Source: an uncultured Ruminococcus sp. (GTDB taxonomy: Bacteria; Bacillota; Clostridia; Oscillospirales; CAG-272). Taken from it: a stretch of DNA of 64,000 nucleotides. Shown here piece by piece: positions 1 through 64,000 of the stretch. The position numbers and the translations under genes were made by a program. The notes beneath the pieces are model-generated. The model saw nothing but the letters and a program-made list of their open reading frames with translations. It did no database searches and was not told where the DNA came from. Every line of letters begins with the position of its first letter. The first letter of the stretch is position 1. The DNA is taken from NCBI GenBank assembly GCA_905202255.1, contig CAJKRH010000001.1, positions 18,940 through 82,939 of the forward strand. The letters are read 5' to 3'.

Positions 1-1
1 G

Positions 2-613
2 GGGATTTTATCTTCCGTATACTGGAAACCGACGATAGTCTGGTATATTGACAAGGTAAGAGTAATGAATCCTATCCGCATGGAGGTAAAGGGTATCCGA
101 ACCATAAAATATAACGGAGAGGGTAGCGGAGTCGACCGTTCATATTACACTTATCTTAAAGATTGCCGATATCAGGTCAGCGCTCATTTTGAATGGAACG
201 AAAACCGCCCCGAGCTTATAGGCGACCGCAATGAAAACAAGCATCATGAAATAGCGAAGCGGATGATTGAAAAAGGAGGCAGGCGCGACATCTTCCTCGG
301 CACAAGAGAATGTCAGGGCTATGTCGAGCCCTGTATATTCGGAGATGGGGAGGGCGCATATGACGAAACATCCCTGATATCATTCGGTCATATGTATCAC
401 GGGATTACATATCCGGATGAAGCATTCTCAAACGAAACAAAAGGAAAGATGACGCTCAATTTCTGGTATCCGGAGATGAGAAACGGAATAATCATTTTCC
501 CGAAACCGCAGGACTGCCCGAACCATAAGCCGCTCCACGAAATGAAAATGAAGATATTCGCCGATAATAGCGGAAACTTTACGGGACTCAGGGAATTTGG
601 GGAGGTGCACTGA
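2..613 (+). CDS. cas5: Cas5 (type I-C, Cas5d), N-terminus outside window
   Basis: Frame 2 is open from the window edge: GILSSVYWKPTIVWYIDKVRV precedes tracked ORF 65..613. The pattern is Cas5d-like, and the gene sits directly upstream of cas8c-cas7-cas4-cas1-cas2. Confidence 0.85.
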   Translation, partial: GILSSVYWKPTIVWYIDKVRVMNPIRMEVKGIRTIKYNGEGSGVDRSYYTYLKDCRYQVSAHFEWNENRPELIGDRNENKHHEIAKRMIEKGGRRDIFLGTRECQGYVEPCIFGDGEGAYDETSLISFGHMYHGITYPDEAFSNETKGKMTLNFWYPEMRNGIIIFPKPQDCPNHKPLHEMKMKIFADNSGNFTGLREFGEVH

Positions 614-2466
614 TGGGACTTTTTCAAAAAGCAGTTGAAACATATGACAATACGAAAAGCCTCGCGGGAGTGGAATCCGAAGAAAGAAAAGCCGCACTTG
701 CTCCCATAGGGTTTATTACAACCGGCGTTCAGATAGAAATAACCGTGACGGAAGACGGAGAATTCAGGGGAGCCGAACAGATTTTTGATATTTCCGAAGA
801 CAGCAAAGGAAAAGCTCAAAAGTCGGAAAAGAAAATAATAATCCCCGCCACTCAAAAGTCGGCAGGGCGCTCAAGTACCTCGGCAAAAACTTCTCCTCAT
901 CCGCTCTGCGACAAACTGATGTTTATGTGTCCAGAAAACAAAGAAAGCTATGATGCCTATCTTAAGCAGCTGCAGGATTGGTGCGATTCCGAGTTTGCCT
1001 GCCCTAAAATAAAAGCAATTCTCAAATATGTAAAAAAGGGGACGATACTGACAGATATTGCATCAGTCGGAAAAGTAAAAGACGACGATTTCGTGTGTTG
1101 GAGAGTGTTATCGACCGATTGCGCAGAGCCGGAGGAAGTCTGGAAAAGTCCCTCGGTGATAGACTCATATGTAAACTATTGCCAAAGTAAAACAGACACA
1201 TCTTCAGAAAGAGCACTTTGTTATGTCTCCGGTGAAATCACAACGCCGGCACAACTACACCTTAAAGGAGTCGTATCATTTGCCGGAAATGCAAAACTGA
1301 TATCCTCAAATGATGCCACCAACTTCACTTATAAAGGAAGATTTTCAGACGACTCCGAGGCACTGACAGTGAGCTTCATCTCCTCGCAGAAAGCACATAA
1401 TGCCTTGAAATGGGTCGTTTCAAACGACGGATTCCGATGTGGTGACAGGATGTTTGTATGTTGGAATCCGAAAGGCAAAAAAACGAAAAATCCGGTTGCT
1501 TCATTTTTCCCTGAATATTCAGAGGAAGAAGAAAATCCGACACCCACAAATTATCGTGAAATTCTTGCCAAAACCGTCCTCGGATACAAAAATAATTTTA
1601 AACCGGAGGACGAAACGGTAACTGCGGTATTTGAAGCAGCCTCAAAGGGACGGCTTTCTGTTTGCTATTACAGCGAGATGAAAGCGGAAGATTTTTTGGA
1701 GCGGCTTCGCTTCTGGGACGAAACGACCGCGTGGCTCTATCGGAAGCGCGGAGTTACAACGGTCTTGGTTAAATCTCCGGATTTGAAAAGTATCATCGAT
1801 GCGGCTTACGGTGTACCGCGGACAATCGGCGAAAATCAAACGGTGGAAACAGACGAAAAGGTTCTCGCGATAGCGATGCAGAGACTTTTGCTTTGCAGAT
1901 TGGAGAGGGCGCCTTTCCCTGCGGATATTATGCGCTCCGCCGTTCAGAAGTGTTCATCGCTTCAGCTTTATGACAAACTAAATCGTGAAAAACAGCTTTT
2001 TACAACTTGTGCAATTATAAAAAAATACATATACGACAGATTTAAGGAGGAATGGAATATGGCACTGGAACCCGAAAAGAAGAACAGAAGTTATCAGTTC
2101 GGACGCCTGCTTGCCGTTCTGGAAAAGGCAGAACGGGGCGCATTTGATAATAGCGAAAAGCGGGAGCCGAACGCAATACGGATGTGGTCACTGTTTGTCA
2201 AGCGTCCCTTGTATGCGACAACAGTAATCATCGAACAGCTCAAAAACGCTTACTACCCTCGTTTGGAGCCTGGAAAACGAGGCTACTATGACAAGCTAAT
2301 CGAAGGAATTATGCGTGTAATCTCGGAATTTCCCGAGAACGAAATCGGCAAACCGCTTGGAGAAGAGTATCTTATGGGATATTATTTACAAAAAGATGCT
2401 TTATGCCAAAAGAAAAACAATGATAATGATAATGATAATAATGAATCGGAGGATGAAGAACAATGA
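613..2466 (+). CDS. cas8c: Cas8c (Csd1) large subunit, type I-C
   Basis: 617-aa ORF between cas5 and cas7 in the canonical I-C order. TGATG stop/start overlap with cas5. Size and position fit Csd1. Confidence 0.8.
   Translation: MGLFQKAVETYDNTKSLAGVESEERKAALAPIGFITTGVQIEITVTEDGEFRGAEQIFDISEDSKGKAQKSEKKIIIPATQKSAGRSSTSAKTSPHPLCDKLMFMCPENKESYDAYLKQLQDWCDSEFACPKIKAILKYVKKGTILTDIASVGKVKDDDFVCWRVLSTDCAEPEEVWKSPSVIDSYVNYCQSKTDTSSERALCYVSGEITTPAQLHLKGVVSFAGNAKLISSNDATNFTYKGRFSDDSEALTVSFISSQKAHNALKWVVSNDGFRCGDRMFVCWNPKGKKTKNPVASFFPEYSEEEENPTPTNYREILAKTVLGYKNNFKPEDETVTAVFEAASKGRLSVCYYSEMKAEDFLERLRFWDETTAWLYRKRGVTTVLVKSPDLKSIIDAAYGVPRTIGENQTVETDEKVLAIAMQRLLLCRLERAPFPADIMRSAVQKCSSLQLYDKLNREKQLFTTCAIIKKYIYDRFKEEWNMALEPEKKNRSYQFGRLLAVLEKAERGAFDNSEKREPNAIRMWSLFVKRPLYATTVIIEQLKNAYYPRLEPGKRGYYDKLIEGIMRVISEFPENEIGKPLGEEYLMGYYLQKDALCQKKNNDNDNDNNESEDEEQ
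2059..2466 (+). CDS. cas11: Candidate internally translated Cas11c small subunit (in frame within cas8c)
   Basis: An AAGGAGG at 2044..2050 is followed 8 nt later by an in-frame ATG at 2059 (MALEPEKKNRSYQFGRLL...), giving 135 aa. Internal initiation of a small subunit inside cas8c has been reported for type I-C systems. Confidence 0.5.
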   Translation: MALEPEKKNRSYQFGRLLAVLEKAERGAFDNSEKREPNAIRMWSLFVKRPLYATTVIIEQLKNAYYPRLEPGKRGYYDKLIEGIMRVISEFPENEIGKPLGEEYLMGYYLQKDALCQKKNNDNDNDNNESEDEEQ

Positions 2467-3359
2467 GTACAACACTTGCAAACAAAATTGATTTTGAAGC
2501 TATTATATCGGTGACAAATGCAAACCCCAACGGAGACCCGCTCGGCGGAAACAGACCGCGCACGGATTATGACGGCTTCGGCGAAATTTCCGATGTGTGC
2601 ATTAAAAGAAAAATCCGCAATCGTATGCAGGACAGCGGACATGCCATATTTGTTTATGACGACGGAAAAAACAGCCTTAAAGACAGAGCAAAAAGTATAG
2701 GTTTAGAGAAAATCACGGATGTGAAAGAGTATCATGATATCGCCTGTGATACATGGCTTGATGTGAGAACATTCGGGCAAGTATTCGCATTTGGAAACAA
2801 GAACTCCGATAAAGAGAAAAGTTCCGATAAAGAGAAAAAATCCAAAAAAAGCAAAGAATTCGCATGCTCTTCCGTCGGCGTGCGCGGTCCCGTTTCAATT
2901 CATCTCGCCAAGAGCGCGAACCCTGTCGATATTCAGTCAATGCAGATAACAAAGAGTGTCAGCGGAGATAAAGAAGACGGCAAAGAACGCGGAAGCGATA
3001 CGATGGGAATGAAGCATTTTGTCAGATTCGGGCTTTATATAATCAAAGGCTCCATCAATGTACAGCTTGCGGAAAAGACAGGCTTTACCGAAGAAGATGC
3101 CGAAACATTAAAGGAATGCCTGCGCACACTTTTCGTAAACGATTCATCTGCCGCTCGCCCCGATGGCTCCATGGAAGTGGTAAAGCTTTACTGGTGGAAG
3201 CATAACTGCAAGGATGGGCAGTATCCTTCGGCAAAGGTGCATCGCCTTGTAAATGTTTCTCTTAATAATGGAATCGCGGAGCCGACTTCAGCGGCCGATT
3301 ATGTAATTAAGCTTGACAGCCTTGACGGGCTCGCCTGTGAAGAAATCGACGGCATATGA
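2463..3359 (+). CDS. cas7: Cas7 (Csd2), type I-C backbone subunit
   Basis: 298 aa starting ...VTNANPNGDPLGGNRPR, the hallmark Csd2 N-terminus. ATGA overlap with cas8c. Confidence 0.85.
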   Translation: MSTTLANKIDFEAIISVTNANPNGDPLGGNRPRTDYDGFGEISDVCIKRKIRNRMQDSGHAIFVYDDGKNSLKDRAKSIGLEKITDVKEYHDIACDTWLDVRTFGQVFAFGNKNSDKEKSSDKEKKSKKSKEFACSSVGVRGPVSIHLAKSANPVDIQSMQITKSVSGDKEDGKERGSDTMGMKHFVRFGLYIIKGSINVQLAEKTGFTEEDAETLKECLRTLFVNDSSAARPDGSMEVVKLYWWKHNCKDGQYPSAKVHRLVNVSLNNGIAEPTSAADYVIKLDSLDGLACEEIDGI

Positions 3360-4093
3360 TTATTGAGGATAAAGAATACCTTCTGATATCGGGACTTCAG
3401 CATTTTTCCTTTTGCCGCAGGCAGTGGGCGCTTATTCATGTAGAACAGCAGTGGGTCGAAAACGGGCTGACTGCAGAGGGAAGAATTATTCACAATCGGG
3501 TTCATGATGCTTCTCTTGCGGATATCCGCGGCGGAATAATCACAATGCGTGATATGCCGGTGAAATCCGAGCGGCTCGGAATCAGCGGTTGCTGTGATGC
3601 CGTAGAGTTTTTTCGGAGTGATGACGGAATAACTCTCCATGGCAGGCAAGGACTATGGGGTATTTGTCCGGTCGAATATAAGCATGGACATCAGAAAAGC
3701 GATAACTGCGACAGATTGCAGGTGACCGCTCAGGCAATGTGCCTTGAGGAGATGTTTTTATGTAAAATAGATGAGGGAGCCATATTCTATCACGAAACAA
3801 GAAAAAAAGAAAAATTTTGTTTAACAGATGAGCTTCGTGAAACCGTGCGGTTGTCATTTGCGGAAATGCACAGTATGTTCAGTCGGGGTTACACGCCGAC
3901 TGTCAAAAAACACCGAGGCTGTAGCAGTTGCTCATTGAAAGAAATATGTCTTCCGTCGCTTCAGCAGGGGAAAGGCTTTGTTTCGGCAAAAGATTATTTG
4001 CGATTGACACTTGACGAGGAGAAAAAGTATGAAGAAACTTTTAAATACTCTTTACATTACAACCGAGGACGCATATCTTTCATTAAACGGTGA
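3356..4093 (+). CDS. cas4: Cas4 RecB-like exonuclease
   Basis: 245 aa with an N-terminal Cys (FSFCRRQW) and a C-terminal CSSCSLKEIC cluster typical of Cas4 Fe-S nucleases. Located between cas7 and cas1. Confidence 0.85.
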   Translation: MIIEDKEYLLISGLQHFSFCRRQWALIHVEQQWVENGLTAEGRIIHNRVHDASLADIRGGIITMRDMPVKSERLGISGCCDAVEFFRSDDGITLHGRQGLWGICPVEYKHGHQKSDNCDRLQVTAQAMCLEEMFLCKIDEGAIFYHETRKKEKFCLTDELRETVRLSFAEMHSMFSRGYTPTVKKHRGCSSCSLKEICLPSLQQGKGFVSAKDYLRLTLDEEKKYEETFKYSLHYNRGRISFIKR

Positions 4094-5060
4094 AGCTGTC
4101 GATGTAATTTTCGGAGATGATACGCATAAGCAAATCCCACTGCACACATTAAACGGAATCGTCTCATTCTCATATAAAGGTGCTTCGCCTGCCTTAATGG
4201 GAAAATGCGCCGAAGCGGGAATTCTGATTTCATTTTTTACTCCATACGGAAAGTATCTATGCGATACGGGAAGCTGTACAAGCGGGAATGTTTATCTCAG
4301 GAGAACGCAGTTCAGGTGGGCAGATGACGAGGCAAAGAGACTTTCCATTGTAAAAAATATGATAATCGGCAAGCTGTATAACTCAAAATATCTGATTTTG
4401 CATTATATGCGTGACCATCCGCTACAGACCGACTGCGAGAAAATTCGTCTTGCCGCCGACAGAATCGGCACATACCTTGAGGCAATCAAAGCCGCCGATG
4501 ACAGCGATTCAATCAGGGGAATCGAAGGTAATGCCGCCGCTGAATATTTCGGTGTGTTCAATGAGCTTATCCTGCAGAACAAGAATGTTTTTTCGTTTGA
4601 CAGGCGCTCGCGCAGACCCCCGACCGACCCTGTAAATTGTCTGCTCTCGTTTGCATATTCTCTTTTGACAAACGAATGCTCCGCGGGTTTAAGAAGTGTG
4701 GGACTTGATCCGTTTGTGGGACTAATGCATACAGACAGACCCGGACGGTGTTCTCTTTCGCTTGATATGATGGAGGAGCTGCGACCGGTTTTTGCTGACA
4801 GATTTGTTCTCACTCTTATCAATAATCGGATTGTAAACGAAAAAAGCTTTACATATATGGATAACGGCGCAGTAATATTGAATGATGACGCAAGGAAACG
4901 ATTCATTTACGAATGGCAAGCAAAGAAAAGAGAGGAAGTTATCCATCCCTTTTTAAAGGAGAAAATTCAATGGGGGCTTGTTCCGTATGTTCAGGCATTG
5001 CTTATTTCAAGACTTATGAGAGGAGACTTGGACGGCTATCCGCCGTTTTTGAAAAAATAA
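4029..5060 (+). CDS. cas1: Cas1 integrase
   Basis: MKKLLNTLYITTEDAYLSLNGE... is a Cas1-like N-terminus. GAGGAG lies 7 nt upstream of ATG 4029. The tracked TTG at 4011 is a less likely start. Confidence 0.9.
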   Translation: MKKLLNTLYITTEDAYLSLNGEAVDVIFGDDTHKQIPLHTLNGIVSFSYKGASPALMGKCAEAGILISFFTPYGKYLCDTGSCTSGNVYLRRTQFRWADDEAKRLSIVKNMIIGKLYNSKYLILHYMRDHPLQTDCEKIRLAADRIGTYLEAIKAADDSDSIRGIEGNAAAEYFGVFNELILQNKNVFSFDRRSRRPPTDPVNCLLSFAYSLLTNECSAGLRSVGLDPFVGLMHTDRPGRCSLSLDMMEELRPVFADRFVLTLINNRIVNEKSFTYMDNGAVILNDDARKRFIYEWQAKKREEVIHPFLKEKIQWGLVPYVQALLISRLMRGDLDGYPPFLKK

Positions 5061-5350
5061 TGCTTATATTGATAACCTATGATGTTAACACCGAAACAGT
5101 GGCAGGGAAAAAGCGACTATCCAAGATTGCAAAAATCTGTTGCAATTATGGTCAGCGTGTACAAAATTCTGTTTTTGAATGTGATTTGGATGCATCGCAA
5201 ATGGTAATTGTAAAAAATCAGCTTTTGAGCGTTATGGACGGAGAAACGGACAGCATACGAATCTATAATCTCGGAAAGAAGTATTCTTCAAAAATCGAAC
5301 AGTATGGGAATAAAGAATCATATGACCCGGAGGGAAGTCTGATTCTGTAA
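5060..5350 (+). CDS. cas2: Cas2
   Basis: MLILITYDVNTETVAGKKRLSKIAKICCNYGQRVQNSVFEC is the classic Cas2 N-terminus. 96 aa. The start overlaps the cas1 stop, and the part of tracked ORF 4913..5350 upstream of 5060 overlaps cas1. Confidence 0.9.
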   Translation: MLILITYDVNTETVAGKKRLSKIAKICCNYGQRVQNSVFECDLDASQMVIVKNQLLSVMDGETDSIRIYNLGKKYSSKIEQYGNKESYDPEGSLIL

Positions 5351-5513
5351 CGGTGCGAAGCCGATGCTGCTTGAAAAATAAGCATAGGTTCGCACCCAAA
5401 AAAACACAGAAAAATCAGATATAAACTCAAAATAAAATCGGATTTAATTATCCGATTAGTAAAAAAGTAATGCAAAACAAGTTACAATACCTTAAAAATT
5501 GTACAGTTTTGCT
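5351..5513 (+). promoter_or_regulatory. CRISPR leader (AT-rich)
   Basis: AT-rich non-coding stretch between cas2 and the first repeat. The degenerate repeat is at the far end of the array, consistent with this side being the leader. Confidence 0.5.
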
Positions 5514-6162
5514 GTCATCCCCCGCATAGGGGGATGTGGATTGAAATATTTGCTGTATCCCTTGGATTTACTGCAGATGAAGTCATCCCCCGCATAGGGG
5601 GATGTGGATTGAAATATTGCTAAATGCATCCTTATAGGCTACTATATCTGTCATCCCCCGCATAGGGGGATGTGGATTGAAATATCCCAGTATTATACAG
5701 CTCACGTGCCCTACCATGTCATCCCCCGCATAGGGGGATGTGGATTGAAATACTTTTCCCACAGCCTTTGACTCGTGCGGCCGGCGTCATCCCCCGCATA
5801 GGGGGATGTGGATTGAAATGATGCTCTGATTGTCCCTTGCGCGACAAGTGCGAGTCATCCCCCGCATAGGGGGATGTGGATTGAAATGTCAATGATGTAG
5901 TATATGACCCAAATGATTACAGGTCATCCCCCGCATAGGGGGATGTGGATTGAAATATATTGCCTCCTACACATCTTTACACAATTTCCTGTCATCCCCC
6001 GCATAGGGGGATGTGGATTGAAATCACATCTCAAATGGGTACATATGACCATCCTATCGTCATCCCCCGCATAGGGGGATGTGGATTGAAATAGCGGCTG
6101 TCCCTTTGCCGTAAGGTTAAAGCGGTGTCATCCCCCACGCATAGGGGGATGTGGATTGAAAT
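5514..6162 (+). CRISPR. CRISPR array, 10 repeats and 9 spacers, type I-C-like repeat
   Basis: The repeat GTCATCCCCCGCATAGGGGGATGTGGATTGAAAT (34 nt) starts at 5514, 5582, 5650, 5718, 5786, 5854, 5923, 5991, 6059 and 6127. Spacers are 34-35 nt. The last repeat carries a 2-nt AC insertion (36 nt). The 3' ATTGAAAT tail resembles the I-C handle. Confidence 0.97.
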
Positions 6163-6396
6163 CTGATATGTAGCGAGCAGATAAGTCTAAATACAAATTA
6201 TCCCCATCATATCTGCAATATGCAATAGTGAACAAAAATTGGCAATAAAATCCACAACTTAGATTCATCAGCACTATTTTTTACTATAATAAGCCCAAAC
6301 AAGTCATCCACATCGTGCATAACTTGCTTATTTCTTTCCTTTTGCCTTTCATTATCACAAAATATCGTAAAAAATACATTATTTTTTTCAAAACGC

Positions 6397-6427
6397 TTGA
6401 CAATTACCCTATGTAACAATGTATAAT
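6397..6427 (+). promoter_or_regulatory. Candidate promoter TTGACA-19 nt-TATAAT upstream of the MerR-like gene
   Basis: TTGACA at 6397..6402 and TATAAT at 6422..6427, separated by a 19-nt spacer. This is longer than optimal, as in MerR-controlled promoters. Confidence 0.45.
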
Positions 6428-6451
6428 TGACATCGGATGGAGGTGCTTTTC

Positions 6452-7660
6452 ATGAAAATAAAAACAGCAAGTGAGCTGACAGGGCTCACAATCCGAGCAA
6501 TCCGAGTATATATTGACGAGCAGCTGATTGCTCCTCAATATACGGAAAATTATCTCGGTCGCAGATTATTCGAATTCTCACCCGAGGATATAGATAATTT
6601 GAAAAATATCGCTACTCTTCGCAAATACGGATTTGCCATCGATGAAATACGCAGTATTTTGTCCGATTCTCAAAACAGTATTTCAATAATCGAAAATGTC
6701 AAAGCAAGAACGCAAAGCAAAATGGACGAATATCGTGAACGGCTGAACGCGCTTTCGCTAATAGAGGATAAGAAGGCTTATTCTTTCTGCGAGCTTTCCG
6801 ATGCTTTATCACAAAGCGAAACAAAACTCGAAATGCCTGCCGAGCACACGCACAAAAACTACAGAAAAATTATAGGAAAAACTATAAAAGGCATTGCTGT
6901 CTTTGCTGCGGTGTGGCTTCCTTTTGTTTTGGCATTAAAAGGATTGCTCAGCAATATAAATGAATATTCTTATCCCAAAATCGATTCATTTTTTGTGGTT
7001 TTAACTGTACTTTCGTTGATGCCGTCCGTTGCCGTTCTTGTCATTACAAAGATAAAGCCGAATGTAAAGCGGGCAATAAAACTGATACTCATTTTCATGT
7101 GTATATTATCAATGCCTATAAGTTTTATTGCACCGTTTGGAATTGTCACCGATTCCGAAACCACGGATTTTCGCGACTACAGAGACCTTGACCCTGGCTG
7201 TCTTGCAAACAGAAGTACACTTTTCGGCGAATTATTTCCCACATGGCCGCATTACTTTGAAAATGTGCGGGATGATGACGGAAATATTCATACAGTATAT
7301 CTTGATGCGAAATATTACTATCACTTCACCGAGAGCTTTGACTCAGCATTTGATATCTATGCAGAATGGCCTTTACAAGATGAAAAATTCACTCTGGAAT
7401 TACAGCGCGTGGAAAAAATATTCGAAGAAGTCGAAAAGTCGGTTGAAAATTCAAGACACTATAAATTTGTAAAAATGAAGCATGGCGAATTTTCATGTTA
7501 CATATTATATGACGGAGAAAAACCGTTTCAGGCTGAATCCGACAGCTATGATTATATCATTTTCGCCTGCAACGAGGAGAAAAATATAGTGCGATACATA
7601 TATTGCTACAGCCTCAGAAACGGAATCGACCAGCCATACTACCTGCAGCTTGATTGGTAA
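6452..7660 (+). CDS. MerR-family HTH regulator fused to a coiled coil, three predicted TM helices and an unknown C-terminal domain
   Basis: MKIKTASELTGLTIRAIRVYIDEQLI is a MerR-type HTH. Hydrophobic segments include IAVFAAVWLPFVLAL, FFVVLTVLSLMPSVAVLVI and LILIFMCILSMPISFIAPF. GGAGG precedes the ATG at 6452. Confidence 0.7.
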   Translation: MKIKTASELTGLTIRAIRVYIDEQLIAPQYTENYLGRRLFEFSPEDIDNLKNIATLRKYGFAIDEIRSILSDSQNSISIIENVKARTQSKMDEYRERLNALSLIEDKKAYSFCELSDALSQSETKLEMPAEHTHKNYRKIIGKTIKGIAVFAAVWLPFVLALKGLLSNINEYSYPKIDSFFVVLTVLSLMPSVAVLVITKIKPNVKRAIKLILIFMCILSMPISFIAPFGIVTDSETTDFRDYRDLDPGCLANRSTLFGELFPTWPHYFENVRDDDGNIHTVYLDAKYYYHFTESFDSAFDIYAEWPLQDEKFTLELQRVEKIFEEVEKSVENSRHYKFVKMKHGEFSCYILYDGEKPFQAESDSYDYIIFACNEEKNIVRYIYCYSLRNGIDQPYYLQLDW

Positions 7661-7690
7661 ATCGGATATTGCGTAGATTATACAAAAATC

Positions 7691-7724
7691 GGCAGGCTCA
7701 GATGCGTTTGCATTTGAACCTGCC
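7691..7724. terminator. Bidirectional rho-independent terminator
   Basis: GGCAGGCTCAGATGC-GTTT-GCATTTGAACCTGCC stem. It is followed by T-runs on both strands, between the convergent MerR-like and lipoprotein genes. Confidence 0.6.
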
Positions 7725-7757
7725 GCCTTTTATTCTATAGCTGCTTTTATTCTATAG

Positions 7758-8444
7758 TTATTCTATCGTTATTTTGATATAGAGATAGCTCTCTGTCTTG
7801 ACATAGTAGATTCCATCATAATACTCCGAGCCCTTGAAAAGATGCTCGTTGCGCTCCTCCACTACAGAAAATCCGAGATAATATGTTCCTGCGCCGAGCG
7901 TGTCAATATTTTCTATCGGGTAAAATCTGTCCTTGCCGTCATATTCGAGTTTATTTCCCTCGATATCATATACGGCATAAAATCTCATTCTGCTGTTGCC
8001 GACGCTCTTTATCTCGAATTTGTCGCCCGCCTTGTATTCATAGGTGGGTATTTCATCGTCATGACCGAGCATATGCTTGGTTACAAACATGGCTTCGCCA
8101 TCGGCTACAATAGCGCGCTCCGGACATATCGATTCTGATGTCTGATAAATCAGTATCTTATAGCCGGAGATTTCCTTGCCGTTTAAAAACAGCTTGTAAT
8201 ATGACTCTTCCGCATAAGGCACTTCCTTGTATTTCCATCCCGCCGATGTTGTTGTTTCGTAGGTAATTTCCGTTTCCGTGGTTGTCTCGGAGCTGCTCGT
8301 CGTCACTTCGGGCGTTATGCGCTCGGATGTGGTCTCAGACGCGGTGCTTTCCGTAGTGCCGCTTGTGTTTTCAATCTGCTTTCCGCAGGCAAAAAGGCTT
8401 ATCAGCATGATAGCGACAAGCATAAGCGATAAAATTTTTTTCAT
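7758..8444 (-). CDS. Secreted lipoprotein, Thr/Ser/Glu-rich linker, unknown function
   Basis: MKKILSLMLVAIMLISLFACGK carries a signal peptide with an LFAC lipobox. AGGAG lies upstream of ATG 8444. The tracked longer ORF has no RBS. Confidence 0.7.
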   Translation of the reverse strand: MKKILSLMLVAIMLISLFACGKQIENTSGTTESTASETTSERITPEVTTSSSETTTETEITYETTTSAGWKYKEVPYAEESYYKLFLNGKEISGYKILIYQTSESICPERAIVADGEAMFVTKHMLGHDDEIPTYEYKAGDKFEIKSVGNSRMRFYAVYDIEGNKLEYDGKDRFYPIENIDTLGAGTYYLGFSVVEERNEHLFKGSEYYDGIYYVKTESYLYIKITIE

Positions 8445-8544
8445 ATAATTCATCTCCTTTTGAAAAGTGTTTTGCGCTTTCATCAGGTATATAGAAATAA
8501 GTCTGCCTTTCGCAGAAAAAAAGTGAAAAAATTTTTTCGGGTGC

Positions 8545-8578
8545 AAAAATCAAAGGGAATCCGCACGGATTCCCTTTC
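8545..8578 (-). terminator. Rho-independent terminator after the aro operon
   Basis: On the minus strand, AGGGAATCC-GTGC-GGATTCCCT is followed by TTTGATTTTTG. Confidence 0.65.
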
Positions 8579-8583
8579 TTTGT

Positions 8584-9621
8584 TTATTTCAGCATATCGG
8601 CGATATCATAGATGAGTCGCTCTGTCTTTTTCCAACCGATGCAGGGATCGGTTATCGACTTGCCGTAGATATTTTCGCCTATCTTCTGTGCGCCGTCCTC
8701 GAGATAACTCTCTATCATGAGACCTTTCACGAGTTTGCGCACGCTCGGATTATAATTGCAACTGTTCAGCACTTCCTTGGAAATACGAATCTGCTCGTTA
8801 TATTTCTTGCCCGAGTTTGCATGGTTTGTATCGACGATGACGGCAGGATTCTGGAGATTCTTCTCCGCATAGGTATCCGCGAGGAAGATAAGGTCCTCAT
8901 AATGATAGTTCGGCATGGACTGACCGTGCTTATTCACATAGCCGCGCAGAATAGCATGTGCATAAGGATTGCCCTTGCTGACGACCTCCCATCCGCGATA
9001 AATAAACGAATGTGGATGCTGCGCCGCCGTTATTGAGTTCATCATAACGGAAATATCGCCGCTCGTCGGATTCTTCATGCCGACGGGAATATCGAGTCCG
9101 CTCGCGGTGAGACGATGATGCTGATCCTCCACAGAGCGCGCACCGACAGCAACATATGAGAGCAAATCGGAAAGATAACGGTGATTTTCCGGATAGAGCA
9201 TTTCATCTGCACAGGAGAAGCCTGTCTCGGCAAGCGCTCTCATATGAACCTCGCGCATAGCGATAACGCCCTTGAGCAGGTCAGGCGTAGCATTTGAATC
9301 CGGCTGATGAAGCAGACCCTTGTAGCCGTCGCCTGTCGTTCTCGGCTTGCCTGTATAGATTCTCGGGATGATGACTATCTTATCGGCAACCTTATCCTGC
9401 ACGGTGCGCAGGCGGCTGATATAATCAAGCACGGCATCCTCTCTGTCCGCCGAGCAGGGTCCTATCACAAGGATAAATTTATCGCTCTCGCCGGAAAATA
9501 CGGCTTTTATCGCCTCGTCGTTTGCAGCCTTCTTTGCCGCGAGCTCGGGAGAAACTGGAAATTGCTCCTTTATCTCCTTCGGTATCGGCAGTTTTCTCAA
9601 AAATTCCATATTCATAATCAT
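8584..9621 (-). CDS. 3-deoxy-7-phosphoheptulonate (DAHP) synthase, class I
   Basis: IPRIYTGKPRTTGDGYKGLLHQPD matches the KPRT..G.KGL motif region of class I DAHP synthases. It is the last gene of the aro operon. The start could be one of three close ATGs (9621, 9615 or 9609). Confidence 0.85.
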   Translation of the reverse strand: MIMNMEFLRKLPIPKEIKEQFPVSPELAAKKAANDEAIKAVFSGESDKFILVIGPCSADREDAVLDYISRLRTVQDKVADKIVIIPRIYTGKPRTTGDGYKGLLHQPDSNATPDLLKGVIAMREVHMRALAETGFSCADEMLYPENHRYLSDLLSYVAVGARSVEDQHHRLTASGLDIPVGMKNPTSGDISVMMNSITAAQHPHSFIYRGWEVVSKGNPYAHAILRGYVNKHGQSMPNYHYEDLIFLADTYAEKNLQNPAVIVDTNHANSGKKYNEQIRISKEVLNSCNYNPSVRKLVKGLMIESYLEDGAQKIGENIYGKSITDPCIGWKKTERLIYDIADMLK

Positions 9622-9649
9622 GTACCTCTTTTATTTGAATTTTTTCAAT

Positions 9650-10507
9650 TTATTTCTTATCAAAAAGCTTTCTTCTCGCGGTGGAACGGCGCATCATGTC
9701 GCGCAGACCTTCCCTGTCGTCTGCCTCGAGCAGCTCGCGCATCCTGTGAAATTCATCCTCAAAAAGCCGCATCTGCTCGGAGAGCGCTTCTTTATTCATG
9801 AGGAAAAGCTCGCTCCACATTCCGTCATTTATCTTCGCTATTCGCGTCAGGTCGCGGAAGGAGTCGCCCGTGTAGTCCACAAAATGCTCGCATTTATCGC
9901 GGCAGGTCATCAGCGATACGGCAATGCAATGTGTGAGCTGAGAGAGAAAAGCTATCATCTCATCATGCTCGTGCTCGCCGAGCTCCGTTATGCGGGAAAA
10001 TCCGAGCTCGCGTCCGAGCGTCTTGCAGAATTCTATCGCCTCGGGCGTGTTTTTCTCCGTCGGCACCACGATGTAGTTCGCTCCCGCGAAAACCGTGTCG
10101 TCACTGTGCTCAACGCCATAGAGTTCTCTGCCCGCCATCGGGTGTGCCGAGATAAATTCCGCCTGCGGAAGCATCTCCTGCACAGGGCGCACGATACCGC
10201 TTTTCACGCCCGTCAGGTCGGTGACTATAGCACCCTTTTTAATCAGGTAGCCGTAATTTTTCACCCAGTCGAGGAATGTATGCGGATAGAGCGCGAAAAC
10301 GATTATATCTGCATGAGATACGCTCTCTTCACTCGGTTCCGTATAGCCGCGCTCTATCATGCCGCACATGAGCGCATAGTCTATATCTTTCTGCTCGAGC
10401 GTGAGCGCCTCTATGTGATAACCCTTTTTCGAGAGCGCTTTCGCATAGCTGCCGCCCATCAGACCGAGACCGACTATCAGTATTCTTTTGTTCTTATCAA
10501 GCATCAT
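9650..10507 (-). CDS. tyrA: Prephenate dehydrogenase
   Basis: ILIVGLGLMGGSYAKAL is a Rossmann motif, followed by a prephenate dehydrogenase-like body (HPMAG). Operon context supports the call. Confidence 0.85.
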   Translation of the reverse strand: MMLDKNKRILIVGLGLMGGSYAKALSKKGYHIEALTLEQKDIDYALMCGMIERGYTEPSEESVSHADIIVFALYPHTFLDWVKNYGYLIKKGAIVTDLTGVKSGIVRPVQEMLPQAEFISAHPMAGRELYGVEHSDDTVFAGANYIVVPTEKNTPEAIEFCKTLGRELGFSRITELGEHEHDEMIAFLSQLTHCIAVSLMTCRDKCEHFVDYTGDSFRDLTRIAKINDGMWSELFLMNKEALSEQMRLFEDEFHRMRELLEADDREGLRDMMRRSTARRKLFDKK

Positions 10508-11708
10508 CTTTTTCTACCTCTATTCCGAGCGCGACAAGCTTATTAAAATAATCGGGAAAACTCTTGTTCACCGCCTGCGCGCCGTTTATGCTTCCGCCGA
10601 AAAGCGTCAGCAATGCACAGAGTGCCATCACTATCCTGTGGTCATTGTGCGATTCGAGCGGAGCGTCGGGCGCATGAAATTTCGCGGGATAAACCACGAT
10701 ATCGTCATCGCCGACGGTCACGCAGACGCCGAACTTGGCAAGCTCGCCCGCCATCGCCGCGCCGCGGTCGCTCTCTTTTATCTTCAGTCTGTGCGTCCCC
10801 GTGAAAACGCCGCCGTGCTTTGCCGCGGCGAGCGCAAAGAGCACGGGACCGAGGTCGGGACAATCGGAAATGTTTATCGAAGGAGTGCCGCGCTCCAGCA
10901 TCGGGAAAAATTCCTCATATGCCTTGTCGCCCTGCCCGCTCTCGGGGTCAAGCCCCGTGACTGTCACCTCCGAGCCGAGACTGTTGAGCACGGAGAAGAA
11001 AGCCGCATTCGAATAATCCGCTTCCACCGTCACATCGGCGCATTTATAGCTCTGACCGCCTGCGACGAAAAGCGTTCTTTCGTTTTTCCAATAGGCTTCC
11101 ACGCCGAATTTCTTCAGCGCGCCGAGCGTCAGCTCTATATATGAGCGGCTCTCTATCGGCGGCGCTATCGTTATCAGGCTGTCGCCCGAAAGAAGCGGAA
11201 GCGCAAAGAGGAGTCCGCTTATAAACTGACTGCTGATATTCCCGGGAATCTTGAAGTTTCCCGAAGTAAGCCTGCCGCCTACCTCGACGAAATCCGCTCC
11301 CTGCTTATAGGGCAGCCCCGCCGCGCGGCATATGCTTTTATATACATCGAGCGGACGGGAAAGCAGTGTTTCGCTTCCGCAGAGACGCGTTTTGCCGGAG
11401 AAAAGCATGCTTATCGGAATAAAGAAGCGGAGCGTACTTCCGCTCTCGCGGCAGTTAAGAGTGCGCTTTCCGCTCTCTGCAAAATCCGTGCCGTAAACGG
11501 TGACGGTATCTCCCGCAAGCTCGCATTTTGCACCTATCGCCCGCAGGCAATCAAGCGTGGCAAGCACATCCTGCGAGCACTCCACGCCGCGTATCACACT
11601 TTTGCCGCGGCAAAGACCCGCACATATCAGCAGGCGATGCGCCATGCTTTTTGAGGGAGGTGCGGCGACTGTGCCGTGCGCAGTTCCCTTTTTTATCGTA
11701 ACTCTCAT
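10497..11708 (-). CDS. aroA: 3-phosphoshikimate 1-carboxyvinyltransferase (EPSP synthase)
   Basis: PPSKSMAHRLLICAGL and ...CRESGSTLRFFIP motifs are typical of EPSP synthases. 403 aa. Confidence 0.9.
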   Translation of the reverse strand: MRVTIKKGTAHGTVAAPPSKSMAHRLLICAGLCRGKSVIRGVECSQDVLATLDCLRAIGAKCELAGDTVTVYGTDFAESGKRTLNCRESGSTLRFFIPISMLFSGKTRLCGSETLLSRPLDVYKSICRAAGLPYKQGADFVEVGGRLTSGNFKIPGNISSQFISGLLFALPLLSGDSLITIAPPIESRSYIELTLGALKKFGVEAYWKNERTLFVAGGQSYKCADVTVEADYSNAAFFSVLNSLGSEVTVTGLDPESGQGDKAYEEFFPMLERGTPSINISDCPDLGPVLFALAAAKHGGVFTGTHRLKIKESDRGAAMAGELAKFGVCVTVGDDDIVVYPAKFHAPDAPLESHNDHRIVMALCALLTLFGGSINGAQAVNKSFPDYFNKLVALGIEVEKDDA

Positions 11709-11717
11709 ATTTTTACC

Positions 11718-12812
11718 TCAATACGCGAAGTATTCCGTGCCATAGCGGCAGGAGAGCATATCATAGAGCACAAGCTCCGTCATCGCGCTTATCACAGGGC
11801 AGGCGCGGTGGACTATGCAAGGGTCATGTCGACCGTGTACAGTCAGCTTCGCTTCCTCTCCCGTGATGTAGTTTACGGTGTCCTGCTCGCGGGCTATGCT
11901 CGGAGTAGGCTTCACGGCGCAGGAAAAAACTACCGGCATTCCGTTTGTTATGCCGCCGTTTATGCCGCCGTTCATATTTGTTTTCGTATATATCCTGCCG
12001 TTTTCGGAGTAAAAAGCGTCGTTTGCCTCGCTCCCGCTCATACGGCAGAGGTCAAAGCCCGCGCCGAATTCTATTCCCTTTATCGCGGGAATGGCAAAAA
12101 TCGCATGGGAGATAAGCCCCTCAGCCGTATCGAAAAAAGGCTCGCCCACGCCCGCGGGAAGCCCGACGACAGCCGTTTCCGTCCTGCCGCCGATACTGTC
12201 CGACCGTTCTCTTGCCGCGAGTATCTCGCCGCGCATGAGCTCGCCCGCATCGGCTGAAATTGTCGGAAAAGCCGCCTCACGCAGTGCCTCTATCTCTGCT
12301 GTCGGGTCGGATGAAAAGCTTCTGTCGCCCACGCCGCCGAGCGTGAGAATATGCGTTGCCGCGGCTATCCCCCTGTCCGCGAGCGCACGCTCGACTATAG
12401 CCCCCGCGGCGACGACCGCCGCGGTTATTCTTCCCGAGAAATGCCCGCCGCCGCGTATATCCTGATATCCGCGGTATCGCATCTGCGCCGTATAGTCGGC
12501 GTGCCCGGGTCTTGCCAGCGTTTCCATTTTTGCGTAATCCGCACTTCTCGTATCGCTGTTTTCTATCTCTATGCAGAGCGGTGTGCCTGTTGTTTTCCCG
12601 CCGTAAACGCCGCTTATTATGCGGAAGCGGTCCGCTTCTCTTCTCGCCGTCGAAATCTCACCGCTCGGGCGCCTCTGAGAGAGCCTGCGTGCGATGAGTT
12701 CCTCATCAACGGGAATGCCGGAGGCAAGCCCGTCAAGCACGGCACCTATCGCGGCACCGTGGCTCTCGCCGAATATCGTTACGGCAAGGCTGTCGCCGAA
12801 TGTGTTTTTCAT
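11718..12812 (-). CDS. aroC: Chorismate synthase
   Basis: The N-terminus ...TIFGESHGAAIGAVLDG and ARPGHADY motifs support the call. 364 aa. Confidence 0.95.
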   Translation of the reverse strand: MKNTFGDSLAVTIFGESHGAAIGAVLDGLASGIPVDEELIARRLSQRRPSGEISTARREADRFRIISGVYGGKTTGTPLCIEIENSDTRSADYAKMETLARPGHADYTAQMRYRGYQDIRGGGHFSGRITAAVVAAGAIVERALADRGIAAATHILTLGGVGDRSFSSDPTAEIEALREAAFPTISADAGELMRGEILAARERSDSIGGRTETAVVGLPAGVGEPFFDTAEGLISHAIFAIPAIKGIEFGAGFDLCRMSGSEANDAFYSENGRIYTKTNMNGGINGGITNGMPVVFSCAVKPTPSIAREQDTVNYITGEEAKLTVHGRHDPCIVHRACPVISAMTELVLYDMLSCRYGTEYFAY

Positions 12813-13837
12813 ATCTGTGCCCCCTTGCCGAATGTCTTTTTCGCCAGCTCCGCTATCTCATGAGCCGTGTATCTGCGCATAGCGTATGTGCCCACCTTAT
12901 CACAGCAGACACAGACTATTCCGTCGTCCGCCGCCTTCTTGTCATGCGAAACAAGCTCCTCTGTCTCCTCCTCCGGGATATCGGCATAAGTGGGAAGTCC
13001 CGCTTTTTCAAGAAGCGGCACAAGCCTTGACTTCACCTCGGGAGAGGAAAAAACCAACATTCCCGCCGCCACACATTCGCCGTGGAGCCAGCCGAGGCGG
13101 CTCTCGATAGCATGTCCCACCGTGTGACCGAAATTCAGCGTGCGGCGAAGCGAGCTTTCCTTTTCATCCGCCTCGACCACGGCTTTCTTAATTTTCAGCG
13201 ATTCCGTGATTATCCTGTCTATATTTTTGTGCACCGTGCCGTTTTCGGCGCAGGCTGAAATGAAATCAAAAAGCTCCTCATCAAAAATGCACGCCATTTT
13301 TATCGATTCCGCAAGCCCCTCCGCAAAAAGCCGCTCATCGAGCGTATTGAGCGTATCGGCATCGATGATCACACGCTTCGGCTGATAAAATGCGCCGACG
13401 GCGTTCTTTACCCCTGCGAGGTTGACAGCCGTCTTGCCGCCGATGGAAGAATCCACCTGCGAGAGAAGCGTAGTCGGTATATTATAGAAATCCACACCGC
13501 GCATATATGCCGATGCGGCAAAGCCCGCGAGATCTCCGACCACGCCGCCGCCTACAGCCACCACGGCATCGCCGCGCGTAAATTCATGCAGGAGCATCGT
13601 GCGGCAGAGCATCTCAAAGGAAACGATGCTCTTGCTTCCCTCTCCGCACGCGAGCGTCACGATATGCGGCTCATAGCAGGCTTTCGCAACACTTTCGGCA
13701 TACTGTGCCGGCACGCCGTCGTCCGTGACGATGAGCACCTTCCGCGAGAGATTAAGCAGTTCTCCCACGCGGGAAAGCGCACCGCGCTCGCAGATTATAT
13801 CGTATTTTCCCGTACCTGTTCTGACGCTGAGAGTCAT
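12809..13837 (-). CDS. aroB: 3-dehydroquinate synthase
   Basis: VAVGGGVVGDLAGFAAS is a nucleotide-binding motif, and LNFGHTVGHAIE a metal-binding motif. Confidence 0.9.
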   Translation of the reverse strand: MTLSVRTGTGKYDIICERGALSRVGELLNLSRKVLIVTDDGVPAQYAESVAKACYEPHIVTLACGEGSKSIVSFEMLCRTMLLHEFTRGDAVVAVGGGVVGDLAGFAASAYMRGVDFYNIPTTLLSQVDSSIGGKTAVNLAGVKNAVGAFYQPKRVIIDADTLNTLDERLFAEGLAESIKMACIFDEELFDFISACAENGTVHKNIDRIITESLKIKKAVVEADEKESSLRRTLNFGHTVGHAIESRLGWLHGECVAAGMLVFSSPEVKSRLVPLLEKAGLPTYADIPEEETEELVSHDKKAADDGIVCVCCDKVGTYAMRRYTAHEIAELAKKTFGKGAQI

Positions 13838-13847
13838 ATTCCGCCTC

Positions 13848-14942
13848 CTATATTTTCATATGCAGACCGAATGTACCCGCAAGCTTGAGCCTGTCGCATC
13901 TGCCCTCAAGCTCGGCAAGCATCGCCCTGCCGTTTTCGCCGTTGACATCACCTTCAAGCTCGGCGTAGAAATAATACTGCCACATCGTGTCCTTCTGCGG
14001 TCTGCTGTGTATTGAGCGCATATTAAAGCCGTGACTGCCTATTATGTTGATTGCCTCGGCAAGCGCACCCGCCTCGTTTTTGACGGCGAACATGAGCACG
14101 CACCCCTGCCCGCTCGGGAAGCTCTGCTTGTCGTTTCTTACTCTCGAAACGGCGGCAAAGCGCGTTGTGTTGCTCCTCTCGGAATTTATATCGCGCTCGA
14201 TTATTTCAAGCCCGTAGAGCTTTGCCGTTTCATCGCTCGCTATCGCGGCGACAGTGCGATCGCCGCTCTCGGAAACAAATTTTGCCGCCGCCGCGGTGTT
14301 TTCAAAAGCTTTTGCCTGTATGCCCGCTTCCTCGAGAAAAGACGCACACTGCATCAGTGCCTGCGGATGGCTGAACACTGTTTTTATATCTGAGAGCCTT
14401 GCCCCGGGGAGCACCATCAGATTCTGCTCAACGGCAAGCTCATATACTCCGTTTATATAAAGGTTGCCCGCGAAAATGAGATCCACCACCTGCCCTACCT
14501 CGCCCGCGCTGCTGTTTTCTATCGGGAGAACGGCAACCTCGCATTCGCCTTCCTCAACCGCCGCATATGCCGCGGCAAAGCTCGGATAAGCCTTTGCCTC
14601 GCAATCCGCATATATATGCTTTGCCGCTATCTGGGCAAAAGCGCCCTCCACGCCGCAGTATGCCGCGCGGATACCCGAGAGCAGACTGCGCTGATACTCG
14701 CGCGAAACAGCCATGGTCGCGCGGATGAAGCTGATATAATATTCTTTCAGCGCCTCATCATCGATGAGCGCGGAATTTGCCTCCATCACTGCATTTTCCC
14801 TCGCCGTGTCCAGCACGGGAAGCCCATGCTCGCGCTTGTATTCGAGCACATCCTTCACCGCCGCCATCCTGCGACAGAAAAGCTTTGCCATCTCGGCATC
14901 CACAGAGTTTATTATCTTTCTCGCTTCCGTCAGCTTGTCCAT
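13848..14942 (-). CDS. pheA: Bifunctional chorismate mutase / prephenate dehydratase
   Basis: An N-terminal AroQ-type mutase segment (AEMAKLFCRRMAAVKDVLEYK) is followed by a PDT domain with TTRFAAV and an ACT region with HSRP. Confidence 0.85.
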   Translation of the reverse strand: MDKLTEARKIINSVDAEMAKLFCRRMAAVKDVLEYKREHGLPVLDTARENAVMEANSALIDDEALKEYYISFIRATMAVSREYQRSLLSGIRAAYCGVEGAFAQIAAKHIYADCEAKAYPSFAAAYAAVEEGECEVAVLPIENSSAGEVGQVVDLIFAGNLYINGVYELAVEQNLMVLPGARLSDIKTVFSHPQALMQCASFLEEAGIQAKAFENTAAAAKFVSESGDRTVAAIASDETAKLYGLEIIERDINSERSNTTRFAAVSRVRNDKQSFPSGQGCVLMFAVKNEAGALAEAINIIGSHGFNMRSIHSRPQKDTMWQYYFYAELEGDVNGENGRAMLAELEGRCDRLKLAGTFGLHMKI

Positions 14943-14980
14943 TTTGCTTCTCCATAATTTATCAGTGTTAATTTATTTGT

Positions 14981-15009
14981 ATTTTACCTCTTTTACGCCG
15001 AAATGTCAA
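14981..15009 (-). promoter_or_regulatory. Promoter of the aro operon (TTGACA-17 nt-TAAAAT)
   Basis: The minus strand reads TTGACA (15009..15004), a 17-nt spacer, then TAAAAT (14986..14981), about 40 nt upstream of the pheA ATG. Confidence 0.55.
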
Positions 15010-15160
15010 TGCTTTATACGAAAAAAATCGGTTTTTCTGCTTATTTTGTGAAAAACGGCACCAAAATATAGCTTTGCCGCCCTATTTTAGTGAAAACCGC
15101 TTGAAAAACGGCTGATTTTATGTTACAATAGCACCGATAAAAACTGTACGGAGGCACAAA

Positions 15161-15733
15161 ATGAAAGACACGGCGGCACTGAAAACGCTTCGCGAGCGCA
15201 TAATTTTAGCAGGAATAGCGGAAATCAGCCGAAACGGAATAACTGGATTTTCCATGCGCAGAGTGGCTGCAAGCTGCAATATCTCCTGCGCCACGCCGTA
15301 CAGCTACTTTGAAAACAAGGACAACTTCATCCTCGAGATGCTCCGCTACATCCGCGCTCAGTGGGAACTGATGGAAAAAGCCGTATGCACAGCGCACGAG
15401 GACGAACTCGAAAAGATAACCGAGCTCTGCCTGACATTCATCCTCTTTCTCAATGCCAATCCGCAGTTTCTCGCAGTGATAATGCTCGGCGATATCGATG
15501 CCACAGCCGAGCAGACCGAGGAGAAGCGGCTGATGACCGAGGGAATCGAGAGCCGCATCATAAATTACCGCCTGCAAAAGGGCGAGAGCAGAGAGTCCGC
15601 CGCCGAGATAGCCATGCTTGTGAAAGCCCTGCTCTACGGGACAACCTTTCTCATGCACGGTGCCGAAAAGGAGAGCGGCGATTCCGTTTATACCCGCGTG
15701 CGCCAGATTCTGAGCCGCGAACTGGATAAATAA
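15161..15733 (+). CDS. TetR/AcrR-family transcriptional regulator
   Basis: The N-terminal HTH GITGFSMRRVAASCNISCATPYSYFENKD supports the call. 190 aa. Confidence 0.8.
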   Translation: MKDTAALKTLRERIILAGIAEISRNGITGFSMRRVAASCNISCATPYSYFENKDNFILEMLRYIRAQWELMEKAVCTAHEDELEKITELCLTFILFLNANPQFLAVIMLGDIDATAEQTEEKRLMTEGIESRIINYRLQKGESRESAAEIAMLVKALLYGTTFLMHGAEKESGDSVYTRVRQILSRELDK

Positions 15734-15760
15734 AAAAACGGCTCGCCGAGCCGTTTTTTT
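15732..15760. terminator. Bidirectional terminator
   Basis: AAAAAAACGGCTC-GCC-GAGCCGTTTTTTT lies between the convergent TetR and SLOG genes. Confidence 0.65.
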
Positions 15761-16253
15761 ATTTGTTTTTCCAGAGCATTATGTATCTCACGGGCTTTCC
15801 CGTCTTTTCCGCATACGCTATCGTATTCCATGTTCCGCCCGCCCTCTCGCCGTTCCATACGGCAAGCACGAGGTCGGATTTATCAACCATATATTCGTTT
15901 CGCCGCTGATAGCACGACCTGTCAAAGCGCGGCGAAAATACCGTAGTTTTCACCCCGGGATATTCCGTTTCGAATATCCCGGATTTTTTATTCGGGTAAG
16001 GAAAAACCGCCTCGAAGGCTATCGCCTCTCCGCGCTCGCCGAGCTTTTCTTTTGCCCGCATAACCGCGAGAAAGAAATCGCTGTCAGCACCCTCCGCCAT
16101 GCCCGAGAGGAAAAGCCCGTAGCCCTCGCGGGCAAGCTCCTCTGCCGCGCGGCAAAGCCCGTCTGCATATTTTCTGTATGCTTCCCCGCTTCTGTCCGTA
16201 TAATCAAAAGGAAATTTATGCGGTCGATGCCCCGTAATGCAACAAATTTTCAT
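15759..16253 (-). CDS. SLOG-superfamily protein (DUF1273-like)
   Basis: MKICCITGHRPHKFPF... and a C-terminal VWNGERAGGTWNTIAYAEKTGKPV resemble DUF1273 proteins. AGGAG lies upstream of ATG 16253. Confidence 0.6.
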   Translation of the reverse strand: MKICCITGHRPHKFPFDYTDRSGEAYRKYADGLCRAAEELAREGYGLFLSGMAEGADSDFFLAVMRAKEKLGERGEAIAFEAVFPYPNKKSGIFETEYPGVKTTVFSPRFDRSCYQRRNEYMVDKSDLVLAVWNGERAGGTWNTIAYAEKTGKPVRYIMLWKNK

Positions 16254-16370
16254 AAAATTCTCCTTTTTTCGACTTTTGACCAGTATCGCGGTCAATATTT
16301 ACGATAATTATAGCACAAAATAATATCGGTTGCAACCGATACTGGTCAAATAATTAAAAAAGGTGATGAT

Positions 16371-16622
16371 ATGGAGCAGAAATTACGAAGAGACAGAAGA
16401 ATAGGCGATAATCTGCGTGCGCTTCGCGACAGCCACAATATCTCGCAGGAAAAGCTCTGCGCTATACTCCAGCTCCGCGGCTGCGATATCGCCCGCAGTT
16501 GCTATGCCAAATACGAATCCGGCGAGCTGAATGTCCGCATCAGCGTGCTCATTGAACTCAAGGAAATATACGGTTGCGAATATGAGGATTTTTTCGAAGG
16601 ACTCGGCCGAAAAAAGCCGTAA
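16371..16622 (+). CDS. XRE-family HTH protein
   Basis: IGDNLRALRDSHNISQEKLCAIL is a Cro/C1-type HTH. 83 aa. Confidence 0.75.
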   Translation: MEQKLRRDRRIGDNLRALRDSHNISQEKLCAILQLRGCDIARSCYAKYESGELNVRISVLIELKEIYGCEYEDFFEGLGRKKP

Positions 16623-16921
16623 GTCCCGCTCTGACGGAATATTTTGCAAAAAAGCTTCGGCACAGTACCGCGCAAAGTTAAAGCGGTCGCCGGAGCTTTT
16701 TTTTGCGGCAAGACGGCTCCGCGGCAAAAATCGCATCCGTAAGCCATATTTTTCGCAAAATGTGTATTTTTCTATTGTTTTTTCTTTCCGGCTATGATAT
16801 AATAGTAAATAAATGTTTATTTTTATATATAATCGCGTGCGATACATAATAAACACACTGCCGCGCCGAATCGGGCGCAAAACAAAAACGAAAAATTTTA
16901 TTTCTGAAAGGATATGATGAT

Positions 16922-17218
16922 ATGGAAATAAGCAAGGTACGCGACGGCGAAAAGCTGTCAATCAAACTCTCGGGGCGTCTCGACACGACAACGGCTCCGA
17001 AACTCGAAGCGGAACTCAAGCAGTCGATAGACGGAGTAAAAGCACTCGTTTTCGACTTTGGCGAGGTGGAATATATCTCGTCCGCAGGGCTTCGCGTTCT
17101 GCTCGCCGCGCAGAAAGTCATGAACCGTCAGGGCGAAATGAAACTGACGGGCGTGAATGCGGATGTCATGGAAATCTTTGAGATAACGGGCTTTTCGGAA
17201 ATTCTCACGATAGAATGA
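16922..17218 (+). CDS. STAS-domain anti-sigma-factor antagonist (SpoIIAA/RsbV-like)
   Basis: 98 aa containing ...FDFGEVEYISSAGLRVLLAA with the conserved phosphorylatable Ser context. Confidence 0.85.
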   Translation: MEISKVRDGEKLSIKLSGRLDTTTAPKLEAELKQSIDGVKALVFDFGEVEYISSAGLRVLLAAQKVMNRQGEMKLTGVNADVMEIFEITGFSEILTIE

Positions 17219-17228
17219 GCGGTAAAAT

Positions 17229-19664
17229 ATGAAAACTTATCTTTGGCTTTTTCTCGTATCGCTTTGCCCCGTGGTATTGTCGGCGCTCGTCTATATGGCT
17301 GAGCGGACAAAAGCCGCGCGTAAAATGCCGTATATGGCAAAGCAGATACTGATAGGAATCATGTTCGGCGCGCTGGCAATCATGGGCACGGAATGCGGCG
17401 TCAAAATCGAGGGCGCGGTCATAAACGCCCGCGACGCTTCGCCAATCTGTGCAGGGCTTCTCTTCGGCGCTCCCGCGGGAATCATAGCGGGCGTCATCGG
17501 CGGAGTTGAGCGCTGGTTTGCCGTTTTCTGGGGCGCGGGCGAATATACGCGCCTTGCCTGCAGTATTTCGACTGTTCTCGCAGGCGTTTTCGCGGCTGTT
17601 CTGCGCAAATATATGTTTGACAACAAGAAGCCGAGATGGCACTACTGCCTCGCGACCGCAATCATAACGGAAGTCATACATATGCTGATGATATTCCTGA
17701 CGAATATGTCGGATGTGCACACCGCATTTTCATTCGTGCGCGCATGCTCGCTCCCGATGATAGCGGTAAACGGTCTTTCCGTAATGCTCGCGGGCGCCCT
17801 GCTGTCGCTCCTCTCGGAAAAAGAGCGCAAAAGCACGCGGCACAATCTGAAAAATATCTCGCAGTCCTTTCAGCGATGGCTTCTCATATGCGTGACCGCA
17901 GGCTTCCTCATGACGACGGTATTCACATGGGCGCTTCAGACGGAGCTTGCGAAAAACGACGCAAACGAGCTTATCAGGCTCAATATCGAAGATGTCCGCG
18001 AGGATATCCTCGAGGCTTCAAACAAGAATCTCCTTGAAATCACACGAGAAATTGCCTCGCGCATAGATTCATCCGACAGAGCGAACGCAAAACTGCTCAA
18101 AATGCTCGGAAAAGAATACGATATCGCGGAAATCAATATAATAAACAGTGACGGAATCATAACCGTTTCGACATATGACAGCTTTCTGAATTACGATATG
18201 CGCGGCGGCGAGCAGTCGGCGGAATTTCTCGTTCTCCTCGACGGAGAGACGAAAGAATATGTCCAGAGCTATCAGCCCACCTCATCCGACCCGACCATCT
18301 CGCGCAAATACGCGGGCGTAGCGCTTGCCGACGGCGGCTTTATTCAGGTCGCATACGATGCGGAGCGCTTCCAGAGGGATATCGACGATGTCGTCATCGG
18401 CGTCACGCGGAACCGCCATATCGGCGAGAGCGGAGCGCTCATCATCGTCGGAGAGGACTGGAATATCGTCAGCGACAGACACGGCAACGAGGGCTTAAAC
18501 CTCTATGTCACGGGAATATATATCGACCGCGACACCATGCCCGAAGATAAAACTTTCGAGGCTGTCGCCTACGGTGAGCCGGCATTCTGCTCGTATATCA
18601 TTTCCGAGGGCTACTATATCGTAGCCGTCATGCCGCAGAGCGAAGCGATGTTCTCCCGCGATATCTCCGTGTATATCACGGTATTCATGGAATTTGTCGT
18701 TTTCGGCATGCTCTTCATAGTTGTCTACTTTCTCATAAAGAAGCTTGTGGTGGACAACATGGTCAAGATAAACCGGTCGCTTGCCATGATAACGGGCGGC
18801 AATCTCGACACGGTCGTCAATGTCAGAACAAACGAGGAATTTGCCTCGCTCTCCGACGATATAAATTCGACCGTCGTCACGCTCAAGCGCTATATCGCGG
18901 AGGCGGCGGCGCGTATCGACCGCGAACTCGAATTTGCAAGGTCGATTCAGCATTCGGCGATTCCTTCGGTATTCCCGCCTTATCCCGGGCACAGCGAATT
19001 TGACATATACGCCACGATGGACACGGCAAAGGAGGTCGGCGGCGACTTCTACGATTTCTATTTCGTAGGCGAAAACAAACTCGGCTTCCTCATCGCCGAT
19101 GTTTCCGGCAAGGGAATCCCCGCCGCCATGTTCATGATGACGGCGAAAACCATAATCAAAGGCTATGCCGAAGCCGGCAAGCCTGTGGATGAAGTATTCA
19201 CCACGGCAAACGAAAAACTCTGCGAATCCAACGAAGCGGGAATGTTCGTCACGGCATGGATGGGCGAACTCGATATAGTGACAGGCAAGGTGGAATTTGC
19301 AAATGCAGGGCACAATCCCCCTCTTGTGCGGCATGCAGGCGGCGGCTTTGAATATATGAAATCCAAGCCCGGCTTCATTCTTGCCGGCATGGAGGGTATG
19401 AAATACCGCAAAAACGAATTTACGCTCGCACCCGGCGACGAAATATATCTCTATACCGACGGCGTGACGGAAGCCACGGACAGCGAAAACAATCTTTACG
19501 GCGAGGAGCGGCTTCTCGCTCTGCTGAACAGCATGGGCGATCTCACAGGTGAAGAGATATGCCGCGCCGTGAAAGCCGATATAGACGCTTTTGTCGGAGA
19601 TGCCCCTCAATTTGACGATATTACGATGCTTTATCTGAAATATAACGGAGGTGACGCAAAATGA
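17229..19664 (+). CDS. Membrane sensor PP2C phosphatase (5TMR-LYT-like N-terminus, Cache-like domain, TM/HAMP, SpoIIE/PP2C domain)
   Basis: The N-terminal multi-TM region contains ARDASPICAGLLFGAPAGIIAGVIGGVERW. A central periplasmic-type domain and a second TM plus HAMP-like segment follow. The C-terminal PP2C motifs are GGDFYDF and LYTDGVTEA. Confidence 0.85.
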   Translation: MKTYLWLFLVSLCPVVLSALVYMAERTKAARKMPYMAKQILIGIMFGALAIMGTECGVKIEGAVINARDASPICAGLLFGAPAGIIAGVIGGVERWFAVFWGAGEYTRLACSISTVLAGVFAAVLRKYMFDNKKPRWHYCLATAIITEVIHMLMIFLTNMSDVHTAFSFVRACSLPMIAVNGLSVMLAGALLSLLSEKERKSTRHNLKNISQSFQRWLLICVTAGFLMTTVFTWALQTELAKNDANELIRLNIEDVREDILEASNKNLLEITREIASRIDSSDRANAKLLKMLGKEYDIAEINIINSDGIITVSTYDSFLNYDMRGGEQSAEFLVLLDGETKEYVQSYQPTSSDPTISRKYAGVALADGGFIQVAYDAERFQRDIDDVVIGVTRNRHIGESGALIIVGEDWNIVSDRHGNEGLNLYVTGIYIDRDTMPEDKTFEAVAYGEPAFCSYIISEGYYIVAVMPQSEAMFSRDISVYITVFMEFVVFGMLFIVVYFLIKKLVVDNMVKINRSLAMITGGNLDTVVNVRTNEEFASLSDDINSTVVTLKRYIAEAAARIDRELEFARSIQHSAIPSVFPPYPGHSEFDIYATMDTAKEVGGDFYDFYFVGENKLGFLIADVSGKGIPAAMFMMTAKTIIKGYAEAGKPVDEVFTTANEKLCESNEAGMFVTAWMGELDIVTGKVEFANAGHNPPLVRHAGGGFEYMKSKPGFILAGMEGMKYRKNEFTLAPGDEIYLYTDGVTEATDSENNLYGEERLLALLNSMGDLTGEEICRAVKADIDAFVGDAPQFDDITMLYLKYNGGDAK

Positions 19665-20068
19665 AAGAACTTACTCTTCCCGCAACCATAGAAAATATAG
19701 AAAAAGTGACCGATTTTGTCAACGAACAGCTTGAGGAAATCGAATGCCCGATGAAAGCGCAGATGCAGATAGACATCGCGATAGACGAGCTTTTCGGCAA
19801 TATAGCGCACTATGCATATAATCCCGAGACGGGTCCCGCAACGGTTCGCGTCGAGGTCACGGAGGAGCCTATCTCCGTGGTTATCACATTCATAGATCAC
19901 GGCGTGCCGTATGACCCGCTGAAAAAGGACGACCCCGATATCACGCTTTCCGCAGAGGAACGCGCCATCGGCGGACTCGGAGTTTTCATGGTGAAAAAGA
20001 CCATGGACGAGATTTCCTACGAATACAGGGACGGGAAGAATATCCTCCGCATAAAAAAGAATATGTGA
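19661..20068 (+). CDS. RsbW/SpoIIAB-like anti-sigma factor Ser kinase (HATPase_c)
   Basis: 135 aa containing ...IDELFGNIAHYAY and GGLGVFMVKKTMDE (G-box). ATGA overlap with the phosphatase gene. Confidence 0.8.
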   Translation: MKELTLPATIENIEKVTDFVNEQLEEIECPMKAQMQIDIAIDELFGNIAHYAYNPETGPATVRVEVTEEPISVVITFIDHGVPYDPLKKDDPDITLSAEERAIGGLGVFMVKKTMDEISYEYRDGKNILRIKKNM

Positions 20069-20108
20069 GCTTATTCATTTATAAATCAAACTTCAGAGAG
20101 GTAGAAAT

Positions 20109-20585
20109 ATGAACAGCAGTATTTTTCGCCGGAAAAGCATGGATAAAATCTCGTCTCCCGAGCAGATGAACGATTACATCCGCGTCGCAAACCCGAGCGT
20201 ATGGATGATTCTCGCCGCAGTCATCGTGCTTCTTATCGGCGTGTGCGTGTGGGGAATATACGGACAGCTCGACACAAAGCTGCAGACAGGCGGCATATGC
20301 GAGGACGGGAAGCTCGTATGCTATATAGGCGAAGCCGATTTTGAAAAGGTACAGTCCGGCATGAGCGTGACGGTAGGCGAAAACGAATATACCGTTTCGT
20401 CCGTTGCGTCGGAGCCGACGCGCCTTGACGAAAGCACAGGCTCCTATCTGATACATCTCGCGGGGCTTGCGGAGGGCGACTGGGCTTATGCCGTCGTCGT
20501 AGACGCGCCCGACCTGCAAAACGGCACCTACAGCGTCTCGATAATTCTCGAGCGCGTAAGACCGCTCGACTTTGTACTCGGCTGA
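20109..20585 (+). CDS. Short HlyD-like secretion adaptor of the NHLP/bacteriocin type
   Basis: FRRKSMDKISSPEQMNDYIRV plus a single TM helix (VWMILAAVIVLLIGVCVW) matches the N-terminal signature of bacteriocin-system HlyD proteins. At 158 aa it lacks the long coiled-coil hairpin. Confidence 0.6.
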   Translation: MNSSIFRRKSMDKISSPEQMNDYIRVANPSVWMILAAVIVLLIGVCVWGIYGQLDTKLQTGGICEDGKLVCYIGEADFEKVQSGMSVTVGENEYTVSSVASEPTRLDESTGSYLIHLAGLAEGDWAYAVVVDAPDLQNGTYSVSIILERVRPLDFVLG

Positions 20586-20595
20586 GGTGCGCAGA

Positions 20596-22776
20596 ATGAA
20601 GGAAAATAAAAAAATCAAATCCCCCGTGACAAAAGGGGTGGCGAAAGTTCCCGTCGTGATGCAGATGGAGGCGCTCGAATGCGGCGCCGCAAGCCTTGCG
20701 ATGATTCTCGCCTACTATGGTAAGTGGATACCGCTCGAGCAGGTTCGCCTCGACTGCGGCGTTTCGCGCGACGGCTCGAATGCAAGAAATGTCCTGCGCG
20801 CCGCCCGCAGTTATGGTCTCACGGCAAAGGGATATCGCTATGAGCCCGAAATGCTTCGCAAGGAGGGCAAATTCCCCTGCATCATCCACTGGAATTTCAA
20901 CCATTTCGTCGTGCTCGACGGCTTCCGCGGAAACAAGGCGGTGCTGAACGACCCCGCGAAAGGTACATATACGGTTTCGATGAAAACCTTTGACGAATCC
21001 TTTACGGGAATATGCCTTTTCTTTGAGCCGGACGAAAATTTCATTCCCGGCGGCAAGCCGCAGTCCATGATAAGCTATGCGAAAAAGCGGCTGAAAGGCG
21101 CGGGAACGGCTATAGCTTTTGTCACACTGACGACGATTATTACTTCCCTGTTCGGCATTATAACGCCCGCATTTTCACGCGTTTTTCTCGACCGACTGCT
21201 GACGGGAGAAAATCCCGATTGGCTCATGCCGTTTACGCTCGCGCTCGCGGGCATCAGCCTGATACAGCTGATAGTCGCATGGGTTCAGGCGGTCTATTCG
21301 CTGAAAATCAACGGCAAGCTCGCCATGGTCGGCAATACGGAATTTATGTGGAAAGTGCTCCGCATGCCGATGGAGTTTTTCTCTCAGCGCATGGCAGGCG
21401 ATATACAGGGCAGGCAGTTTTCAAACTCGACAATAGCGGAGCAGCTTGTAAACACCTTCGCGCCGCTCGCGCTCAATGCGCTGATGATGGTATTTTACCT
21501 CGTTGTCATGCTCCGCTACAGCGTGCTTCTGACTCTCATCGGGCTCTCCTCGGTGCTTGCAAACCTGATTCTGTCACGAGTGATATCAAAAAAGCGCATA
21601 AACATCACGCGCGTTCAGATGCGTGATGCGGGCAAGCTTGCGGGAACAACCGTCGCGGGCATAGAAATGATAGAAACCATCAAAGCGAGCGGCGCCGAAA
21701 ACGGATTTTTCGAAAAATGGGCTGGCTATCAGGCGAGCGTCAATACAAATCAGGTGCGTTTTCAGCGCATGAATCAGATTCTCGGTCTGCTTCCTCAGCT
21801 CATAAGCTCTGTATGCGGCACAGCCGTGCTGATGACAGGTGTTTTTCTCGCCATGAAAGGAGAATTCACCGTCGGTATGATAATGGCTTTTCAGGGCTTC
21901 CTCTCCTCATTCGTCTCTCCTGCGATGACGCTTATCTCCGCAGGTCAGTCACTCCAGGAGATGCGCACGGTCATGGAGCGCATCGAGGATGTTATGAAAT
22001 ATCCGACGGACACTGTCCTTGATGCGGCGGCGGATGAAAATGCCGAATATGACAAGCTCTCGGGCAATATCGAGCTGAAAAATGTGACATTCGGCTATTC
22101 GCGCCTTGCCGACCCGCTGATAAAAGATTTCAGCATGACGCTCCGTCCGGGCAGCCGCGTGGCTTTCGTCGGTCCCTCCGGATGCGGCAAATCCACACTC
22201 TCAAAGCTTATCTCGGGGCTTTACAAGCCTTGGAGCGGCGAAATACTTTTTGACGGCAAGCCGATTTCCGAGATAGACCGAAGCGTCTTTACAGGCTCTC
22301 TTGCCGTAGTCGACCAGGATATCATCCTCTTTGAGGACACCATAGCAAACAATATAAAAATGTGGGACAATTCGATAGAGGATTTCGAAATGATAATGGC
22401 GGCGCGCGACGCGCAGCTTCATGAGGACATCATGCAGCGCGACGGCGGCTATCAGTATAAGCTGACAGAGGGCGGCAAGGACTTCTCGGGCGGTCAGCGT
22501 CAGCGCATGGAAATAGCGCGCGTGCTCGCGCAGGACCCGACGATAATCATTCTCGATGAGGCGACGAGTGCACTCGATGCCAAAACGGAATACGATGTTG
22601 TGAAATCCATCAAGGACCGCGGCATCACCTGCATAGTGGTGGCGCACCGCCTTTCCACAATACGCGACTGCGACGAGATAATCGTTCTCGACCGCGGCAT
22701 CGTCGTCGAGCGCGGCACCCACGAGGAGCTGATGAAAAACGGCGGCGCGTATACGCAGCTTGTAGCAAACGAATAA
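20596..22776 (+). CDS. Bacteriocin/NHLP-type ABC exporter with N-terminal C39 peptidase domain
   Basis: C39 catalytic region QMEALECGAASLAMILAYYG, a six-TM core, Walker A GPSGCGKST, signature FSGGQRQR and Walker B IIILDEATSALD. Confidence 0.9.
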   Translation: MKENKKIKSPVTKGVAKVPVVMQMEALECGAASLAMILAYYGKWIPLEQVRLDCGVSRDGSNARNVLRAARSYGLTAKGYRYEPEMLRKEGKFPCIIHWNFNHFVVLDGFRGNKAVLNDPAKGTYTVSMKTFDESFTGICLFFEPDENFIPGGKPQSMISYAKKRLKGAGTAIAFVTLTTIITSLFGIITPAFSRVFLDRLLTGENPDWLMPFTLALAGISLIQLIVAWVQAVYSLKINGKLAMVGNTEFMWKVLRMPMEFFSQRMAGDIQGRQFSNSTIAEQLVNTFAPLALNALMMVFYLVVMLRYSVLLTLIGLSSVLANLILSRVISKKRINITRVQMRDAGKLAGTTVAGIEMIETIKASGAENGFFEKWAGYQASVNTNQVRFQRMNQILGLLPQLISSVCGTAVLMTGVFLAMKGEFTVGMIMAFQGFLSSFVSPAMTLISAGQSLQEMRTVMERIEDVMKYPTDTVLDAAADENAEYDKLSGNIELKNVTFGYSRLADPLIKDFSMTLRPGSRVAFVGPSGCGKSTLSKLISGLYKPWSGEILFDGKPISEIDRSVFTGSLAVVDQDIILFEDTIANNIKMWDNSIEDFEMIMAARDAQLHEDIMQRDGGYQYKLTEGGKDFSGGQRQRMEIARVLAQDPTIIILDEATSALDAKTEYDVVKSIKDRGITCIVVAHRLSTIRDCDEIIVLDRGIVVERGTHEELMKNGGAYTQLVANE

Positions 22777-22791
22777 GGAGGCAGACAGAAT

Positions 22792-24981
22792 ATGGGTTGG
22801 TTTGACGAACAGATAAAAGACCGTAAACGAAACGACGATGACGCTTTTGCCGAAGCGTTTGCCAATATGGCGTCTGCCATAACCGGAAAAAAAATAGAGG
22901 CTTCCTTAAATAATGACCGCACCGTCACAAAGAATGCCATTGATGAAATACTGAAATATTACCATGTAAAAAGCCGTGAGGTTCCCGACGGAATCTCCGA
23001 TATGAACGAGCAGCTCGAATATCTGATGCGCCCCTACGGCATTATGCGGCGCACGGTAAAACTCGAGGAGGGCTGGTACCGCGATGCCGCGGGAGCCATG
23101 CTCGGCGTGCTCGCGGAAAGCGGCAGAGTCGTCGCGCTCATTCCCACAGGGCTTTCGGGCTACAGTTATTTTGACTGGGAAACCGGCAAGCGCCGCCGCA
23201 TAAACCGCAAAAATCAGCATCTTTTCGAGGAGGAAGCTATCGCTTTCTATAAGCCGTTTCCGCTGAAAAAGATAAGTCTCCCCTCGCTTGCCGCGTATAT
23301 CGCTCGGACGCTTTCCGTCTCCGACTATGTGATGATAGGGCTGGCGACTCTCGCGCTATCGCTCATCGGCATGATATCGCCGCTGATTACGAAACTGCTT
23401 TTTGACCGCGTACTGCTCTCGGGCAATGTCCGCCTGCTTATCGCGATAGCGTTTTTCTCGGTTTCCGTCTCGGTGAGCACCCTGCTCATCTCCGCCGTGA
23501 AGAATATGGTCACGGCGCGGATTGAGACAAAGCTGAATATCTCCATAGAGGCGGCTACGATGATGCGTATCATGTCGCTTCCCGCAGACTTTTTCAAGCA
23601 ATACAGCTCAGGTGAGCTTTCGAGCCGCGCATCGCAGATCGGCGCGCTCTGCAAGATGCTCGCCTCCACCGTGCTCTCAACGGGACTGACCTCGGTGTTT
23701 TCTCTCGTCTACATATCGCAGATATTCGCCTATGCTCCGATGCTTGTCGTGCCTGCACTGCTTATCATACTGGCGACAGTCGTATTTTCCGTCGTCTCGT
23801 CGCTTGTCCAGATGAACCTGAGCACGCGCCAGATGGAGCTCTCCGGCAAGGAAAGCGGCATGACATATTCGCTCATCACGGGAATACAGAAAATAAAGCT
23901 TGCGGGCGCCGAGAAGCGTGCCTTTGCGAGATGGGGCAATCTCTATGCCCAGAGCGCGAAACTTGAATACGGTCCTCCCGCATTCATCGAGCTCAATTCC
24001 GTCATCGCGCTCGCCATCAGTCTGGTCGGAACCATCGTGATGTACAGCATGGCGGTGAAATCCGGCATTTCCGTCGCCGATTACTACGCTTTCACTACCG
24101 CCTACGGCATGGTTTCGGGCGCTTTCAGCGCTCTTGCGGGAATCGCTCTGAATGTCGCGCAGATAAAGCCGATGCTGACAATGGTACAGCCGTTTTTTGA
24201 CGCCGTTCCGGAGGTTTCGGACGGCAAGCAGGTGCTCACACGCCTCTCGGGCGGAATAGAAATGAACAATGTCTCTTTCAGATATTCCGAAAACATGCCG
24301 CTCATCATCGACAATCTCTCGCTCAAAATACGCCCCGGGCAGTATGTCGCGATAGTCGGCAAGACCGGCTGCGGAAAATCAACTCTCATGCGTCTGCTGC
24401 TCGGCTTTGAGCATCCGCAGAAAGGCGCCATATACTACGACGGCAAGGACCTCGAACGCATCGACCTGCGTTCCCTGCGCCGCAGAGTCGGCGTCGTCAT
24501 GCAGAACGGCAAGCTTTTCCAGGGCGATATCTACTCAAATATCGTCATTTCCGCGCCGTGGCTCTCGCAGGATGAGGCATGGGAAGCGGCGGAGCTTGCG
24601 GGCATCGCCGACGATATAAGAATGATGCCGATGGGCATGAATACCATCATTTCCGAGGGTTCGGGCGGCATATCGGGCGGTCAGCGGCAGAGACTGATGA
24701 TTGCGCGCGCCGTCGCACCGAAGCCGAAGATACTCATGTTTGACGAGGCGACAAGCGCACTCGACAACATGACGCAGAAAAAGGTTTCCGAGTCGCTTGA
24801 CGCACTCAAATGCACCCGCATCATCATCGCGCACCGCCTCTCCACGATAAAGCAGTGCGACAGGATAATCGTTCTCGACCACGGCAAGATAATCGAGGAC
24901 GGCAAATATGACGAACTTATCGCAAAGAACGGATTTTTCGCCGAGCTTGTGGCGCGCCAGCGCCTTGACGGAGCGCAGTAA
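22792..24981 (+). CDS. Second ABC exporter subunit (permease/ATPase, no peptidase domain)
   Basis: Walker A GKTGCGKST, signature ISGGQRQR and Walker B ILMFDEATSALD. An N-terminal domain of about 150 aa is non-C39. The paired arrangement is typical of NHLP/Nif11 export systems. Confidence 0.85.
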   Translation: MGWFDEQIKDRKRNDDDAFAEAFANMASAITGKKIEASLNNDRTVTKNAIDEILKYYHVKSREVPDGISDMNEQLEYLMRPYGIMRRTVKLEEGWYRDAAGAMLGVLAESGRVVALIPTGLSGYSYFDWETGKRRRINRKNQHLFEEEAIAFYKPFPLKKISLPSLAAYIARTLSVSDYVMIGLATLALSLIGMISPLITKLLFDRVLLSGNVRLLIAIAFFSVSVSVSTLLISAVKNMVTARIETKLNISIEAATMMRIMSLPADFFKQYSSGELSSRASQIGALCKMLASTVLSTGLTSVFSLVYISQIFAYAPMLVVPALLIILATVVFSVVSSLVQMNLSTRQMELSGKESGMTYSLITGIQKIKLAGAEKRAFARWGNLYAQSAKLEYGPPAFIELNSVIALAISLVGTIVMYSMAVKSGISVADYYAFTTAYGMVSGAFSALAGIALNVAQIKPMLTMVQPFFDAVPEVSDGKQVLTRLSGGIEMNNVSFRYSENMPLIIDNLSLKIRPGQYVAIVGKTGCGKSTLMRLLLGFEHPQKGAIYYDGKDLERIDLRSLRRRVGVVMQNGKLFQGDIYSNIVISAPWLSQDEAWEAAELAGIADDIRMMPMGMNTIISEGSGGISGGQRQRLMIARAVAPKPKILMFDEATSALDNMTQKKVSESLDALKCTRIIIAHRLSTIKQCDRIIVLDHGKIIEDGKYDELIAKNGFFAELVARQRLDGAQ

Positions 24982-25072
24982 AGGCGAATTTTGAAAAAAT
25001 ATAAAAAATTTTGAAATTTCATTAGCCTTTTTCATTTTTACTCCGTATAAATAAGCAGAAGGGAGAAAGAAA

Positions 25073-25309
25073 GTGATAAGAAGAAAAACCAATCAACAGA
25101 AAAAGACCTTTTCTGCAAGTGAAAAAGAACTTTTCGCACTTTTTGACTATCAGCGCTTTGAAAACGACCCTGTGCTGAAAGTGCTTATAGACGAAGCCGA
25201 GGGAGCTTTCGACTCCGAAATATCGGACGATATGCTTTCGCAGGTCAGCGCCGCGGGAGAAGCGACACCGGAGAGTAAACGCGAAGACCGCGAGGACGGT
25301 GCACTATGA
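25073..25309 (+). CDS. Small acidic protein, translationally coupled to the sigma factor gene
   Basis: GTG start with GGGAGA 8 nt upstream. 78 aa. The stop overlaps the sigma ATG (ATGA). It contains SEISDDMLSQVSAAGE, which resembles a degenerate double-glycine leader end. Confidence 0.5.
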   Translation: MIRRKTNQQKKTFSASEKELFALFDYQRFENDPVLKVLIDEAEGAFDSEISDDMLSQVSAAGEATPESKREDREDGAL

Positions 25310-25791
25310 TTTCGATGGCGGAAAAAGAAGAGCTTTACACAGAATACCGCGAAAAAGTTGCCGGCTATGTTTTCGGGAAACTGCAAAACAGACACGACGC
25401 CGAGGATATTATCAGCGAGATATTTCTGAAGGTATACGAAAAATATTCATCATACGACGGAGAGCGTGCTTCCCTCTCGACATGGATTTACACCGTTACG
25501 CGAAATACCGTAATCGACTATTTCCGCTCGAACAAAAGCGAAGAGGAACTGCCCGAAGATTTTTCCTGCGGCGACCTTGAAGAGGACGAATTTCTGAAAA
25601 AGGAATCTCTGCACGAGCTCGGCAGGGCGCTCACGGAGCTTGACGAACGCTCCCGCGCGCTGATAATATTCAGATACTACAAGGAAATGACTCTGAAAGA
25701 AATCGCCGACCGCATGGGAATCTCTTATGCATATGTGAAGATACTGCACAAAAGCGCACTGCACGACCTGCGGGCGCGGATAAGCAGATAG
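25306..25791 (+). CDS. ECF-like sigma-70 family RNA polymerase sigma factor
   Basis: 161 aa with region 2 (DAEDIISEIFLKVYEKY...STWIYTVTRNTVIDYFR) and a region 4 HTH (MTLKEIADRMGISYAYVKILHKSAL). Confidence 0.85.
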   Translation: MISMAEKEELYTEYREKVAGYVFGKLQNRHDAEDIISEIFLKVYEKYSSYDGERASLSTWIYTVTRNTVIDYFRSNKSEEELPEDFSCGDLEEDEFLKKESLHELGRALTELDERSRALIIFRYYKEMTLKEIADRMGISYAYVKILHKSALHDLRARISR

Positions 25792-25865
25792 TAAAAGTCA
25801 AAAAAGCTTCGGGCGGACGGGCTTTTCATACATCCGCCGCAAATTAACGAAAGGAAGAATAAACA

Positions 25866-26075
25866 ATGAAAATCGAAAGAAAAACACTCGAAGAAGTAAG
25901 AGGCGCAAAGAGCGCCGAGGAGCTGAAAACGCTCCTTGAGGGCAAAAACATCGCGCTGACAATGGCGCAGGCAGAGGAGCTTTTTGCCAAGCTGCCGCTC
26001 TCCGATGATGAGCTTGAGCAGGTCGCAGGAGGTATCTCGCTTCACAAACGCGTCGAATTTCCTCCTCGAAAATAA
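25866..26075 (+). CDS. Nif11-like leader peptide with double-glycine site and a 13-aa Cys-free core (ISLHKRVEFPPRK)
   Basis: The leader reads ...GAKSAEELKTLLEGKNIALTMAQAEELFAKLPLSDDELEQVAGG. AGGAAG lies upstream of the ATG. Confidence 0.7.
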   Translation: MKIERKTLEEVRGAKSAEELKTLLEGKNIALTMAQAEELFAKLPLSDDELEQVAGGISLHKRVEFPPRK

Positions 26076-26207
26076 GCCGCGCATAAAGGGGAAGTGCGAA
26101 ATACGGCTTTGCAAAAGCATCTGAGCCGGCAAGAATTTGCTTTGATGCGGCTTAAAGCAACCCTATCACAGCAAACAAAAAATAAAAATACAAAGGAGAG
26201 TACAACC

Positions 26208-26600
26208 ATGAAAATGAACAATGAACTCATCGCAAAGGCAAAAGAAGCAAAAACCGCCGAGGAGCTCATGGCTCTGGCAAAGGAAAGCGGCGAAGAAATT
26301 ACCGAAGAGAGCGCAAAAGCTTATTTCGACCTGCTGAATCCCAAAACAGGCGAACTCTCCGACGATGAGCTTGACAATGTATCGGGCGGCGGATGCTACA
26401 ATGGCGACAGGCTTGTTATTTCCTTAATGCACTACTGCGATGAATGGCGCTGCAAGGACGACGGCTCACAGTGCAGTATACAAGGACCGTTGGCATGTTG
26501 CAATACATGCAAGATTGCCGCGTATTGCCACTCCTGCCATTACTGCTCATATGAAAAAGGTCTGTGGCTCTGCAACAACCAAGCCAACATGAAGAAATAA
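26208..26600 (+). CDS. Nif11-like double-glycine precursor, 69-aa core with 11 Cys
   Basis: The leader MKMNNELIAKAKEAKTAEELMALAKESGEEITEESAKAYFDLLNPKTGELSDDELDNVSGG is followed by GCYNGDRLVISLMHYCDEWRCKDDGSQCSIQGPLACCNTCKIAAYCHSCHYCSYEKGLWLCNN.... AAGGAGAG RBS. The tracked longer ORF lacks an RBS. Confidence 0.8.
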   Translation: MKMNNELIAKAKEAKTAEELMALAKESGEEITEESAKAYFDLLNPKTGELSDDELDNVSGGGCYNGDRLVISLMHYCDEWRCKDDGSQCSIQGPLACCNTCKIAAYCHSCHYCSYEKGLWLCNNQANMKK

Positions 26601-26677
26601 TATAAAAAGATGATATTACAGAGCTGAACAAAATTCAATCCGACATATTTAAAGATAACTTATAAAGGAGAAATATC

Positions 26678-27049
26678 ATGGCAATAAATAATGAAATCAT
26701 GGCAAAAGCAAAAGAAGCAAAATCAGTCGAAGAGCTCATGGCTCTCGCAAAAGAAAACGGCATGGAAATGACGGAAGAAAGCGCAAATACATATTGGGGT
26801 CAGCTTCATCCGGCATCGGGCGAGCTCTCCGACGAGGAACTTGACAATGTATCGGGCGGCGCATGCTACGCGAGCGACGGTTATCTCATGACCACTATCG
26901 GTTACAAATGCAAATATTTCGAAAAAGGCGCGGCAGGAATAAATGGCACCTGCTGTGCATGCAAATATTGGGATCAGCGCGACAGAAACGGTTATGAAGA
27001 ACTGGGACGCCCTGTCAGATGCCTCAATCCGAATAACAGAAAAGGCTGA
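26678..27049 (+). CDS. Nif11-like double-glycine precursor, 62-aa core with 6 Cys
   Basis: The leader ends ELSDEELDNVSGG. The core is ACYASDGYLMTTIGYKCKYFEKGAAGINGTCCACKYWDQ.... AAGGAG RBS. Confidence 0.8.
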   Translation: MAINNEIMAKAKEAKSVEELMALAKENGMEMTEESANTYWGQLHPASGELSDEELDNVSGGACYASDGYLMTTIGYKCKYFEKGAAGINGTCCACKYWDQRDRNGYEELGRPVRCLNPNNRKG

Positions 27050-27100
27050 TTGCACCCGCGGAATACAGATTTAAAATTTACATATAACAGGAGTTAAAAA

Positions 27101-27517
27101 ATGAACAGTGAACTTATCGCAAAGGCAAGAGCGGCGAAATCCGCCGAAGAGCTTGCCGCTCTCGCAAAAGAAAACGGCATAGACATCACAGAAGAAATCG
27201 CAAATGAATATTTCGACAGGCTTCATCCGGCGCTCGGCGAGCTCTCCGACGAAGAACTCGACAATGTGGCAGGCGGCGGATGCTACTCTGATGGCGGACG
27301 CCTTAAGACCACCAGCGGCTATAAATGCAAGCATTATGCAGACGGACAGTCCACCTATGGCATAAAAGGCACATGCTGCAGATGCAGATACTGGGGCGTT
27401 GACCCTAACGCTATCAGCGGTTCCCTTTGGACAACTCTCATAGAGCTGATAATAAGAGCGGCTGAAGCGGCAGAGCCCCGCGAGTGCTATCATCCCGCTA
27501 ACAGCAAAAAGGGCTGA
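27101..27517 (+). CDS. Nif11-like double-glycine precursor, 79-aa core with 6 Cys
   Basis: The leader ends ELSDEELDNVAGG. The core GCYSDGGRLKTTSGYKCKHYADGQSTYGIKGTCCRCRYWGVD... shares CY..DG.L..T.GYKCK.Y...G..GTCC.C.YW with the previous peptide. Confidence 0.8.
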   Translation: MNSELIAKARAAKSAEELAALAKENGIDITEEIANEYFDRLHPALGELSDEELDNVAGGGCYSDGGRLKTTSGYKCKHYADGQSTYGIKGTCCRCRYWGVDPNAISGSLWTTLIELIIRAAEAAEPRECYHPANSKKG

Positions 27518-27561
27518 TATATCGCGCAGCTGAGATTTAAATTTCTCATCATTCTGAAAAT

Positions 27562-27595
27562 ATCTCGGCACGGCTGATTTATACCGCGCCGAGAT
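27562..27595 (+). promoter_or_regulatory. Candidate partial terminator/attenuator hairpin between the precursors and the maturase
   Basis: ATCTCGGCACGG-10 nt-CCGCGCCGAGAT forms a 12-bp stem with one mismatch, followed by TTTGT. The T-tract is weak. Confidence 0.3.
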
Positions 27596-27638
27596 TTGTA
27601 AAAGCACAAAAACGACCGACCTTCAAACGGAGAAAGCA

Positions 27639-29024
27639 ATGCAATATATATTGAATCCGAATATTGCTCTGCGCTCATGGCAGCTTGTGCCTTATGCCTA
27701 TTACATAAAAGGAGAGCGGAATGCAATCGGGCTGAAAAAAGAAGAATTTGAATTTCTGTCGTCATGCGACGGGAAAACCGAGCTGCCGTCGGCAGAGGAA
27801 AGCGCCCTCGCGCGCGATTTGATGGGAAAAGGCTTCATCCGCGAAGCGAAAAACGGCGAAAGTCTCTCCGATTGGAACAGGGCGCGCTTTTGCGACAACA
27901 GATACTTCCCTGCCATGAACTGGATGATAACAGGCAAATGCAACTACAATTGCATTCATTGCTTCAATGCCGCCGACAATGCTCCGCTCATGAGCGAATG
28001 GAGCATGGAGGAGGCAGAGCATTTGCTCGATGAGGCACGCGATTGCGGCGTCAATGCCTTTACGATAACAGGCGGCGAACCGATGCTCCATAAAAACTTT
28101 TTCGATATACTCGAAGGCATTTACTCGCGCGGAATGTATGTCGAGGAGCTGAATACAAACGGTTATTTCATAAATCGGCAGACACTCCTGCGCATGAAGG
28201 CGCTCGGATGCATGCCGCTTATGAAAATATCTTTTGACGGCATCGGTTATCATGATTGGATGCGTAATCACAAGGGCGCCGAGGAAACGGCACTGCATGC
28301 GATATCGCTCTGCCATGAATTGGGATTTCGCGTCAAAGTGCAGACAAATATGAACCGCCGCAATCACAGCAGTATGCTCGAAACGGCAAAGGTGCTCGAT
28401 TCGATGGGCGTTGATGAAATGCGCATAATACGCACGACAGAAGCACCGAGGTGGGTGCAGAATGCAGGCGATGCCTGCCTTACATTCGAAGAATATTTCG
28501 ATGAAGCGCTCGCGCTCTGGCAGGAATACGCGGCAGGCAACCACCGCATGAATCTGACCGTATGGCAGTTCGGAACGCTCTATCCGATGCATAATTTCTA
28601 TACTCTCGCCGCCGTCGCCTCATGCACAGGCAAATATCGCGACAGTGCGCCCGTATGCAAGGGAAATCGCGGAATGATAGCTGTGGCGGCAAACGGCAAT
28701 CTCTATCCCTGCCATCAGATGTCGGGCTATTATGAACAGCACGGCGATTTTCTCGGCAATCTGAAAAAGACGCCGCTTCGCGATATGCTCTCGGGCGGCA
28801 AATATCTCGATGAAGTCTGCACGACTATAGGCACTCTGCGCGAGAAAAACGAAAAATGCGGCAAGTGTACGCATTTTGAACAGTGCAACGGCGGTTGCCG
28901 TGCGGTTGCGCTCGCAATTACGGGTGATAAACTCGGAATCGACCCCTCCAAATGTCTTTTCTGGGAAAAGGGCTACGCCGAAAAAATCGCGGCGGCTCTG
29001 CCCGCTTACAGCACAAATATGTAA
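27639..29024 (+). CDS. Radical SAM / SPASM-domain peptide maturase
   Basis: A CNYNCIHC (Cx3Cx2C) cluster follows an N-terminal domain of about 100 aa that may be RRE-like. The C-terminal auxiliary-cluster cysteines are CKGNRGMIAVAANGNLYPCHQ...CGKCTHFEQCNGGC...C. Confidence 0.85.
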   Translation: MQYILNPNIALRSWQLVPYAYYIKGERNAIGLKKEEFEFLSSCDGKTELPSAEESALARDLMGKGFIREAKNGESLSDWNRARFCDNRYFPAMNWMITGKCNYNCIHCFNAADNAPLMSEWSMEEAEHLLDEARDCGVNAFTITGGEPMLHKNFFDILEGIYSRGMYVEELNTNGYFINRQTLLRMKALGCMPLMKISFDGIGYHDWMRNHKGAEETALHAISLCHELGFRVKVQTNMNRRNHSSMLETAKVLDSMGVDEMRIIRTTEAPRWVQNAGDACLTFEEYFDEALALWQEYAAGNHRMNLTVWQFGTLYPMHNFYTLAAVASCTGKYRDSAPVCKGNRGMIAVAANGNLYPCHQMSGYYEQHGDFLGNLKKTPLRDMLSGGKYLDEVCTTIGTLREKNEKCGKCTHFEQCNGGCRAVALAITGDKLGIDPSKCLFWEKGYAEKIAAALPAYSTNM

Positions 29025-29055
29025 TGATTTTAATTTAACAGAACGGAGATTAAAT

Positions 29056-29289
29056 ATGAATAATCAAAATAACGAAACAAAAGAATATACACTCACAGAT
29101 GAAGAACTGAACACAGTCTGCGGCGGTATATCGTCAAGAACACCCGGCATCGCCTGCCCGCACTGCGGCAAGCTTATTCCGATAACCATCACGGAGTTGC
29201 TGACTCAGGGGCACCTCAGATGCCCGTACTGCCTTTTAAAGCTGAAAATCAACAGAACTTCTCTCGAAACACTCAAAAAACAAAAATAA
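29056..29289 (+). CDS. Double-glycine leader peptide with a 53-aa zinc-ribbon-like core
   Basis: The leader MNNQNNETKEYTLTDEELNTVCGG fits LSxxELxxVxGG. The core is ISSRTPGIACPHCGKLIPITITELLTQGHLRCPYCLLKLKINR.... GGAGA RBS. The tracked longer ORF overlaps the rSAM gene. Confidence 0.65.
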   Translation: MNNQNNETKEYTLTDEELNTVCGGISSRTPGIACPHCGKLIPITITELLTQGHLRCPYCLLKLKINRTSLETLKKQK

Positions 29290-29332
29290 ACTGCGGCAAA
29301 CCTGCCGTTATGTGCAGTCAATAAAATAGAAA

Positions 29333-29369
29333 TGATGACGAACCGCAAAGCGGTTCGTCATCATTTTTA
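29333..29369 (+). terminator. Strong rho-independent terminator ending the peptide operon
   Basis: TGATGACGAACCGC-AAA-GCGGTTCGTCATCA is followed by TTTTT. Confidence 0.8.
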
Positions 29370-29587
29370 CTGCGCATTTCCGTTTCGGAAGCCTCCATTT
29401 CGCTTCTTTCTTGATTTGTCGATTTTTGAATGCTACCCGCACTTATACCTATTTTATATACAAACCATAATAAATAAACCCAAGCGAAAACCAAAACTAT
29501 TGCATAAATCCCCCAAAAGCGCAAACAATATAGTTGTTATCACCACAAAATATTCTTGTAAAATGAAAATTTGGAGGATTTATATAA

Positions 29588-29764
29588 ATGAAAGCAACAG
29601 GAATCGTGCGGCGCATAGATGATCTCGGCAGGGTTGTCATTCCCAAAGAGATACGCCGTACAATGAGAATACGCGAGGGCGACCCGACGCTGACAACATT
29701 GACACCCGTTGCTCGATTCTTGTATGCTCTGATGGATTTATCCAAGAGAATTGGACTGAATTGA
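29588..29764 (+). pseudogene. spoVT: spoVT 5' fragment: 33 host codons, then 25 element-derived codons and a stop
   Basis: MKATGIVRRIDDLGRVVIPKEIRRTMRIREGDP is nearly identical to the Bacillus SpoVT N-terminus. GGAGG sits at 29573..29577. After 29686 the sequence reads TLTTLTPVARFLYALMDLSKRIGLN-stop. The ORF is under 60 aa, so it is absent from the track. Confidence 0.85.
29678..29685 (+). repeat. attL core GGCGACCC
   Basis: The identical 8-mer occurs in the same codon phase at 61315..61322. It contains a GA dinucleotide. Confidence 0.7.
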
Positions 29765-29783
29765 AGAAAACTACATAGGGAAA
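29721..29783 (+). repeat. 63-bp direct repeat, copy A
   Basis: 61 of 63 positions are identical to 32585..32647. The perfect run 29728..29775 equals 32592..32639. Confidence 0.9.
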
Positions 29784-29828
29784 GGGGCTGTAAAAAAGTC
29801 CCCGCTCTCTTGGAGAGTCCGTATTCCG

Positions 29829-30131
29829 ATGTGCCGAATCGCCCCGCAAGCGTCGCCTGAATCGAGGTCGAGAGCACGGCTGTTCGGTATCGAAGAAGAT
29901 TGGATGAAACACTTGGAGAACGGCGAGTACTTGTGTGCAGTGGAGATTTCTGCGAAACAAAATTATAACATGATCGACGGCAAGCGCAATAACACTGAGA
30001 CACCGAAAGAGGCAAAGTCGGGTAAAGATAAAATATCGCTTCTTGAAAGATTGAAAGAAAAACAGCAGCTTTTGATTTCGGGCACAAGAAAAGAGGATAA
30101 GGAAAAGAAAAGCGAGCGCGATTTGCCGTAA
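29829..30131 (+). pseudogene. C-terminal fragment of a DUF4316-like conjugative-element protein
   Basis: ...EEDWMKHLENGEYLCAVEISAKQNYNMIDGKRNN...ISLLERLKEKQ resembles the C-terminal module of large ICE proteins of Clostridia, recalled from memory. No credible N-terminus or RBS. Confidence 0.45.
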
Positions 30132-30139
30132 ACAGTTTG

Positions 30140-30183
30140 GGTATGGGCGATGTGATGAGCATTGTCCCATACCTCGTTTTTTA
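30140..30183 (+). terminator. Rho-independent terminator
   Basis: GGTATGGG-18 nt-CCCATACC is followed by TCGTTTTTTATTTT. Confidence 0.5.
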
Positions 30184-30252
30184 TTTTAAAACTTAGAAAA
30201 ATGAATTTACACGTATTATTTACAAATGTTCTGCAAATAATAGGAATAAATC

Positions 30253-30281
30253 TTGACAAAGCCGACTTTGCACTGTATAAT
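30253..30281 (+). promoter_or_regulatory. Consensus promoter TTGACA-17 nt-TATAAT for the ATPase/RloB pair
   Basis: TTGACA at 30253..30258 and TATAAT at 30276..30281, separated by a 17-nt spacer. Confidence 0.65.
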
Positions 30282-30316
30282 ATACAGTAGGATTTTTATT
30301 GTGGGAGGACACGATA

Positions 30317-31492
30317 ATGCTGTTGCAATTTTCAGTAACGAACCATCGTTCCATAAAGGAAAAAGCAGTTATCAGCATGAAAGCAACTGCTGATAAATCG
30401 TTAAAAGAGTGCTTGATCAGCCCGGATGGAAAAAAAGAACTTGTCCCTGTTATGGCGATTTACGGTGCAAATGCCGCGGGCAAAAGTAATATGATTCAAG
30501 CTTTGCTTTTAATGCGTGATATGGTATGCGGTGAATACGCAAAACCGTTGAAAGGTGCGGAACTTCCGTGGGAACCGTTTGCCTTTACAGATGATAAAGA
30601 TGAAAGACCGACAGATTTTGAAATTATCTATTATTATGAGGGAACAAAATATGCTTACGGTTATTCCTTCAATAGAGACAGGATCATAAGCGAGTATCTT
30701 TATCATTGGCCCAATGGCAGAGAGGCGCTTGTCTTTTCGAGGGATAATGATAAATACGAGTTTCGTGAGAGTATTCAAGAGCAATTAACGCTTGCCGGAC
30801 GCACCTCTGAAAATCGCCTATATCTTACAAGCTCAAACGAGTGGAATTGTCCGCAGACGGAAAAGGCATATCTTTGGTTTCAAAGATATTTGCGCGGACT
30901 TATTGCAACAGGGGTATCTAACAACACTACACTTGATGCCATTCGTAAGGGTGGAGATAACAAGAACCGTGTTTTGGAAGAAATGATGTTTGCTGATTTG
31001 GGCATCTGTGATGTGGTATTGTCGGGAACAAAAGAAAAGCCGACGATAGCAACGGTCCACCAATTGGAAAAAGCGGACGGGAGCAAAAAACAGTATTCTT
31101 TGCTGTTGGGACAGGAATCAATGGGAACACAGCGATTCTTTTCACGAATCGGTTCTTGGATTGAATCACTTGAAGCCGGAGCTGTGCTTGTAGTAGATGA
31201 AATAGAGTCAAGTATGCATCCGCTTTTAACCAGACATCTGATTGAAATGTTTCAGGATCAGACAATAAATGATAAGCACGCACAGTTGATATTTACCACG
31301 CACGATACAGGCTTACTTGATTTGAAACTTTTGCGTCGCGATCAGATTTGGTTTGCAGAGAAAAACGAAAAAACAATGGGAACCGATATTTATGCCCTTA
31401 CTGAATTTTCTCCGAGAAAGGAAGAAAATATCGCACGAGGATACCTGCAAGGACGATACGGGGCAATTCCGTTTGTCGGAGGAGGTATCTGA
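30317..31492 (+). CDS. AAA/ABC-type ATPase (AAA_15/AAA_21-like), AbiLi-like
   Basis: MLLQFSVTNHRSIKE..., Walker A YGANAAGKSN and Walker B-like AVLVVDEIESSMHP. GGGAGGA RBS before ATG 30317. Confidence 0.75.
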   Translation: MLLQFSVTNHRSIKEKAVISMKATADKSLKECLISPDGKKELVPVMAIYGANAAGKSNMIQALLLMRDMVCGEYAKPLKGAELPWEPFAFTDDKDERPTDFEIIYYYEGTKYAYGYSFNRDRIISEYLYHWPNGREALVFSRDNDKYEFRESIQEQLTLAGRTSENRLYLTSSNEWNCPQTEKAYLWFQRYLRGLIATGVSNNTTLDAIRKGGDNKNRVLEEMMFADLGICDVVLSGTKEKPTIATVHQLEKADGSKKQYSLLLGQESMGTQRFFSRIGSWIESLEAGAVLVVDEIESSMHPLLTRHLIEMFQDQTINDKHAQLIFTTHDTGLLDLKLLRRDQIWFAEKNEKTMGTDIYALTEFSPRKEENIARGYLQGRYGAIPFVGGGI

Positions 31493-31493
31493 T

Positions 31494-32117
31494 ATGGGAA
31501 GAATCAAAGAGGTAGAACGCAGGAGTTTCGGCAGTCGAAAAAGAAATCCCGTTGTGTATCTGATTTGCGAAGGCTCAGAAACCGAAATTCGCTATTTCAA
31601 GAAATTTCGCAGCAGAGAGTGTCACATAGATATTGTTCCTATTCCGTCACAGTATAAATCTGCTGACAAGCTTGTTCAGAAAGCAAGATCAACCATTGCA
31701 ATGAATCCGTATTATCCCGATGAAGGCGACATTATTTGGTGCGTGTTTGACTGCGACGATAACACAAATCAAATGCTTGCGAAAGCAAAACAGGTTGCTA
31801 TAAAAGAGGGATATAAATTAGCCTTTTCCAATCCGTCTTTTGAGGTTTGGTTCTTGTTACACTTCAATAATCAGATTACACCGGTTGAAAATTGCGATGC
31901 AGCAATCAAGCTTTTGAAGCAGAAAGGGCGCTTGGAGCAGTATGAGAAAAACAAAAATGTGTATGATCAGCTCAAACCGCTGCAAGCTCTTGCGATAGAA
32001 AGAGCTAAAAACCGAGTATCGGTATTGAAAGAAGAACACACAGAAATCATTTCCAGACAAAGCAATCCGGCAACAACGGTTGCGGAGCTGGTGGAATACT
32101 TAAATAGCAAGCAGTAA
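31494..32117 (+). CDS. RloB-like protein, AbiLii-like
   Basis: MGRIKEVERRSFGSRKRNPVVYLICEGSETEIRYFKKF... and ...IWCVFDCDD...AFSNPSFEVWFLLHF are typical of the RloB family. The start overlaps the ATPase stop (TGATATG). Confidence 0.7.
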   Translation: MGRIKEVERRSFGSRKRNPVVYLICEGSETEIRYFKKFRSRECHIDIVPIPSQYKSADKLVQKARSTIAMNPYYPDEGDIIWCVFDCDDNTNQMLAKAKQVAIKEGYKLAFSNPSFEVWFLLHFNNQITPVENCDAAIKLLKQKGRLEQYEKNKNVYDQLKPLQALAIERAKNRVSVLKEEHTEIISRQSNPATTVAELVEYLNSKQ

Positions 32118-32370
32118 TATTGGATCGTTCTCTGAAATAATACCTTCAACAGCGAATGTCGCGACCGTCATCAACGCCTATACGTTAACTGAATCGGAAA
32201 AATCGGTATATGAGTTTATTTTTTCTCATGTTAATGCTTCTACAAAAGAAATTTCTGAGGCAACAGGAGTTACCGTTCGTACAGTTCATCGTTCAATCAA
32301 AGAGTTGGAAAACCATCAAATAATTAAAAAAGCCGGTACAAGAACAAGAGTTGAGTGGATTATTTTGTAA
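32104..32370 (+). pseudogene. Start-less winged-helix fragment (C-terminal piece of an AlbA_2/RecG-like regulator type)
   Basis: The open frame has no ATG, GTG or TTG. It ends ...LTESEKSVYEFIFSHVNASTKEISEATGVTVRTVHRSIKELENHQIIKKAGTRTRVEWIIL-stop. Confidence 0.4.
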
Positions 32371-32584
32371 ATAGCCAAAAAAACGATAGCGGAGAAAGAG
32401 ATGCCAAAACAGTATCGTCTTTCTCCGCTTTTTCTGTTTATCGGATATCCCAGTCGGCGAATGACTTCTGTGATTGATTGCGTTGTATCATACATTGCAA
32501 TTGCCTTTTCCTTTTGCTTCCTTGTGTACATAATCCCTTCCTTTCTTTCTGTCCAGGATTTTGTCCGCAGGCCCTACCGACTTG

Positions 32585-32647
32585 TGTATGTTCTGATGGA
32601 TTTATCCAAGAGAATTGGACTGAATTGAAGAAAACTACACAGGGAAA
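32585..32647 (+). repeat. 63-bp direct repeat, copy B
   Basis: See copy A. The + frame again ends ...VLMDLSKRIGLN-stop. Confidence 0.9.
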
Positions 32648-32718
32648 CCGCACAACCGCCGACCTAACAATCGGCAGTTGTGCACTTTGCAAATATGCAA
32701 AATATCTGTCCGGAAATC

Positions 32719-33093
32719 TTATTTCTCCCGTATCATGGTGCCAAAGCAAAACACCGCTACCGAGAAACCAAAGGCGACTATGGTCGAGTCCGTTGAAATC
32801 GTACCCATCAGGAAGCAGACGCAGGCGGCAAGCATAACTCCGACAGACAAAATGCGCGGCACCTCTCTTTTGACAGTTGAAAGAAATTTCAACCGTGTAT
32901 CCGCTTCATCTGCCGTCTGCTCAACCGGTAAACCGAGCAGTTCAGTGAGTTTACCAATGTGTGATGCGTCCGATTGCGGCAGTCCGCGCTCCCATTTCAA
33001 GACTGCTTTCCCCGATATGCCAAGCATCGCTCCGAGTGCATCCTGCGTCAGTCCCTTTTCTTTTCGCTTTTCCGCAATCATTTTTCCATCCAT
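32719..33093 (-). CDS. XRE-family HTH protein with C-terminal TM helices
   Basis: MDGKMIAEKRKEKGLTQDALGAMLGISGKAVLKWERG is the HTH, followed by hydrophobic ILSVGVMLAACVCFLMG and IVAFGFSVAVFCFG. GGAGG lies upstream of ATG 33093. Confidence 0.7.
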   Translation of the reverse strand: MDGKMIAEKRKEKGLTQDALGAMLGISGKAVLKWERGLPQSDASHIGKLTELLGLPVEQTADEADTRLKFLSTVKREVPRILSVGVMLAACVCFLMGTISTDSTIVAFGFSVAVFCFGTMIREK

Positions 33094-33140
33094 ATAAACC
33101 TCCGTAAACCATGTTGGTTGTGTGAGTATTATACACCAAC

Positions 33141-33331
33141 ATGTCAGCTTCCGAAACGGCAGCAAAGCGGGATTTTCATCTCGGCGTGTAGGGATTCTCT
33201 GCAATGAGGGTCGCATAGTCGGAGCGCAGAAAGCCGGAGCAACATGGATTATTGCGGAAGATGCCGAGAAGCCGAGTGATGCGAGAATAAAAAGCGGAAA
33301 ACATATTAAACTGAAAAAGAAGGTGAATTGA
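33141..33331 (+). pseudogene. Excisionase-like HTH_17 gene with a 1-nt frameshift
   Basis: ATG 33141 gives MSASETAAKR, then a stop. The +1 frame continues GFSSRRVGILCNEGRIVGAQKAGATWIIAEDAEKPSDARIKSGKHIK. One extra G in the GGG run at 33169..33171 would join the two frames. Confidence 0.5.
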
Positions 33332-33332
33332 A

Positions 33333-33539
33333 ATGATTGATCTGAATGAAATTTTCGAGTTTTCCGAAAAGGTTAATGTTGAAGTGAACGCAGCACAAGG
33401 CGGTATTCCAAACAGCATTTGGGAGACATATTCCTCCTTTACAAATACGTTCGGCGGTACGATCATTCTCGGAATAGGTAAACATAAAAATTGCATTTAC
33501 CGACACAAACTCGCTCATTTTTTAGTTGTTTTCAATTGA
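33333..33539 (+). pseudogene. N-terminal fragment of an AlbA_2 (Schlafen-like) DNA-binding protein, truncated
   Basis: ...EFSEKVNVEVNAAQGGIPNSIWETYSSFTNTFGGTIILGIG matches the start of AlbA_2-domain proteins. The sequence then becomes unrelated and stops after 68 codons. Confidence 0.5.
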
Positions 33540-33577
33540 AACTCGCTCATTTTTTATAAAACTGAATATTCCGCGCT

Positions 33578-34069
33578 AAACTGAACAGCGCGACCGCGCA
33601 AGTTGAACACCCGTGTCGCACAGGTTGAATAGCTGGTGATTTTACAGTAGAATATTGGCACACGCAAGAGCATGAATTCAATAAAGGAGATCATCATGAC
33701 CAATTATCCAATCATAATCGATTGCAAGGAATTCATGTGCAAGTGGGAGGGAGTGTCGGTCGGGCTCTGCGCGGGACCGCCCAACTTCGTTAGCATGAGT
33801 TTAAAGCATTGGTGTTTCCGGGAAGAGTGGTAACGTTCGTACAACGAAAAGAAAAACGCCCCGTCCATGGCATCACTCTTCCCGCCAACCATATATCCAG
33901 CGCTCAGGTCGCACTCCTATGTTCCCTATCCTCCGTTACGACTAAAACATGATTATAATACCGTTCTTTTCGTCTTTTGTCAATGTACAACCTCACCGTA
34001 GTGGGTGTTCAATTTGTTGCGACGAGAGTGTTCAACAGCTCGGCGGCTATGTCTTTGGGCGGTTCAGTT
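33578..34069. repeat. MITE-like unit: imperfect inverted repeats of about 55-70 bp with iterated TTGAACA motifs flanking about 370 bp
   Basis: The left arm 33578..33632 reads AAACTGAAC...TTGAACACCCGTGTCGCACAGGTTGAATA. The right arm 34001..34069 reverse-complements to AAACTGAAC...TTGAACACTCTCGTCGCAACAAATTGAACACCC. Confidence 0.5.
33696..33833 (+). CDS. Hypothetical 45-aa Cys-containing peptide inside the inverted-repeat unit
   Basis: AAAGGAGA lies 7 nt upstream of the ATG. The product is MTNYPIIIDCKEFMCKWEGVSVGLCAGPPNFVSMSLKHWCFREEW, with no recognisable family. Confidence 0.3.
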   Translation: MTNYPIIIDCKEFMCKWEGVSVGLCAGPPNFVSMSLKHWCFREEW

Positions 34070-34198
34070 TTTTTATCTTCTTCGCACATTTTTGCAGTTT
34101 TCCTTGGTTTCAATTCAATTCGGTTTGCCGACAAAAAGGCAGAACGATGTCTGTCTTTATGTTATACCACAGATTTTTCCAAATGCACTGATTTGGCG

Positions 34199-34852
34199 TT
34201 AGCTTTTTATTTTCTTCTCAACACTCAACTTGAAGGTGCTGATTTTACTCGGAAGAATATACAGATAATCTATGATAGCCCCGACAAACTCTGTTGTGCG
34301 CTCAACCTCATATTTATAAAAGTCAATATCGTCCGCGTGAGCTGCACAATTGCCAAGTTGTCGAATTACCCAACACGCATCATCAAGCATTTCAGGTAGT
34401 ATCTTTTTGTCCACCAAGTCCTTAATCATTTTAGACAGGTCATTGCCGTCAGCACCTTTTTCCTTGCATATTGCTTCCAAAACTCTGCGGAGCGCAATCA
34501 AGCATAAAGGCGCGTCAATGTTTTTCACTTTCAAAGCCGCCTCAAATGCTCTTTGAATGTATTCGGGAACAGCGGCATCGCCATATTCCTTTATCTGAGG
34601 GTAACAATGCTCGGTCAAATCAATGCAGCCGCATTCTTCGTTCATTCCCTCTTTATACAGAGTCACATCACCGCATACCGGACAGGAAAGCAAACGCCAT
34701 TCTATTGTTTCAACAGGATCATAGTCAACAATATTGCCGTCCGCATCACGAACTTCTCCGCCGCACTTTGTTTTACACACGCCCTCAATATGCATAAGTC
34801 CGGTATTGCCGCAATGATAACAAGTCAGTAATTGCTGTTCTTTTTCTTCCAT
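34199..34852 (-). CDS. Zinc-ribbon plus DUF4145-like protein
   Basis: The N-terminus has CYHCGN...CPVCGD. The C-terminus AFEAALKVKNIDAPLCLIALRRVLEAICKEKG...IRQLGNCAAHADD fits the DUF4145 pattern. Confidence 0.65.
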   Translation of the reverse strand: MEEKEQQLLTCYHCGNTGLMHIEGVCKTKCGGEVRDADGNIVDYDPVETIEWRLLSCPVCGDVTLYKEGMNEECGCIDLTEHCYPQIKEYGDAAVPEYIQRAFEAALKVKNIDAPLCLIALRRVLEAICKEKGADGNDLSKMIKDLVDKKILPEMLDDACWVIRQLGNCAAHADDIDFYKYEVERTTEFVGAIIDYLYILPSKISTFKLSVEKKIKS

Positions 34853-34867
34853 GCTGACACTTCCATT

Positions 34868-36031
34868 CTATAATCCTACATTTTTCAATAAAGTCTTTGC
34901 TTCTGCCGCGGCATCATCTGAAATTGTACTGTTATATTTAAGTTCGTTCACTGTACGCTTTAAGTGCCCGCAGAAAATGAGCTTTCCCCAGCGGCGAACC
35001 TCCATGATCGGTGTGAGCCACTTATGCTTTTGGAGAATCGGGTAATGAAATTTTATTACATCATAGGGGATAAAAATTTTGGAAAGCGCATACCTCACTT
35101 TTCCGCCTTTCTTTTGTTGCTGTACAGCAACCCTGTTTGTGTTTGTTCCGTACACACCTCCGCGAAGAATATATCCTTCCATTTGCTTTGTGATTTCCGT
35201 ATGCTCTGCATTTCCAAACCAAACTTCAGATAAAAGCTCTGCCTGCTTTGCAAAAACGCCGAGTCCGCCGTCAGAAAGAAGCTTGTCCCGCTTCTCTCTG
35301 TCAAAGTCAATTCGGTGATTCAGAACCCATATATCGAGAAACGGACGGATACCACAGCCGCCTGTTTCAACAAAATGCTTTGCCATGTGCGCGATGTGAT
35401 AGAAATAGAACATTTCATCAGGCATTTCGTATTGATAATTACACCCGTCGTGCTTTACGACAACATTCCAAGCCCTCTTTAATACTTCCGCGGCGGAATT
35501 GGCTCTGCCATCTTCCACGAGATCATAATGCACTTCAATATGTACGCCACCTTGTGTAAACATAGAAATGTCGTGAGAATTTTGCGATTCACGTCTGTAT
35601 CCGAGATTGTCGGATAGATATGAAACCGTCCTTTGCAGATCTTCTGCGTGAACAAGAACGTCGATATCACAGCTTGTCCGCATCCACGGTTCGGGATAAT
35701 ACTGCCGTAAAACAGACCCTTTGAGCGGTATAAACGGGATTTCTGCTTGTTCAAGTGCCGCACACAACTTTGTCAACTCGTAATTGAGCTTTTCTAAGCG
35801 ATAAATCGCGATGAGCAGTTTGCTTTCAAGGTTTTTATTGCCCTCATCAAGCAACCCATTCTTTTTCAGTGCAAATACAATCAAATGTATGACGTCATGC
35901 TTTTGGGCAAGGGATGTGATTTCCGGTAAAATTTCCGGTCTGTACCGTGAAATTTCTTCACCTGAAAGACGACCGCCACAAACTGCCAAACGAAGCAGCG
36001 CGAACATCACCTTGCTTGTTTCTGTATTCAT
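34868..36031 (-). CDS. Uncharacterised nucleotidyltransferase family protein (NTP_transf_5-like)
   Basis: 387 aa containing ...FIPLKGSVLRQYYPEPWMRTSCDIDVLVHAEDL, an NTase-fold GS...D.D-type motif. Confidence 0.65.
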   Translation of the reverse strand: MNTETSKVMFALLRLAVCGGRLSGEEISRYRPEILPEITSLAQKHDVIHLIVFALKKNGLLDEGNKNLESKLLIAIYRLEKLNYELTKLCAALEQAEIPFIPLKGSVLRQYYPEPWMRTSCDIDVLVHAEDLQRTVSYLSDNLGYRRESQNSHDISMFTQGGVHIEVHYDLVEDGRANSAAEVLKRAWNVVVKHDGCNYQYEMPDEMFYFYHIAHMAKHFVETGGCGIRPFLDIWVLNHRIDFDREKRDKLLSDGGLGVFAKQAELLSEVWFGNAEHTEITKQMEGYILRGGVYGTNTNRVAVQQQKKGGKVRYALSKIFIPYDVIKFHYPILQKHKWLTPIMEVRRWGKLIFCGHLKRTVNELKYNSTISDDAAAEAKTLLKNVGL

Positions 36032-36052
36032 GGCGATCTTCCTTTCTTATAA

Positions 36053-37291
36053 TTAATCCCGTCTGAAAATGTCTCTTGTATAAACTTTGTCGGCTACATC
36101 GTCAAGGCAGCTGTCATATCGGTTGGCGATAATGGCATTGCACATAGCCTTGAATTTTTCAAGATCGTTGACAATCTCGCTGCCGAAAAAAGTTTCGCCG
36201 TCCTTTAATGTCGGTTCATAAATAACAACCGTTGCACCCTTGGCTTTAATGCGCTTCATTACACCTTGAATGGACGACTGACGGAAGTTATCGGAATTAG
36301 ATTTCATCGTCAGACGATACACACCGATCGTCACAGGCGTTTCCTTTGCTTTGCTGTAAGCGTTATCCTCTTCATAACCGTAGTAATCTGCCATGCGAAG
36401 TACACGGTCGGCAATAAAGTCTTTACGCGTCCGGTTGGATTCCACAATAGCCTCAATAAGGTTTTCCGGCACATCGGCATAGTTGGCAAGCAGCTGTTTG
36501 GTATCTTTCGGCAAACAGTATCCTCCGTAACCGAAGGACGGGTTGTTATAGTGGTTGCCGATACGCGGATCAAGGCACACACCTTCAATGATTTGCTTGG
36601 TGTCAAGTCCTTTCATTTCGGCATAGGTGTCAAGCTCGTTGAAATAGGAAACACGCAGGGCGAGATATGTATTGGCAAACAGTTTTACCGCTTCTGCTTC
36701 GGTGAAACCCATAATCAGGGTATCAATGTTCTCTTTGATTGCACCCTTCTGCAAGAGCTTTGCAAAATCGTTTGCGGCTTTGACAAGTCTTTCATCACTC
36801 ATATCCGTACCGACAATAATGCGGCTGGGATAGAGGTTGTCATAAAGAGCCTTTGATTCGCGGAGAAACTCCGGACTGAAAATGATGTTATTGCAGTCAT
36901 ACTTTGCTCTGACCGCTGCTGTAAATCCGACCGGGATTGTGGACTTTATGACCATGATCGCATTCGGATTGTACTGCATAACAAGTTTGATGACCGATTC
37001 AACCGCAGAGGTGTCAAAGAAATTTTTCTGACTGTCATAATTGGTCGGCGCGGCGATAATAACAAAATCTGCGTCCTTGTACGCGCTTTCCGCGTCAAGC
37101 GTTGCCACAAGATCAAGTTCTTTTTCCGCAAGATATTTTTCTATATATTCGTCCTGTATAGGCGATTTTCTTTGGTTGATCAATTCCACCTTTTCCGGAA
37201 TGATGTCAACCGCTTTTACTTTATTGTGCTGTGCCAAAAGTACCGATATTGATAAGCCGACATAGCCGGTTCCGGCAACTGCAATGTTCAT
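36053..37291 (-). CDS. ugd: UDP-glucose 6-dehydrogenase
   Basis: [14 protein letters not shown] is a Rossmann motif, and [10 protein letters not shown] is the catalytic Cys motif. 412 aa. Confidence 0.9.
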
Positions 37292-37306
37292 ATTCTTCCC
37301 CTCACA

Positions 37307-38755
37307 TTATTTTCTTTTTAATACTTTTCCGACCAACTGCGCTGCGGACACCGTTATGTTTTTTACATCTGTATAGTTAAGTGCGATGATAGCAACGCAT
37401 AGCAACAAATAAACGATATATGAACCAGGAACCTCATAAACAATCAGCGTACAGCCGACCACAGCTAAAATATAGGTGGCTATCGTTTGCGGTAAACGAA
37501 TCTTCACTTTTACCAGCTTTTGAATGGTGTACATTCTGACCACCCATGTGACAAAAAAACTTGCCGCCGTCGCGATGGATGCTCCTATCACACCGACTGT
37601 TTTTATTAAAACCAAGTTTAAGACGATGTTTACTGCCGCGCCGACAGCTACAGATACAAACAACTGTCCTGTCTTTTTATAAGCACGGAATGCCGATGCC
37701 AAAAAGCCGCACAAGCAGGAGAAGAACGCCGACAAGGTGAGAAACGGTATGTGCCGCCACGCGGAAAAGTAACTCGGATCAAACAAAATCGACGATACGA
37801 TTTTTGACAGAGGAATAATAAACAAACAGCCGACAAGCGAAACAATGTGCATATTTTCGTATACCTTGGTATAATATGCGGATTCATCGGCATCGTTCAC
37901 ATTGGAAATCGCCGACAATTGCCACGCCTGCGTAAAGATGGACAATACCGCAGTCAGCAAAGAAGGAATTTTGTTTGCAACACTGAAAATACCGGAAGCG
38001 CTCAACCCTTCCCCCGCCGGCAGAAGTCCGATAAGCATATATTTGTTGATATACATATTGATAGACCATGCAAGGAGTGTAGGGATCATAGGAATACTGT
38101 ATTTCAGCATTTCCTTTAAAAGTTTTCCGTCCAAAGCAAAGGGGAACAGAAGTTTATAGATGCCGCCGGCAAAAAACATCAGCACGGTCGGAACGGCAAA
38201 TCCGATGACGATGCTCAGCAAATAACCCTGAAGCCCTGTTTTGGCAACAAGCAAAAAGTATATGTTGCATACAATCACCGTAACGGTTTGAACAATTCCC
38301 TGAACGGCAAACAGTTTGGTTTTTTCTAAACCTTTAATAAAATTGGAAAAGCATAAATGAATGTTATACATCGCATAGGTAGAGACAAAATACCACCAAT
38401 AGTGAGAAAGCTGTAATGAGATTTCCGAGTTCATCACAGTGATGACTGGATAAAAGGCGAGCAGCAAAAAGACGGAAAGAACGGTGATGACGATCGAATT
38501 TCCGAACACCGCTCTTTTAGAACAATTTTTATCCAGGGCATACCGCAAGGTGGCATCTGTGATTGCCAGGGTGAGAACAGGATAAATCAGATTTACGGTT
38601 GTGTTGATTAAATCGGCAATGCCGTATTCTTCCGTCAGCAAGACCGCCGTATACAACGGGGTCAATAAAAACACAAGAATTTTGGAACCGAATGTACTGA
38701 TACCGAATAGTATCGTATCGGTCGCGAGCCGTTTTGTTTTTGATGGTGTGGACAT
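37307..38755 (-). CDS. wzx: Wzx-type oligosaccharide flippase (MOP superfamily)
   Basis: 482 aa with about 12-14 hydrophobic helices. Located in a polysaccharide cluster. Confidence 0.75.
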   Translation of the reverse strand: MSTPSKTKRLATDTILFGISTFGSKILVFLLTPLYTAVLLTEEYGIADLINTTVNLIYPVLTLAITDATLRYALDKNCSKRAVFGNSIVITVLSVFLLLAFYPVITVMNSEISLQLSHYWWYFVSTYAMYNIHLCFSNFIKGLEKTKLFAVQGIVQTVTVIVCNIYFLLVAKTGLQGYLLSIVIGFAVPTVLMFFAGGIYKLLFPFALDGKLLKEMLKYSIPMIPTLLAWSINMYINKYMLIGLLPAGEGLSASGIFSVANKIPSLLTAVLSIFTQAWQLSAISNVNDADESAYYTKVYENMHIVSLVGCLFIIPLSKIVSSILFDPSYFSAWRHIPFLTLSAFFSCLCGFLASAFRAYKKTGQLFVSVAVGAAVNIVLNLVLIKTVGVIGASIATAASFFVTWVVRMYTIQKLVKVKIRLPQTIATYILAVVGCTLIVYEVPGSYIVYLLLCVAIIALNYTDVKNITVSAAQLVGKVLKRK

Positions 38756-38776
38756 AACTATTCCCTTTTCATACGT

Positions 38777-39439
38777 TTATAGAACATCTTTCCCGTTTCT
38801 GAAAAAATGTTCTTCCAACATCAGGCACAGGCAATGATAAATCGGCAAATGGAGCTCCTGAACCTTATAGGTTTCTGATTGCGGAACACGGATGCAGACA
38901 TCGGAAATTGCCGAAAGTCTGCTTTCTTTTTCACCGGTGAGTCCGATCACCTTCATACCTTTTGCCCGGGCAGTGACAGCCGCATACAAAATATTTTTGC
39001 TGTTTCCGGAAGTCGATATTCCCAAGAAAACATCTCCGGTTTTACCATAACCGTAAAGCTGCTGGGCAAAACACAAAAGAGGTTCACAATCATTCATGTA
39101 CGCAGTTGTCAGTGCCAAATGACCGTCCAGAGCGATCGCCGGCAACGCACCCTGAAGATGGTTTGACAGTGCCTCTCCCAACGTTGCATCAACCGAACGC
39201 AATGCGCTTGCAAAACCCGGTTCCACGCGCCTGTCCAAAACAAAACTCTTCATAAGTTCTCCCACAATATGCTCGGAGTCTGCCGCCGAACCACCGTTTC
39301 CGGCAACCAGGAGTTTTCCCTGCTTTTCATAGCACTCTGCCAACACATCAAACGCTTCCCCAATGCTTTCCTTGACCGATTCCAGCTCAGGGTAACGCTG
39401 CAATAAGGTACGGATATGCGCCTCTACCGACTTTTTCAT
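38777..39439 (-). CDS. gmhA: Sedoheptulose-7-phosphate isomerase (SIS domain)
   Basis: ...KLLVAGNGGSAADSEHIVGELMKSF...ISTSGNSKNI. GAGGAA lies upstream of ATG 39439. Confidence 0.8.
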   Translation of the reverse strand: MKKSVEAHIRTLLQRYPELESVKESIGEAFDVLAECYEKQGKLLVAGNGGSAADSEHIVGELMKSFVLDRRVEPGFASALRSVDATLGEALSNHLQGALPAIALDGHLALTTAYMNDCEPLLCFAQQLYGYGKTGDVFLGISTSGNSKNILYAAVTARAKGMKVIGLTGEKESRLSAISDVCIRVPQSETYKVQELHLPIYHCLCLMLEEHFFRNGKDVL

Positions 39440-39462
39440 AAATATGCACTTCCTCTCATTGA

Positions 39463-40755
39463 TTATGTTTTTATAATCTGGAGTATCAACTCCGCCAAAG
39501 AAGATCCCGTCTTGTTCTGACCGAAAATTTCGTTTCCGATCAGACCGGTCGAACATCCCGCCGCGATTCCGGCTAAAATATCGTTTTCGCTGTCTCCGAT
39601 CATCCAGGAAGCGGACAGATCGATATTAAAATCTTTCGCCGCCCGTAACAACAAGCCGGGTTTTGGTTTTCTGCATTCACAGTCGTATTTCAGTTCCGGA
39701 ATTTCGCCGGCATATCCTTTGTGCGGATGATGCGGACACACATAAAGACCGTCTATATAAGCTCCGCCTGTTCCCAACAGTGTTTCCATCTTGTTATGAA
39801 TTTCACGTAACTGTTTCCATGTCACCTCGCCGCGTGCGATGACCGGTTGGTTTGTAACAACAATGGCAAGATAACCGCTGCTGTTGATTTCACGGATTGC
39901 TTCCGCCACTCCGTCAATCAATTCAAAATCATCGATATTGCGCAAAAATCCGACATATTTGTTAATCGTACCGTCTCTGTCGAGAAAAATTGCCTTCTGC
40001 TTGTACCTGAGATTTCTTGCCCGAACAAATCCGTTTTGGAAATCCCGGCACACCGCTTCGTACCGTTCCGGTGTTCCCATATCCTTTACATACTCCGGGC
40101 TGTTATAGCAAAATATCTTTCCGGTTCCCGCAAGCGGTTTGAGCAGTTGCCTGTCCAAATCAATTTTCGGCGTGTCGATCTTCGTCTCCAACACCCTCGG
40201 CGAGAGAATATGCAAACCGGCATTCACACGGTTGCAATAATATTCGGGGCGGGGGTCCTCTTTGGCAAGCCACTGTGTAACCATATAGTTTTCATCCGAG
40301 AGAATCAGTCCGCTGTCGTAGGGGTGACTGTTCGGATGCGTAAACAGAGTGACAAGTCCGCCTTTGCTCTTGTGGTATTCGACAAACCTGTTGAAATCCA
40401 CATCAAACACAGCATCCGCATTCAACAGCAGAAAATCGTCCGTCAGTTTATCCTTGATTTTGAACAAAGCACCCGCATTTCCAAGCGGCTGTTCCTCAAA
40501 GTAATATTCAATCCGGACACCGAATGGTTTTCCGGTAACCGGAGATATTTTACTGCCGTCTCCGAAATAGTCCATAATTATGTTTCCGAGATGAGAAACC
40601 GTCAGAATAATATCCGTAAACCCCTGATCCCGCAAACTCATAATTTCATGTTCCAAAACCGGCATACCGTCAATTTTTATCATCGGCTTGGGAATGTCGC
40701 TTGCAACAGAGGATATTCGGGTTCCTTTTCCCCCTGCCATAATAACTGTTTTCAT
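39463..40755 (-). CDS. Fusion of a sugar-1-phosphate nucleotidyltransferase (HddC-like) with D,D-heptose 1,7-bisphosphate phosphatase (GmhB-like)
   Basis: The N-terminus is MKTVIMAGGKGTRI. The C-terminal HAD region has AIFLDRDGTINK, VVTNQP, CPHHP...CECRKPKPG and GDSENDI. Confidence 0.8.
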   Translation of the reverse strand: MKTVIMAGGKGTRISSVASDIPKPMIKIDGMPVLEHEIMSLRDQGFTDIILTVSHLGNIIMDYFGDGSKISPVTGKPFGVRIEYYFEEQPLGNAGALFKIKDKLTDDFLLLNADAVFDVDFNRFVEYHKSKGGLVTLFTHPNSHPYDSGLILSDENYMVTQWLAKEDPRPEYYCNRVNAGLHILSPRVLETKIDTPKIDLDRQLLKPLAGTGKIFCYNSPEYVKDMGTPERYEAVCRDFQNGFVRARNLRYKQKAIFLDRDGTINKYVGFLRNIDDFELIDGVAEAIREINSSGYLAIVVTNQPVIARGEVTWKQLREIHNKMETLLGTGGAYIDGLYVCPHHPHKGYAGEIPELKYDCECRKPKPGLLLRAAKDFNIDLSASWMIGDSENDILAGIAAGCSTGLIGNEIFGQNKTGSSLAELILQIIKT

Positions 40756-40775
40756 ATAGGACCTCCGCAAGAAAA

Positions 40776-41774
40776 TCATCTCGGAATATATGTCTCCGGA
40801 CTGTAGTGTATAACCCTCGTTCCGCCGTTCTCAAATTCAAATGGTATGTACATAAGATCTTTCATCGCACTCATAACGGACTCTCTATACTCTGGCTGAA
40901 CATAAAAAACAAGAAAGCCTCCGCCGCCGGCTCCCAAAAGTTTGCCTCCCAATGCACCCGCCTTTATCCCCTCCTGATAGAACCGGTCAATGCTATCGGT
41001 GGAAACAGCAGAACCTGTCCGTTTTTTCAACTGCCAGGTATGATCCAGCAATCTGCCGAAGTCGTCAAGATCGGCATCGGTGTCAGTCAGAATATTCTCC
41101 GCCTCATTTACCAAAAGATACATTTCCCTTAACTGATTCTTTTTTTCATCCGCCGCTATATGATTTGCTTTCTGAACGTCGGATGAAAACCTCGTAAACC
41201 CCGTAAAAAACATCAACAGGTTGTCGTTTAAGCGTTTTTTCCGTTCGGGGGAAAGGATGACCGGCAATACCTCATAACCATCGGCATTGAAGTTGATACG
41301 GTTGAATCCACCAAAGGATGCGGCAATCTGATCCTGCCAGCCCCCTGCTTCCCGACACAGAACACGCTCTAAATAGATGGCTTCATCGGCAAGTTTTCTC
41401 TTGTCTGCATATTTTCCTTTCAAAGCATAAAATGCGTTTAACATTCCGACCGCAAAGGAGCTGCTGGTTCCGAGTCCGGATCGTGCCGGAAGATCCGCCT
41501 CATACGTCAGACGGATTTCGTGCATATCCAAAAATTTCATTGCCTCACGAATTGCCGGATGCTCAATTTGCGAGATATCCGTCACCCGCTCGGTCTTGGA
41601 ATAAGACAACTCGGTAGTATAGTCAAAAAAACGCGGAAGGTGTCTCACATTGACATAGCAATATTTGTCAAAAGTTGTCGAAAGCACCGCGCCTCCGTTT
41701 TCCCTGAAATAGCTTTCCATATCGGTTCCGCCGCCGAAAAATGACATCCGGAACGGGGTTTTGGTAATAATCAT
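40776..41774 (-). CDS. hddA: GHMP-family D-glycero-D-manno-heptose 7-phosphate kinase (HddA-like)
   Basis: MIITKTPFRMSFFGGGTD... and PARSGLGTSSSFAVG form the GHMP motif. Confidence 0.75.
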   Translation of the reverse strand: MIITKTPFRMSFFGGGTDMESYFRENGGAVLSTTFDKYCYVNVRHLPRFFDYTTELSYSKTERVTDISQIEHPAIREAMKFLDMHEIRLTYEADLPARSGLGTSSSFAVGMLNAFYALKGKYADKRKLADEAIYLERVLCREAGGWQDQIAASFGGFNRINFNADGYEVLPVILSPERKKRLNDNLLMFFTGFTRFSSDVQKANHIAADEKKNQLREMYLLVNEAENILTDTDADLDDFGRLLDHTWQLKKRTGSAVSTDSIDRFYQEGIKAGALGGKLLGAGGGGFLVFYVQPEYRESVMSAMKDLMYIPFEFENGGTRVIHYSPETYIPR

Positions 41775-41787
41775 TTCTGCCCTCCTG

Positions 41788-42885
41788 TCACAAGCCGAGT
41801 GCCGTTTTCAACCACAACAGCGATTCATCCCTCATACTCTGAACCTTCCGGTCCACTTCTTCAAAATTCGGAACCGCCACCAAATTCAAATCATCGTCCG
41901 GAGAGACGATTCTGTCTTCGAGTTTCAATTCCGCCAACAAACACCGGATTCGGGAATTTGTATTCTCCTTTCCCGGGTTCACCACCGAATAGAAATTCTT
42001 GTGAAACAAAACAGAAAACGCCGTTCCGTGAAAGGAATCCGTCACAACATATTTTGCCCCGGACAGCATTCTCAAAAAATCTTCCGGAGAAATAGAAGAA
42101 ACGTTGCTGTACTTACGCAACAAAATATCTCCCTTTATGTCTTTGTTGACCACACAGACCTTCAAACCGGTCTTCCTGTGCAGATTGCGTACAAAGTCCA
42201 CCAGCAACGGAATATTTCCCAAATTATACACAAACACATATTCTTCTTCCGGTGGGGGGCTGTCAAACCTTTTCCACAGAGGATTGCCTGCCAGCAACAC
42301 AGGATCCAGAACCGTCCGGTATGTTTGTCCGAGCAATTGCGTCACAAAATCGGCTGCTTCCTTTTCCCGAAAAGATATGGAGTGGAACGCGCCCAACAGA
42401 GTTTTGTAATCGACCTTGTATTTTTCCTGCCACAGATTCAAAAAAGCATTGTTTCCGATGCTTGCAGCATAGGCTATTTTCTTTGCCTTTCCGTTGAAAT
42501 CCAACAGATACGCACTGTCACCGTCCGTGTTTTTCGGGTTGAAAACCTGATCGCTACCCACAATAACCGCATCATACTTTTCCGAAAGGTCTTTTGAAAC
42601 GGTTTCTACACGGTCGGACAGCATCAGATTTTTGTGCCGGAAATTCCGGAAAGCATCCTTCTTTTTATCCAACCGATGCAAACTGAGAATGTCGTTTACA
42701 TATACTTTCCAGCTTGCACATTCGCTCATTTTTTTTCGTCTGTATTGCTTTTCGACAGCCGGACAGGAATAATCGACAATTTCGCATTCCGCCCCCAACG
42801 CCGAAACCGTCTGTTGCAAGGCGTATGCCTGCAATACGGCTCCGTAATTTATGGCATTATGAAAAGTTAAAATTCCGACTTTCAT
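41788..42885 (-). CDS. Polysaccharide pyruvyl transferase family protein
   Basis: MKVGILTFHNAINYGAVLQAYALQ... and ...VVTDSFHGTAFS are typical of the family. Confidence 0.7.
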   Translation of the reverse strand: MKVGILTFHNAINYGAVLQAYALQQTVSALGAECEIVDYSCPAVEKQYRRKKMSECASWKVYVNDILSLHRLDKKKDAFRNFRHKNLMLSDRVETVSKDLSEKYDAVIVGSDQVFNPKNTDGDSAYLLDFNGKAKKIAYAASIGNNAFLNLWQEKYKVDYKTLLGAFHSISFREKEAADFVTQLLGQTYRTVLDPVLLAGNPLWKRFDSPPPEEEYVFVYNLGNIPLLVDFVRNLHRKTGLKVCVVNKDIKGDILLRKYSNVSSISPEDFLRMLSGAKYVVTDSFHGTAFSVLFHKNFYSVVNPGKENTNSRIRCLLAELKLEDRIVSPDDDLNLVAVPNFEEVDRKVQSMRDESLLWLKTALGL

Positions 42886-44122
42886 GGTATAATTGTTCCT
42901 TTCCGGGCGCATACGAAGTTAGTTCCGGCACTCTTCTCGCCGTTACAACACTGAAGATCACATATATGATAAAGAAAGAATTGGAATATATCGGGTTGCC
43001 CGACATTCCATACACAAGCATCAGCAACTGTACATAGATCGACATAGGCTCTCTTCTCCGGATTGCGCCAACCAGATTATAGAGGAAAAACATGACATAA
43101 ATCAAAGCACCTATCACGCCGTGGTCATAAAACAACTGCAAATAAATATTATGCAATCCCGCATCATATACCGTATAAGCAGAACCCGTTCCCATTCCGA
43201 AAATTGCATTCCGAAATGCCTCGATCGCACTTTTCCAGATTTCGCTTCTTCCCGTCGTAATGTCGCCGTCGGCACTATCAAATCTTTCTATGAACACCCG
43301 AACGATTGCATTTTGTTGGCTTACCAAAAAGAGGACAATTGCGCACGCGACAATCAGCAAAATCATTTTGACCATGGTCTTCGCGGACACCCTTTTCCAA
43401 ATCATATAAGTCATCACCAACGCGATCAATAAAGCAACCGCCACGCCTCGTTTGCTGGTCAAAATCACGGCGAAAACCGACAATCCCCCCACGACCAGTC
43501 GAAACACCTTGTCCCAAATCGGCATTTCGGGATTCTGCAACCATCCGAATATCATAAATCCGAACAGCACGGCAACAAAATACGCAGCATCTGCCGTATA
43601 GGCGGAAAAGCCCGCATATGCGCCGTCCACAGTATACGACCACATCAAGTGTTCATAGCAGTCCGCCCGAAGCAGATTGCCCAAAAGGCTGTTGACCGCA
43701 TCGCTGAACAGATATTGAAACATCACGCCGAACAGAACGACAAAAGAACATACGCAAACGATTTTCTTCAGTTTGCCAAGCAAAGTGTTGTCTTGTGCAA
43801 GCGCAATGAGGAAAACAAACGTCACGGCAGTAAGAATTGCCTCTCTGTTTCCTTTCGCCGGATTGTCTGTATAAATGACTCCCACCGCCGAAACCAACGT
43901 AACCAGACCCATCAGCAACATCTGCGTTGACAGGTATATCTTCTGACCGAAAAACAGCCACACAACAAGACCCGCAAAAGCGATATACAAAAAAAACGTA
44001 GAACTGAACGGATACGCAAACTGGTAACAAAAAACATATAACACCAGTGAAAGGATGGCAGGATACGCAATAATGCCGTTTTTTACGCTGGGGACAATCT
44101 TTGCTTTCATATTATGATTCAT
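42857..44122 (-). CDS. wzy: Wzy-type O-antigen/repeat-unit polymerase
   Basis: 421 aa and highly hydrophobic, with about 10-12 TM helices and one larger loop. Cluster context supports the call. Confidence 0.65.
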   Translation of the reverse strand: MNHNMKAKIVPSVKNGIIAYPAILSLVLYVFCYQFAYPFSSTFFLYIAFAGLVVWLFFGQKIYLSTQMLLMGLVTLVSAVGVIYTDNPAKGNREAILTAVTFVFLIALAQDNTLLGKLKKIVCVCSFVVLFGVMFQYLFSDAVNSLLGNLLRADCYEHLMWSYTVDGAYAGFSAYTADAAYFVAVLFGFMIFGWLQNPEMPIWDKVFRLVVGGLSVFAVILTSKRGVAVALLIALVMTYMIWKRVSAKTMVKMILLIVACAIVLFLVSQQNAIVRVFIERFDSADGDITTGRSEIWKSAIEAFRNAIFGMGTGSAYTVYDAGLHNIYLQLFYDHGVIGALIYVMFFLYNLVGAIRRREPMSIYVQLLMLVYGMSGNPIYSNSFFIIYVIFSVVTARRVPELTSYAPGKEQLYHESRNFNFS

Positions 44123-45215
44123 TCCTTATTCTCACACACAATAATTTTAACAGCACCTCAAGATTGTTCTTCCATAAAAAGTTTTTCTGATAGTATTCGG
44201 ATATCGCCGTTTCGGACACCGAAAAATCCGCACTGTTAAACCGGCGCAAAATTTCCGACAACTCCTCCACCGATCTGAACACATACCCCGTCTTTTCTTC
44301 TATCACATTTTCCGTCAGCCCGCGCAGATTGGAAACCACAACCGACTTACCGAATTTGTATGCAATGGGCAGAACGCCGCTTTGAGAAGCTTCTGTATAA
44401 GGCATTATAACCGACACGGCGTTTTGGAAAAGCCACACCATTTCACTGTCGGTGATAAAACGGATAATCGACGTGATGCGGCATTCGGATTGAATCAAGC
44501 GGCTTTCCTCTTCGGATAGCTGTCCTTTTCCGGCGATGATCAATCCGGTTTTGGCTTTGAGGTCTTCCGCCAATGCGCTGTATGCACGACAAAGTGTGTC
44601 GATTCCTTTATATTTGTCAATCCGCCCGAAGAACAAAAAGAAATTCTTTTCCTCATCTCCGATTTCCGGCGGCTTTTGCGGTACCATTTCCGGAACATGA
44701 GCCGGCAACCGGAACACCACCGTATTCTTCGCCCCGTATTCCTTTCGGAACGCCTCCTCGGAATTAGCGGAAAGCAAAATGATTTTATCAGTACATTTTA
44801 TGGTTTTCCGGGTCATTCGCCTACGAAGAACATCGACCAAAATTCTTCTTGCCCCCATTTTCCGGTACGGATGATGCTGTACATCATGAACCACCATCGC
44901 GGTTCTGACCGCGTTTTGATTCAAAATCTTATTGAGTTGTTGCATCAGAATAGAGTCTTCCGTAAAAATTACGACATCCGGCAAAAGCGACATGATTTGT
45001 TCTGCAACACAAAGAATCTCCTTGCTGTTGCCCTTCAACGTCTTTGCTTTGACATAAGGAACGACGCAGTCCGCGATATCCCGATATAAACTTTCCTCAA
45101 CGACATCCGGCAAGAACAACCTGCAATCTGTCAATGCCTTAGTTTCTCGTGCAATTGATGTTGAAAATTGCAGGATTCCCCCGTTCAATTCTGCCGGTGA
45201 TACGTATACAACCAT
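44112..45215 (-). CDS. GT-B glycosyltransferase (family 4-like)
   Basis: ...FFGRIDKYKGID... and PYTEASQSGVLPIAYKFGKSVVVSNLRGLTE form an E-x7-E-type region. Confidence 0.75.
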   Translation of the reverse strand: MVVYVSPAELNGGILQFSTSIARETKALTDCRLFLPDVVEESLYRDIADCVVPYVKAKTLKGNSKEILCVAEQIMSLLPDVVIFTEDSILMQQLNKILNQNAVRTAMVVHDVQHHPYRKMGARRILVDVLRRRMTRKTIKCTDKIILLSANSEEAFRKEYGAKNTVVFRLPAHVPEMVPQKPPEIGDEEKNFFLFFGRIDKYKGIDTLCRAYSALAEDLKAKTGLIIAGKGQLSEEESRLIQSECRITSIIRFITDSEMVWLFQNAVSVIMPYTEASQSGVLPIAYKFGKSVVVSNLRGLTENVIEEKTGYVFRSVEELSEILRRFNSADFSVSETAISEYYQKNFLWKNNLEVLLKLLCVRIRNES

Positions 45216-45224
45216 ATTTTCTCC

Positions 45225-46130
45225 TCATTCCGATATTTTTTGCAATGCTTTTTTCACAAACGCCCTCTTCGGCTTCCAAAAGCTCTTTTGATAGCTTTCC
45301 CATTTATCAGCATATTCCTTATAGATTTCCTCTCCGAAAAGATCATACATCACTCTGAGCTGTGCGATATGAAGCTTGTGATAGAACGGACTGCAAATGC
45401 GCTTTCCGTCTTCATATCTGCTCCAATATTTCATATCAAAATTCGGAAGCCGCTTTTTCAACGACGCAAGCGTGGCTGCGAGAACATCCTTTGCACTCCC
45501 GTCGTCCGTATATTTGACATAGTCATACAGTCCCCACAGTGAAAAAATCCATCCGTTCAATATAACGGGATTGCAGGTTGCTTCATAAAGAAGCACATCT
45601 CCGTTTTCATATCCGGTCGTGCCACCATCCGGAATCGGTTTCAGCATAAAATTCTTCGCCCTGTTCGCAGCACGGATATATTTTTCCTCCCGGGTCACAA
45701 TATGTGCGCGGATGAGCAGGGAAATTCCCTCTCCCTGTGCCATGGATGAATAGGGATGCTCCGGATTCTTGTAAACAAACGTCACCCAGCCCCCATCCTC
45801 CTGCTGATTATCTACTGCCCAATCGGCACAGGCAAGAAGTTTCTTTTTGTATGTATCCTCGCCCGATTTCAGATACAGGTCATAAGCAGCCAACCCATAT
45901 TGAAAAATTCCGATGGAAAAATATATTTCTTCCCCTGTATCTACGTGATACTTTGGAACAAGTATATCTGGATTATCCCGCGTCACTTTTTCGGTTAAGT
46001 CGTTGTAATATCCTGCCACCTCGGTTTTGGAATAGCAGGTTCCTACGCCTTGGTTCACATGAGAAATACTTTTTCCTGTAAGCATCCTATACCACTTTTT
46101 GATTTTGTAAAGGGAGACCCCCATAATCAA
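45225..46130 (-). CDS. D-glucuronyl C5-epimerase-like protein
   Basis: ...YFSIGIFQYGLAAYDLYLKSGEDTYKKKLLACADWAVDNQQEDGGWV... resembles the C5-epimerase C-terminal domain. It co-occurs with ugd. Confidence 0.55.
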   Translation of the reverse strand: MIMGVSLYKIKKWYRMLTGKSISHVNQGVGTCYSKTEVAGYYNDLTEKVTRDNPDILVPKYHVDTGEEIYFSIGIFQYGLAAYDLYLKSGEDTYKKKLLACADWAVDNQQEDGGWVTFVYKNPEHPYSSMAQGEGISLLIRAHIVTREEKYIRAANRAKNFMLKPIPDGGTTGYENGDVLLYEATCNPVILNGWIFSLWGLYDYVKYTDDGSAKDVLAATLASLKKRLPNFDMKYWSRYEDGKRICSPFYHKLHIAQLRVMYDLFGEEIYKEYADKWESYQKSFWKPKRAFVKKALQKISE

Positions 46131-46666
46131 TTACCTTCTATCCGATCAAGCAATACGCCGACCGCCTTCTCAATCTTATATTTCTCAGCCTCATATAAAC
46201 AAGACTTTTTCTTTTTCAGTATCATAGTCGGATCTGCCGCCACTGCGCTCAGCAACTCTGCAAGCGCAGCATTGTCCCGCGTTTTATAGACATACCCGAC
46301 ATTTTCGTTCACAAGTTCCGTATTGTATTTCCAATCACTTGCAATCACCGGAACGCCCGCAGAATACGCATCAATGAGTGTACCCGCAAAACCTTCCCCC
46401 TCGTAATACGTGGGAAACAACAACGCAAAGTATTCTTTCAGCGTCTCCACACTTCGATCAAACGGTATCAAACCACCGTAACGAATGTAATCCGGAAAGA
46501 TTTTCCGCAATTCCTCAAACCAATCAGTCTGGTTTTCATCCACCTGACCGTATATATCCAAAGAAAATACAGTGCGCCCCAAACTTTGATTAACTTCGAT
46601 CACCGTCTTAACAGCATCTGCAATTCCTTTTTCTTGCATAACACGCGAAAATGTACAAAGTCTCAA
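46127..46666 (-). CDS. Stand-alone C-terminal GT-B half, paralogous to the C-terminal half of the upstream glycosyltransferase
   Basis: (L)RLCTFSRVMQEKGI...LFPTYYEGEGFAGTLIDAYSAGVPVIAS aligns with YKLCTFSRVMREKGI...LFPTHFYTEGIPGTIIDAYAAGIPVISA of ORF 46663..47733. The only start is a TTG with no RBS. See the G9 tract finding. Confidence 0.5.
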   Translation of the reverse strand: MRLCTFSRVMQEKGIADAVKTVIEVNQSLGRTVFSLDIYGQVDENQTDWFEELRKIFPDYIRYGGLIPFDRSVETLKEYFALLFPTYYEGEGFAGTLIDAYSAGVPVIASDWKYNTELVNENVGYVYKTRDNAALAELLSAVAADPTMILKKKKSCLYEAEKYKIEKAVGVLLDRIEGN

Positions 46667-47733
46667 GGGATAGAGGTTATACTCCCCCCCCCGAATTTTT
46701 CTGTAATAATTTGGATTGCAGCTTCGGGCATATAATCCTTAGCTTTTTTTGTACAGTTGGCTTTCATGTCAAGCAGCATTTGTGGATCATGTGCAATGCC
46801 TAACAAGACATTTTCAAATTCATTCTCGTTATCAAACTCATAACCGATACCAGTCACACCTTCATCCACAACGTCAGAATAGCTTTCCCATTTTGCAGAA
46901 ATGACAGGAATACCCGCTGCATATGCGTCAATGATTGTGCCGGGAATTCCCTCAGTATAAAAATGGGTAGGAAAAAGCAATGCAAAATACGGTTGCAATA
47001 TTTCTACGCTTTTATCTGCATCCACACAACCGCAATATCGCACGCCTTCCGGAAAACACTTCTTCAAGCTTTCAAACCACTCTGTTTGCGTAGTATCTAC
47101 TTGACCGTAAATATCCAACGAATATGCTAAATATCCAAGCTGATTGTTTACTTTCTTAATCACATTCATCGCTGTTTCAATGCCCTTTTCTCTCATTACG
47201 CGAGAAAAAGTGCAAAGCTTATACGGCACGCCTTGCGGATAAACGAGTTCATTTTCAGAAAGCACCCTCAGCTTTTTGCAATTCGGCATAACGAACACAT
47301 TTTCAAAGCCGCGGGCATCCAATGCGCTTTTCATGGTGCCTGTTTCCACATAGATTCCGTCGAAATTTTTCAGAGCTTTCGCAAGCCCCTTTCGTTTCGT
47401 CAAAAACTGCGGAAGCCAACCGCCGATCACAACGTAATGCAATTTTCTGCCTTTGAAAAAATGCCGAAAAAAAGATAACAGGGGTGCGTATATCCTCAAT
47501 CCGTTTTGCGCCGGAAAAATCAGAATATTTCTACTGTTTTTCAGTGCGGAAACTGTTTGGAACGGTGCTTTTACAAGCGTTTTCCATCCCCCATGCGTAT
47601 CAAAATTTAAAACCTGTTCCCGCCCGAAGCTTCTTTGCAATTCTTCGGTGATGATTTTGGTTTTTACCGTTTGTCCGTTCAGAAGGGTTTCTCCCCCACC
47701 AAAGTGTCCGAGTACGCTTACCTTTGCCGACAT
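46663..47733 (-). CDS. GT-B glycosyltransferase (family 4-like)
   Basis: 356 aa. The C-terminal half has the GT4 nucleotide-sugar-binding pattern. It ends ...EKFGGGSITSIP. Confidence 0.75.
   Translation of the reverse strand: MSAKVSVLGHFGGGETLLNGQTVKTKIITEELQRSFGREQVLNFDTHGGWKTLVKAPFQTVSALKNSRNILIFPAQNGLRIYAPLLSFFRHFFKGRKLHYVVIGGWLPQFLTKRKGLAKALKNFDGIYVETGTMKSALDARGFENVFVMPNCKKLRVLSENELVYPQGVPYKLCTFSRVMREKGIETAMNVIKKVNNQLGYLAYSLDIYGQVDTTQTEWFESLKKCFPEGVRYCGCVDADKSVEILQPYFALLFPTHFYTEGIPGTIIDAYAAGIPVISAKWESYSDVVDEGVTGIGYEFDNENEFENVLLGIAHDPQMLLDMKANCTKKAKDYMPEAAIQIITEKFGGGSITSIP
46684..46692 (-). repeat. G9 homopolymer (C9 on the + strand) at the junction of the two glycosyltransferase ORFs
   Basis: On the + strand ACTCCCCCCCCCGAA. 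The tract encodes GGG at the C-terminal end of ORF 46663..47733. Confidence 0.95.
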
Positions 47734-47737
47734 AAAG

Positions 47738-48499
47738 TCACCCCTTTACATATCTGATTTTTTTCAGAACACCCCAGAACAGATTCCTGAGAGTAAGAGC
47801 GACAGAAACAAGCGGACTTCTCTTTTCCGCCTCCCGATACAGTTTATAGTGCCATTTAATCAGTTTTGTGTATCCGTGATTGCTGATGGAACCGCTCCGT
47901 TTTCTGTACTTTGCGAGCACCTCATCCAAAAGATAGCAATCCGCCTTTTTACATGCTTTCAGCCACATAGCATAGTCGTTGTTCTTTTTGATGTCCGCAA
48001 TCTGAATTAACCCAATGGTTTCCGCGTCATACATCACCGTCAGGCATCCCATCCAACAATAATTATACATGCCATGTCGGGTGACTTTCTTCGGTCCTGT
48101 CACGCTCCGCCCGTTCGGATTGGTGGTTTCATCTATTTCAATATAGTTCGTATAGGAAAAGTGGTAGTCATTTTTCTTCATAAATGAAATTTGTTTTTCC
48201 AACTTTTCCGGAAACCACAAATCATCACTGTCAAGAAACGCAACCCATTTTCCTTTTGCTTCACGCAATGCGCGGTTTCTGGATACCGCCGCTCCGCTGT
48301 TTTTTTCGTTTTTTATGTAACGAATCCGATCATCCACAAGATAGGGGCAAACAACCGCATCAGTATCATCGGTTGAGCAATCATCCACAATGATCAATTC
48401 CCAATTCGGATAAGTTTGCGCCAATACAGATTCTATCGTTTCGGATATAAATTTTGCCGTGTTGTACGACGGCATAATGATGGAAACCAATTCGTTCAT
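47738..48499 (-). CDS. GT-A family 2 glycosyltransferase
   Basis: MNELVSIIMPSYNTAKFISETIESVLAQTYPNWELIIVDDCSTDDT...LDSDD. Confidence 0.85.
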   Translation of the reverse strand: MNELVSIIMPSYNTAKFISETIESVLAQTYPNWELIIVDDCSTDDTDAVVCPYLVDDRIRYIKNEKNSGAAVSRNRALREAKGKWVAFLDSDDLWFPEKLEKQISFMKKNDYHFSYTNYIEIDETTNPNGRSVTGPKKVTRHGMYNYCWMGCLTVMYDAETIGLIQIADIKKNNDYAMWLKACKKADCYLLDEVLAKYRKRSGSISNHGYTKLIKWHYKLYREAEKRSPLVSVALTLRNLFWGVLKKIRYVKG

Positions 48500-48939
48500 T
48501 TTTCTTCTCCGTTCCCGAGAATTCTGCACGGTACACCAACGGCAGTTGCCCCATTAGGAATGTCCTTATTGACCAATGTACATGCACCAATCACGGCATT
48601 TTCACCGATCGTAACACCGGTCTTTCCGGATATGACATTCGCCCGCATTCCGATATATGCGCCTTTCTTTATCGTAATCGGGGTGTGTTGCTGATTCCGA
48701 CCGTGACAGGCAAAAAACACGCCATAGGAAATGATACAGTCATCTTCAACAGTAAACATATGCGGTTCCAGATCATCCAGATAGCATCTCATACCGATAA
48801 ATACATTTTTTCCTATGTTATAACCGCAAAGCCGATAGAAGAAAATGCGCCACCCGTTCAGAACCATATGAGGAATGATTTTTGCGCTCATCCACTTGCG
48901 AAAGAAAGCTTTCACCTTTTGCCATAAAGTTTTTTTCAT
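48496..48939 (-). CDS. Hexapeptide-repeat (LbH) acetyltransferase
   Basis: ...IGMRANVISGKTGVTIGENAVIGACTLVNKDIPNGATAVGVPCRIL. Confidence 0.75.
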   Translation of the reverse strand: MKKTLWQKVKAFFRKWMSAKIIPHMVLNGWRIFFYRLCGYNIGKNVFIGMRCYLDDLEPHMFTVEDDCIISYGVFFACHGRNQQHTPITIKKGAYIGMRANVISGKTGVTIGENAVIGACTLVNKDIPNGATAVGVPCRILGNGEEK

Positions 48940-48957
48940 ATATGCTCGCTTCCTTTT

Positions 48958-49653
48958 CTACACATTCAAGAGTTCCCTTGCTTCTTTTTGCTTTTCATCA
49001 TATGTAGCCTGATCAACTTTGCCTTCCATCATAAGCCAGTCACCGTAATCCATATCCGACACCGTGCCTTCGCGAACCGTATCGCTTCTTTTCAGGACTT
49101 TGCCTACTGTCTGAATGATAATTTTCAAATCACCAAGGAAGGTAATACCTCTGTCGATATACAGCAGATCGTATTCAAACTTCTGCTCCCATGTGATGTT
49201 GTTCCGCCCATTCACCTGCGCAAGCCCTGTAAGACCGGGGCACACATCATGGCGGCGGCGTTGTTCGTCGGTCAAGAATACGCAATCCCGAACCAAAAAC
49301 GGTCTCGGACCGACTATAGCTAACTGTCCAAGAACTATATTGACCAAAGACGGCAGTTCGTCAAGAGAAGTACTGCGTAAAAACGCTCCGTAATGTCCGA
49401 GACGCTGGTCGTCAGGGAGAAGTTCTCCGTTTGTCCCGCGTTTGTTACTCATTGAACGCAGCTTGATCAGATAAAAGATTTTTTCGCGTCCATCCTTACC
49501 TTTCTTCCCAGGACGGGGTTGCACAAAGAATGGATTTCCTCTCATAGCAATCGCACCGACTATGATTAAGACCAAAAGGACAGGTGACAGCACAATCAGT
49601 GCAAGCAAAGACAGTGTGAAATCAAAAAATCTTTTCCAAAACTTCGCATACAT
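48958..49653 (-). CDS. Small initiating phosphoglycosyl transferase (bacterial sugar transferase, PglC/WbaP C-domain type)
   Basis: KRFFDFTLSLLALIVLSPVLLVLIIV...LIKLRSM...LDELPSLVNIVLGQLAIVGPRP. Confidence 0.85.
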   Translation of the reverse strand: MYAKFWKRFFDFTLSLLALIVLSPVLLVLIIVGAIAMRGNPFFVQPRPGKKGKDGREKIFYLIKLRSMSNKRGTNGELLPDDQRLGHYGAFLRSTSLDELPSLVNIVLGQLAIVGPRPFLVRDCVFLTDEQRRRHDVCPGLTGLAQVNGRNNITWEQKFEYDLLYIDRGITFLGDLKIIIQTVGKVLKRSDTVREGTVSDMDYGDWLMMEGKVDQATYDEKQKEARELLNV

Positions 49654-49674
49654 ATATGTAACCCCTTGACAAAT

Positions 49675-50952
49675 TTAATTGAAGCAACTCTTGATTATCT
49701 CAATCACCTTTGCCTGATCTTCCTCAGTCATCTTGTTATCGCTCGGCAGACAGCAGCCGCGTTCAAAAATATCCGCACCAATGTCGGTTGCACCGCCTGC
49801 AATATAAGCATTCGTGCGGCAACGGAGCGTACCTTCTCTCCCAACCGCTTCATGCATACGGTACATCGGCTGCATATGCATGGGCTTCCATATCGGTCTG
49901 CCCTCGGCGTTAAGACTTGCAAGTGTCTCTAAAATTTCCGTCGGACAAGTCTTGCCTTTTTCTTTTATGTAGAGTGCCTTGGAATCGTCTCTGACCTGCT
50001 TGCACATATATTCCTTGTCAATAATCAAAGCGGACAGCCAATAATTTGGCACAGCGCCGTCGATAATCGGATTCATGTGAACAGGCAGATCTTTCAGCCC
50101 ATCACGATAACACTCATAAATCGCTTTTTTCTGTGCAATATGTTCTCCCAGATGTGGATACTGTCCGCGGATTACACCGGCGACCACATTGCTCATGCGG
50201 TAGTTGTATCCGACTTCTTCATGCTGATACCACGGGGCATTTTCACGTGCCTGTGTTGACCACTTGCGCACCTTGTTTGCCACCTCAATGTCGTTGGTAA
50301 GTAAGCAACCACCGGCGGAACCCGTGATGATCTTATTGCCGTTGTAACTGATTGCCGAATAATCTCCGAACGAACCGCACTGTTTGCCATTCAGTGTTGC
50401 GCCCATTGCTTCGGCGGCATCTTCAATTAAGAGCGCACCGTGCTTTTCGCAAATCTGCTTGATTAAATCAATGCGTCCGGGAAAACCGTACAGTTCGGCG
50501 CAAACCACAAGCTTGACATCGGGATACATTTCAAACGCCTTTTCGAGCGCGACGGGATCCATGTTCCAGCTATCCGCCTCGGTGTCGATAAACACCGGAA
50601 TGCCGCCCTCGTAAACAACGGGATTGAGCGTCGCATCAAAAGTCATATCCGAGCAGAATACGCGCTTGCCCTCCAATGCGCCGTGGCTGATGGCAGGCTT
50701 TCCGTACAATCTTTCTCCTGCGGATTTCACACAAAGATGAAGTGCTGCCGTACAGCACGAAAGCCCCACCGCATATTTCATCCCGGCTTTCTCGGCAGCA
50801 ATGCGCTCTACTTCGTTGATGTTTGCGCCGACCGTGGACATCCAATTCGTCTCATACGCCTCGGTCATATATTTCAGCTCCTCGCCATGCATTGTCGGCG
50901 TAGCGAGCCATACTTTCTTTTCAAAAGGTATAAATCCCATAATTTCCTCCAC
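49675..50952 (-). CDS. DegT/DnrJ/EryC1-family sugar aminotransferase (PglE-like)
   Basis: ...WLATPTMHGEELKYMTEAYETNW... and a PLP-Lys region AISYNGNKIITGSAGG. Confidence 0.85.
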   Translation of the reverse strand: MEEIMGFIPFEKKVWLATPTMHGEELKYMTEAYETNWMSTVGANINEVERIAAEKAGMKYAVGLSCCTAALHLCVKSAGERLYGKPAISHGALEGKRVFCSDMTFDATLNPVVYEGGIPVFIDTEADSWNMDPVALEKAFEMYPDVKLVVCAELYGFPGRIDLIKQICEKHGALLIEDAAEAMGATLNGKQCGSFGDYSAISYNGNKIITGSAGGCLLTNDIEVANKVRKWSTQARENAPWYQHEEVGYNYRMSNVVAGVIRGQYPHLGEHIAQKKAIYECYRDGLKDLPVHMNPIIDGAVPNYWLSALIIDKEYMCKQVRDDSKALYIKEKGKTCPTEILETLASLNAEGRPIWKPMHMQPMYRMHEAVGREGTLRCRTNAYIAGGATDIGADIFERGCCLPSDNKMTEEDQAKVIEIIKSCFN

Positions 50953-50957
50953 AAATT

Positions 50958-53060
50958 TTATACTGCCGCAAGGCTCTTTTCTTTCTCGTGCTCTTTGCTC
51001 TCGACAAGCTCCATTTGTTCCTCAAAAGTCTCGCCCTTATATTCCGAGCCGTGTTTTCCGGCAGGGTGATAGGTTGTGACGACACCTTCCACCAATGTGC
51101 GGATTTCGTTTTCTTTTCCGGCGTATGCCGCTTCCATGAGCATTTGGAGCTGTCCGAGGAATGTATCTGCGTCAAATGGAATGGGACTGCCGATATGTAT
51201 CAGCTTGTTCGGAGTTGTGCGCATACCTTCTTCGGACATCAACTTTTCTTCATACAGCTTTTCTCCGGGACGAAGTCCTGTATACTCGATTTTGATATCT
51301 ATATCTGGACGCAGGCCAGACAGCTTGATTAAATTTCTTGCGAGCGTGTCGATCTTCACGGGCGAACCCATATCAAGCACAAAAATTTCTCCGCCTTTTG
51401 CATAAGTACCTGCCTGCAAAACGAGCGACGCGGCTTCGGGGATTGTCATGAAATAGCGGATTATATCGGGATGCGTGACCGTTACAGGACCGCCTTTGGC
51501 GATCTGCTCCTTGAAACGCGGCACGACAGAGCCGTTGCTTCCGAGAACGTTGCCGAAGCGTACTGCAACAAATTCGGTTTTTGCGTTTTTTGCAATCTTC
51601 GCAATATCGCGCATACTGCCGTCCTCATCATCGCTGTGAACATGAAGCGGAAGCAATTCATACGCTTTTTTGTCGCGGATTTTGCGGTCAAACAACTGTA
51701 TTATCATCTCGCACAGGCGTTTTGATGCGCCCATGATATTAGTGGGGTTAACCGCCTTATCGGTGGAAATCAGAACAAAGCGTTTGCAGCCGTTTGTCAT
51801 TGCGGCATAGGCAGTTTTATACGTACCGATAGCGTTATTTTTGATTGACTCGCACGGGCTGTCCTCCATAAGAGGAACGTGCTTATGCGCCGCTGCGTGA
51901 TATACAACGTCGGGCTTGTACTTTTCAAAGACCTGATTGATCCGGCGGCTGTCGCGCACCGAACCGATGAGGACTTCCAAATTCAGATTCGGATATTTGT
52001 CTCTCAGCTCCAACTGAATGGCGTGAGCATTGTTTTCGTAAATATCAAAGATGATAAGTTGCTTCGGCTCATGGGACGCAATCTGACGGCACAGCTCACT
52101 GCCGATTGAACCTCCGCCGCCCGTGACAAGAATTGTTTTTCCTTTTATAAAGTCGTAGATTTCCTTCATATCGACTTTAACGGGGGCGCGCCCGAGCAAA
52201 TCTTCCACGGCAACATCTTTCATCTGACTTGCCATTACATTTCCGGTCACAAACTGATACATACCGGGAAGATTTTTCAGTTCGCAGGTCGTTTCCTTAC
52301 AGATATTGAGAACGTCTCTGCGCTCCTCTGCAGTTGCACTCGGAATGGCGAGGAAAATCTTTTCGATTCTGTATTTTTCGACATTCAGCAGAATATCTTC
52401 TCTGCCGCCGACGATCGGAACACCGTCAATAAAGCAACCGCGTTTGTTTTTGTCATCGTCAATGATACAGCACACGCGGTCATGTACTTCTTTTGCGTTC
52501 TGGAGATCACGCAGGATCATTCGCCCTGCCGAACCCGCGCCGATCAGCATAACTCGGCTTGCCGTATTGTCGGTTTGTCTCCACGACATTCTGTTTCGCT
52601 CCAAGTGAATGAAACGATATGCAAAACGCGCTGCCAATGAAAGCATGAATTGAATTGCAATTCCGCCGGCATAATAGACAATGGGCATACGTTCGAACAA
52701 AAGGGTTATGGCTACTGTATGAAATATACCAAGTATCAACGATGCAACTGTCGTTCTCGCGAGTTCTGAAAAGCTTGCATACTTCCAAACGCTTTGATAC
52801 AACTTGAAAAGCCAAAAAACAAAAACACAGGCAAACGCATATAACGGCATAAATTTGAGCCATGCCGCGAAGTATTCATGCGGTATCTGCGTATATTTAC
52901 AGTCAAACCGAATCCAGAGCGCAGCGAGATATGCTCCCGACGACACAACTATATCGTATAGCGCCAAAAAAACCGATGCCATATGAAAATCTTCAAATGA
53001 AGAACGATTCTTCTTGTCGATTGAAACGTTATTTTGCTTTCGCATATTTCTTCTCCCCAT
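50958..53060 (-). CDS. Membrane-bound CapD/PglF-like UDP-sugar 4,6-dehydratase
   Basis: An N-terminal 4-TM segment, two Rossmann regions (MLIGAGSAG; LVTGGGGSIGSEL) and a polysaccharide-biosynthesis-protein core. Confidence 0.85.
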   Translation of the reverse strand: MGRRNMRKQNNVSIDKKNRSSFEDFHMASVFLALYDIVVSSGAYLAALWIRFDCKYTQIPHEYFAAWLKFMPLYAFACVFVFWLFKLYQSVWKYASFSELARTTVASLILGIFHTVAITLLFERMPIVYYAGGIAIQFMLSLAARFAYRFIHLERNRMSWRQTDNTASRVMLIGAGSAGRMILRDLQNAKEVHDRVCCIIDDDKNKRGCFIDGVPIVGGREDILLNVEKYRIEKIFLAIPSATAEERRDVLNICKETTCELKNLPGMYQFVTGNVMASQMKDVAVEDLLGRAPVKVDMKEIYDFIKGKTILVTGGGGSIGSELCRQIASHEPKQLIIFDIYENNAHAIQLELRDKYPNLNLEVLIGSVRDSRRINQVFEKYKPDVVYHAAAHKHVPLMEDSPCESIKNNAIGTYKTAYAAMTNGCKRFVLISTDKAVNPTNIMGASKRLCEMIIQLFDRKIRDKKAYELLPLHVHSDDEDGSMRDIAKIAKNAKTEFVAVRFGNVLGSNGSVVPRFKEQIAKGGPVTVTHPDIIRYFMTIPEAASLVLQAGTYAKGGEIFVLDMGSPVKIDTLARNLIKLSGLRPDIDIKIEYTGLRPGEKLYEEKLMSEEGMRTTPNKLIHIGSPIPFDADTFLGQLQMLMEAAYAGKENEIRTLVEGVVTTYHPAGKHGSEYKGETFEEQMELVESKEHEKEKSLAAV

Positions 53061-53297
53061 AAAACCAATTCATGCTTTTTAAGAGAAGTAAGTTCCCGCT
53101 CCTCCCCGAAAAATTTATTGGCGTTTTGTAACTTATGTTTATACAGTCGTATATTTTTGGCACGACAATCATCCGATGATGATTACTCATCCCCGGCTAA
53201 TTCAACCTCCCTATAAAATTTTGTGTGCTTATTGATTGGGGCAAAATAAGCTATCAAGAAGCCATTTTGATTGTTTCAAAGGCTGTCATTTACCTTT

Positions 53298-53747
53298 TCA
53301 TGCCCCGCATAAAACCTTATAGCGAAACCGAATTAACCCGACAACCCTTGAAAAATCTATGTTTTTCTTGGTTGCCTCTATTATATCTCTCTCCCCGATG
53401 ATGCTCATTTTGCCCGTGAAAATATTGAAAAGTTGCGGCAATTCGTCTATACTCATTTTTCGCATCCACCGCCCGCATTTAAGTATATACTGCTCCGGAT
53501 TTTCAAGCATATGCGTCGGCATATCATGCGGTGTAGACATTTTCATACTTCGGAATTTGAGCAAACCGAACTGCGTTTTATGTATACCGATTCTCTTTTG
53601 TCTGAAAAATACGGGACCCGGATCCTCTGCTTTTATGATAAATGCGAAGACAATCATCGGCAAAGCCAAGACAACGATCCCGATGAAAGACAACACTATA
53701 TCAATCAACCGTTTAAAAAAATGCCTATACATTTTCGTTGAAACCAA
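53298..53747 (-). pseudogene. Truncated second sugar transferase
   Basis: It matches the sugar transferase family through ...MSIDELPQLFNIFTGKMSIIG, then loses the PRP motif and ends at 149 aa. Intact members are about 200-230 aa. Confidence 0.55.
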
Positions 53748-53943
53748 CTTTCAAAAATCATTTTCTATGAGAAACATCCGAAAAACACTGCGGAGGTGAC
53801 GAATAGAATGTGCAGAACACTGTTGCAGACATTGCAAAATCATAAGCAAAGTTCGCCATTGACCGCGTGTGCAACATGTGAAAAATATTATGCATTCGCG
53901 GTCATAATTTGTCCTCCAAAGTCGATTTACACCTTCGTCTATA

Positions 53944-54077
53944 CATAGTTTTATTATATCATAAGGCACTCGACATGTCAATACTTTTTAAGCATAGTTT
54001 TTAAGCATAGTTATATTATCCGTAAATCAGGGATAAACTTTTTTCGCACACTAACTGGATAATATAAAAGCATAGTT
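53944..54077. repeat. Four copies of CATAGTT (three of them as AAGCATAGTT) upstream of the polysaccharide operon
   Basis: The copies are at 53944, 53993, 54006 and 54071. ACATAGTTTTATTATATC and GCATAGTTATATTATC are longer related versions. Confidence 0.6.
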
Positions 54078-54185
54078 GTATCTTAGCTTACAACTTTCTG
54101 CCATTCTTTATTTTTGTAATCATCCATAATATGGCAAAAGCGGTCTTTCCGATTACACGGAAAGGCCGCCTTTTCTTATTCATTA

Positions 54186-54893
54186 TTATACCCTCCCCAA
54201 AACTCTTCCGCAGCAGAACACGCTGTCATGCTCGGAGAGGCGTATGGGCTTATACTTTTCGTTATGCGAGATCAGGCAACCGTTCCCGCGCTCCTTGATG
54301 AAGACATCGCCGTTGACAACGAAGATACCGATCTCGCCGGCATCGACGGAGTCGCATTTTTCAACAAACACCTTGTCTCCGTCATGGTAGGTCGGCTCCA
54401 TGCTGTCGCCGCCAACAGAAATCACGAAGTCCGCCTTCTCCGCTTCCTTGGATTCGGGAACAAGAATCTCTTCGGCAATCTCGCTGTCAAGAATATTGCC
54501 CGTACCTGCGGAAGCCGGAAGCGTGTAATAATCCATTCTCAGCATACGGCACTTGGCTTTCCTGACGGTTGCGGCTACTCGCCTGTACTCGCTGTCAATA
54601 AGATAATTCACGATTTCTTTACCGTGTTCGTCAAGGACGCGGTATTTTTTTATCGTCTCCCATTCGGCAGCCGTAGGACGTTCCGACATCGACCTGCAAC
54701 CGATCATCTCGTCTGCGGATACACCGAGAAGGTTACAGAGCTTCGCCAGCTTGTCACAATCGGGGCGACCGATTCCCTTTTCCCAGTTGTATATCACCCT
54801 GCCGGAGCTTTCGCCGAGCGCATCGGCAATCTCCTGTTGCGTCATGCCGCGGATACCTCTGTATTTTTTAATCTGTTCGCCTATTACGCTCAT
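54186..54893 (-). CDS. CI/LexA-like repressor (XRE HTH plus S24 peptidase domain)
   Basis: IKKYRGIRGMTQQEIADALG is the HTH. The C-terminal VGGDSMEPTYHDGDKVFVE...VFIKE carries the S24 Ser/Lys dyad context. Confidence 0.8.
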   Translation of the reverse strand: MSVIGEQIKKYRGIRGMTQQEIADALGESSGRVIYNWEKGIGRPDCDKLAKLCNLLGVSADEMIGCRSMSERPTAAEWETIKKYRVLDEHGKEIVNYLIDSEYRRVAATVRKAKCRMLRMDYYTLPASAGTGNILDSEIAEEILVPESKEAEKADFVISVGGDSMEPTYHDGDKVFVEKCDSVDAGEIGIFVVNGDVFIKERGNGCLISHNEKYKPIRLSEHDSVFCCGRVLGRV

Positions 54894-54924
54894 ACCGAAT
54901 TCCTCCGAATTTTATTACGCATAC

Positions 54925-54953
54925 AGTATACCACATCTCATTGTAGTTGTCAA
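54925..54953 (-). promoter_or_regulatory. Promoter for the repressor (TTGACA-17 nt-TATACT)
   Basis: On the minus strand TTGACA at 54953..54948 and TATACT at 54930..54925. Confidence 0.55.
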
Positions 54954-54983
54954 GAACAAATACAATTATTTTGTGCGCAGCTA

Positions 54984-55012
54984 TTGACAACACAATATTC
55001 TTGTAGTATAAT
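54984..55012 (+). promoter_or_regulatory. Divergent consensus promoter (TTGACA-17 nt-TATAAT)
   Basis: TTGACA at 54984..54989 and TATAAT at 55007..55012. The two -35 boxes form the inverted repeat GTTGTCAA/TTGACAAC. Confidence 0.6.
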
Positions 55013-55042
55013 ATCAAATACACAACGAGAAAGGAGAACAAT

Positions 55043-55330
55043 ATGGCGGGCAAGCGAAAAAACTTCTTTATGGTTGACAACAGAATCTTTGAATACGGTC
55101 TGAAACCGCGGGACATCGCCGTCTATTGTTTTCTTTGTCGTCGTATGAACCGTGAAAGCAATGTGGCTTTTCCTTCCCGGAGAGATATCGCAAACGGGTG
55201 CGGAATCAGGAAAGAGGAAACCGTGGACAAGGCAATTAAATCTCTTCTCGAAAAAGACCTGATTGAAAAATTTCACCGATACACGAATGCGGGCGATTAC
55301 GGCTCCAACGTGTATCGGCTGAAAATGTGA
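55043..55330 (+). CDS. Winged-helix DNA-binding protein
   Basis: 95 aa containing ...FFMVDNRIFEYGLKPRDIAVYCFLCRR...FPSRRDIANGCGIRKEETVDKAIKSLLEKDLIEK. Confidence 0.6.
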   Translation: MAGKRKNFFMVDNRIFEYGLKPRDIAVYCFLCRRMNRESNVAFPSRRDIANGCGIRKEETVDKAIKSLLEKDLIEKFHRYTNAGDYGSNVYRLKM

Positions 55331-55550
55331 CCGGGTGGTGTCTGAAATGGTGGTGCTAACAAGAAATCTTAACCATATATCTTATATGCAGAAGAGAACA
55401 ATAAGTTATATAGGCTAATTCGCGGTTTTTTCTTCTGCACTTATTCCCGGCGCTCTGCGTCCGGGGTTGTGGCAAGCATAGCGCGTGGATGTCCACCGCC
55501 TTTCGGCGGCACACTTCCCGCACACAATCGGGCAGAAGCCCGAACCCACT

Positions 55551-55578
55551 TACCTTTTCTTTGCGAAAAGAAAAGGTA
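55551..55578 (+). promoter_or_regulatory. Candidate oriT hairpin
   Basis: A perfect 12-bp inverted repeat, TACCTTTTCTTT-GCGA-AAAGAAAAGGTA, lies 60 nt upstream of the mobC-like start. Confidence 0.4.
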
Positions 55579-55638
55579 ATCCAAAAGAACCGAATCAGAG
55601 AAGCAACAGCAAAAAAACATGTGCGAAAGGAGAAACCG

Positions 55639-55956
55639 TTGAGCAGAAAACAAACAGAAACCCTGACCATTCGCCTCACAGCGGAAGAAAAAATGGAGTT
55701 GCAGAAGAAAATGTACGAAGCCGTCTCACCTTCCATGCGCGATTTCATTCTCAAAATGTGCCGTGACGGGAAGATTATTGTCAATGAAGAGCTGCGGGAG
55801 CTGAACCGTGAACTGAAATATCAGGGCAACAATCTCAATCAGCTCACGCGGCTGGCACATCAGAATCGTTTTTCTTCTGCCGATCTTTCACAGCTTCTTT
55901 CGGTTTACAGAAAAATTCTTGCAGCACTCGGAGGGCAAAATCATGGCGGTTGTTGA
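55639..55956 (+). CDS. mobC: MobC-like relaxosome accessory protein
   Basis: A TTG start lies 7 nt after AGGAG. (L)SRKQTETLTIRLTAEEKMELQKKMYEAVSPSMRDFILKM...LKYQGNNLNQLTRLAHQN is the MobC pattern. The upstream part of the tracked ORF overlaps hairpins. Confidence 0.7.
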   Translation: MSRKQTETLTIRLTAEEKMELQKKMYEAVSPSMRDFILKMCRDGKIIVNEELRELNRELKYQGNNLNQLTRLAHQNRFSSADLSQLLSVYRKILAALGGQNHGGC

Positions 55957-57349
55957 AAGCATTCCGGAAAAAGTACAGACGCCGAGCGCACAGAAAGGTG
56001 TGCTTGATTACTGTATGCAACCGTCAAAAACCTTTGACGAGGGCGAACAGCTTGCGTATATTTCCGGCTACAACTGCATTCCCGAGATGGCAAACGAATC
56101 GTTCCTCGCCACTCAAAAGGTGTTCGGTCATGCGGCGGGCGGCGTTCGTTTCTATCATTTCGTGCAGTCTTTTATGCCCGGAGAGAATATTTCTCCGCAG
56201 GAGGTCAACGAAATCGGGGTGGAGCTTATCAAAAGCTTCGGCAACCGTGAAGCAATCATCGCCACGCATATCGACCGCGAGCATCTGCACAATCACATTG
56301 TCGTATGCACCTATGACCTTGTTGACGGTCGGAAACTGCATTACAATAAATTTTTCCTTGCCGATTTGCGAAAAGCGAGCGATGAAATCTGTCAGGCTCA
56401 CGGGCTGAAAGTACTTCGGGAATACGATCCGAACGTTAAATCCCAACGCATGAAGCCGAAGGAATATCGCGCGGCACTGAACGGCAACAGCATGAAAATG
56501 GCACTCTGCGCAACGATTGATTTCTGTATGACAAAGGCAAAAACGCGGAACGAGTTTCAAAGTGAAATGAAAAAGTACGGTTATGAAATGGTATGGACTC
56601 CCGAGAGAAAGTACATCACCTACATCCTCCGCGGCAGGGACGGAACGGAAAAGCGCGTGCGTGACAAGAGTTTATTTGATGAAAAATACCGAAAGGAGAA
56701 CATGGAGCATGAATTCAGAATCCGGGAAGAGCTATATGGACAAGCTCAAAGCAAAGAATATTCCGCCGCAAATTCAGGCGGAAATGCAGACGGAAGAAGA
56801 AATACCGACGGTGCAGATCAGCGTCGCGGAGTGGGACGAGCTGATCGCTTCGGTGAGCCGTTTGGAGGAGCTTTCAGCCGAGCTGACGGCGCAGAGGACG
56901 GCTTTTGCGGCGGAGGCAGGCAAGTATACCGAACAGATTACGAAGGCGATACAGGCGCAGAACGAGGCGACAGCGGCAGCGATACGGAAGATTTCGGAGG
57001 ACGCCTCCGAACAGGTTGGGAAAGCGAGCGAAAAAGCCTCGAAACTTATCTGCAGAAGAAGCATACGGGACGACGCACTGTGGTGGCTTCGCATGGCGTA
57101 CGCGGCAATTCCGATGATACTGACCTTGCTCTTATGGGCATACGTGGGCTTGAAAGCCTGACGGATATTCTTGAAGACGGCGATGAATCCGAGGAAGAAA
57201 AGCGGGAGCGAGAAGCAAGAAATACAGGAACCGCTCTCGGCATTGCCGCCGGAGTTATTGCCGGCATGGCAATCGGACTCGGGCAAGATGAGGACGGAGA
57301 TATTGAAGAAGACGAGGATGAAAACGAAGACTTCGGAATGACAATGTAG
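55943..57349 (+). CDS. Relaxase/mobilization nuclease (MobA/VirD2 family)
   Basis: The N-terminal domain carries the histidine motif ATHIDREHLHNHIVV. GGAGGG RBS. The C-terminal part is low complexity with TGWESER and ends ...EDFGMTM, as recalled for Clostridia relaxases. Confidence 0.8.
   Translation: MAVVESIPEKVQTPSAQKGVLDYCMQPSKTFDEGEQLAYISGYNCIPEMANESFLATQKVFGHAAGGVRFYHFVQSFMPGENISPQEVNEIGVELIKSFGNREAIIATHIDREHLHNHIVVCTYDLVDGRKLHYNKFFLADLRKASDEICQAHGLKVLREYDPNVKSQRMKPKEYRAALNGNSMKMALCATIDFCMTKAKTRNEFQSEMKKYGYEMVWTPERKYITYILRGRDGTEKRVRDKSLFDEKYRKENMEHEFRIREELYGQAQSKEYSAANSGGNADGRRNTDGADQRRGVGRADRFGEPFGGAFSRADGAEDGFCGGGRQVYRTDYEGDTGAERGDSGSDTEDFGGRLRTGWESERKSLETYLQKKHTGRRTVVASHGVRGNSDDTDLALMGIRGLESLTDILEDGDESEEEKREREARNTGTALGIAAGVIAGMAIGLGQDEDGDIEEDEDENEDFGMTM
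56709..57161 (+). CDS. Candidate nested gene in an alternative frame inside the relaxase gene (coiled coil plus C-terminal TM helix)
   Basis: AAAGGAGAA lies 10 nt upstream of ATG 56709. The 150-aa product is MNSESGKSYMDKLKAKNIPPQ...AEWDELIASVSRLEELSAELTAQRTAFAAEAGKYTEQITKAIQAQNEA...ALWWLRMAYAAIPMILTLLLWAYVGLKA. Confidence 0.4.
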   Translation: MNSESGKSYMDKLKAKNIPPQIQAEMQTEEEIPTVQISVAEWDELIASVSRLEELSAELTAQRTAFAAEAGKYTEQITKAIQAQNEATAAAIRKISEDASEQVGKASEKASKLICRRSIRDDALWWLRMAYAAIPMILTLLLWAYVGLKA

Positions 57350-57594
57350 TCTGAATTTTCTCTTTTATCTCCGGCAATAATGAAAGGGGTGATGCGGCAC
57401 ATAAAAAATGCGGGTTTGCGTACATAAAGGCACTGCCGGACAGACGGTCGGAATATGCTGTCGGACATAGCATCCGGCGCGGGCAAATCTGCCTTTTCGG
57501 AGGAACGATTGAACTTATTCTTTCCCGCAAACGCAAAGCCGCGAAAAAAGACGGGCGCGTTCACGCAAAAAAATGAAGAAATGAGGTGGGTCAT

Positions 57595-57840
57595 ATGGAG
57601 ATGAACATTCATCATGACAGCAAAACGGTCGATATATGGCTCACCGGAAGCGAGGCGCGGGACGAAAGCTTCCGTCGCTCGCTTGAGCCGTATTACCGGC
57701 AATTTGCGAAGCACAAGTATTTTGTGTCGGTGTTTGAATCGGGCGACCGGGAGCTGTTACCGGATACCGTCCTGCTCCTCCGCCACAATCTTGAGCTTCA
57801 GATGAAAGCCGAACCTGCGACAGAGCAGGTTCAGGCGTAA
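57595..57840 (+). CDS. Hypothetical small protein
   Basis: Open frame with GAGGTGG upstream. The start is ambiguous (57586 GTG, 57595 ATG or 57601 ATG). No recognisable motif. Confidence 0.45.
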   Translation: MEMNIHHDSKTVDIWLTGSEARDESFRRSLEPYYRQFAKHKYFVSVFESGDRELLPDTVLLLRHNLELQMKAEPATEQVQA

Positions 57841-57910
57841 AAAACGGGGCAGGAGGCGCAATGCCTTCTGCCCTGTTGCATACCTTTTTGTGCTCAAAAT
57901 TCCGCCGGTT

Positions 57911-59197
57911 TCAGTTTTTCAGAGCCGTAATCGAGACGACAAAAACACCGTCCGGGCGGACATATGCCGCATTGGAGAGCCCGCAGATGACGCAAAGAAC
58001 CGACGGAGCCACGCCTCCGTTCTTCTCAATATCGTTGCGAAGTGCAACAAGTTCTGTTGCGGCTTTATCGATTTGGTTGGCACCGAGCTTTATCTCAAAC
58101 GCGCACCATTTTCCGTCCTTCAATTCAACCACCGCGTCAATTTCCTTGTTGTTGTAGTCCTGATAATGATACAGGTTCGCCCCGAACGACTCGGCATAAA
58201 TCTTCAGATCGCGTTCCACCAGAGCTTCAAACAGAAATCCAAAGGTTTCAAGGTCGCCGATCAGCTTATCCGGAGTGGCTTTCAGCAAGGCACAGGCAAG
58301 CGCGGGATCGCAGAAATGTCTTTTTTCGGCTTGCTTCACGCGAACGGAAGAACGGATATTTGCAGAAAAAGGAAGTTGATTGTCAAGCAGAAAAAGACGG
58401 TTGAAAACATCCAGATACGTGGCTATCGTGTCCATATCGATTGCTTCATCATCAAATTCGCGGATATCGTTCAGCAGTTTTTTCTTGGTAGCCGTTGTGC
58501 TTTCGTTGCGGGCAAGGGAGCGCAGAAGAAGACGCATTTTTGCCACATCATATTTTTTGCCGTCAATGCTCTGTGAATCATCGTCAAGTATGGCATCAAG
58601 ATAGGATTGCGGCAACAGCGAAGCATTTTCCGGCGTAACATTCAAGTTCCCGGGCCATCCTCCGCGTACCGTATAATATGCAAGGTCACGCAGACTGACC
58701 TCGCCTGTCATTGCCGGGGTAATCTTGCCATTGCAGAGCTCTTCCAATGAAACAACGCCCCCGGATTCACCGGACTCATAAAGAGACATGGTGCGCATGC
58801 GCAATCTTCCGATTCTGCCGGCACCGCTGTGAAGAACCCCCTTGCGTTTTGGTGTGGAGGAGCCGGTCAGAATAAACTGCCCCTTTTCCGCCCGACCGTC
58901 AACCGTGTACCGAACTGCATCCCAGATTGAGGGAACCTCCTGCCACTCGTCAAGCAGACGCGGCGTTTCGCCTTCCAGAACAATGGACGGAGACATTTCC
59001 GCCAATGCACGGTTCTGAAAATTGTTTGCAGGATCACCGATTAAAAACTCACTTTTGCTATGAAATGAAGAAGTCCATGTTTTCCCGCACCATTTGGGAC
59101 CTTCGATACACACCGCGCCGAAGGCGGACAAATATCTGCAAACTGCGCTGTCGATAACACGCGGCTTGTATTTCGATGGTTCAGCGATTTTTTTCAT
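57911..59197 (-). CDS. AAA_14/DUF4143-type ATP-binding protein
   Basis: Walker A IEGPKWCGKTW, a Walker B-like segment and a C-terminal DUF4143-like region. 428 aa. Confidence 0.7.
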   Translation of the reverse strand: MKKIAEPSKYKPRVIDSAVCRYLSAFGAVCIEGPKWCGKTWTSSFHSKSEFLIGDPANNFQNRALAEMSPSIVLEGETPRLLDEWQEVPSIWDAVRYTVDGRAEKGQFILTGSSTPKRKGVLHSGAGRIGRLRMRTMSLYESGESGGVVSLEELCNGKITPAMTGEVSLRDLAYYTVRGGWPGNLNVTPENASLLPQSYLDAILDDDSQSIDGKKYDVAKMRLLLRSLARNESTTATKKKLLNDIREFDDEAIDMDTIATYLDVFNRLFLLDNQLPFSANIRSSVRVKQAEKRHFCDPALACALLKATPDKLIGDLETFGFLFEALVERDLKIYAESFGANLYHYQDYNNKEIDAVVELKDGKWCAFEIKLGANQIDKAATELVALRNDIEKNGGVAPSVLCVICGLSNAAYVRPDGVFVVSITALKN

Positions 59198-59510
59198 AAC
59201 AAAATACCTCCGGATTGTTTTTCACATATATTATAACCCATTCCTTGATATTTTGCAAGCCTATTCCGAGAAATTTTGAAATTTCATTCGGTATAATTTT
59301 GAATATTCATTCCGTGAGATTTTGAATTACAGCATTGAAAATGCTACGCTTATTATAGCACGTTGACCTCAAAAGTCAGCAAAAGTTGAAATCATAAACT
59401 TCTTTATTTCAAAAAATCGTGTTTTATTGAAACAAACCGGCGAACCGCGCCTTGTTAATTTCAAAATTCCACGGCAAATGATAACAATTCATGTCTTTGC
59501 AAATATCTCA

Positions 59511-59539
59511 TTGACAGCGGGCGGGTTTTGTGATACAAT
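59511..59539 (+). promoter_or_regulatory. Promoter of the recombinase gene (TTGACA-17 nt-TACAAT with TG extension)
   Basis: TTGACA at 59511..59516, TG at 59531..59532 and TACAAT at 59534..59539. Confidence 0.6.
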
Positions 59540-59574
59540 GTTATCAGCAATACATCAAAGGAGTGATTATCAAT

Positions 59575-61776
59575 ATGGTTGAAAGGTTCCGCATTGCCGC
59601 GTACACGCGAATCTCCGTAGACCTGGAGCTTGACCGCGATAACACGAGTATCGAAAACCAGAAGGCAATCATAGACGAATACTGCCGTCTGCACTTTCCG
59701 ACAAGCACGGTCGATTACTTTGAGGATCGCGACAAATCGGGCTACACCTTCGAGCAACGCCCCGATTACATGCGTATGCGCGAAAAGCTCATGCAGCGCG
59801 AATACGATATACTTATCATCAAGGACCTGAGCCGTTTCTCGCGAAGAACCGGCAAAGGTCTTGCCGAATTTGAGGATCTTGCCGAGCGCGATATCCGCAT
59901 CATTGCCATCGGCGACGGGGTGGATTATTATCAGGATCACATCGACGACTGGATGAAGATCAAGCTCTACTTCTTCGTCAACGAAATGCCCGTCACAGAC
60001 ACGAGCCGCAAGGTGTCCGACGTCATTGCCTCACGGCAGTCAAAGGGCGAGTGGATATGTTCGGTTCCCTTCGGCTATGTCATCACCAACTCCAAGAAAA
60101 TGACCTTTGAGGTCGACGAGCCGTCCGCCGAGGTAGTGCGGCGCATATTCAACTATTATATCGACGGCTGGGGCTATAAAAAGATTGCAAACCATCTGAC
60201 AGACGAGCATATCCCCACGCCGCGAATGCGGGAAAAAGCACGCAAGGAAGCGCAGGGCGACGAGTACAAAGGCAAGGTAAAGGAAACATGGAGCATCGTG
60301 ACCGTCTCCGAAATTCTCTGCAACGACTTTTATATCGGCACACTGCGTCAGCACAAATTCAAGCGGAAAAAGATAAACGGAAACGATGTGCCGCTCGACG
60401 AAAGCCAGCATATCGTGTTTGAAAACCATCACGAGCCGATTGTTGACTACCGCACCTTTGCCGTCGCTCAGGAGCTGTTGAAGCAACGCACGACCACCCA
60501 CTACCGCGGTCAGAAGAAGTACGCCAACAACTACTCCGGCTACCTCTTCTGCGGTGACTGCGGCTCGCCGATGTTCTCGCGTAGCCGTCCCGACCTTGCC
60601 GACGCTTACATCTGCGGAACCTATCACACGCGCGGCAAAGCTGGATGCACGACGCATCACATCCGCGTGGATGTGCTTGACCGTGAGCTGAAACGGTACA
60701 TCACCAAGGTCTGCGAGAATTCCGAAAAAATGATAAAACAGCTGGAAACCGAAATCAGCTTTGAGCCGAATGCGGTGAAGGACAGCGCCAAAGCCGCGGA
60801 GGAGCTTTCAAAGCTCATCGAGCAGGAAAAGGATTCGCTCAAAATCCTGATGCGGCAAAAATCCCGCGACCTCTCCCGCGCAAAGGGAAACGAGGACGTC
60901 ATCATGGAAACCTACGACGCGCTGATTGAGGAAAGCGCCAACCGGATTCACGGGTTGGAAAATCAGATCGCCATGACGGCAGATACGAGAAATACCATCA
61001 TCAGAGCCAACCGCCATGCAAAAACGGTGCTGGAGATCTTCCACGATATTCTGAGCAAAGAAAAGCTGGACAAGCGCGACATCGGGCTGATTGTTGACCG
61101 CATCATCGTATATGAAAACCGCATCGAAATCAAGCTGCGTGGTGATGTGGACGCGCTCCTGCGCTGTGACGATGAGGTACAGGAGGAGGCAATCGCAAAT
61201 TTTAACGGGGACACGGAGAATATCGAAAGAACCACAGAAAAATACAACTCTGTGGTGGTTCAATCAGCAAAAAACCAAGCTGATAAGGTTTTTCGTGTCA
61301 ATGTTATCAGTGGCGGCGACCCTCTCGAAATATATACCGACCGCGAAGGCGAAGTTATCTTCAAAAAATATTCACCGATAGGCGAACTGATGGATTTTGC
61401 GGCAAGCTATGCGGAAACGCTTTATAAGACCTGCAATTTCCCCGTAGCCGTCTGCGATAAGGATTGCGTTATCGCCTGCGCGGGAATATCGAAAAAGGAA
61501 TTTCTCGACAAGAAAAATTCAGAAGAAGCAGAAAAAATTATCGAAAACAGAAGTCTTTATACGCATGCACCGACTAAGGAGAAAATTTATCTGACGGAAG
61601 AAAGCCGCGGCTGGTATATTTCATGTGCCATGCCTATCTTTGCCGAGGGTGATGTTATCGGCTGTGTTGCGGCGCTTGCAAATGCCGAATCCGGAAAAGA
61701 CAATGCCGCCACGGAAACCGAAACAAAGCTTATCCAGACGGCGGCAGGCTTTCTCGGCAGACAGCTCGAGGCTTGA
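59575..61776 (+). CDS. Large serine recombinase, open through attR into the spoVT 3' portion
   Basis: MVERFRIAAYTRISVD is the catalytic Ser context. A recombinase domain, a zinc ribbon (CGDCGSPM...CGTYHTRGKAGC) and a long coiled coil follow. There is no stop before 61774. The last 153 codons or so are SpoVT-like. Confidence 0.85.
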   Translation: MVERFRIAAYTRISVDLELDRDNTSIENQKAIIDEYCRLHFPTSTVDYFEDRDKSGYTFEQRPDYMRMREKLMQREYDILIIKDLSRFSRRTGKGLAEFEDLAERDIRIIAIGDGVDYYQDHIDDWMKIKLYFFVNEMPVTDTSRKVSDVIASRQSKGEWICSVPFGYVITNSKKMTFEVDEPSAEVVRRIFNYYIDGWGYKKIANHLTDEHIPTPRMREKARKEAQGDEYKGKVKETWSIVTVSEILCNDFYIGTLRQHKFKRKKINGNDVPLDESQHIVFENHHEPIVDYRTFAVAQELLKQRTTTHYRGQKKYANNYSGYLFCGDCGSPMFSRSRPDLADAYICGTYHTRGKAGCTTHHIRVDVLDRELKRYITKVCENSEKMIKQLETEISFEPNAVKDSAKAAEELSKLIEQEKDSLKILMRQKSRDLSRAKGNEDVIMETYDALIEESANRIHGLENQIAMTADTRNTIIRANRHAKTVLEIFHDILSKEKLDKRDIGLIVDRIIVYENRIEIKLRGDVDALLRCDDEVQEEAIANFNGDTENIERTTEKYNSVVVQSAKNQADKVFRVNVISGGDPLEIYTDREGEVIFKKYSPIGELMDFAASYAETLYKTCNFPVAVCDKDCVIACAGISKKEFLDKKNSEEAEKIIENRSLYTHAPTKEKIYLTEESRGWYISCAMPIFAEGDVIGCVAALANAESGKDNAATETETKLIQTAAGFLGRQLEA
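61315..61322 (+). repeat. attR core GGCGACCC
   Basis: Identical to 29678..29685, in the same codon phase (GAC CCn). Confidence 0.7.
61315..61776 (+). pseudogene. spoVT: spoVT 3' portion (GAF-like C-terminal domain)
   Basis: GDPLEIYTDREGEVIFKKYSPIGELMDFAASYAETLYK...IFAEGDVIGCVAAL...ETKLIQTAAGFLGRQLEA parallels Bacillus SpoVT from residue 31 or so to its end. Confidence 0.85.
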
Positions 61777-61975
61777 CATCGCCGGAAAAAGCAGTCTGTC
61801 CGCTCAATTTCCCATATGCCGTGAAGGCAAAATCTGCCCTTATTTCTGCCTTATGCCGCCTGCGCCGAAGAAAGCGATTTCGTATTTCCAAAAGCGAAGG
61901 CGGCTGTTTTTATATCATTATCAAGGCGCAAAAAAGGCGTTTTTTTAATATAATGTGAACTTATCGGCAGAATTA

Positions 61976-62004
61976 TTGACACAAGAGGCAAAATGGGATA
62001 TTAT
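61976..62004 (+). promoter_or_regulatory. Promoter TTGACA-17 nt-TATTAT
   Basis: TTGACA at 61976..61981 and TATTAT at 61999..62004, upstream of the LRR lipoprotein gene. Confidence 0.5.
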
Positions 62005-62046
62005 TTATATAAATAAATCCTGATGGGGGACTCATATGAAAAAAAT

Positions 62047-64000
62047 ATTGGCAGTGTTTCTTGCCACAGCGGCTTGTATCGCGCTCTGCGCCTGCGGAAC
62101 TGTAGTAAATCCGCCCGAGCAGACGACTACAGGCTCAAAAATAGAAAAAGTCTATGAGGTTGACGGTACCGTTCTCAAAAATTGTAAAGGACAATCGGAT
62201 AAAAACGGTGTTTTCGTCGTACCGGACGGTATAACCGAAATAGGTGAGGGTGCTTTTTCCGGCGACACGGAAATAAAAGAAGTCGTACTGCATGACGGCA
62301 TAGTCAAAATAAACGAGGGCGCCTTCTACTCTGCAATATCGCTCGAAAAGGTGACTTTCGGCAAAGGGCTGAAAACCATCGGCGGCGGTGCTTTTCAGTA
62401 TTGCGAATCGCTGAAAACACTCGAGCTTCCCGAGGGTCTGGAGGAAATCGGCGCGAAAGCTTTCTATCAGTGCACAGGGCTGAAAAGCGTTTCTCTGCCC
62501 TCCACACTGAAGCTTATAGACTCATATGCCTTTGCACTCTGCACAAGACTTCCCGAGCTTACTATACCGGATAATGTTTCCTTCATAGGCAACTGCGCCT
62601 TTCAGGCTTGCTGGCTGCTCACGGATGTGACGCTGCCGAAATCGCTTGCAAGACTCAATTATCAGACATTTGCGGGTTGCAAGCTTCTTGAAAATGTCAA
62701 TTTCGCAAAAGACGGCGCGCTTGCGGAAATCGGTCCGTATGCATTCTGGCAGTGCAATGAACTCCGCAAAATAACGCTTCCCGAGGGTCTTTCCAAGATA
62801 GAAAGATATGCATTCTATGACTGCGGAAAGCTTGACAATGTTTCCGTTCCCTCCACGCTCACCGATTCCGCCGAATATGCTTTCGACGGCACGCCGTGGT
62901 ACAGTGAGCTTTCCGACGATTATGTTGTCGTAGGCGACGGCGTTCTCATCAAATGCAATATCGCGGCATCCGCGCTCGACCTTTCGGGCAAGGGTATAAA
63001 GACAATCGGCGGTTGCGTTTTCCGCAACTCCACATATTACGGCGGCGTTGACAGCTACGGCGTGGCAACCTCCTACGGATATGCGCAGGCGGAAATGATT
63101 GAAAAGCTCGTCATTCCCGAGGGCGTGAAGAGAATCGGCAATTCGGCATTTGATGCCTGCTCGATAACGGAGATTACCCTGCCGAGCACGCTTGAATATA
63201 TCGGCGATTATGCCTTTTACAATGCGGTGCTCTGGAAATCGGACGAAATAAGCGGCGATGTCATCTTCACCGATGTGGATATGACAAAGTGCAAAAATCT
63301 CACCCGCATAGGAAGCTATGCTTTCATGGATTGCTACGGTCTTGCGGAAATCAAACTTCCCTCCGATGATGTCGAAATCGGCACATATGCTTTCTTTAAA
63401 ACAGAGGCAATGGTCAACTTCTTGAAGAACGCTTATCTCAACAACAAAGATGAAAATTCGTTCTTCACGGTAGGAAATACGCTGATATGCGCATATGTGG
63501 CAAAATCTTCGACAAGCGTTACCATTCCGGACGGAATAGTGCGCATCGCCGGAACAGCACTCGTCGGTTGGGATTCCGGTCTTGTTATCACGGAGGACCC
63601 TTATGAAGAGGTCTCCGACCCCGAGGAACTTTTCGACAGAAACAGATATTATCTCGGCTATAATGTGACATCGGTCATCGTACCCGACAGCGTAAAATAT
63701 ATTGATGACCAGGCATTTTACAGCATGCGCGCGCTCAAAGAGATAAAGCTTTCACCTAATACGCTTGTTATCGGCGAAGCCGCTTTCATGAACTGCTACG
63801 GGCTGACAACAATCGACACAGGCAAGAGCCTTGTCAAGGTTGCGGATAAAGTTTTCCAGTATTGCCATGAACTCACCTCCGTCACATTCCCCGATACGCT
63901 CAAGAGCATCGGAAGCGATGTTTTCGACGGTTGCACTTCGATTACAAAGGTTGTTCTGCCTGTCGGCACAACGGAAATCGGCTTTGACCTCTTCTCTGCC
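62047..64000 (+). CDS. BspA-like leucine-rich-repeat lipoprotein, 3' end outside window
   Basis: It is missing from the ORF track because no stop is reached. MKKILAVFLATAACIALCACGT carries the lipobox. Many repeats of the pattern ...IGxxAFxxCxxLxxVxLPxxL... follow. Confidence 0.8.

What the first reader, a model, noticed from the sequence alone, without database searches (positions are those of the whole stretch)
25866..29289. Nif11-like double-glycine precursors with unusually long Cys-rich cores next to a radical SAM/SPASM enzyme
**The precursors.**
- Four consecutive small genes share a Nif11-type leader: ...AK(S/T)AEEL(M/K)ALAKE.G..(I/M)TEE...(E)LSD(D/E)ELD(N)V(S/A)GG.
- Three of them carry large cores of 69, 62 and 79 aa, with 11, 6 and 6 Cys respectively.
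- Two cores share the pattern CY..DG.L..T.GYKCK.Y...G..GTCC.C.YW, which I do not recognise as a described RiPP core.

**The enzyme and exporter.**
- They are followed by a radical SAM enzyme with Cx3Cx2C and a SPASM-type C-terminal Cys cluster. A possible recognition domain of about 100 aa precedes the cluster.
- The exporter set (short HlyD-like protein, C39-peptidase ABC and second ABC) is the arrangement described for NHLP/Nif11 systems.
- By analogy with sacti- and ranthipeptide systems, Cys-derived thioether cross-links are the obvious guess. The chemistry cannot be read from the sequence.

Cores this long, three paralogues with different Cys counts, and a Firmicute host make this a candidate new peptide family.
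Basis: partly seen in the sequence, partly recalled or inferred. Interest (0 to 1): 0.8.

Follow-up and report, generated by a model that had tools for sequence, protein, structure and literature searches.

The report
Radical-SAM cassette with mini-protein precursors
A gut Clostridia gene cluster encodes several small secreted cysteine-rich proteins with a common removable leader, one radical-SAM tailoring enzyme and a dedicated exporter; the family is widespread but uncharacterised, and its one constant feature is a cysteine right after the leader cleavage site.

Summary
The window holds four Nif11-like double-glycine precursors: one with a 13-aa core and three with cores of 69, 62 and 79 aa carrying 11, 6 and 6 Cys. 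They sit next to an RRE–radical SAM–SPASM enzyme, downstream of a short HlyD-like protein, a C39-peptidase ABC exporter and a second ABC subunit.

The cassette is not a one-off. The enzyme has relatives in 381 GTDB species genomes, mostly gut Oscillospiraceae, Ruminococcaceae and Lachnospiraceae. In 76 of 84 sources it lies beside 1–12 such precursors. No curated family, source annotation or searchable paper names the enzyme or the cores.

The cores fall into 39 unrelated sequence clusters, many resembling zinc ribbons (CxxC…CxxC) and some with a single Cys. The shared feature is a Cys 1–3 residues after the GG site: 213 of 233 cores against about 64 by chance, and 32 of 39 clusters. It is often followed by Asp/Glu at +4.

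My best reading is one promiscuous, leader-guided enzyme modifying this N-proximal Cys, perhaps as a PapB-like Cys–Asp/Glu thioether. The other Cys would be structural. The chemistry is untested. I rate it a new variant of a known kind.

The parts
16922..17218 (+). STAS anti-sigma-factor antagonist; first gene of a partner-switching trio next to the cassette
   Evidence: TIGR00377 at 72.6 bits, above the 53.45 cut-off. A homologue lies next to the cassette in 16 related loci.
17229..19664 (+). Membrane-bound SpoIIE/PP2C-type phosphatase of the partner-switching trio
   Evidence: Weak SiaA and SpoIIE-family matches over residues 553-804. L001 has a SpoIIE + HATPase_c_2 gene in the same position. 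Found in 10 loci.
19661..20068 (+). RsbW-like anti-sigma kinase (HATPase_c_2) of the partner-switching trio
   Evidence: RsbW and SpoIIAB models match below their cut-offs. Conserved directly upstream of the exporter genes in 22 loci.
20109..20585 (+). Short HlyD-like membrane protein (158 aa)
   Evidence: Matches only positions 1-52 of TIGR03794 NHLM_micro_HlyD: 45.6 bits against a 156 cut-off. Present in 45 of 83 related loci, always before the PCAT gene.
20572..22776 (+). C39-peptidase ABC exporter (PCAT), expected to cleave after GG and export
   Evidence: TIGR03796 at 949 bits, above the 853 cut-off. Found in 50 of 83 loci.
22792..24981 (+). Second ABC permease/ATPase subunit
   Evidence: TIGR03797 at 738.7 bits, above the 709.4 cut-off. 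Found in 50 of 83 loci.
25023..25048 (+). Conserved promoter-like element, TAGCC-N16-CGTAT, upstream of p78/sigma
   Evidence: Conserved in the upstream alignment of about 20 loci. It is the only + strand match in the cassette; there are 2 in the whole window against 0.4 expected. Function is inferred.
25073..25309 (+). p78, a small conserved protein whose C-terminal half mimics the leader end (EISDDMLSQVSAAGE); possible regulator
   Evidence: Present in 29 loci, always immediately upstream of the sigma gene and overlapping it. Weak match to the last 12 positions of the leader HMM. Its role is inferred.
25306..25791 (+). ECF-type sigma-70 family factor
   Evidence: TIGR02937 at 107.6 bits, above the 42.9 cut-off. 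Found in 32 loci.
25866..26075 (+). pre0: Nif11-like GG leader (56 aa) with a 13-aa Cys-free core, ISLHKRVEFPPRK
   Evidence: It matches the leader HMM. The first gene of the array varies between loci.
26208..26600 (+). preA: 61-aa leader and 69-aa core (26391-26597) with 11 Cys. The N-proximal Cys is core residue 2, in the motif GCYNGD.
26678..27049 (+). preB: 61-aa leader and 62-aa core (26861-27046) with 6 Cys, in the motif ACYASD
   Evidence: In the AF2 model the core has pLDDT 86-93.
27101..27517 (+). preC: 59-aa leader and 79-aa core (27278-27514) with 6 Cys, in the motif GCYSDG
   Evidence: 1210 database relatives.
27562..27595 (+). Hairpin between the last precursor and the enzyme gene; a possible attenuator that keeps precursor transcripts in excess
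   Evidence: An 8-bp GC-rich stem in the MFE and centroid folds. The region's z-score is only -1.8. Function is inferred.
27639..29024 (+). Radical SAM/SPASM maturase (461 aa). RRE-like N-domain, residues 1-90 (27639-27908); CX3CX2C at 27939-27962; SPASM Cys motif at 28656-28955.
   Evidence: Pfam Radical_SAM 65.9 bits, SPASM 26.0 bits. Invariant Cys residues. AF2 pLDDT 92, pTM 0.90. The best PDB fold match is SuiB: E 1.9e-16 over 484 aligned columns.
29056..29289 (+). Fifth GG peptide: a short 24-aa leader ending TVCGG and a 53-aa CPHC...CPYC core resembling a zinc ribbon. It has no Nif11 domain and no N-proximal Cys.
   Evidence: A homologue lies directly after the enzyme gene in 11 loci.
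29328..29368 (.). Strong bidirectional terminator hairpin that ends the operon
   Evidence: A 17-19 bp perfect stem; -48.4 kcal/mol, z = -10.1.

Best explanation
This is a conserved operon of gut Clostridia that makes and exports a repertoire of small, leader-tagged mini-proteins.

**Shown**
- A Nif11-like leader ending in GG is fused to interchangeable cores of 55-100 aa.
- One RRE-radical SAM-SPASM enzyme is encoded beside them. So are a C39-peptidase ABC exporter, a second ABC subunit and a truncated HlyD-like protein.
- An ECF sigma factor with a small partner (p78) precedes the precursors.

**Inferred mechanism**
1. The enzyme's N-terminal domain binds the leader.
2. The enzyme then modifies the one element that nearly all cores share: a Cys 1-3 residues after the GG site.
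3. The most likely chemistry is a short intramolecular thioether from this Cys to a nearby Asp or Glu. This would be C-X3-D in preA and preB, and C-X2-D in preC, as PapB does in ranthipeptides. It would leave a small N-terminal ring.
4. The remaining Cys are structural. There are four invariant ones in the window's scaffold and CxxC...CxxC sets in other cores, and they probably form metal or disulfide sites of a folded domain.
5. The PCAT cuts after GG and exports the product.

The biological role is not established. Competition or signalling between gut bacteria is the most plausible.
For: **Linkage between enzyme and precursors**
- Enzyme relatives occur in 381 species genomes.
- Leader-bearing precursors lie beside the enzyme gene in 76 of 84 sources; many of the rest are truncated contigs.
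- The exporter, sigma and p78 genes are syntenic.

**The enzyme is a peptide maturase by architecture**
- It has CX3CX2C and a full SPASM motif.
- The AF2 model (pLDDT 92) aligns end to end with SuiB, then with SkfB, PqqE and anSME.

**One enzyme serves many cores**
- There are 268 unique cores in 39 sequence clusters.

**The N-proximal Cys is the shared element**
- 213 of 233 long cores have a Cys at +1 to +3. Shuffled cores give a mean of 64 and a maximum of 85 in 1000 trials.
- 32 of 39 clusters show it, even though clustering was done after removing the first four residues.
- It is the only Cys, or one of two, in the cores of the largest low-Cys cluster, and all 15 of those cores carry it.

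**An acidic partner is nearby**
- Asp/Glu sits at Cys+4 in 49% of cores, against a 10% background.
- Asp/Glu lies within +1 to +8 in 173 of 213 cores. Random windows give 124, with a maximum of 144.
- PapB cross-links Cys to Asp/Glu in C-X3-D/E motifs and accepts spacings of n = 0-6 (PMC9413430).

**The other Cys look structural**
- The window's scaffold has four invariant Cys plus the N-proximal one.
- Many clusters have exactly 1 + 4 Cys with CPxCG-type knuckles, and give sub-threshold Zn-ribbon hits.
- AF2 predicts a confident compact core, pLDDT 86-93.
Against: **No chemistry was observed.**

**The acidic partner is not universal**
- Many preC-type homologues read CYSSGGRL, with no Asp or Glu nearby.
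- 40 of 213 cores lack one within eight residues.
- The +4 signal is dominated by one large cluster.

**The N-proximal Cys is not universal either**
- About 9% of long cores lack it, including Cys-free Asn-rich cores. Either these are unmodified passengers or the target is defined differently.

**The enzyme is not a sequence member of any thioether-forming family**
- StsB scores 91 bits against a 625 cut-off. No PapB-like model reached its cut-off.

**Zinc binding is inferred only**
- It rests on Cys spacing and sub-threshold Pfam hits.
- The predicted core fold has no PDB match.

**A flexible tail fits a free handle as well as a ring**
- In many clusters the Cys sits on a Gly/Ser-rich, linker-like tail (GCGGGG..., GCGSSSS...).
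Confidence: 0.4

Rival explanations
1. The enzyme is a sactipeptide- or ranthipeptide-type synthase that turns most of the core Cys into thioether bridges. The result would be a heavily cross-linked peptide of 60-80 aa with 5-11 links.
For: - The cores are Cys-rich: 11, 6 and 6 in the window.
- The enzyme has the full SPASM two-cluster motif typical of thioether synthases.
- A sactisynthase model (StsB) and SkfB are among the weak matches.
- From general knowledge, QhpD shows that SPASM enzymes can cross-link a substrate of about 100 aa several times.
Against: - The same enzyme family (61-88% identical) sits beside cores with only one or two Cys, and beside many 1 + 4 Cys cores whose four Cys form classic CxxC...CxxC knuckles.
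- Internal Cys number and spacing are not conserved between clusters, whereas the N-proximal Cys is.
- No thioether-synthase family cut-off is met.
- AF2 predicts a confident compact fold from sequence alone.
Confidence: 0.25
2. The enzyme modifies the N-proximal Cys, but not by an intramolecular cross-link. It could oxidise it to formylglycine, as anSME does, or install another reactive or anchoring group. In that case a flexible N-terminal tail would carry a handle that tethers or couples the exported domain, much like the Cys-plus-linker design of lipoproteins.
For: - In many clusters the Cys is followed by a Gly/Ser/Lys/Asp-rich linker and then a folded domain, for example GCGGGGNDDRPKPRF..., GCGSSSSGGSS... 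and CGGSSEP....
- anSME, which acts on a single Cys in protein-sized substrates, is among the best fold matches.
- Single-Cys cores exist.
Against: - The anSME target motif C-x-P/A-x-R (general knowledge) is absent.
- No lipid- or sugar-handling gene lies in the cassette.
- In the largest cluster, which includes the window's cores, the Cys is part of a conserved structured motif rather than a linker.
- The enrichment of Asp/Glu at +4 is not explained.
Confidence: 0.15
3. The cores are unmodified, or only occasionally modified, metal- or disulfide-stabilised class II-like bacteriocins. They would merely share an exporter with a radical SAM enzyme whose real substrate is something else, such as p78, one particular precursor or a non-peptide.
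For: - Some precursors in the arrays have no Cys at all, or lack the N-proximal Cys.
- A nine-gene precursor array occurs with no enzyme or exporter gene within 8 kb (L084).
- The fifth peptide of the window has no Nif11 leader.
Against: - The enzyme has an RRE-like domain.
- It is adjacent to leader-bearing precursors in 76 of 84 sources.
- The N-proximal Cys would be left without an explanation.
- The orphan array still carries the same leader and Cys. The enzyme could be encoded elsewhere in that genome.
Confidence: 0.1

Closest known systems
PapB / freyrasin (ranthipeptides; Cys-X3-Asp/Glu beta/gamma-thioethers)
   Same: Both are radical SAM/SPASM enzymes with a leader-guided peptide substrate. 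The Cys-X3-Asp motif occurs at the conserved site in preA and preB, and Asp/Glu sits at Cys+4 in 49% of family cores. PapB tolerates Cys-Xn-Asp with n = 0-6 (PMC9413430).
   Different: - There is no sequence membership: no such model reached its cut-off.
- Here one motif sits at the N-terminus of a 55-100 aa core, not six tandem motifs in a short peptide.
- The leader is Nif11-like with GG/PCAT processing.
- The chemistry here is untested.
Prochlorosins / ProcM (Nif11 leaders, one promiscuous enzyme, hypervariable cores)
   Same: Both have a Nif11-type leader ending in GG, many paralogous precursors per genome with unrelated cores, a single tailoring enzyme and a PCAT-type exporter (general knowledge; Haft 2010, PMC2887384, listed).
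   Different: - The enzyme here is radical SAM/SPASM, not a LanM lanthionine synthetase.
- The cores are 55-100 aa and look like folded domains.
- The hosts are anaerobic gut Clostridia, not marine cyanobacteria.
SuiB / streptide maturase (closest solved structure)
   Same: The RRE + radical SAM + SPASM architecture is the same. The full-length fold alignment has TM 0.63-0.66 and E 1.9e-16.
   Different: Sequence identity is only 14%. SuiB makes a Lys-Trp C-C bond in a short peptide. The precursors are unrelated.
QhpD / QhpC and anSME (SPASM enzymes acting on Cys in protein-sized substrates)
   Same: These are precedents for a SPASM enzyme acting on Cys within a polypeptide of about 100 aa or more (general knowledge). 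anSME is among the top fold matches.
   Different: There is no amine-dehydrogenase or sulfatase context, no C-x-P-x-R motif and no sequence membership.
NHLP/Nif11 + PCAT + radical SAM clusters predicted in anaerobes (Letzel et al. 2014, PMC4289311)
   Same: The general architecture is the same: long GG leaders, several precursors, a peptidase-transporter and radical SAM genes. That paper lists cores of up to 59 aa.
   Different: Those clusters were only listed by genome mining. None is characterised, and relatedness to this enzyme family was not tested here.

Membership tests
Nif11-like leader RiPP precursors (TIGR03798 / PF07862) | The leader scores above the curated cut-off of the family model | tested here: inconclusive
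   - preA, preB and preC score 30.8, 28.1 and 30.6 bits against a 32.3 cut-off.
- On Pfam Nif11 they score 16-19.5 bits against 23.8.
- The homologue P0138 scores 25.0, above 23.8.
- Overall a borderline, divergent member.
Nif11-like leader RiPP precursors (TIGR03798 / PF07862) | The leader ends in a double-glycine site and lies next to a C39-peptidase ABC exporter | tested here: met
   All four leaders end in V(A/S)GG. TIGR03796 scores 949 bits.
NHLP/NHLM bacteriocin export system (TIGR03794/03796/03797) | PCAT subunit and second ABC subunit score above the equivalog cut-offs | tested here: met
   949.1 bits against 853.3, and 738.7 bits against 709.4.
NHLP/NHLM bacteriocin export system (TIGR03794/03796/03797) | Full-length HlyD-type secretion protein (~420 aa) | tested here: not met
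   The protein is 158 aa and matches only positions 1-52 of TIGR03794: 45.6 bits against 156.2. This truncated form is conserved in 45 loci.
Radical SAM / SPASM peptide maturases | CX3CX2C cluster motif and a 7-Cys SPASM motif | tested here: met
   - Pfam Radical_SAM scores 65.9 bits and SPASM 26.0 bits, both above cut-off.
- All motif Cys are invariant in 80 sequences.
Radical SAM / SPASM peptide maturases | N-terminal RiPP recognition element (winged-helix, PqqD-like) | tested here: inconclusive
   - There is no PqqD Pfam hit at E <= 1.
- AF2 gives a confident beta3-alpha-beta-alpha-beta N-domain.
- The whole model aligns with RRE-bearing SuiB over 484 columns.
- Leader binding was not tested.
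Sactipeptide / ranthipeptide synthases (e.g. StsB NF045574, SCIFF, PapB, CteB types) | Sequence membership in a curated thioether-synthase family | tested here: not met
   - StsB scores 91.2 bits against 625. No other thioether-synthase model appears among the 25 best hits shown, and every hit shown is far below its cut-off.
- In PDB sequence search SkfB gives only E 1.8e-9.
Sactipeptide / ranthipeptide synthases (e.g. StsB NF045574, SCIFF, PapB, CteB types) | Formation of Cys S-C thioether bonds in the core | not testable with these tools
   This needs co-expression and MS/MS. Only motif compatibility was seen (C-X3-D/E).
nif11-class peptide radical SAM maturase 3 (TIGR04103) | Scores above the equivalog cut-off | tested here: not met
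   70.3 bits against 725.
Zinc-ribbon domains (for the cores) | Two CxxC knuckles and a match to a Zn-ribbon model above cut-off | tested here: inconclusive
   - Many related cores have CPxCG...CxxCG. The best hit is Zn_Ribbon_TF at 27.2 bits against 29.
- The window's preB and preC have only one CxxC, and preA has none of the CxxCG...CxxCG kind (its homologues carry that insertion); none of the three gives a Pfam hit.
- The post-enzyme peptide has CPHC...CPYC with sub-threshold hits.

The most novel reading that the evidence does not exclude
The cassette defines a new class of radical-SAM-tagged secreted mini-proteins.
- A single leader-guided enzyme would install one conserved modification on the Cys next to the cleavage site. 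The cargo would be an open-ended, rapidly diversifying repertoire of folded domains: zinc-ribbon-like, Tudor/SH3-like and others. The enzyme would act as an N-terminal tag or cap rather than as a scaffold-building cross-linker.
- Expression could be coupled to export. p78 is a leader-mimicking partner of the ECF sigma factor, and the PCAT might remove it, following the logic of FlgM.
Probability: 0.2. Interest if true: 0.85.

Novelty: new variant of a known kind. Interest (0 to 1): 0.65.

Why it matters
**Scale and status.** Relatives of this enzyme occur in at least 381 bacterial species, most of them uncultured human and animal gut Clostridia. Arrays of up to 12 diversified precursors accompany them. 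Even so, the proteins are annotated only as 'radical SAM protein' and 'hypothetical protein'.

**If the enzyme marks one conserved Cys on otherwise unrelated 55-100 aa domains:**
- RiPP logic would extend from short peptides to protein-sized, modular cargo.
- A promiscuous, leader-directed enzyme would become available for site-specific modification of mini-proteins.
- A large, unexplored set of secreted molecules would be revealed, likely to act in competition or signalling within the gut microbiome.

**It is directly testable.** The test needs one enzyme, one precursor and a mass spectrometer.

Tried and rejected
**Named families for the cores: none found**
- Pfam and NCBIfam on the cores alone and on whole precursors gave only the leader match and chance-level hits.
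- phmmer of the preC core against 1.84 billion representatives found only same-family precursors. The other hits were a eukaryotic tandem-repeat artefact (P0242) and two giant repetitive proteins.
- Foldseek of the AF2 precursor model against PDB found nothing with E < 1.

**Named family for the enzyme: none found**
- The best NCBIfam hits (AhbD, NirJ, about 116 bits) are generic SPASM similarity, far below the cut-offs.
- A heme-biosynthesis role is rejected because of the RRE-like domain and the precursor linkage.

**Literature: nothing describes this family**
- Seven full-text searches, including literal leader and core strings, found no description.
- Two reviews or compendia were checked by term and do not mention it.

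**pre0 as a frameshifted long precursor: not supported**
- DNA alignment with the closest locus, L004, shows no recognisable homology in the core region.

**Canonical lipobox: rejected**
- The leader has no hydrophobic signal-peptide region, and the spacing V-[AS]-G-G-(G)-C does not fit L-[AS]-[GA]-C. This comes from reading the sequence.

**ECF-type promoter in front of each precursor: not found**
- The conserved TAGCC-N16-CGTAT element occurs only once in the cassette, upstream of p78.

**Left unused**
- The third homologue search and the metagenome scan, because they would not have changed the verdict.

Full report
**1. What is in the window**

All the genes below are on the + strand.
- 20109-20585: a 158-aa membrane protein.
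- 20572-22776: a C39-peptidase ABC exporter.
- 22792-24981: a second ABC subunit.
- 25073-25309: a 78-aa protein (p78) whose stop overlaps the start of the next gene.
- 25306-25791: an ECF-type sigma factor.
- Four small genes with related leaders: pre0 (25866-26075), preA (26208-26600), preB (26678-27049) and preC (27101-27517).
- 27639-29024: a 461-aa radical SAM enzyme.
- 29056-29289: a fifth small GG peptide.
- 29328-29368: a very strong terminator hairpin, z = -10.

preA starts at ATG 26208, behind a good ribosome-binding site, not at the longer ORF from 26094. The cores are 13, 69, 62 and 79 aa, with 0, 11, 6 and 6 Cys.

**2. Family assignments**

*Exporters.* Both ABC proteins pass the curated equivalog cut-offs for the NHLP bacteriocin export system: TIGR03796 at 949 bits and TIGR03797 at 739 bits. 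The 158-aa protein matches only the first 52 positions of the system's HlyD-type protein, TIGR03794. "Short HlyD-like" is accurate, but the protein is not a full member.

*Leaders.* They score 28-31 bits on TIGR03798 leader_Nif11, just under the 32.3-bit cut-off. Close homologues pass Pfam Nif11.

*Enzyme.*
- It has Pfam Radical_SAM and SPASM domains.
- It carries CX3CX2C at C101/C105/C108 and a complete SPASM cysteine motif. All of these Cys are invariant in 80 homologues.
- No NCBIfam maturase model comes near its cut-off. The best hits are AhbD and NirJ at about 116 bits. StsB scores 91 against 625, and nif11-class maturase 3 scores 70 against 725.
- PDB sequence matches are weak: BlsE, SkfB, viperin and PqqE.
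- An AF2 model is confident (pLDDT 92, pTM 0.90). Its best structural match, over the whole length including the N-terminal ~90 residues, is SuiB, an RRE-containing RiPP maturase. SkfB, PqqE and anSME follow.
- So the "possible recognition domain" is supported by fold but not by any sequence model.

**3. The cores are not a known family**

- Pfam and NCBIfam find nothing in the cores.
- A search of 1.84 billion representative proteins with the preC core alone returns only precursors of this same family plus repeat artefacts.
- With 68 homologues, AF2 predicts a helical leader and a confidently folded compact core, pLDDT 86-93. This fold has no PDB match.
- NCBI records call the enzyme "radical SAM protein" and the precursors "hypothetical protein".
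- Seven full-text searches, including literal leader and core strings, found no description.
- The nearest prior mention is generic. Letzel et al. 2014 listed NHLP/Nif11 clusters with peptidase-transporters and radical SAM genes in anaerobes (PMC4289311).

**4. The cassette is widespread and syntenic**

- The enzyme has 1590 database relatives at E <= 1e-20. The best 120 are 61-93% identical. preC has 1210 relatives.
- A scan of one genome per GTDB species found relatives in 381 genomes. The 80 best are almost all gut Oscillospiraceae, Ruminococcaceae, Lachnospiraceae and related Clostridia. Cultured examples include Sporofaciens musculi and "Bacterium D16-36". A few bins are labelled Bacteroidota, Spirochaetota or Actinomycetota and may be mis-binned.
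- The window's closest relative (88%) is an uncultured Eubacteriales MAG from Hadza gut samples.
- tblastn with the window's proteins shows a recurring order: p158, PCAT, ABC2, (p78, sigma), precursors, enzyme. Counts among 83 loci, many of which are truncated: PCAT 50, ABC2 50, p158 45, sigma 32, p78 29.
- Independent metagenome contigs show the same order.
- A leader HMM finds 282 precursors beside the enzyme in 76 of 84 sources, with 1-12 per locus.
- The refutation criterion "rSAM homologues elsewhere are never linked to such peptides" is clearly not met.

**5. What the comparison says about the cores**

*Diversity.* The 268 unique cores have a median length of 69 aa and range from 9 to 113 aa. 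They carry 0-13 Cys. After the first four residues are removed, the 233 cores of at least 40 aa fall into 39 BLAST clusters.
- The window's three long cores belong to the largest cluster.
- Aligned together, they share one scaffold: an N-proximal Cys plus four invariant Cys. In preA core numbering these are C16, C46, C49 and C61.
- preA-type cores carry an additional Cys-rich insertion, which in homologues often reads CKKCGG...CxxCG.
- In preB/preC homologues five Cys are conserved and the sixth is not.

*Other clusters are unrelated.*
- One has a single Cys followed by a Gly-rich linker and a beta-rich domain. It gives a sub-threshold Tudor hit.
- Many have exactly five Cys: one at the N-terminus plus CPxCG...CxxCG knuckles. 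They give sub-threshold zinc-ribbon hits.
- One is Asn-rich with no Cys at all.

*The common denominator is a Cys at position +1 to +3 after the GG site.*
- It is present in 213 of 233 long cores. Shuffling each core gives a mean of 64 and a maximum of 85 in 1000 trials.
- It is present in 32 of 39 clusters.
- After this Cys, Asp/Glu is enriched at +4: 49% against a 10% background. It lies within +1 to +8 in 173 of 213 cores, against 124 for random windows.
- The window's cores read GCYNGD, ACYASD and GCYSDG.

**6. Mechanism**

*Shown.* The architecture, the linkage and the conserved Cys.

*Inferred.*
1. The enzyme binds the Nif11-like leader through its N-domain.
2. It acts on the N-proximal Cys. 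This is the only feature available to a single enzyme that serves dozens of unrelated cores.
3. The most economical chemistry is a short thioether from that Cys to a nearby acidic residue. PapB does this at C-X3-D/E motifs and tolerates spacings of 0-6 (PMC9413430).
4. The other Cys would be structural ligands or disulfides of a folded mini-domain.
5. The PCAT then cleaves after GG and exports the product.

*Weaknesses.*
- The acidic residue is absent in many preC-type homologues.
- About 9% of cores lack the Cys.
- The enzyme is not a sequence member of any thioether family.
- Zinc binding is inferred only from spacing.

*Rivals.*
It is hard to reconcile with single-Cys and 1 + 4 Cys cores.
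- A non-cross-link modification of the same Cys, either formylglycine-like or a tethering handle. The linker-like tails GCGGGG... and GCGSSSS... suggest this.
- Largely unmodified bacteriocin-like cargo. An orphan precursor array with no enzyme within 8 kb (L084) suggests this.

**7. Regulation (side observations)**

- p78 is conserved directly upstream of the sigma gene in 29 loci. Its C-terminal half, E(I/L)SDDxLxxV(S/N)AAGE, mimics the end of the leader.
- A conserved TAGCC-N16-CGTAT element precedes p78.
- A STAS / SpoIIE-like / RsbW-like partner-switching trio (16922-20068) abuts the exporter genes here, and all or part of it does so in many relatives.
- A moderate hairpin lies between preC and the enzyme gene.
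- These features suggest a single sigma-driven operon, perhaps with export-coupled control. None of this was tested.

**8. Verdict**

- It is probably wrong in assuming that the many Cys are cross-link donors.
- The system is a new variant of a known kind: a radical SAM/SPASM RiPP cassette with Nif11-type leaders and NHLP-type export. Three things distinguish it: protein-sized cores, modular and hypervariable cores, and a conserved Cys at the cleavage site.
- Interest is 0.65. The family is large, gut-associated, uncharacterised and directly testable, but uncharacterised radical SAM RiPP families are numerous and the chemistry remains unknown.

Noticed in passing
window 25073-25309 (p78), with promoter-like element 25023-25048: This small protein always lies directly upstream of the ECF sigma gene and overlaps it. 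Its C-terminal half, E(I/L)SDDxLxxV(S/N)AAGE, imitates the end of the precursor leader, with AAG in place of GG. A conserved TAGCC-N16-CGTAT element precedes it. It could be a leader-mimicking regulator or anti-sigma factor that the exporter removes.
   Followed up: partly
window 16922-20068: A partner-switching trio sits immediately upstream of the exporter genes: a STAS antagonist, a membrane SpoIIE/PP2C phosphatase and an RsbW-like kinase. Parts of it are conserved there in 10-22 related loci. It may control the cassette's sigma factor.
   Followed up: partly
window 29056-29289: A fifth GG peptide has a short, non-Nif11 leader (MNNQNNETKEYTLTDEELNTVCGG) and a CPHC...CPYC core resembling a zinc ribbon. 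It lacks the N-proximal Cys. Homologues lie directly after the enzyme gene in 11 loci. It is probably exported by the same PCAT but not recognised by the enzyme.
   Followed up: partly
L084 7100-10850 (ENA contig k141_47215, 202 kb): Here a nine-gene array of the same leader-plus-Cys precursors sits among housekeeping genes. No radical SAM or exporter gene lies within 8 kb on either side. Precursor arrays can therefore be unlinked from the enzyme.
   Followed up: partly
L005, L013, L014, L027 (second precursor of each array): These precursors have the same leader, but their cores are Cys-free, Asn-rich and repetitive (TEITDNESIKINNNNFDTSIKF...). They cannot be Cys-modified and are unlike every other core.
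   Followed up: no
window 29714-29783 and 32578-32647: A 70-nt direct repeat (93% identical) flanks a 2.86-kb segment. The segment encodes an AAA_21 ATPase (30299-31492) and an RloB-like protein (31494-32117), a defence-type gene pair. The first repeat copy overlaps the end of a truncated AbrB/MazE-like ORF (29588-29764). This looks like an inserted island just downstream of the cassette.
   Followed up: partly
window 27562-27595: An 8-bp GC-rich hairpin followed by TTTGT lies between the last precursor and the enzyme gene. It may be a partial terminator that keeps precursor transcripts in excess. The fold is only modestly better than shuffled sequence (z = -1.8).
   Followed up: partly
P0213 (homologue of preB/preC): This precursor has a duplicated leader end (…DELDNVSGGCHTKGGLSDDELDNVAGGGCHTKGG…). 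It carries a precomputed Pfam hit, PF28158, that is absent from the local Pfam copy, so newer Pfam releases may already hold a model touching this family.
   Followed up: partly

Follow-up and report, generated by a model that had tools for sequence, protein, structure and literature searches.

The window, a 64-kb stretch of DNA from a human-gut Clostridia bacterium, carries a spoVT gene that is split by an insert of 31.6 kb (31,637 bases, positions 29686-61322). To judge from its gene content, the insert is an integrative mobilizable element (IME) and not a prophage. We give a probability of roughly 70% to the reading that this IME is specific for spoVT, is integrated by its own large serine recombinase (LSR) at a short core sequence and is excised most likely upon a trigger linked to its transfer.

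The 5' fragment of spoVT (29588..29685, forward strand) comprises codons 1-33, encoding part of the AbrB-type DNA-binding domain. Positions 29588-29686 translate into MKATGIVRRIDDLGRVVIPKEIRRTMRIREGDP, after which come 25 unrelated codons and, at 29762-29764, a stop. The 3' fragment (61323..61776, forward strand) comprises codons 34-183, encoding the remainder of the AbrB domain plus the GAF-like SpoVT_C domain. Upon integration this fragment becomes the C-terminus of the recombinase, as the 748-codon open reading frame (ORF) at 59530-61776 encodes a serine recombinase and continues in frame into LEIYTDREGEVIFKKYSPIGEL...GRQLEA. The original prediction had placed both halves, the unrelated codons and the stop at these positions, and all of them were reproduced. 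Joining 29588-29685 to 61323-61776 results in 552 nt with an ORF of 183 codons, the product of which contains a MazE_antitoxin domain (residues 7-50) and a full-length SpoVT_C domain (residues 54-182, E = 4e-37) according to Pfam. The joined protein matches SpoVT proteins from end to end, as had been anticipated: residues 1-182 align with SpoVT of B. subtilis (PDB 2W1T, E = 1.8e-51) and residues 1-183 with the products of 80 intact spoVT genes from related metagenome-assembled genomes.

In B. subtilis and C. difficile, SpoVT acts as a regulator in the forespore, and in the former its gene depends on sigma-G. A forespore (sigma-G/F) type promoter, GCATA-17 nt-AACAATA, precedes the 5' fragment in the window (29502..29530, forward strand). 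The corresponding motif G[CT]ATA-17/18-xAxxxTA, which presumably matches the sigma-G consensus of B. subtilis, was detected 60-90 nt upstream of the start codon in 61 of 89 spoVT loci. The window also contains an intact gene for the sporulation phosphatase SpoIIE (17229..19664, forward strand; 811 aa; Pfam SpoIIE PF07228, E = 4.8e-53, plus an N-terminal 5TM domain), which shows that further core genes of sporulation are retained in the host. The dN/dS ratio of the C-terminal part of SpoVT is 0.07 and equals that of uninterrupted genes. With SpoIIE, both spoVT halves, the promoter and this degree of constraint retained, the host looks like a spore former. As predicted from its sequence, the occupied locus encodes just a 58-aa peptide of SpoVT residues 1-33 plus a foreign tail and no SpoVT with an intact DNA-binding domain, from which we infer a loss of SpoVT function for as long as the element stays integrated. 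Within the lineage of the window, all contigs that extend to spoVT proved to be occupied; a plain, lasting knock-out of a sporulation regulator in this lineage is somewhat surprising.

Both junctions carry the 8-bp core GGCGACCC (29678-29685 and 61315-61322) in the same codon phase, in agreement with the original prediction. The left attachment site, attL (29655..29715), combines this core with the half-site P' CTGACAACATTGACAC (29690-29705), while attR (61292..61352) combines the half-site P GTGTCAATGTTATCAG (61295-61310) with the second core copy. In the rebuilt attP the arms GTGTCAATGTTATCAG and CTGACAACATTGACAC form an inverted repeat with 15 of 16 matching positions. With 4 nt between the core and either arm, the repeat is centred on the GA of GGCG|ACCC, which fits the role suggested earlier for this dinucleotide. 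Imperfect dyad symmetry had been proposed for both sites; it is strong in attP and weak in attB. A 12-mer of the half-site occurs three times in the 64 kb of the window, with 0.35 copies expected by chance. The target, codons 31-33 (Gly-Asp-Pro), is the most conserved stretch of spoVT.

The exact joined protein is present in a collection of 15 billion proteins (P0241, on 24 contigs), and about two dozen gut metagenome contigs contain both this protein and the exact empty site, attB, predicted for it. Both flanks in the window align to one such contig (L107), the two alignments overlapping by the 8 bp of the core, and a contig of a sister lineage (L081) has the same arrangement. Compared with the empty-site contigs the breakpoint lies exactly at the end of the core. 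Within a single species, occupied contigs (L085, L086, L090) share 98.5-99.3% upstream identity with empty ones (L107-L109, L113), and this identity stops exactly at the core. Thus, occupied and empty alleles coexist within one species. The natural empty alleles show that the predicted excision would be precise and would restore the 183-codon gene, as had been claimed for a deletion of the insert.

The same element was detected in spoVT of three host lineages. Its left end is 97.6-98.9% identical across hosts, the host flanks being 92.4% and 82.5% identical. LSRs with 97% and 87% identity to that of the window are found in one and the same host species, and the same host SpoVT_C domain occurs fused to different LSR variants. 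These comparisons show horizontal spread with strict site specificity. Metagenome contigs frequently end some 60-70 nt into the element, where its variants begin to differ.

The predicted backbone of the IME consists of MobC, a relaxase, a small protein of 81 aa and the LSR. It is conserved in the family, the cargo of which varies between members. The mobilization module (55043..57349, forward strand) encodes an HTH_36 protein (55043-55330), a NikA/MobC accessory protein (55489-55956) and a MobA/VirD2 relaxase (55919-57349), and the same module lies beside the LSR gene in L103, L115 and L117. No family of type IV secretion or coupling proteins was detected in any element ORF scanned, and an oriT was not located in the element. 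A LexA/CI-like repressor with HTH_3 and Peptidase_S24 autocleavage domains (54186..54893, reverse strand) is encoded divergently from the mobilization operon.

After integration the spoVT promoter reads into the left end of the element, through the ORF of the 58-aa product and on to the first element gene, which encodes a small DUF4316 protein (29829..30131, forward strand; Pfam E = 1e-9) and is found in most window-type elements. It is followed by an AbiL abortive-infection system (30299..32117, forward strand; PADLOC AbiLi 4e-93, AbiLii 1e-27; AAA_21 ATPase and RloB domains, respectively, according to Pfam) with its own consensus sigma-70-type promoter (30253-30281), an HTH_3 (XRE-type) regulator (32719..33216, reverse strand) and a DUF4145 protein similar to PD-T7-4 (34199..34852, reverse strand), a defence candidate. 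Most of the cargo is a cluster predicted by Pfam for Wzx/Wzy-dependent biosynthesis of a capsular or extracellular polysaccharide (34868..53747, reverse strand). It encodes a flippase (37307-38755, reverse strand), a Wzy polymerase (42857-44122, reverse strand), a UDP-glucose dehydrogenase, GT1 and GT2 glycosyltransferases, a pyruvyl transferase, a C5-epimerase, an aminotransferase, a Polysacc_synt_2 protein, an initiating transferase and a second, truncated initiating transferase (53298-53747, reverse strand). An AAA_14/DUF4143 ATPase (57911..59197, reverse strand; defence candidate PDC-S01) occupies a variable slot that contains Fic or other genes in other family members. The polysaccharide cluster, AbiL and the other defence genes explain why the element is commonly carried.

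The element-encoded part of the LSR (59575..61322, forward strand) has 583 codons, the last of which shares its third base with the core boundary, and likely starts at the ATG at 59575. Resolvase, Recombinase and zinc ribbon domains (Pfam PF00239, PF07508, PF13408) precede a coiled coil and a C-terminal extension. Among solved structures, SprA/YokA of SPbeta is the closest (E = 2e-19); the match to TnpX is weak (E = 9e-8) and covers the catalytic domain only. When the excised circle is read, the LSR frame would run on into 29686..29764 (forward strand), that is into 25 last codons and a stop (TLTTLTPVARFLYALMDLSKRIGLN), which in the integrated state are fused to SpoVT residues 1-33. The tail motif TTLTPx(D/A)(K/R)FxxA(I/L)(H/M) is conserved among attL/attP copies, five of which have diverged from one another, and also occurs in the attP-state relatives P0289, P0296 and P0302; one attP-state relative sits in a free phage genome, the LSR of which is 46% identical to that of the window.

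The attP site therefore lies inside the LSR ORF, the integrated and excised forms encoding different C-termini. Because the gene spans attP, integration would exchange the 25-aa tail for 150 SpoVT residues, the integrated element would produce only a 733-aa LSR-SpoVT_C fusion and the excised circle only a 608-aa LSR with the native tail. The same arrangement accounts for the finding that every one of the 120 best LSR relatives (72-98% identity) is fused in frame to SpoVT_C; such fusions persist down to 52% identity. The element of the window is, by these protein comparisons, a member of a large island family dedicated to spoVT.

The conserved 81-aa protein (57595..57840, forward strand) may be a recombination directionality factor (RDF) or another LSR accessory factor. 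It has no match in Pfam and no fold match in the PDB, and a search yielded just 71 homologues. The protein invariably accompanies this LSR clade, with 73% identity in L117 and 40% in L115, and its gene is located directly upstream of the LSR gene in L124 and in the phage L120. By this gene linkage it is the best candidate RDF. Its gene ends the HTH_36-mobC-relaxase operon, opposite the S24 repressor, and this position points to a possible coupling of excision to transfer. The LSR gene itself is preceded by a near-consensus promoter of the housekeeping (sigma-A) type (59511..59547, forward strand; TTGACA-17 nt-TACAAT with an extended -10 TG), which is also conserved in L105 and in L117. This promoter overlaps with CAATGTTATCAG (59536-59547), the third occurrence of the att half-site, and the overlap suggests that the LSR may regulate its own expression.

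In the scenario which we favour, the LSR would integrate the element site-specifically into codons 31-33 of spoVT by recombination between attP and attB, with the crossover at the 8-bp core and most likely at its central GA. As each form of the recombinase is made in one state only, integration would be carried out by the tailed LSR (608 aa) and excision by the LSR-SpoVT_C fusion (733 aa). Excision presumably also needs an RDF, for which the 81-aa protein is the best candidate. Since the gene of this candidate ends the mobilization operon opposite the S24 repressor, the most likely trigger of excision would be the element's own transfer switch, which is probably responsive to DNA damage. The excised element would then be mobilized by a co-resident conjugative element.

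Alternatively, the element may leave spoVT during sporulation, so that the forespore can express the intact gene from the spoVT promoter. The circle, which does not replicate, would stay in the non-dividing spore and be reintegrated at germination by the tail-bearing LSR under sigma-A control, i.e. as a switch similar to skin or SPbeta, acting in the germ-line compartment. The retention of SpoIIE and of both spoVT halves under normal constraint is compatible with such a switch, as is the forespore-type promoter that reads through the left-end ORF and DUF4316. The occupied allele is moreover very common, with the attL product listed in 742 collection blocks from several host species, and the window's lineage is occupied throughout. 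LSR plus RDF systems are inherently reversible, and this logic is used by all published intervening elements (PMC4191935, PMC5595907, PMC10747680). However, a motif scan, which provides weak evidence, revealed no forespore- or sporulation-type promoter at the LSR gene, the 81-aa gene or elsewhere in the recombination module, and the gene of the candidate RDF is associated with the mobilization operon and the S24 repressor. No breaks at the core were seen in contigs of the window's lineage, hence attB is not abundant in those stool samples, and searches for an attP junction of the window-type element found none. An element of the same lineage (L088) lacks DUF4316, and element-free strains exist in the same species, so that the element is not an obligatory part of development. 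A sporulation-timed trigger is thus less likely than the transfer switch, and we consider excision as a developmental programme unlikely.

It seems rather improbable that the split copy is irrelevant to sporulation due to another intact spoVT, located elsewhere in the genome or, in some variants, on the element. In favour of such a compensation, the host sequence of L035 is colinear with L065 up to the core, beyond which come a P' arm, a single gene and a complete spoVT with only 72% identity to the gene of L065. Similar attL-type remnants beside an intact spoVT were detected in L068, L043, L072 and L014, which suggests selection to regain SpoVT in several lineages. No second spoVT-like sequence was found within the 64-kb window, however, including the whole element. 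Taken together, the spore-former traits, the all-occupied lineage and the attL-type remnants leave room for a regulated excision.

A prophage similar to skin or SPbeta might be expected from the size of about 32 kb, the encoded LSR and the LSR relative in a phage genome, but the gene content refutes it: a PHROGs scan of ten large ORFs detected no capsid, portal, terminase, tail or lysis families, Pfam revealed no phage structural families either, the large ORFs are all polysaccharide, defence or mobilization genes, and a scan of IMG/VR for the attP pattern found nothing. An assembly chimera at one or both junctions is equally refuted, as the same attL occurs in at least 23 contigs and the same attR in 10, from independent samples and assemblers, and the flanks are joined at the core in empty-site contigs.

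A literature search yielded no publication in which spoVT serves as an attachment site. The island is absent without a scar in some strains and may switch normal spore formation off and on. By its split sporulation gene and the predicted ORF-restoring excision, the element groups with the intervening elements skin (sigK), SPbeta (spsM), vfbin (spoVFB), vrin (spoVR), gin (gerE) and yin (yabG), which are likewise LSR elements inside the coding sequence of a sporulation gene and whose excision by recombination between attL and attR rebuilds the ORF precisely. That such elements need not be prophages is illustrated by the non-phage gin (PMC4191935, PMC5595907, PMC10747680). Their published targets are all mother-cell genes, and their excision therefore leaves the germ line untouched, whereas spoVT has a forespore-type promoter and an excision in the forespore, if it took place, would be a germ-line rearrangement, as the original prediction had proposed. 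In contrast to these elements, the one described here is a mobilizable island with a relaxase, is polymorphic and was recently transferred between species, its recombination genes show no sporulation-specific control in the motif scan, and its recombinase ORF crosses attP into the host gene.

The clostridial elements Tn4451/Tn4453 (TnpX) and Tn5397 (TndX) share with it an LSR with a probable GA crossover, a circular intermediate, mobilization without a conjugation apparatus and an influence of the element's state on recombinase production. In Tn4451 the joint of the circle creates the tnpX promoter, whereas in the element of the window the state would change the C-terminus of the recombinase. 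Furthermore, Tn4451/Tn4453 and Tn5397 have a relaxed target choice and carry resistance genes, while the family described here uses strictly one site in spoVT. The Listeria phage phi10403S/A118 in comK is another LSR element inside a regulatory gene. In this active lysogeny, reversible precise excision acts as a genetic switch without loss of the element. It is, however, a phage in a different gene with a different biology, and its switch has been demonstrated experimentally, whereas that of the window's element is only conceivable.

In the mycobacteriophages BPs and Brujita, attP is located in a protein-coding gene and integration replaces the C-terminus, resulting in state-dependent protein forms (PMC3694055, PMC4557955). 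The predicted arrangement in the window is similar, with attP inside a coding gene and differing integrated and free forms. The gene concerned encodes the repressor in BPs and Brujita, the integrase of which is a tyrosine recombinase, whereas here it encodes the serine recombinase itself, and the C-terminus which it would acquire is, unlike in these phages, a folded host domain, SpoVT_C.

The division of spoVT into two pieces, as given in the original prediction, was confirmed and strengthened by the junctions, the joined open reading frame and naturally occurring empty sites. The 5' piece (29588-29685) encodes 33 residues, after which 25 foreign codons lead to a stop, and the recombinase frame (59530-61776) runs in frame into 150 SpoVT residues; the start of the large serine recombinase (LSR) in homologues is the ATG at 59575, as opposed to the 59530 of the ORF listing. 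The core GGCGACCC, claimed to be shared by both junctions, was found at each of them in the same codon phase, and removal of the 31,637-bp element (29686-61322) yielded the expected uninterrupted ORF of 552 nt. Its product comprises an AbrB/MazE domain and a complete SpoVT_C domain. The alignment proposed as a check holds end to end: residues 1-182 match the sequence of the B. subtilis SpoVT crystal structure (E = 1.8e-51), and residues 1-183 align with 80 intact spoVT genes from metagenome-assembled genomes of uncultured gut Eubacteriales, Clostridia and Oscillospiraceae.

The search for an empty site was likewise successful, since an exact-sequence look-up detected the in-silico joined protein in a public collection (P0241), accompanied by a one-residue variant (P0242). 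The result of the first homology search with the joined SpoVT, that no intact allele was closer than 89%, proved to be a clustering artefact, because the cluster holding the intact protein had the 733-aa LSR-SpoVT_C fusion as its representative. In the contigs L107-L114, which encode the joined protein, spoVT is intact and followed by the gene of a 697-aa LRR lipoprotein, the same as 3' of spoVT in the window. L107 corresponds to the window in two blocks of 92.5% identity (5862-6098 to 29448-29685; 6091-8776 to 61315-64000), which overlap by 8 bp, namely the core, and its site reads ...CGCGAGGGCGACCCTCTCGAAAT..., identical to the predicted attB. The same colinearity was observed in L081 from a more distant lineage (SpoVT 89% identical). 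Furthermore, in the 2.4 kb upstream the occupied contigs L085, L086 and L090 share 98.5-99.3% identity with L107-L109 and L113, which are empty, and this identity ends at the last base of the core. Within a single species the element is present in some strains and missing from others. The window's own lineage carries a radical-SAM peptide cluster upstream, and here spoVT is occupied in every contig that reaches the gene.

The rebuilt attP, the site on the excised circle, consists of two 16-nt arms forming an inverted repeat with 15 of 16 positions matching, each 4 nt from the 8-bp core, so that the symmetry centre falls on GA; this is a textbook serine-integrase site. The GA that had been noted within the core is thus the centre of attP, and it is invariant in 90 intact spoVT genes, 48 of which contain exactly GGCGACCC. 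The core varies in these genes at the wobble positions of Gly31 and Asp32 only. The central GA is held constant by the Asp codon, and the spoVT core is a well-chosen target. The 12-mer of the half-site was detected three times in the 64-kb window (0.35 expected), exclusively in the two arms and in the recombinase promoter. Scans of the window for tRNA, tmRNA and Rfam families found nothing, hence the site is not an RNA-gene attachment site. Tandem repeats 3' of spoVT were not detected in the window, and the ORF-poor stretch at this place is only apparent, being covered by the long LRR lipoprotein gene that leaves the window. At 29699-29728 the P' arm, the attP arm at the left junction, provides the TTGACA of a sigma-70-like promoter match (TTGACA-18 nt-TATGCT, 10/12), which points towards the gene of a DUF4316 protein and would exist in the integrated as well as the excised state.

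According to Pfam and PADLOC scans the element encodes this DUF4316 protein, an AbiL system, an XRE regulator, a DUF4145 protein (PD-T7-4-like), a polysaccharide cluster of the Wzx/Wzy type as cargo (about 19 kb), a LexA/CI-like repressor with S24 peptidase domain, an HTH_36 protein, MobC/NikA and a MobA/VirD2 relaxase, a DUF4143 ATPase (defence candidate PDC-S01) and the LSR, and additionally a small 81-aa protein (57595-57840); a conjugation apparatus is absent from this gene content. With mobilization genes of its own and no conjugation apparatus, it is an integrative mobilizable element (IME), with surface-polysaccharide and defence genes as its cargo. A prophage is ruled out by the gene content; the PHROGs scan of ten large ORFs found no phage structural family. 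The polysaccharide cluster includes a half-length GT1 glycosyltransferase (46127-46666), and a second initiating sugar transferase is truncated (53298-53747; 118 of 179 profile positions), both of which are signs of mosaic reshuffling of the cargo. The cargo varies even among elements of one host lineage (L083, L087, L088, L089).

Directly upstream of spoVT a RiPP-like cluster was identified (20572-29289), encoding an ABC exporter with C39 peptidase, a second ABC transporter, an ECF-like sigma factor, a radical-SAM/SPASM maturase and several small ORFs, one of them weakly Nif11-like. Empty and occupied strains of the sister lineage are without this cluster and have smpB there instead. A second insertion hotspot lies upstream of smpB, beside spoVT (L085 1-3604; L086 1-3431; L109 384-3020; L113 311-1488), and holds, depending on the contig, a relaxase element, phage lysis genes, an S24 repressor or a RepA_N gene. 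The S24 repressor region of the window (54193-55069) is 94% identical to L109 1318-2194 within this hotspot.

All of the 120 best LSR homologues (72-98% identity) bear SpoVT_C at their C-terminus, the one exception in length being truncated at the edge of its contig. Full-length fusions were still detected at 60, 54 and 52% LSR identity among the 50%-identity representatives, in hosts with quite different SpoVT. Two proteins with an LSR 97% identical to that of the window (P0003, P0004) carry exactly the SpoVT_C of P0005 and P0006 (87%), and this SpoVT_C differs from that of the window; the SpoVT_C part follows the host and not the recombinase. The left end of the element is 97.6-98.9% identical across three host backgrounds, the flanks being 92.4% and 82.5% identical to the window. 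The family shares the backbone MobC-relaxase-81-aa protein-(variable gene)-LSR, and its members differ in cargo (type I restriction-modification, Fic proteins, other polysaccharide genes).

No close LSR relatives were detected in named phages or plasmids of the phage and plasmid databases, and the two best "phage" matches are unverified fecal virome scaffolds. One of these two, L124 (GenBank MT836658.1, "Bacteriophage sp."), is really a bacterial chromosomal LSR-SpoVT_C junction, in which the fusion is followed by recN, argR, NAD kinase, tlyA and dxs; it is an integrated family member misfiled as viral. Four Logan contigs (L120-L123, 27-71 kb) contain a phage genome with NrdD, dUTPase, HNH and lysins, whose LSR is 46% identical, in the free attP state, with the conserved tail and an 81-aa-type protein directly upstream. 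The LSR clade is therefore common to phages and IMEs. The core region of the phage reads REGEG, not REGDP, so its target may differ.

As the reading frame passes through the core in both partners, the encoded proteins differ between the two states. In the integrated state the element encodes the LSR-SpoVT_C fusion only, and the host promoter reads a 58-aa SpoVT(1-33)-tail peptide. Five diverged attL/attP copies retain the tail motif TTLTPx(D/A)(K/R)FxxA(I/L)(H/M), which extends past the DNA half-site; the 25-aa tail is real coding sequence. Relatives in the attP state end in the conserved tail (metagenome contig L101, P0296, P0302 and P0289), P0289 belonging to a free phage genome that also encodes NrdD, dUTPase and lysins. 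From these two state-specific forms it would follow by logic that the fusion excises and the tailed form integrates, provided that no other recombinase acts in trans. The family also presents a case in which recombination rewrites the gene of the recombinase itself. The excised circle was searched for with a degenerate attP pattern in metagenomes and IMG/VR; there was one metagenome match, L101, from a different family member, and no match in IMG/VR. Three versions of the 608-aa LSR of the excised form, looked up by exact sequence, gave no match, which carries no weight either way.

The LSR gene is preceded by a near-consensus promoter of the housekeeping type (TTGACA-17 nt-TACAAT, extended -10; 59511-59539), which is conserved in family members. 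The third exact half-site copy, CAATGTTATCAG at 59536-59547, overlaps its -10 region and suggests autoregulation, with the LSR acting as repressor of the gene that encodes it. Among small proteins, only the 81-aa protein travels with this LSR clade (73% identical in L117, 40% in L115); its gene immediately precedes that of the LSR in L124, a chromosomal member with 49% identity, and in phage L120. This protein is the best candidate for the recombination directionality factor. It has no Pfam family, and its mediocre AlphaFold model (pLDDT 69.5) gave no PDB fold match. Its gene is the last of the HTH_36-mobC-relaxase operon in the window, with the S24 repressor transcribed in the opposite direction, and we infer that excision would be coupled to the transfer switch of the element.

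An intact SpoIIE gene (17229-19664) is located 10 kb upstream of spoVT and indicates that the host has, or recently had, a sporulation programme. SpoVT controls late forespore gene expression and spore quality. A spoVT-null B. subtilis sporulates, but its spores are altered, whereas C. difficile requires SpoVT for mature spores; owing to this difference the cost of the insertion is not predictable. Comparison of the C-terminal part with the intact L081 gene resulted in a dN/dS of 0.07 (intact-versus-intact controls 0.03-0.11), a value which, with dS saturated at 1.26, can neither date the insertion nor exclude a recent one. In P0318 (558 aa, from the representative library) the SpoVT part of the fusion is out of frame after about 25 residues, which may reflect a decayed split spoVT or a sequencing frameshift.

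In at least five lineages attL-type remnants were found 0.7-1.2 kb upstream of a complete spoVT (L035 2932-3108; L068 47-307; L043 2515-2640; L072 1785-1961; L014 ~2839-2925; L101 1202-3070). They consist of the spoVT promoter, about 33 codons, the P' arm and the conserved tail, with one or two minus-strand genes before the complete gene. L101 contains an LSR in attP configuration, then an attL-type site and then a third spoVT start. The complete spoVT of L035 is only 72% identical to that of L065, the two contigs being otherwise 91% identical, and is foreign to its host. Such remnants hint at selection to regain SpoVT; they could have originated from a replacement spoVT borne by an element, from cassette-like recombination or from repair by homologous recombination.

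Taken on sequence evidence, a polymorphic, horizontally spreading, site-specific IME, which would keep spoVT off while resident and leave by precise exit, is better supported than developmental excision. The latter, i.e. excision in the germ line, is a minority hypothesis that we regard as unlikely. The spoVT promoter and both halves are intact in every copy seen, and this promoter is of the forespore type (G[CT]ATA-17-xAxxxTA in 61 of 89 loci); a motif scan detected no forespore-type motif upstream of the LSR or the 81-aa gene, and promoter motif scans revealed no conserved sporulation-type promoter there. Also unlikely is a mobile element serving as a reversible developmental switch of the germ line, in which the LSR-SpoVT_C fusion excises in the forespore so that spoVT is restored and expressed, the circle is kept in the dormant spore and the tailed LSR reintegrates at germination. 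The swap of the C-terminus would then help to set the direction of recombination, and the 58-aa peptide might do so too. If true, it would add the first case of an intervening element at work in the forespore, as well as the first case of an LSR with directionality informed by its own integration state.

The island is abundant and spreads horizontally in Oscillospiraceae-like bacteria of the human and animal gut and could decide on normal spore formation in a strain, which would affect the host-to-host transmission of these strict anaerobes. It also changes their capsule and their resistance to phages; variation of the surface, defence and the ability to sporulate would then be inherited as a single polymorphic locus. 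The family furthermore provides a clean natural set of LSR/attP/attB pairs for a near-invariant coding site. Whether intervening elements can operate in the germ-line compartment of the sporulating cell is a question that has now become testable. No paper in the literature searched connects spoVT with intervening elements or describes it as an attachment site. The intervening elements described in the literature searched reside in mother-cell genes only, namely sigK, spsM, spoVFB, spoVR, gerE and yabG; compared with these, the element analysed here occupies in spoVT a site which that literature does not mention among their targets.

What the first reader, a model, noticed from the sequence alone, without database searches (positions are those of the whole stretch)
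59575..61776. The serine recombinase ORF has no stop of its own, so its C-terminus depends on integration state
**Integrated form.** From ATG 59575 the frame stays open to 61776, giving 733 aa. Up to about 61314 it is a normal large serine recombinase, with a resolvase domain, a recombinase domain, a Cys4 ribbon and a coiled coil. The last 153 codons or so are the host SpoVT C-terminal domain.

**Predicted circular form.** If the element circularises at the shared core, the same ORF would run into 29686..29764. It would end ...VISGGDP-TLTTLTPVARFLYALMDLSKRIGLN-stop, giving a predicted 608 aa.

**Consequences.**
- The integrated copy would make a recombinase fused to a SpoVT sensor-like domain.
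- The host side could still make a 58-aa AbrB-like DNA-binding domain with an element-encoded tail, because its RBS GGAGG (29573..29577) is intact.
- The recombinase promoter looks like a housekeeping type (TTGACA-17 nt-TACAAT with a TG extension), not an obvious sporulation-sigma type.

A state-dependent recombinase tail could bias directionality, but that is speculation.
Basis: partly seen in the sequence, partly recalled or inferred. Interest (0 to 1): 0.65.

Follow-up and report, generated by a model that had tools for sequence, protein, structure and literature searches.

The report
Integrase gene straddling its attachment site
A mobile element inserted in the spore-development gene spoVT carries a recombinase gene whose last 25 codons lie beyond its own insertion site, so the enzyme has its own short tail when the element is free and a borrowed 150-residue host tail when it is integrated; this holds across a whole family found in more than 70 gut-bacterial species.

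Summary
ATG 59575 stays open to TGA 61774-61776, giving 733 aa. Residues 1-583 are a large serine recombinase (LSR). Residues 584-733 are codons 34-183 of host spoVT.

A 31,637-bp integrative mobilizable element (29686..61322) splits spoVT at an 8-bp core, GGCGACCC. Relatives with an empty site show the precise junction.

The LSR gene straddles attP:
- **P arm:** its last codons are the P arm, and their synonymous sites are frozen.
- **Own ending:** its own 25-codon tail and stop lie at the other end of the element (29687-29764).
- **Selection on the tail:** dN/dS is 0.07-0.18, and a free-phage relative carries a homologous tail.

**Spread.** The in-frame SpoVT fusion occurs in 73 of 76 informative species loci, with LSR identity of 51-98%.

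**Regulation (inferred).** A housekeeping-type promoter precedes the LSR. A conserved 70-90-aa partner gene sits behind a forespore (sigmaF/G)-type promoter. This suggests RDF-controlled excision in the forespore.

**Not tested.** Whether the tail swap itself steers directionality.

The 58-aa host product is only half an AbrB-type domain.

**Novelty.** A new variant of known kinds. I found no description in the searchable literature.

The parts
29502..29530 (+). Forespore-type (sigmaF/G-like) promoter candidate of spoVT: GCATA, 17 nt, AACAATA.
   Evidence: It scores 11.7 bits on a weight matrix built from 47 mapped C. difficile sigmaF/G promoters. The same site scores at least 10 bits in 13 of 19 distinct host spoVT upstream regions. 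This is a consensus match only.
29588..29686 (+). spoVT 5' segment, codons 1-33 (MKATGIVRRIDDLGRVVIPKEIRRTMRIREGDP), preceded by RBS GGAGG at 29573-29577.
   Evidence: PF04014 matches only profile positions 1-26 of 48.
29678..29685 (.). attL copy of the 8-bp core GGCGACCC. The inferred crossover dinucleotide is GA at 29681-29682.
   Evidence: Empty-site relatives overlap both flanks by exactly these 8 bp.
29686..29705 (.). P' arm of attP (GACGCTGACAACATTGACAC), the mirror image of the P arm.
   Evidence: The reconstructed attP is a near-perfect palindrome with 19 of 30 symmetric positions, against 8 of 30 for attB.
29687..29764 (+). The recombinase's own last 25 codons (TLTTLTPVARFLYALMDLSKRIGLN) and its stop. 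In the integrated state they are read as the tail of the 58-aa spoVT 5' fragment.
   Evidence: dN/dS is 0.07-0.18 between alleles. Homologous tails end the native-form LSRs P0125, P0135 and P0129.
29686..61322 (.). The 31,637-bp integrative mobilizable element, counting one copy of the core.
   Evidence: Boundaries come from the core repeats and from empty-site contigs L208-L212.
30299..32117 (+). Cargo: AAA_21 ATPase plus RloB-like pair, probably a defence module.
   Evidence: Pfam.
34868..53747 (-). Cargo: polysaccharide biosynthesis cluster with glycosyltransferases, Wzy, flippase, DegT, Polysacc_synt_2, sugar-nucleotide enzymes and Bac_transf.
   Evidence: Pfam.
54186..54893 (-). LexA-like repressor (HTH_3 plus Peptidase_S24).
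   Evidence: Pfam.
55489..57349 (+). Mobilization module: NikA/MobC-like protein (55489-55956) and MobA/VirD2-type relaxase (55919-57349).
   Evidence: Pfam and NCBIfam.
57353..57382 (+). Forespore-type promoter candidate (GAATT, 18 nt, CAATAAT), about 210 nt upstream of the small partner gene.
   Evidence: It scores 13.5 bits on the C. difficile sigmaF/G matrix. The motif is conserved in the window's subfamily at 8.4-13.7 bits. Inference only.
57595..57840 (+). Conserved 81-aa partner protein of the recombinase, a candidate recombination directionality factor.
   Evidence: A homologue lies just upstream of the LSR in 78 of 93 family sequences, including the free phage. It has no Pfam, NCBIfam or PHROG match and no fold match.
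57911..59197 (-). AAA_14/DUF4143 ATPase gene, a secondary insertion between the partner gene and the LSR.
   Evidence: Pfam. It is present only in the window, L001 and L004.
59511..59539 (+). Housekeeping-type promoter of the recombinase with an extended -10: TTGACA, 17 nt, TG-n-TACAAT.
   Evidence: TG-n-TACAAT at the same position is the best match in 46 of 79 distinct family upstream regions, including the free phage.
59575..61323 (+). Element-encoded part of the large serine recombinase, residues 1-583.
61295..61314 (.). P arm of attP (GTGTCAATGTTATCAGTGGC), inside the last codons of the LSR (RVNVISG).
   Evidence: Third-codon positions here are nearly invariant across the family at 0-1.3 bits, against 1.5-1.9 bits in the codons upstream.
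61315..61322 (.). attR copy of the core GGCGACCC. The inferred crossover dinucleotide is GA at 61318-61319.
61324..61776 (+). spoVT 3' segment, codons 34-183 plus stop. It holds beta3-beta4 of the AbrB-type domain and the GAF-like SpoVT_C domain, and is read in frame as the tail of the integrated recombinase.
   Evidence: It is identical to the intact SpoVT protein P0391.

Best explanation
**What it is.** This is the attR junction of a 31.6-kb integrative mobilizable element. Its large serine recombinase targets codon 33/34 of spoVT.

**Shown**
- In this recombinase family attP lies inside the 3' end of the recombinase gene.
- The last roughly 8 element-side codons are the P arm. The crossover is at a central GA. 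The next 25 codons (P' arm plus an amphipathic tail) and the stop lie at the other end of the element.
- Integration into spoVT, in the same orientation and frame, therefore replaces the native 25-residue tail with the 150-residue remainder of SpoVT.
- Excision would restore both genes exactly.
- All catalytic and DNA-binding domains (residues 1 to about 530) are kept in both isoforms.
- The native tail is a selected part of the protein.

**Inferred**
- The SpoVT fusion is an unavoidable by-product of having attP inside the ORF. It is not a selected sensor fusion.
- Any excision must be carried out by the 733-aa fusion isoform. Any new integration must be carried out by the 608-aa native isoform.
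- Directionality is set mainly by the conserved 70-90-aa protein encoded just upstream. Its promoter resembles forespore sigmaF/G promoters, while the recombinase has a housekeeping promoter. This is the same logic as skin of C. difficile, transposed to the forespore, where spoVT is needed.

**How likely**

| Claim | Probability |
|---|---|
| Anatomy | > 0.95 |
| The fusion is a tolerated by-product | about 0.6 |
| The partner is a forespore-expressed RDF | about 0.45 |
For: **Open frame and domains.**

**Core repeats and palindromic attP.**

**Empty site.** Contigs L208-L212 align to both flanks at 92.4-92.5% identity and overlap by the 8-bp core. They encode a SpoVT identical to the two window halves joined.

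**Family-wide fusion**
- 119 of the best 120 protein clusters (72-98% identity) carry SpoVT_C. The 120th is truncated by its contig end inside the spoVT part.
- 73 of 76 informative loci from different species are fused in frame at ..GDP|LEI.., with LSR identity of 51-98%.
- LSR identity and SpoVT_C identity are uncoupled. L001 shows 98% against 60%, and L011 shows 73% against 73%. The tail is therefore whatever host the element sits in.

**Native tail**
- All 39 metagenome contigs with core plus P' arm are attL junctions and carry conserved tail alleles.
- dN/dS is 0.07-0.18, and homology is lost right after the stop.
- The free phage L120-L125 carries the LSR relative P0125 (46% identity) with a contiguous homologous tail. 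Its attP has the same geometry: CAATGTT, 26 nt, AACATTG, centre GA.

**P arm inside the ORF.** Synonymous positions of the last 10 codons are frozen.

**Regulation**
- The TTG..-17-TGnTACAAT promoter is conserved upstream of the LSR.
- The partner gene is present in 78 of 93 family sequences.
- On a matrix built from 47 mapped C. difficile sigmaF/G promoters (PMC7438776, Table S5), 34 of 69 partner-gene upstream regions score at least 10 bits. Controls give 3.9% of shuffles, 1.7% of random windows and 0 of 77 LSR upstream regions. As a positive control, 13 of 19 spoVT upstream regions reach 10 bits.
- The window's subfamily has the motif about 240 nt upstream.

**Precedent.** In skinCd the LSR CD1231 is sigmaA-driven, and the 72-aa RDF CD1234 is driven by a sporulation sigma factor (PMC5025042).
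Against: - No attP (circular) junction was found. None appeared among the 39 metagenome contigs, in the viral collection or among the top protein hits. Excision of this element is therefore not shown.
- The partner protein has no detectable similarity to any known RDF or any solved structure.
- The promoter assignment rests on a matrix from a distant species. The strict B. subtilis consensus gave 0-3 hits.
- In the window's own subfamily the motif lies further upstream and is weaker evidence: in the whole window the matrix finds a hit of 11.5 bits or more about once per 5.5 kb by chance.
- Excision in the forespore would remove the element from the germ line unless it reintegrates.
- The AlphaFold model of the fusion is poor, with mean pLDDT 54. 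It says nothing reliable about how the tail or the SpoVT domain contacts the enzyme.
Confidence: 0.6

Rival explanations
1. **Isoform switch.** The C-terminal exchange is itself a directionality or regulatory device. The native tail would favour attP x attB, or block attL x attR, or limit the enzyme's lifetime. The SpoVT-tailed isoform carries a dimerising GAF-like domain and would be tuned for, or locked against, excision.
For: - The tail is under purifying selection. It is about as conserved as the rest of the enzyme down to 40-46% identity, in relatives that all have attP inside the ORF.
- Loss of the tail on integration is therefore an old, retained property of the clade.
- The two reaction directions are necessarily served by different isoforms, which follows from the anatomy.
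- Engineered integrase-RDF fusions do switch directionality (PMC5737554).
Against: - The fusion partner varies widely between hosts, with SpoVT_C identity from 39% to 100%.
- Three loci have unrelated tails. In L016 the element is apparently inserted in the opposite orientation, and the LSR reads 78 aa of antisense sequence.
- A conserved, separately regulated small partner is available as a conventional RDF.
- The extreme C-terminus of the tail is its least conserved part, which argues against a C-terminal degron.
Confidence: 0.25
2. **Trapped insertion.** The element no longer excises in these hosts. spoVT is simply inactivated, the hosts sporulate poorly or not at all, and the fusion protein is irrelevant.
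For: - No attP junction was found in any collection.
- The 58-aa attL product is seen on 429 contigs and the fusion cluster has 572 members, so the integrated state dominates.
Against: - The LSR, the partner gene, both promoters and both att arms are intact and conserved across about 80 species.
- None of 66 complete loci has a premature stop in the spoVT 3' part.
- LSR and host divergence are uncoupled, which indicates recent transfer between species.
- Empty sites exist in close relatives.
- In C. difficile a spoVT mutant gives no heat-resistant spores (PMC3789822), so permanent loss would be costly for a spore former.
Confidence: 0.12
3. **Artefact or domesticated fusion.** Either a missed stop or indel creates a false read-through, or the recombinase-SpoVT_C chimera is a fixed, non-mobile fusion gene.
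For: None beyond the a priori possibility.
Against: - The identical protein is on 6 independent contigs, and hundreds of related fusions exist.
- The matching spoVT 5' half lies 31.6 kb upstream with the same core.
- The precise empty site exists in relatives.
- The SpoVT part always matches the local host, not the recombinase lineage.
Confidence: 0.02

Closest known systems
skin element of Clostridioides difficile (LSR CD1231 plus RDF CD1234) and SPbeta of B. subtilis (SprA/SprB): sporulation-gene intervening elements
   Same: - An element with a large serine recombinase at one end interrupts the reading frame of a sporulation gene, and precise excision restores it.
- The recombinase has a housekeeping promoter.
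- A small, unrelated protein under a sporulation sigma factor gives direction and cell-type specificity (PMC5025042, PMC4191935).
- Here the recombinase promoter is conserved, and a small partner gene sits behind a sporulation-type promoter.
   Different: - The target, spoVT, is a forespore (sigmaF/G) gene (PMC3789822). All described elements sit in mother-cell genes and excise only in the terminal mother cell (PMC4191935).
- The candidate promoter is of forespore type.
- The element is a mobilizable island with polysaccharide cargo, not a prophage remnant.
- The recombinase gene itself crosses attP.
- Excision has not been shown here.
'Suicidal' SSV1 / pTN3 / pT26-2-type integrases of archaea (att site inside the integrase gene)
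   Same: The attachment site lies within the integrase ORF, so integration breaks the gene and excision rebuilds it. The result is a compact module of integrase plus att site (PMC8371274).
   Different: - Those are tyrosine recombinases, said to occur only in archaea (PMC8371274).
- In those, integration splits the gene into inactive N and C parts.
- Here the enzyme is a bacterial serine recombinase. Only the last 25 of 608 codons are exchanged, all known functional domains stay, and the ORF continues in frame into a host gene.
Integration-dependent immunity of mycobacteriophages (attP inside the repressor gene)
   Same: Integration changes the C-terminus of a phage regulatory protein because attP lies inside its gene. 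The two states therefore make different isoforms with different behaviour (PMC8092301).
   Different: - There the gene is the repressor and the integrases are tyrosine type.
- There integration shortens the protein and removes an ssrA-like degradation tag.
- Here it is the recombinase itself, the protein becomes longer, and the tail shows no conserved C-terminal tag.
Tn4451/Tn4453 (TnpX) and Tn5397 (TndX): clostridial mobilizable or conjugative transposons with large serine recombinases
   Same: - A large serine recombinase sits at the end of a mobilizable element with a relaxase.
- The crossover is at a GA dinucleotide.
- Recombinase expression depends on element state: in Tn4451 a promoter is formed at the circle junction.
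- These points come from my own knowledge of that literature and were not checked here.
   Different: - There the state dependence lies in the promoter, not the coding sequence.
- TnpX and TndX need no RDF and have looser target choice.
- Relatedness to this family was not tested.
Engineered serine integrase-RDF fusion proteins
   Same: Adding a protein domain to an integrase by fusion can reverse its preferred direction (PMC5737554). This makes a natural state-dependent tail a plausible control point.
   Different: The construct is artificial and the fused part is the cognate RDF. Here the fused part is a host transcription-factor fragment that differs between hosts.

Membership tests
Large serine recombinase (serine integrase) | N-terminal resolvase-type catalytic domain, followed by a recombinase domain and a zinc-ribbon domain | tested here: met
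   Pfam finds Resolvase at 8-159, Recombinase at 185-305 and Zn_ribbon_recom at 321-375. PHROG 95 'integrase' matches at 1e-85.
Large serine recombinase (serine integrase) | Coiled-coil motif inserted in the zinc domain | tested here: inconclusive
   The AlphaFold model has long helices at 365-494. The model is poor overall (mean pLDDT 54), although these blocks reach 63-86.
Large serine recombinase (serine integrase) | Short att sites (about 40-50 bp). attP is an imperfect inverted repeat around a 2-bp crossover, and attB is only weakly similar. | tested here: met
   The reconstructed attP has 19 of 30 symmetric positions around GA, against 8 of 30 for attB. Only the 8-bp core is shared. The same geometry is seen in the phage relative. 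The crossover position is inferred from the symmetry.
Large serine recombinase (serine integrase) | Integration without, and excision with, a recombination directionality factor | not testable with these tools
   Only a candidate partner gene was found.
Sporulation-gene intervening element (skin, SPbeta, vfbin, vrin, gin) | Interrupts the coding frame of a sporulation gene, and precise removal restores the ORF | tested here: met
   The two spoVT halves are at 29588-29686 and 61324-61776. Joined, they give a protein identical to P0391, and the empty-site DNA matches.
Sporulation-gene intervening element (skin, SPbeta, vfbin, vrin, gin) | The target gene is expressed in the mother cell, and excision is confined to the terminal mother cell | tested here: not met
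   spoVT is a sigmaF/sigmaG (forespore) gene in C. difficile (PMC3789822). A forespore-type promoter is found upstream of spoVT in these hosts. The described elements are in mother-cell genes (PMC4191935).
Sporulation-gene intervening element (skin, SPbeta, vfbin, vrin, gin) | Excision is triggered during sporulation by a factor under a sporulation sigma factor | tested here: inconclusive
   A forespore-type promoter motif lies upstream of the conserved partner gene: 34 of 69 regions reach 10 bits, against 1.7-3.9% in controls. Neither the factor's function nor the promoter's activity has been shown.
'Suicidal' (SSV-type) integrases | Attachment site inside the integrase ORF | tested here: met
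   The native contiguous form is seen in the free phage.
'Suicidal' (SSV-type) integrases | Tyrosine recombinase of the Phage_integr_3 type, which integration splits into inactive parts | tested here: not met
   The enzyme is a serine recombinase. Only codons 584-608 are exchanged, and all recognised domains stay in one ORF.
Integration-dependent immunity | attP inside the repressor gene, so that integration removes a C-terminal degradation tag | tested here: not met
   attP is in the recombinase gene. The LexA-like repressor gene at 54186-54893 is intact. The tail ends are variable (N, K, E, TCAE...) with no ssrA-like motif.
Integrative mobilizable element | A site-specific recombinase plus a relaxase and accessory mobilization protein, without a conjugation apparatus or phage structural genes | tested here: met
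   A relaxase and a NikA/MobC-like protein are present. The remaining genes are polysaccharide, defence and regulatory. No oriT was mapped.

The most novel reading that the evidence does not exclude
**Claim.** These elements are the first intervening elements of the forespore (germ-line) compartment, and they work as a reversible switch.

**Proposed cycle**
1. SigmaF/G-driven expression of the small partner makes the SpoVT-tailed recombinase excise the element in the forespore.
2. This rebuilds spoVT for late spore development. It also rebuilds the recombinase gene with its native tail.
3. The non-replicating circle is carried in the spore.
4. At germination the partner is no longer made. The housekeeping promoter produces the native 608-aa enzyme, which puts the element back into spoVT.

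The state-dependent C-terminus would then be part of the mechanism that keeps the two directions apart.
Probability: 0.25. Interest if true: 0.9.

Novelty: new variant of a known kind. Interest (0 to 1): 0.7.

Why it matters
1. **An exception to a stated rule.** Integrases whose gene contains their own attachment site are described as an archaeal, tyrosine-recombinase peculiarity (PMC8371274). This is a bacterial serine-recombinase family with the same layout in a milder form. The enzyme survives integration but changes its tail. This gives a natural pair of isoforms for asking what the extreme C-terminus of a serine integrase does. Serine integrases are widely used as genome-engineering tools.
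2. **A forespore target.** The target is spoVT, a forespore regulator needed for heat-resistant spores in C. difficile. All known sporulation-gene intervening elements sit in mother-cell genes, and the usual explanation is that only the mother cell's genome is disposable. A widespread family in a forespore gene, with a forespore-type promoter on its likely directionality factor, makes that explanation directly testable.
3. **Scale and cargo.** The family is common in human and animal gut Oscillospirales, with at least 80 species. It moves cargo between species, here a 19-kb surface-polysaccharide cluster and a defence module. It may therefore link sporulation capacity, surface structure and horizontal transfer in gut commensals.

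Tried and rejected
**Searches that found nothing**
- Rfam scan of 29000-62500 at E up to 0.1: no RNA family, so the roughly 210-nt leader before the partner gene is unexplained.
- Pfam, NCBIfam and PHROGs on the partner protein: no match.
- AlphaFold model of the partner (pLDDT 72.5, beta-alpha-beta-alpha) searched against the PDB: best E = 0.23, no known RDF or other fold.
- Search for the free (attP) form of this element: none of 39 metagenome contigs, no viral contigs, and no full-coverage protein hit.
- Literature searches for spoVT combined with serine recombinase, intervening element or prophage: no description of spoVT as an integration target.

**Results too weak to use**
- AlphaFold model of the 733-aa fusion: mean pLDDT 54. 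Residues 528-597 are below 50 and only the SpoVT_C part is confident. It was not used for mechanism.
- Strict B. subtilis-style consensus patterns for sigmaF/G/E/K upstream of the partner gene: 0-3 hits of 69. I replaced them with a matrix built from mapped C. difficile promoters.

**Leads that turned out otherwise**
- P0116 (605 aa, no SpoVT_C) looked like a free form. It is a fusion truncated by its contig end.
- The IMG/VR relatives L128-L131 and the INPHARED record MT836658.1 looked like phages. They are attR junctions with host DNA or mobilizable elements.

**Ideas considered and dropped**
- The end of the recombinase mimics the SpoVT N-terminus so that the fusion completes an AbrB fold. 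There is no sequence similarity beyond the att-constrained ..GDP (inspection).
- A second spoVT copy lies in the window. None was found.


Full report
**1.

The + strand frame is open from 59530 to the TGA at 61774-61776. From ATG 59575, which has a good ribosome-binding site, the product is 733 aa. Pfam finds four domains:

| Domain | Residues |
|---|---|
| Resolvase | 8-159 |
| Recombinase | 185-305 |
| Zn_ribbon_recom | 321-375 |
| SpoVT_C | 604-732 (E = 1e-35) |

Some 31.6 kb upstream, a 58-aa ORF (29588-29764) begins with the first 33 residues of SpoVT and then continues TLTTLTPVARFLYALMDLSKRIGLN.

Both junctions carry GGCGACCC, at 29678-29685 and 61315-61322.
- The recombinase's own part is residues 1-583 (..VNVISGGDP).
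- The host part is 150 codons.

**2. Anatomy of the sites and the element**

Joining the outer halves gives attB. Joining the inner halves gives attP, which is a near-perfect 48-bp palindrome: GTGTCAATGTTATCAG-TGGCGGCG|ACCCGACG-CTGACAACATTGACAC. It has 19 of 30 symmetric positions, against 8 of 30 for attB. The centre is a GA in the middle of the core.

The last codons of the recombinase (RVNVISGGD) are therefore the P arm. The first tail codons (PTLTTLTP) are the P' arm.

Empty sites exist:
- A SpoVT protein identical to the two window halves joined is in the public collection (P0391).
- Its contigs L208-L212 align to both window flanks at 92.4-92.5% identity and overlap by exactly the 8-bp core.

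The element is therefore 29686..61322, which is 31,637 bp. It is not a phage. It contains:
- a MobA/VirD2-type relaxase with a NikA/MobC-like partner;
- a LexA-like repressor;
- an AAA_21/RloB pair;
- an AAA_14/DUF4143 ATPase;
- a polysaccharide biosynthesis cluster of about 19 kb.

**3. The read-through is a property of a whole family**
- Of the 120 best protein clusters (72-98% identity), 119 carry SpoVT_C. The remaining one is cut by its contig end inside the spoVT part.
- In one-genome-per-species data, 80 loci were recovered with LSR identity of 51-98%. They come from Acutalibacteraceae, Oscillospiraceae and Ruminococcaceae, and include the cultured Flintibacter muris DSM 110149.
- Of these 80 loci, 66 are complete in-frame fusions ..GDP|LEI(Y/F)T.. 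that run to the spoVT stop (144-155 host residues, no premature stop). Seven more are fusions cut by contig ends, three have other tails and four are uninformative.
- Recombinase identity and SpoVT_C identity are uncoupled. L001 shows 98% against 60%, and L011 shows 73% against 73%. The element moves between species and picks up whatever host tail is there.
- The exact window protein is on six independent contigs, which excludes a sequencing error.

**4. The wrap-around tail is real and selected**
- A scan for the core plus P' arm found 39 metagenome contigs. All 39 are attL junctions and none is attP.
- They give 25 distinct alleles. The tail varies conservatively (VARFLYALMDLSKRIGLN, QSRFIFAMLDLSKRLGLTCAE, AFRFAHALMDLSKRIGLN) with many synonymous changes. 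dN/dS is 0.07-0.18, and similarity disappears immediately after the stop.
- An exhaustive profile-free search showed that ordinary LSR homologues end near residue 530 of the query. This family has an extension of about 50 residues that reaches the att site.
- The nearest outgroups end in homologous tails:
  - P0125: ..NINVVREGEG-FVTTLSLIERYCYAIVLLSSRIPDYIQQ
  - P0135: ..INVVNDTSP-VVTTLIRAVKSLNDILTSILSRKQ
  - P0129..SEGDP-SQTTLEAMDGFVFSLHSMVKRCAIS
- P0125 is encoded in a free phage genome, with NrdD, dUTPase, lysins and a DGR reverse transcriptase on both sides. Its attP has the same geometry: CAATGTT, 26 nt, AACATTG, centre GA. Its inner P arm, AGAGAAGGTGA, spells R-E-G-D as a low-GC spoVT would; that match is my own inspection. 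The contiguous gene with tail is therefore the native form.
- Across 70 distinct family sequences, third-codon positions of the last 10 recombinase codons are almost invariant (0-1.3 bits). Upstream codons and host spoVT codons show 1.5-1.9 bits. Those codons are constrained as DNA, as expected for a binding site inside an ORF.

**5. What the host side makes**

In intact SpoVT the AbrB/MazE-type domain spans residues 7-50. The split at 33/34 leaves only profile positions 1-26 of 48 in the 58-aa product. This is not an intact DNA-binding domain. Strands beta3-beta4 and the GAF-like domain go to the recombinase fusion.

**6. Regulatory layout, from comparison**
- The TTGACA-17-TG-n-TACAAT promoter upstream of the recombinase is the best sigma70-type match in the region.
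- TG-n-TACAAT at the same position is the best match in 46 of 79 distinct family upstream regions, including the free phage.
- A gene for a 70-90-aa protein lies directly upstream of the recombinase in 78 of 93 family sequences, again including the free phage. In the window it is at 57595-57840. Its motif is V.IWLT..E...Y.V.VF.SG..DL...LL.HN.
- In the window, L001 and L004, an ATPase gene has been inserted between the two.
- The small protein matches no family and no solved fold.
- I built a weight matrix from 47 experimentally mapped C. difficile sigmaF/sigmaG promoters (PMC7438776, Table S5). The scores are:

| Sequence set | Scoring at least 10 bits |
|---|---|
| Regions upstream of the small gene | 34 of 69 distinct regions (22 reach 12 bits) |
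| Shuffled sequences | 3.9% |
| Random windows from the same loci | 1.7% |
| Regions upstream of the recombinase | 0 of 77 |
| Upstream regions of spoVT in these hosts (positive control) | 13 of 19 |

- The hits lie mostly 14-38 nt before the start codon (62 nt in three loci). Several are identical in form to the mapped dacF and CD2808 promoters: G(A/T)ATA, 17 nt, GAAAATA.
- In the window's own subfamily the motif (GAATT, 18 nt, CAATAAT; 57353-57382; 13.5 bits) lies about 240 nt upstream. It is conserved there but is weaker evidence, because the matrix finds a hit of 11.5 bits or more about once per 5.5 kb in the window.

**7. Biological context**
- In C. difficile, spoVT is transcribed in the forespore under sigmaF and sigmaG. 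A spoVT mutant gives no heat-resistant spores (PMC3789822).
- All described sporulation-gene intervening elements (skin, SPbeta, vfbin, vrin, gin) interrupt mother-cell genes and excise only in the mother cell. The spore therefore keeps the element (PMC4191935).
- In skin of C. difficile the recombinase CD1231 has a sigmaA promoter and is made everywhere. A 72-aa directionality factor, CD1234, is under sigmaE/SpoIIID and confines excision to the mother cell (PMC5025042).
- The spoVT elements show the same two-promoter layout, but with a forespore-type promoter and a forespore target.

**8. Most likely mechanism**

Shown:
- The recombinase gene straddles attP.
- Integration swaps a selected 25-residue tail for 150 residues of SpoVT, in frame.
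- All recognised recombinase domains are kept.
- Removal at the core restores both genes.

It follows that excision can only be done by the fusion isoform, and fresh integration only by the native isoform, unless a second element supplies the enzyme.

Inferred:
- The fusion is a tolerated by-product. The element cannot place a stop before the core without losing its own tail, and it cannot alter the host codons after the core.
- Three loci with unrelated tails fit this. In L016 the P arm is joined to the reverse complement of the B arm with centre TC, which indicates insertion in the opposite orientation.
- Direction is probably set by the small partner acting as a directionality factor made in the forespore.

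Not shown:
- any excision of this element;
- any activity of the partner protein;
- any effect of either tail.

**9. Rivals**
- **The tail swap is itself a directionality or stability device.** The age and selection of the tail favour this. The variable host part, the odd-tail loci and the presence of a conventional partner argue against it. I put it at about 0.25.
- **The insertion is trapped and inert.** No attP junction was found anywhere. However, every functional part is conserved, none of 66 loci has a decayed spoVT half, and the element has clearly moved between species. I put it at about 0.12.
- **Artefact or fixed domesticated fusion.** This is excluded.

**10. Comparison with known systems and novelty**

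It works like a sporulation-gene intervening element, with an LSR and a small sigma-controlled factor. It fails the defining mother-cell criterion.

It shares 'att site inside the integrase gene' with the archaeal suicidal integrases, which a recent review describes as exclusive to archaea (PMC8371274). It differs in three ways: it is a serine recombinase, it is bacterial, and it is not inactivated by integration.

It shares 'integration changes a protein's C-terminus' with integration-dependent immunity of mycobacteriophages (PMC8092301). There the gene is the repressor and the change removes a tag.

Full-text searches for spoVT with serine recombinase, intervening element or prophage found no description of spoVT as an integration target. 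I therefore rate it a new variant of known kinds.

**11. What led nowhere**
- Rfam found nothing in the element.
- The partner protein has no family or fold match.
- The AlphaFold model of the fusion is too poor to use: mean pLDDT 54, extension 528-597 below 50, and only the SpoVT_C part confident.
- Strict B. subtilis consensus patterns found no promoters.
- Apparent free forms or phage records (P0116, L128-L131, MT836658.1) turned out to be truncated fusions, mobilizable elements or host junction fragments.

Noticed in passing
L016:3529-3680: In this MAG contig (LSR 66% identical) the P arm is joined to the reverse complement of the spoVT B arm, with centre TC instead of GA. The element appears to be inserted in the opposite orientation, and the recombinase reads 78 aa of antisense spoVT. 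It is a single short contig, so misassembly is not excluded.
   Followed up: partly
L039:11700-15084: The recombinase is followed by a P'-like sequence (CTGCTGAAATCATTG) and a 12-aa tail, LLKSLEDEILFC-stop. A chemotaxis-receptor gene follows, and an intact spoVT lies 2.8 kb downstream. This could be a secondary site, a rearrangement or a chimeric contig.
   Followed up: partly
L034:6049-7010: The fusion ORF runs at least 320 aa without a stop, but resembles SpoVT_C only over the first 75 residues. This may be a second insertion within the spoVT 3' part, or a chimera.
   Followed up: no
L049:11640-11960: The recombinase ends at a palindromic junction, GGCGA|TCGCC, and continues for 95 unrelated residues, with no spoVT within 10 kb downstream.
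   Followed up: no
window 27639-29448: Synteny with the empty-site relatives breaks at 29448. The window has a radical-SAM/SPASM-like 461-aa gene and a small Cys-rich peptide ORF (possibly a RiPP pair) directly upstream of spoVT. The relatives have smpB and two small genes there.
   Followed up: no
L209:1-763 and L212:311-1488: Near the intact spoVT of relatives, beside smpB, lie a LexA-like gene 94% identical to window 54307-55069 and, in another contig, NikA/MobC plus RepA_N genes. This looks like a second hot spot for related mobile elements.
   Followed up: no
window 57911-59197 (- strand): An AAA_14/DUF4143 ATPase gene separates the conserved partner gene from the recombinase only in the window, L001 and L004. 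Elsewhere the two genes are adjacent.
   Followed up: partly
window 34868-53747 (- strand): The cargo is a surface-polysaccharide cluster of about 19 kb. It is shared in part (24-98% protein identity) only with L002. ORF 53298-53747 is a truncated copy of a Bac_transf priming transferase, while 48958-49653 is full length. The cargo is clearly modular between otherwise near-identical recombinases.
   Followed up: partly
window 30253-32117: A perfect 12/12 sigma70 consensus promoter (30253-30281) precedes an AAA_21 ATPase plus RloB-like pair at the left end of the element. This is probably an anti-phage module.
   Followed up: no
L213 (MT836658.1):103-2591: A GenBank record labelled 'Bacteriophage sp.', from a faecal virome, is in fact a host attR junction. 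It carries the partner gene and a recombinase-SpoVT_C fusion (700 aa), followed by recN, argR, nadK and tlyA.
   Followed up: yes
window 11708-11735 (- strand): This is the strongest match in the window to the forespore sigmaF/G promoter matrix, at 18.2 bits (GAATA, 16 nt, GGTAAAAATAT). The gene it would drive was not examined.
   Followed up: no
L126:10001-11683: The outgroup recombinase P0129 (42% identical, with its own TTL-type tail) sits alone between ATP synthase/ClpA genes and transporter genes, with only a 66-aa ORF upstream. It may be a minimal element or a remnant.
   Followed up: no
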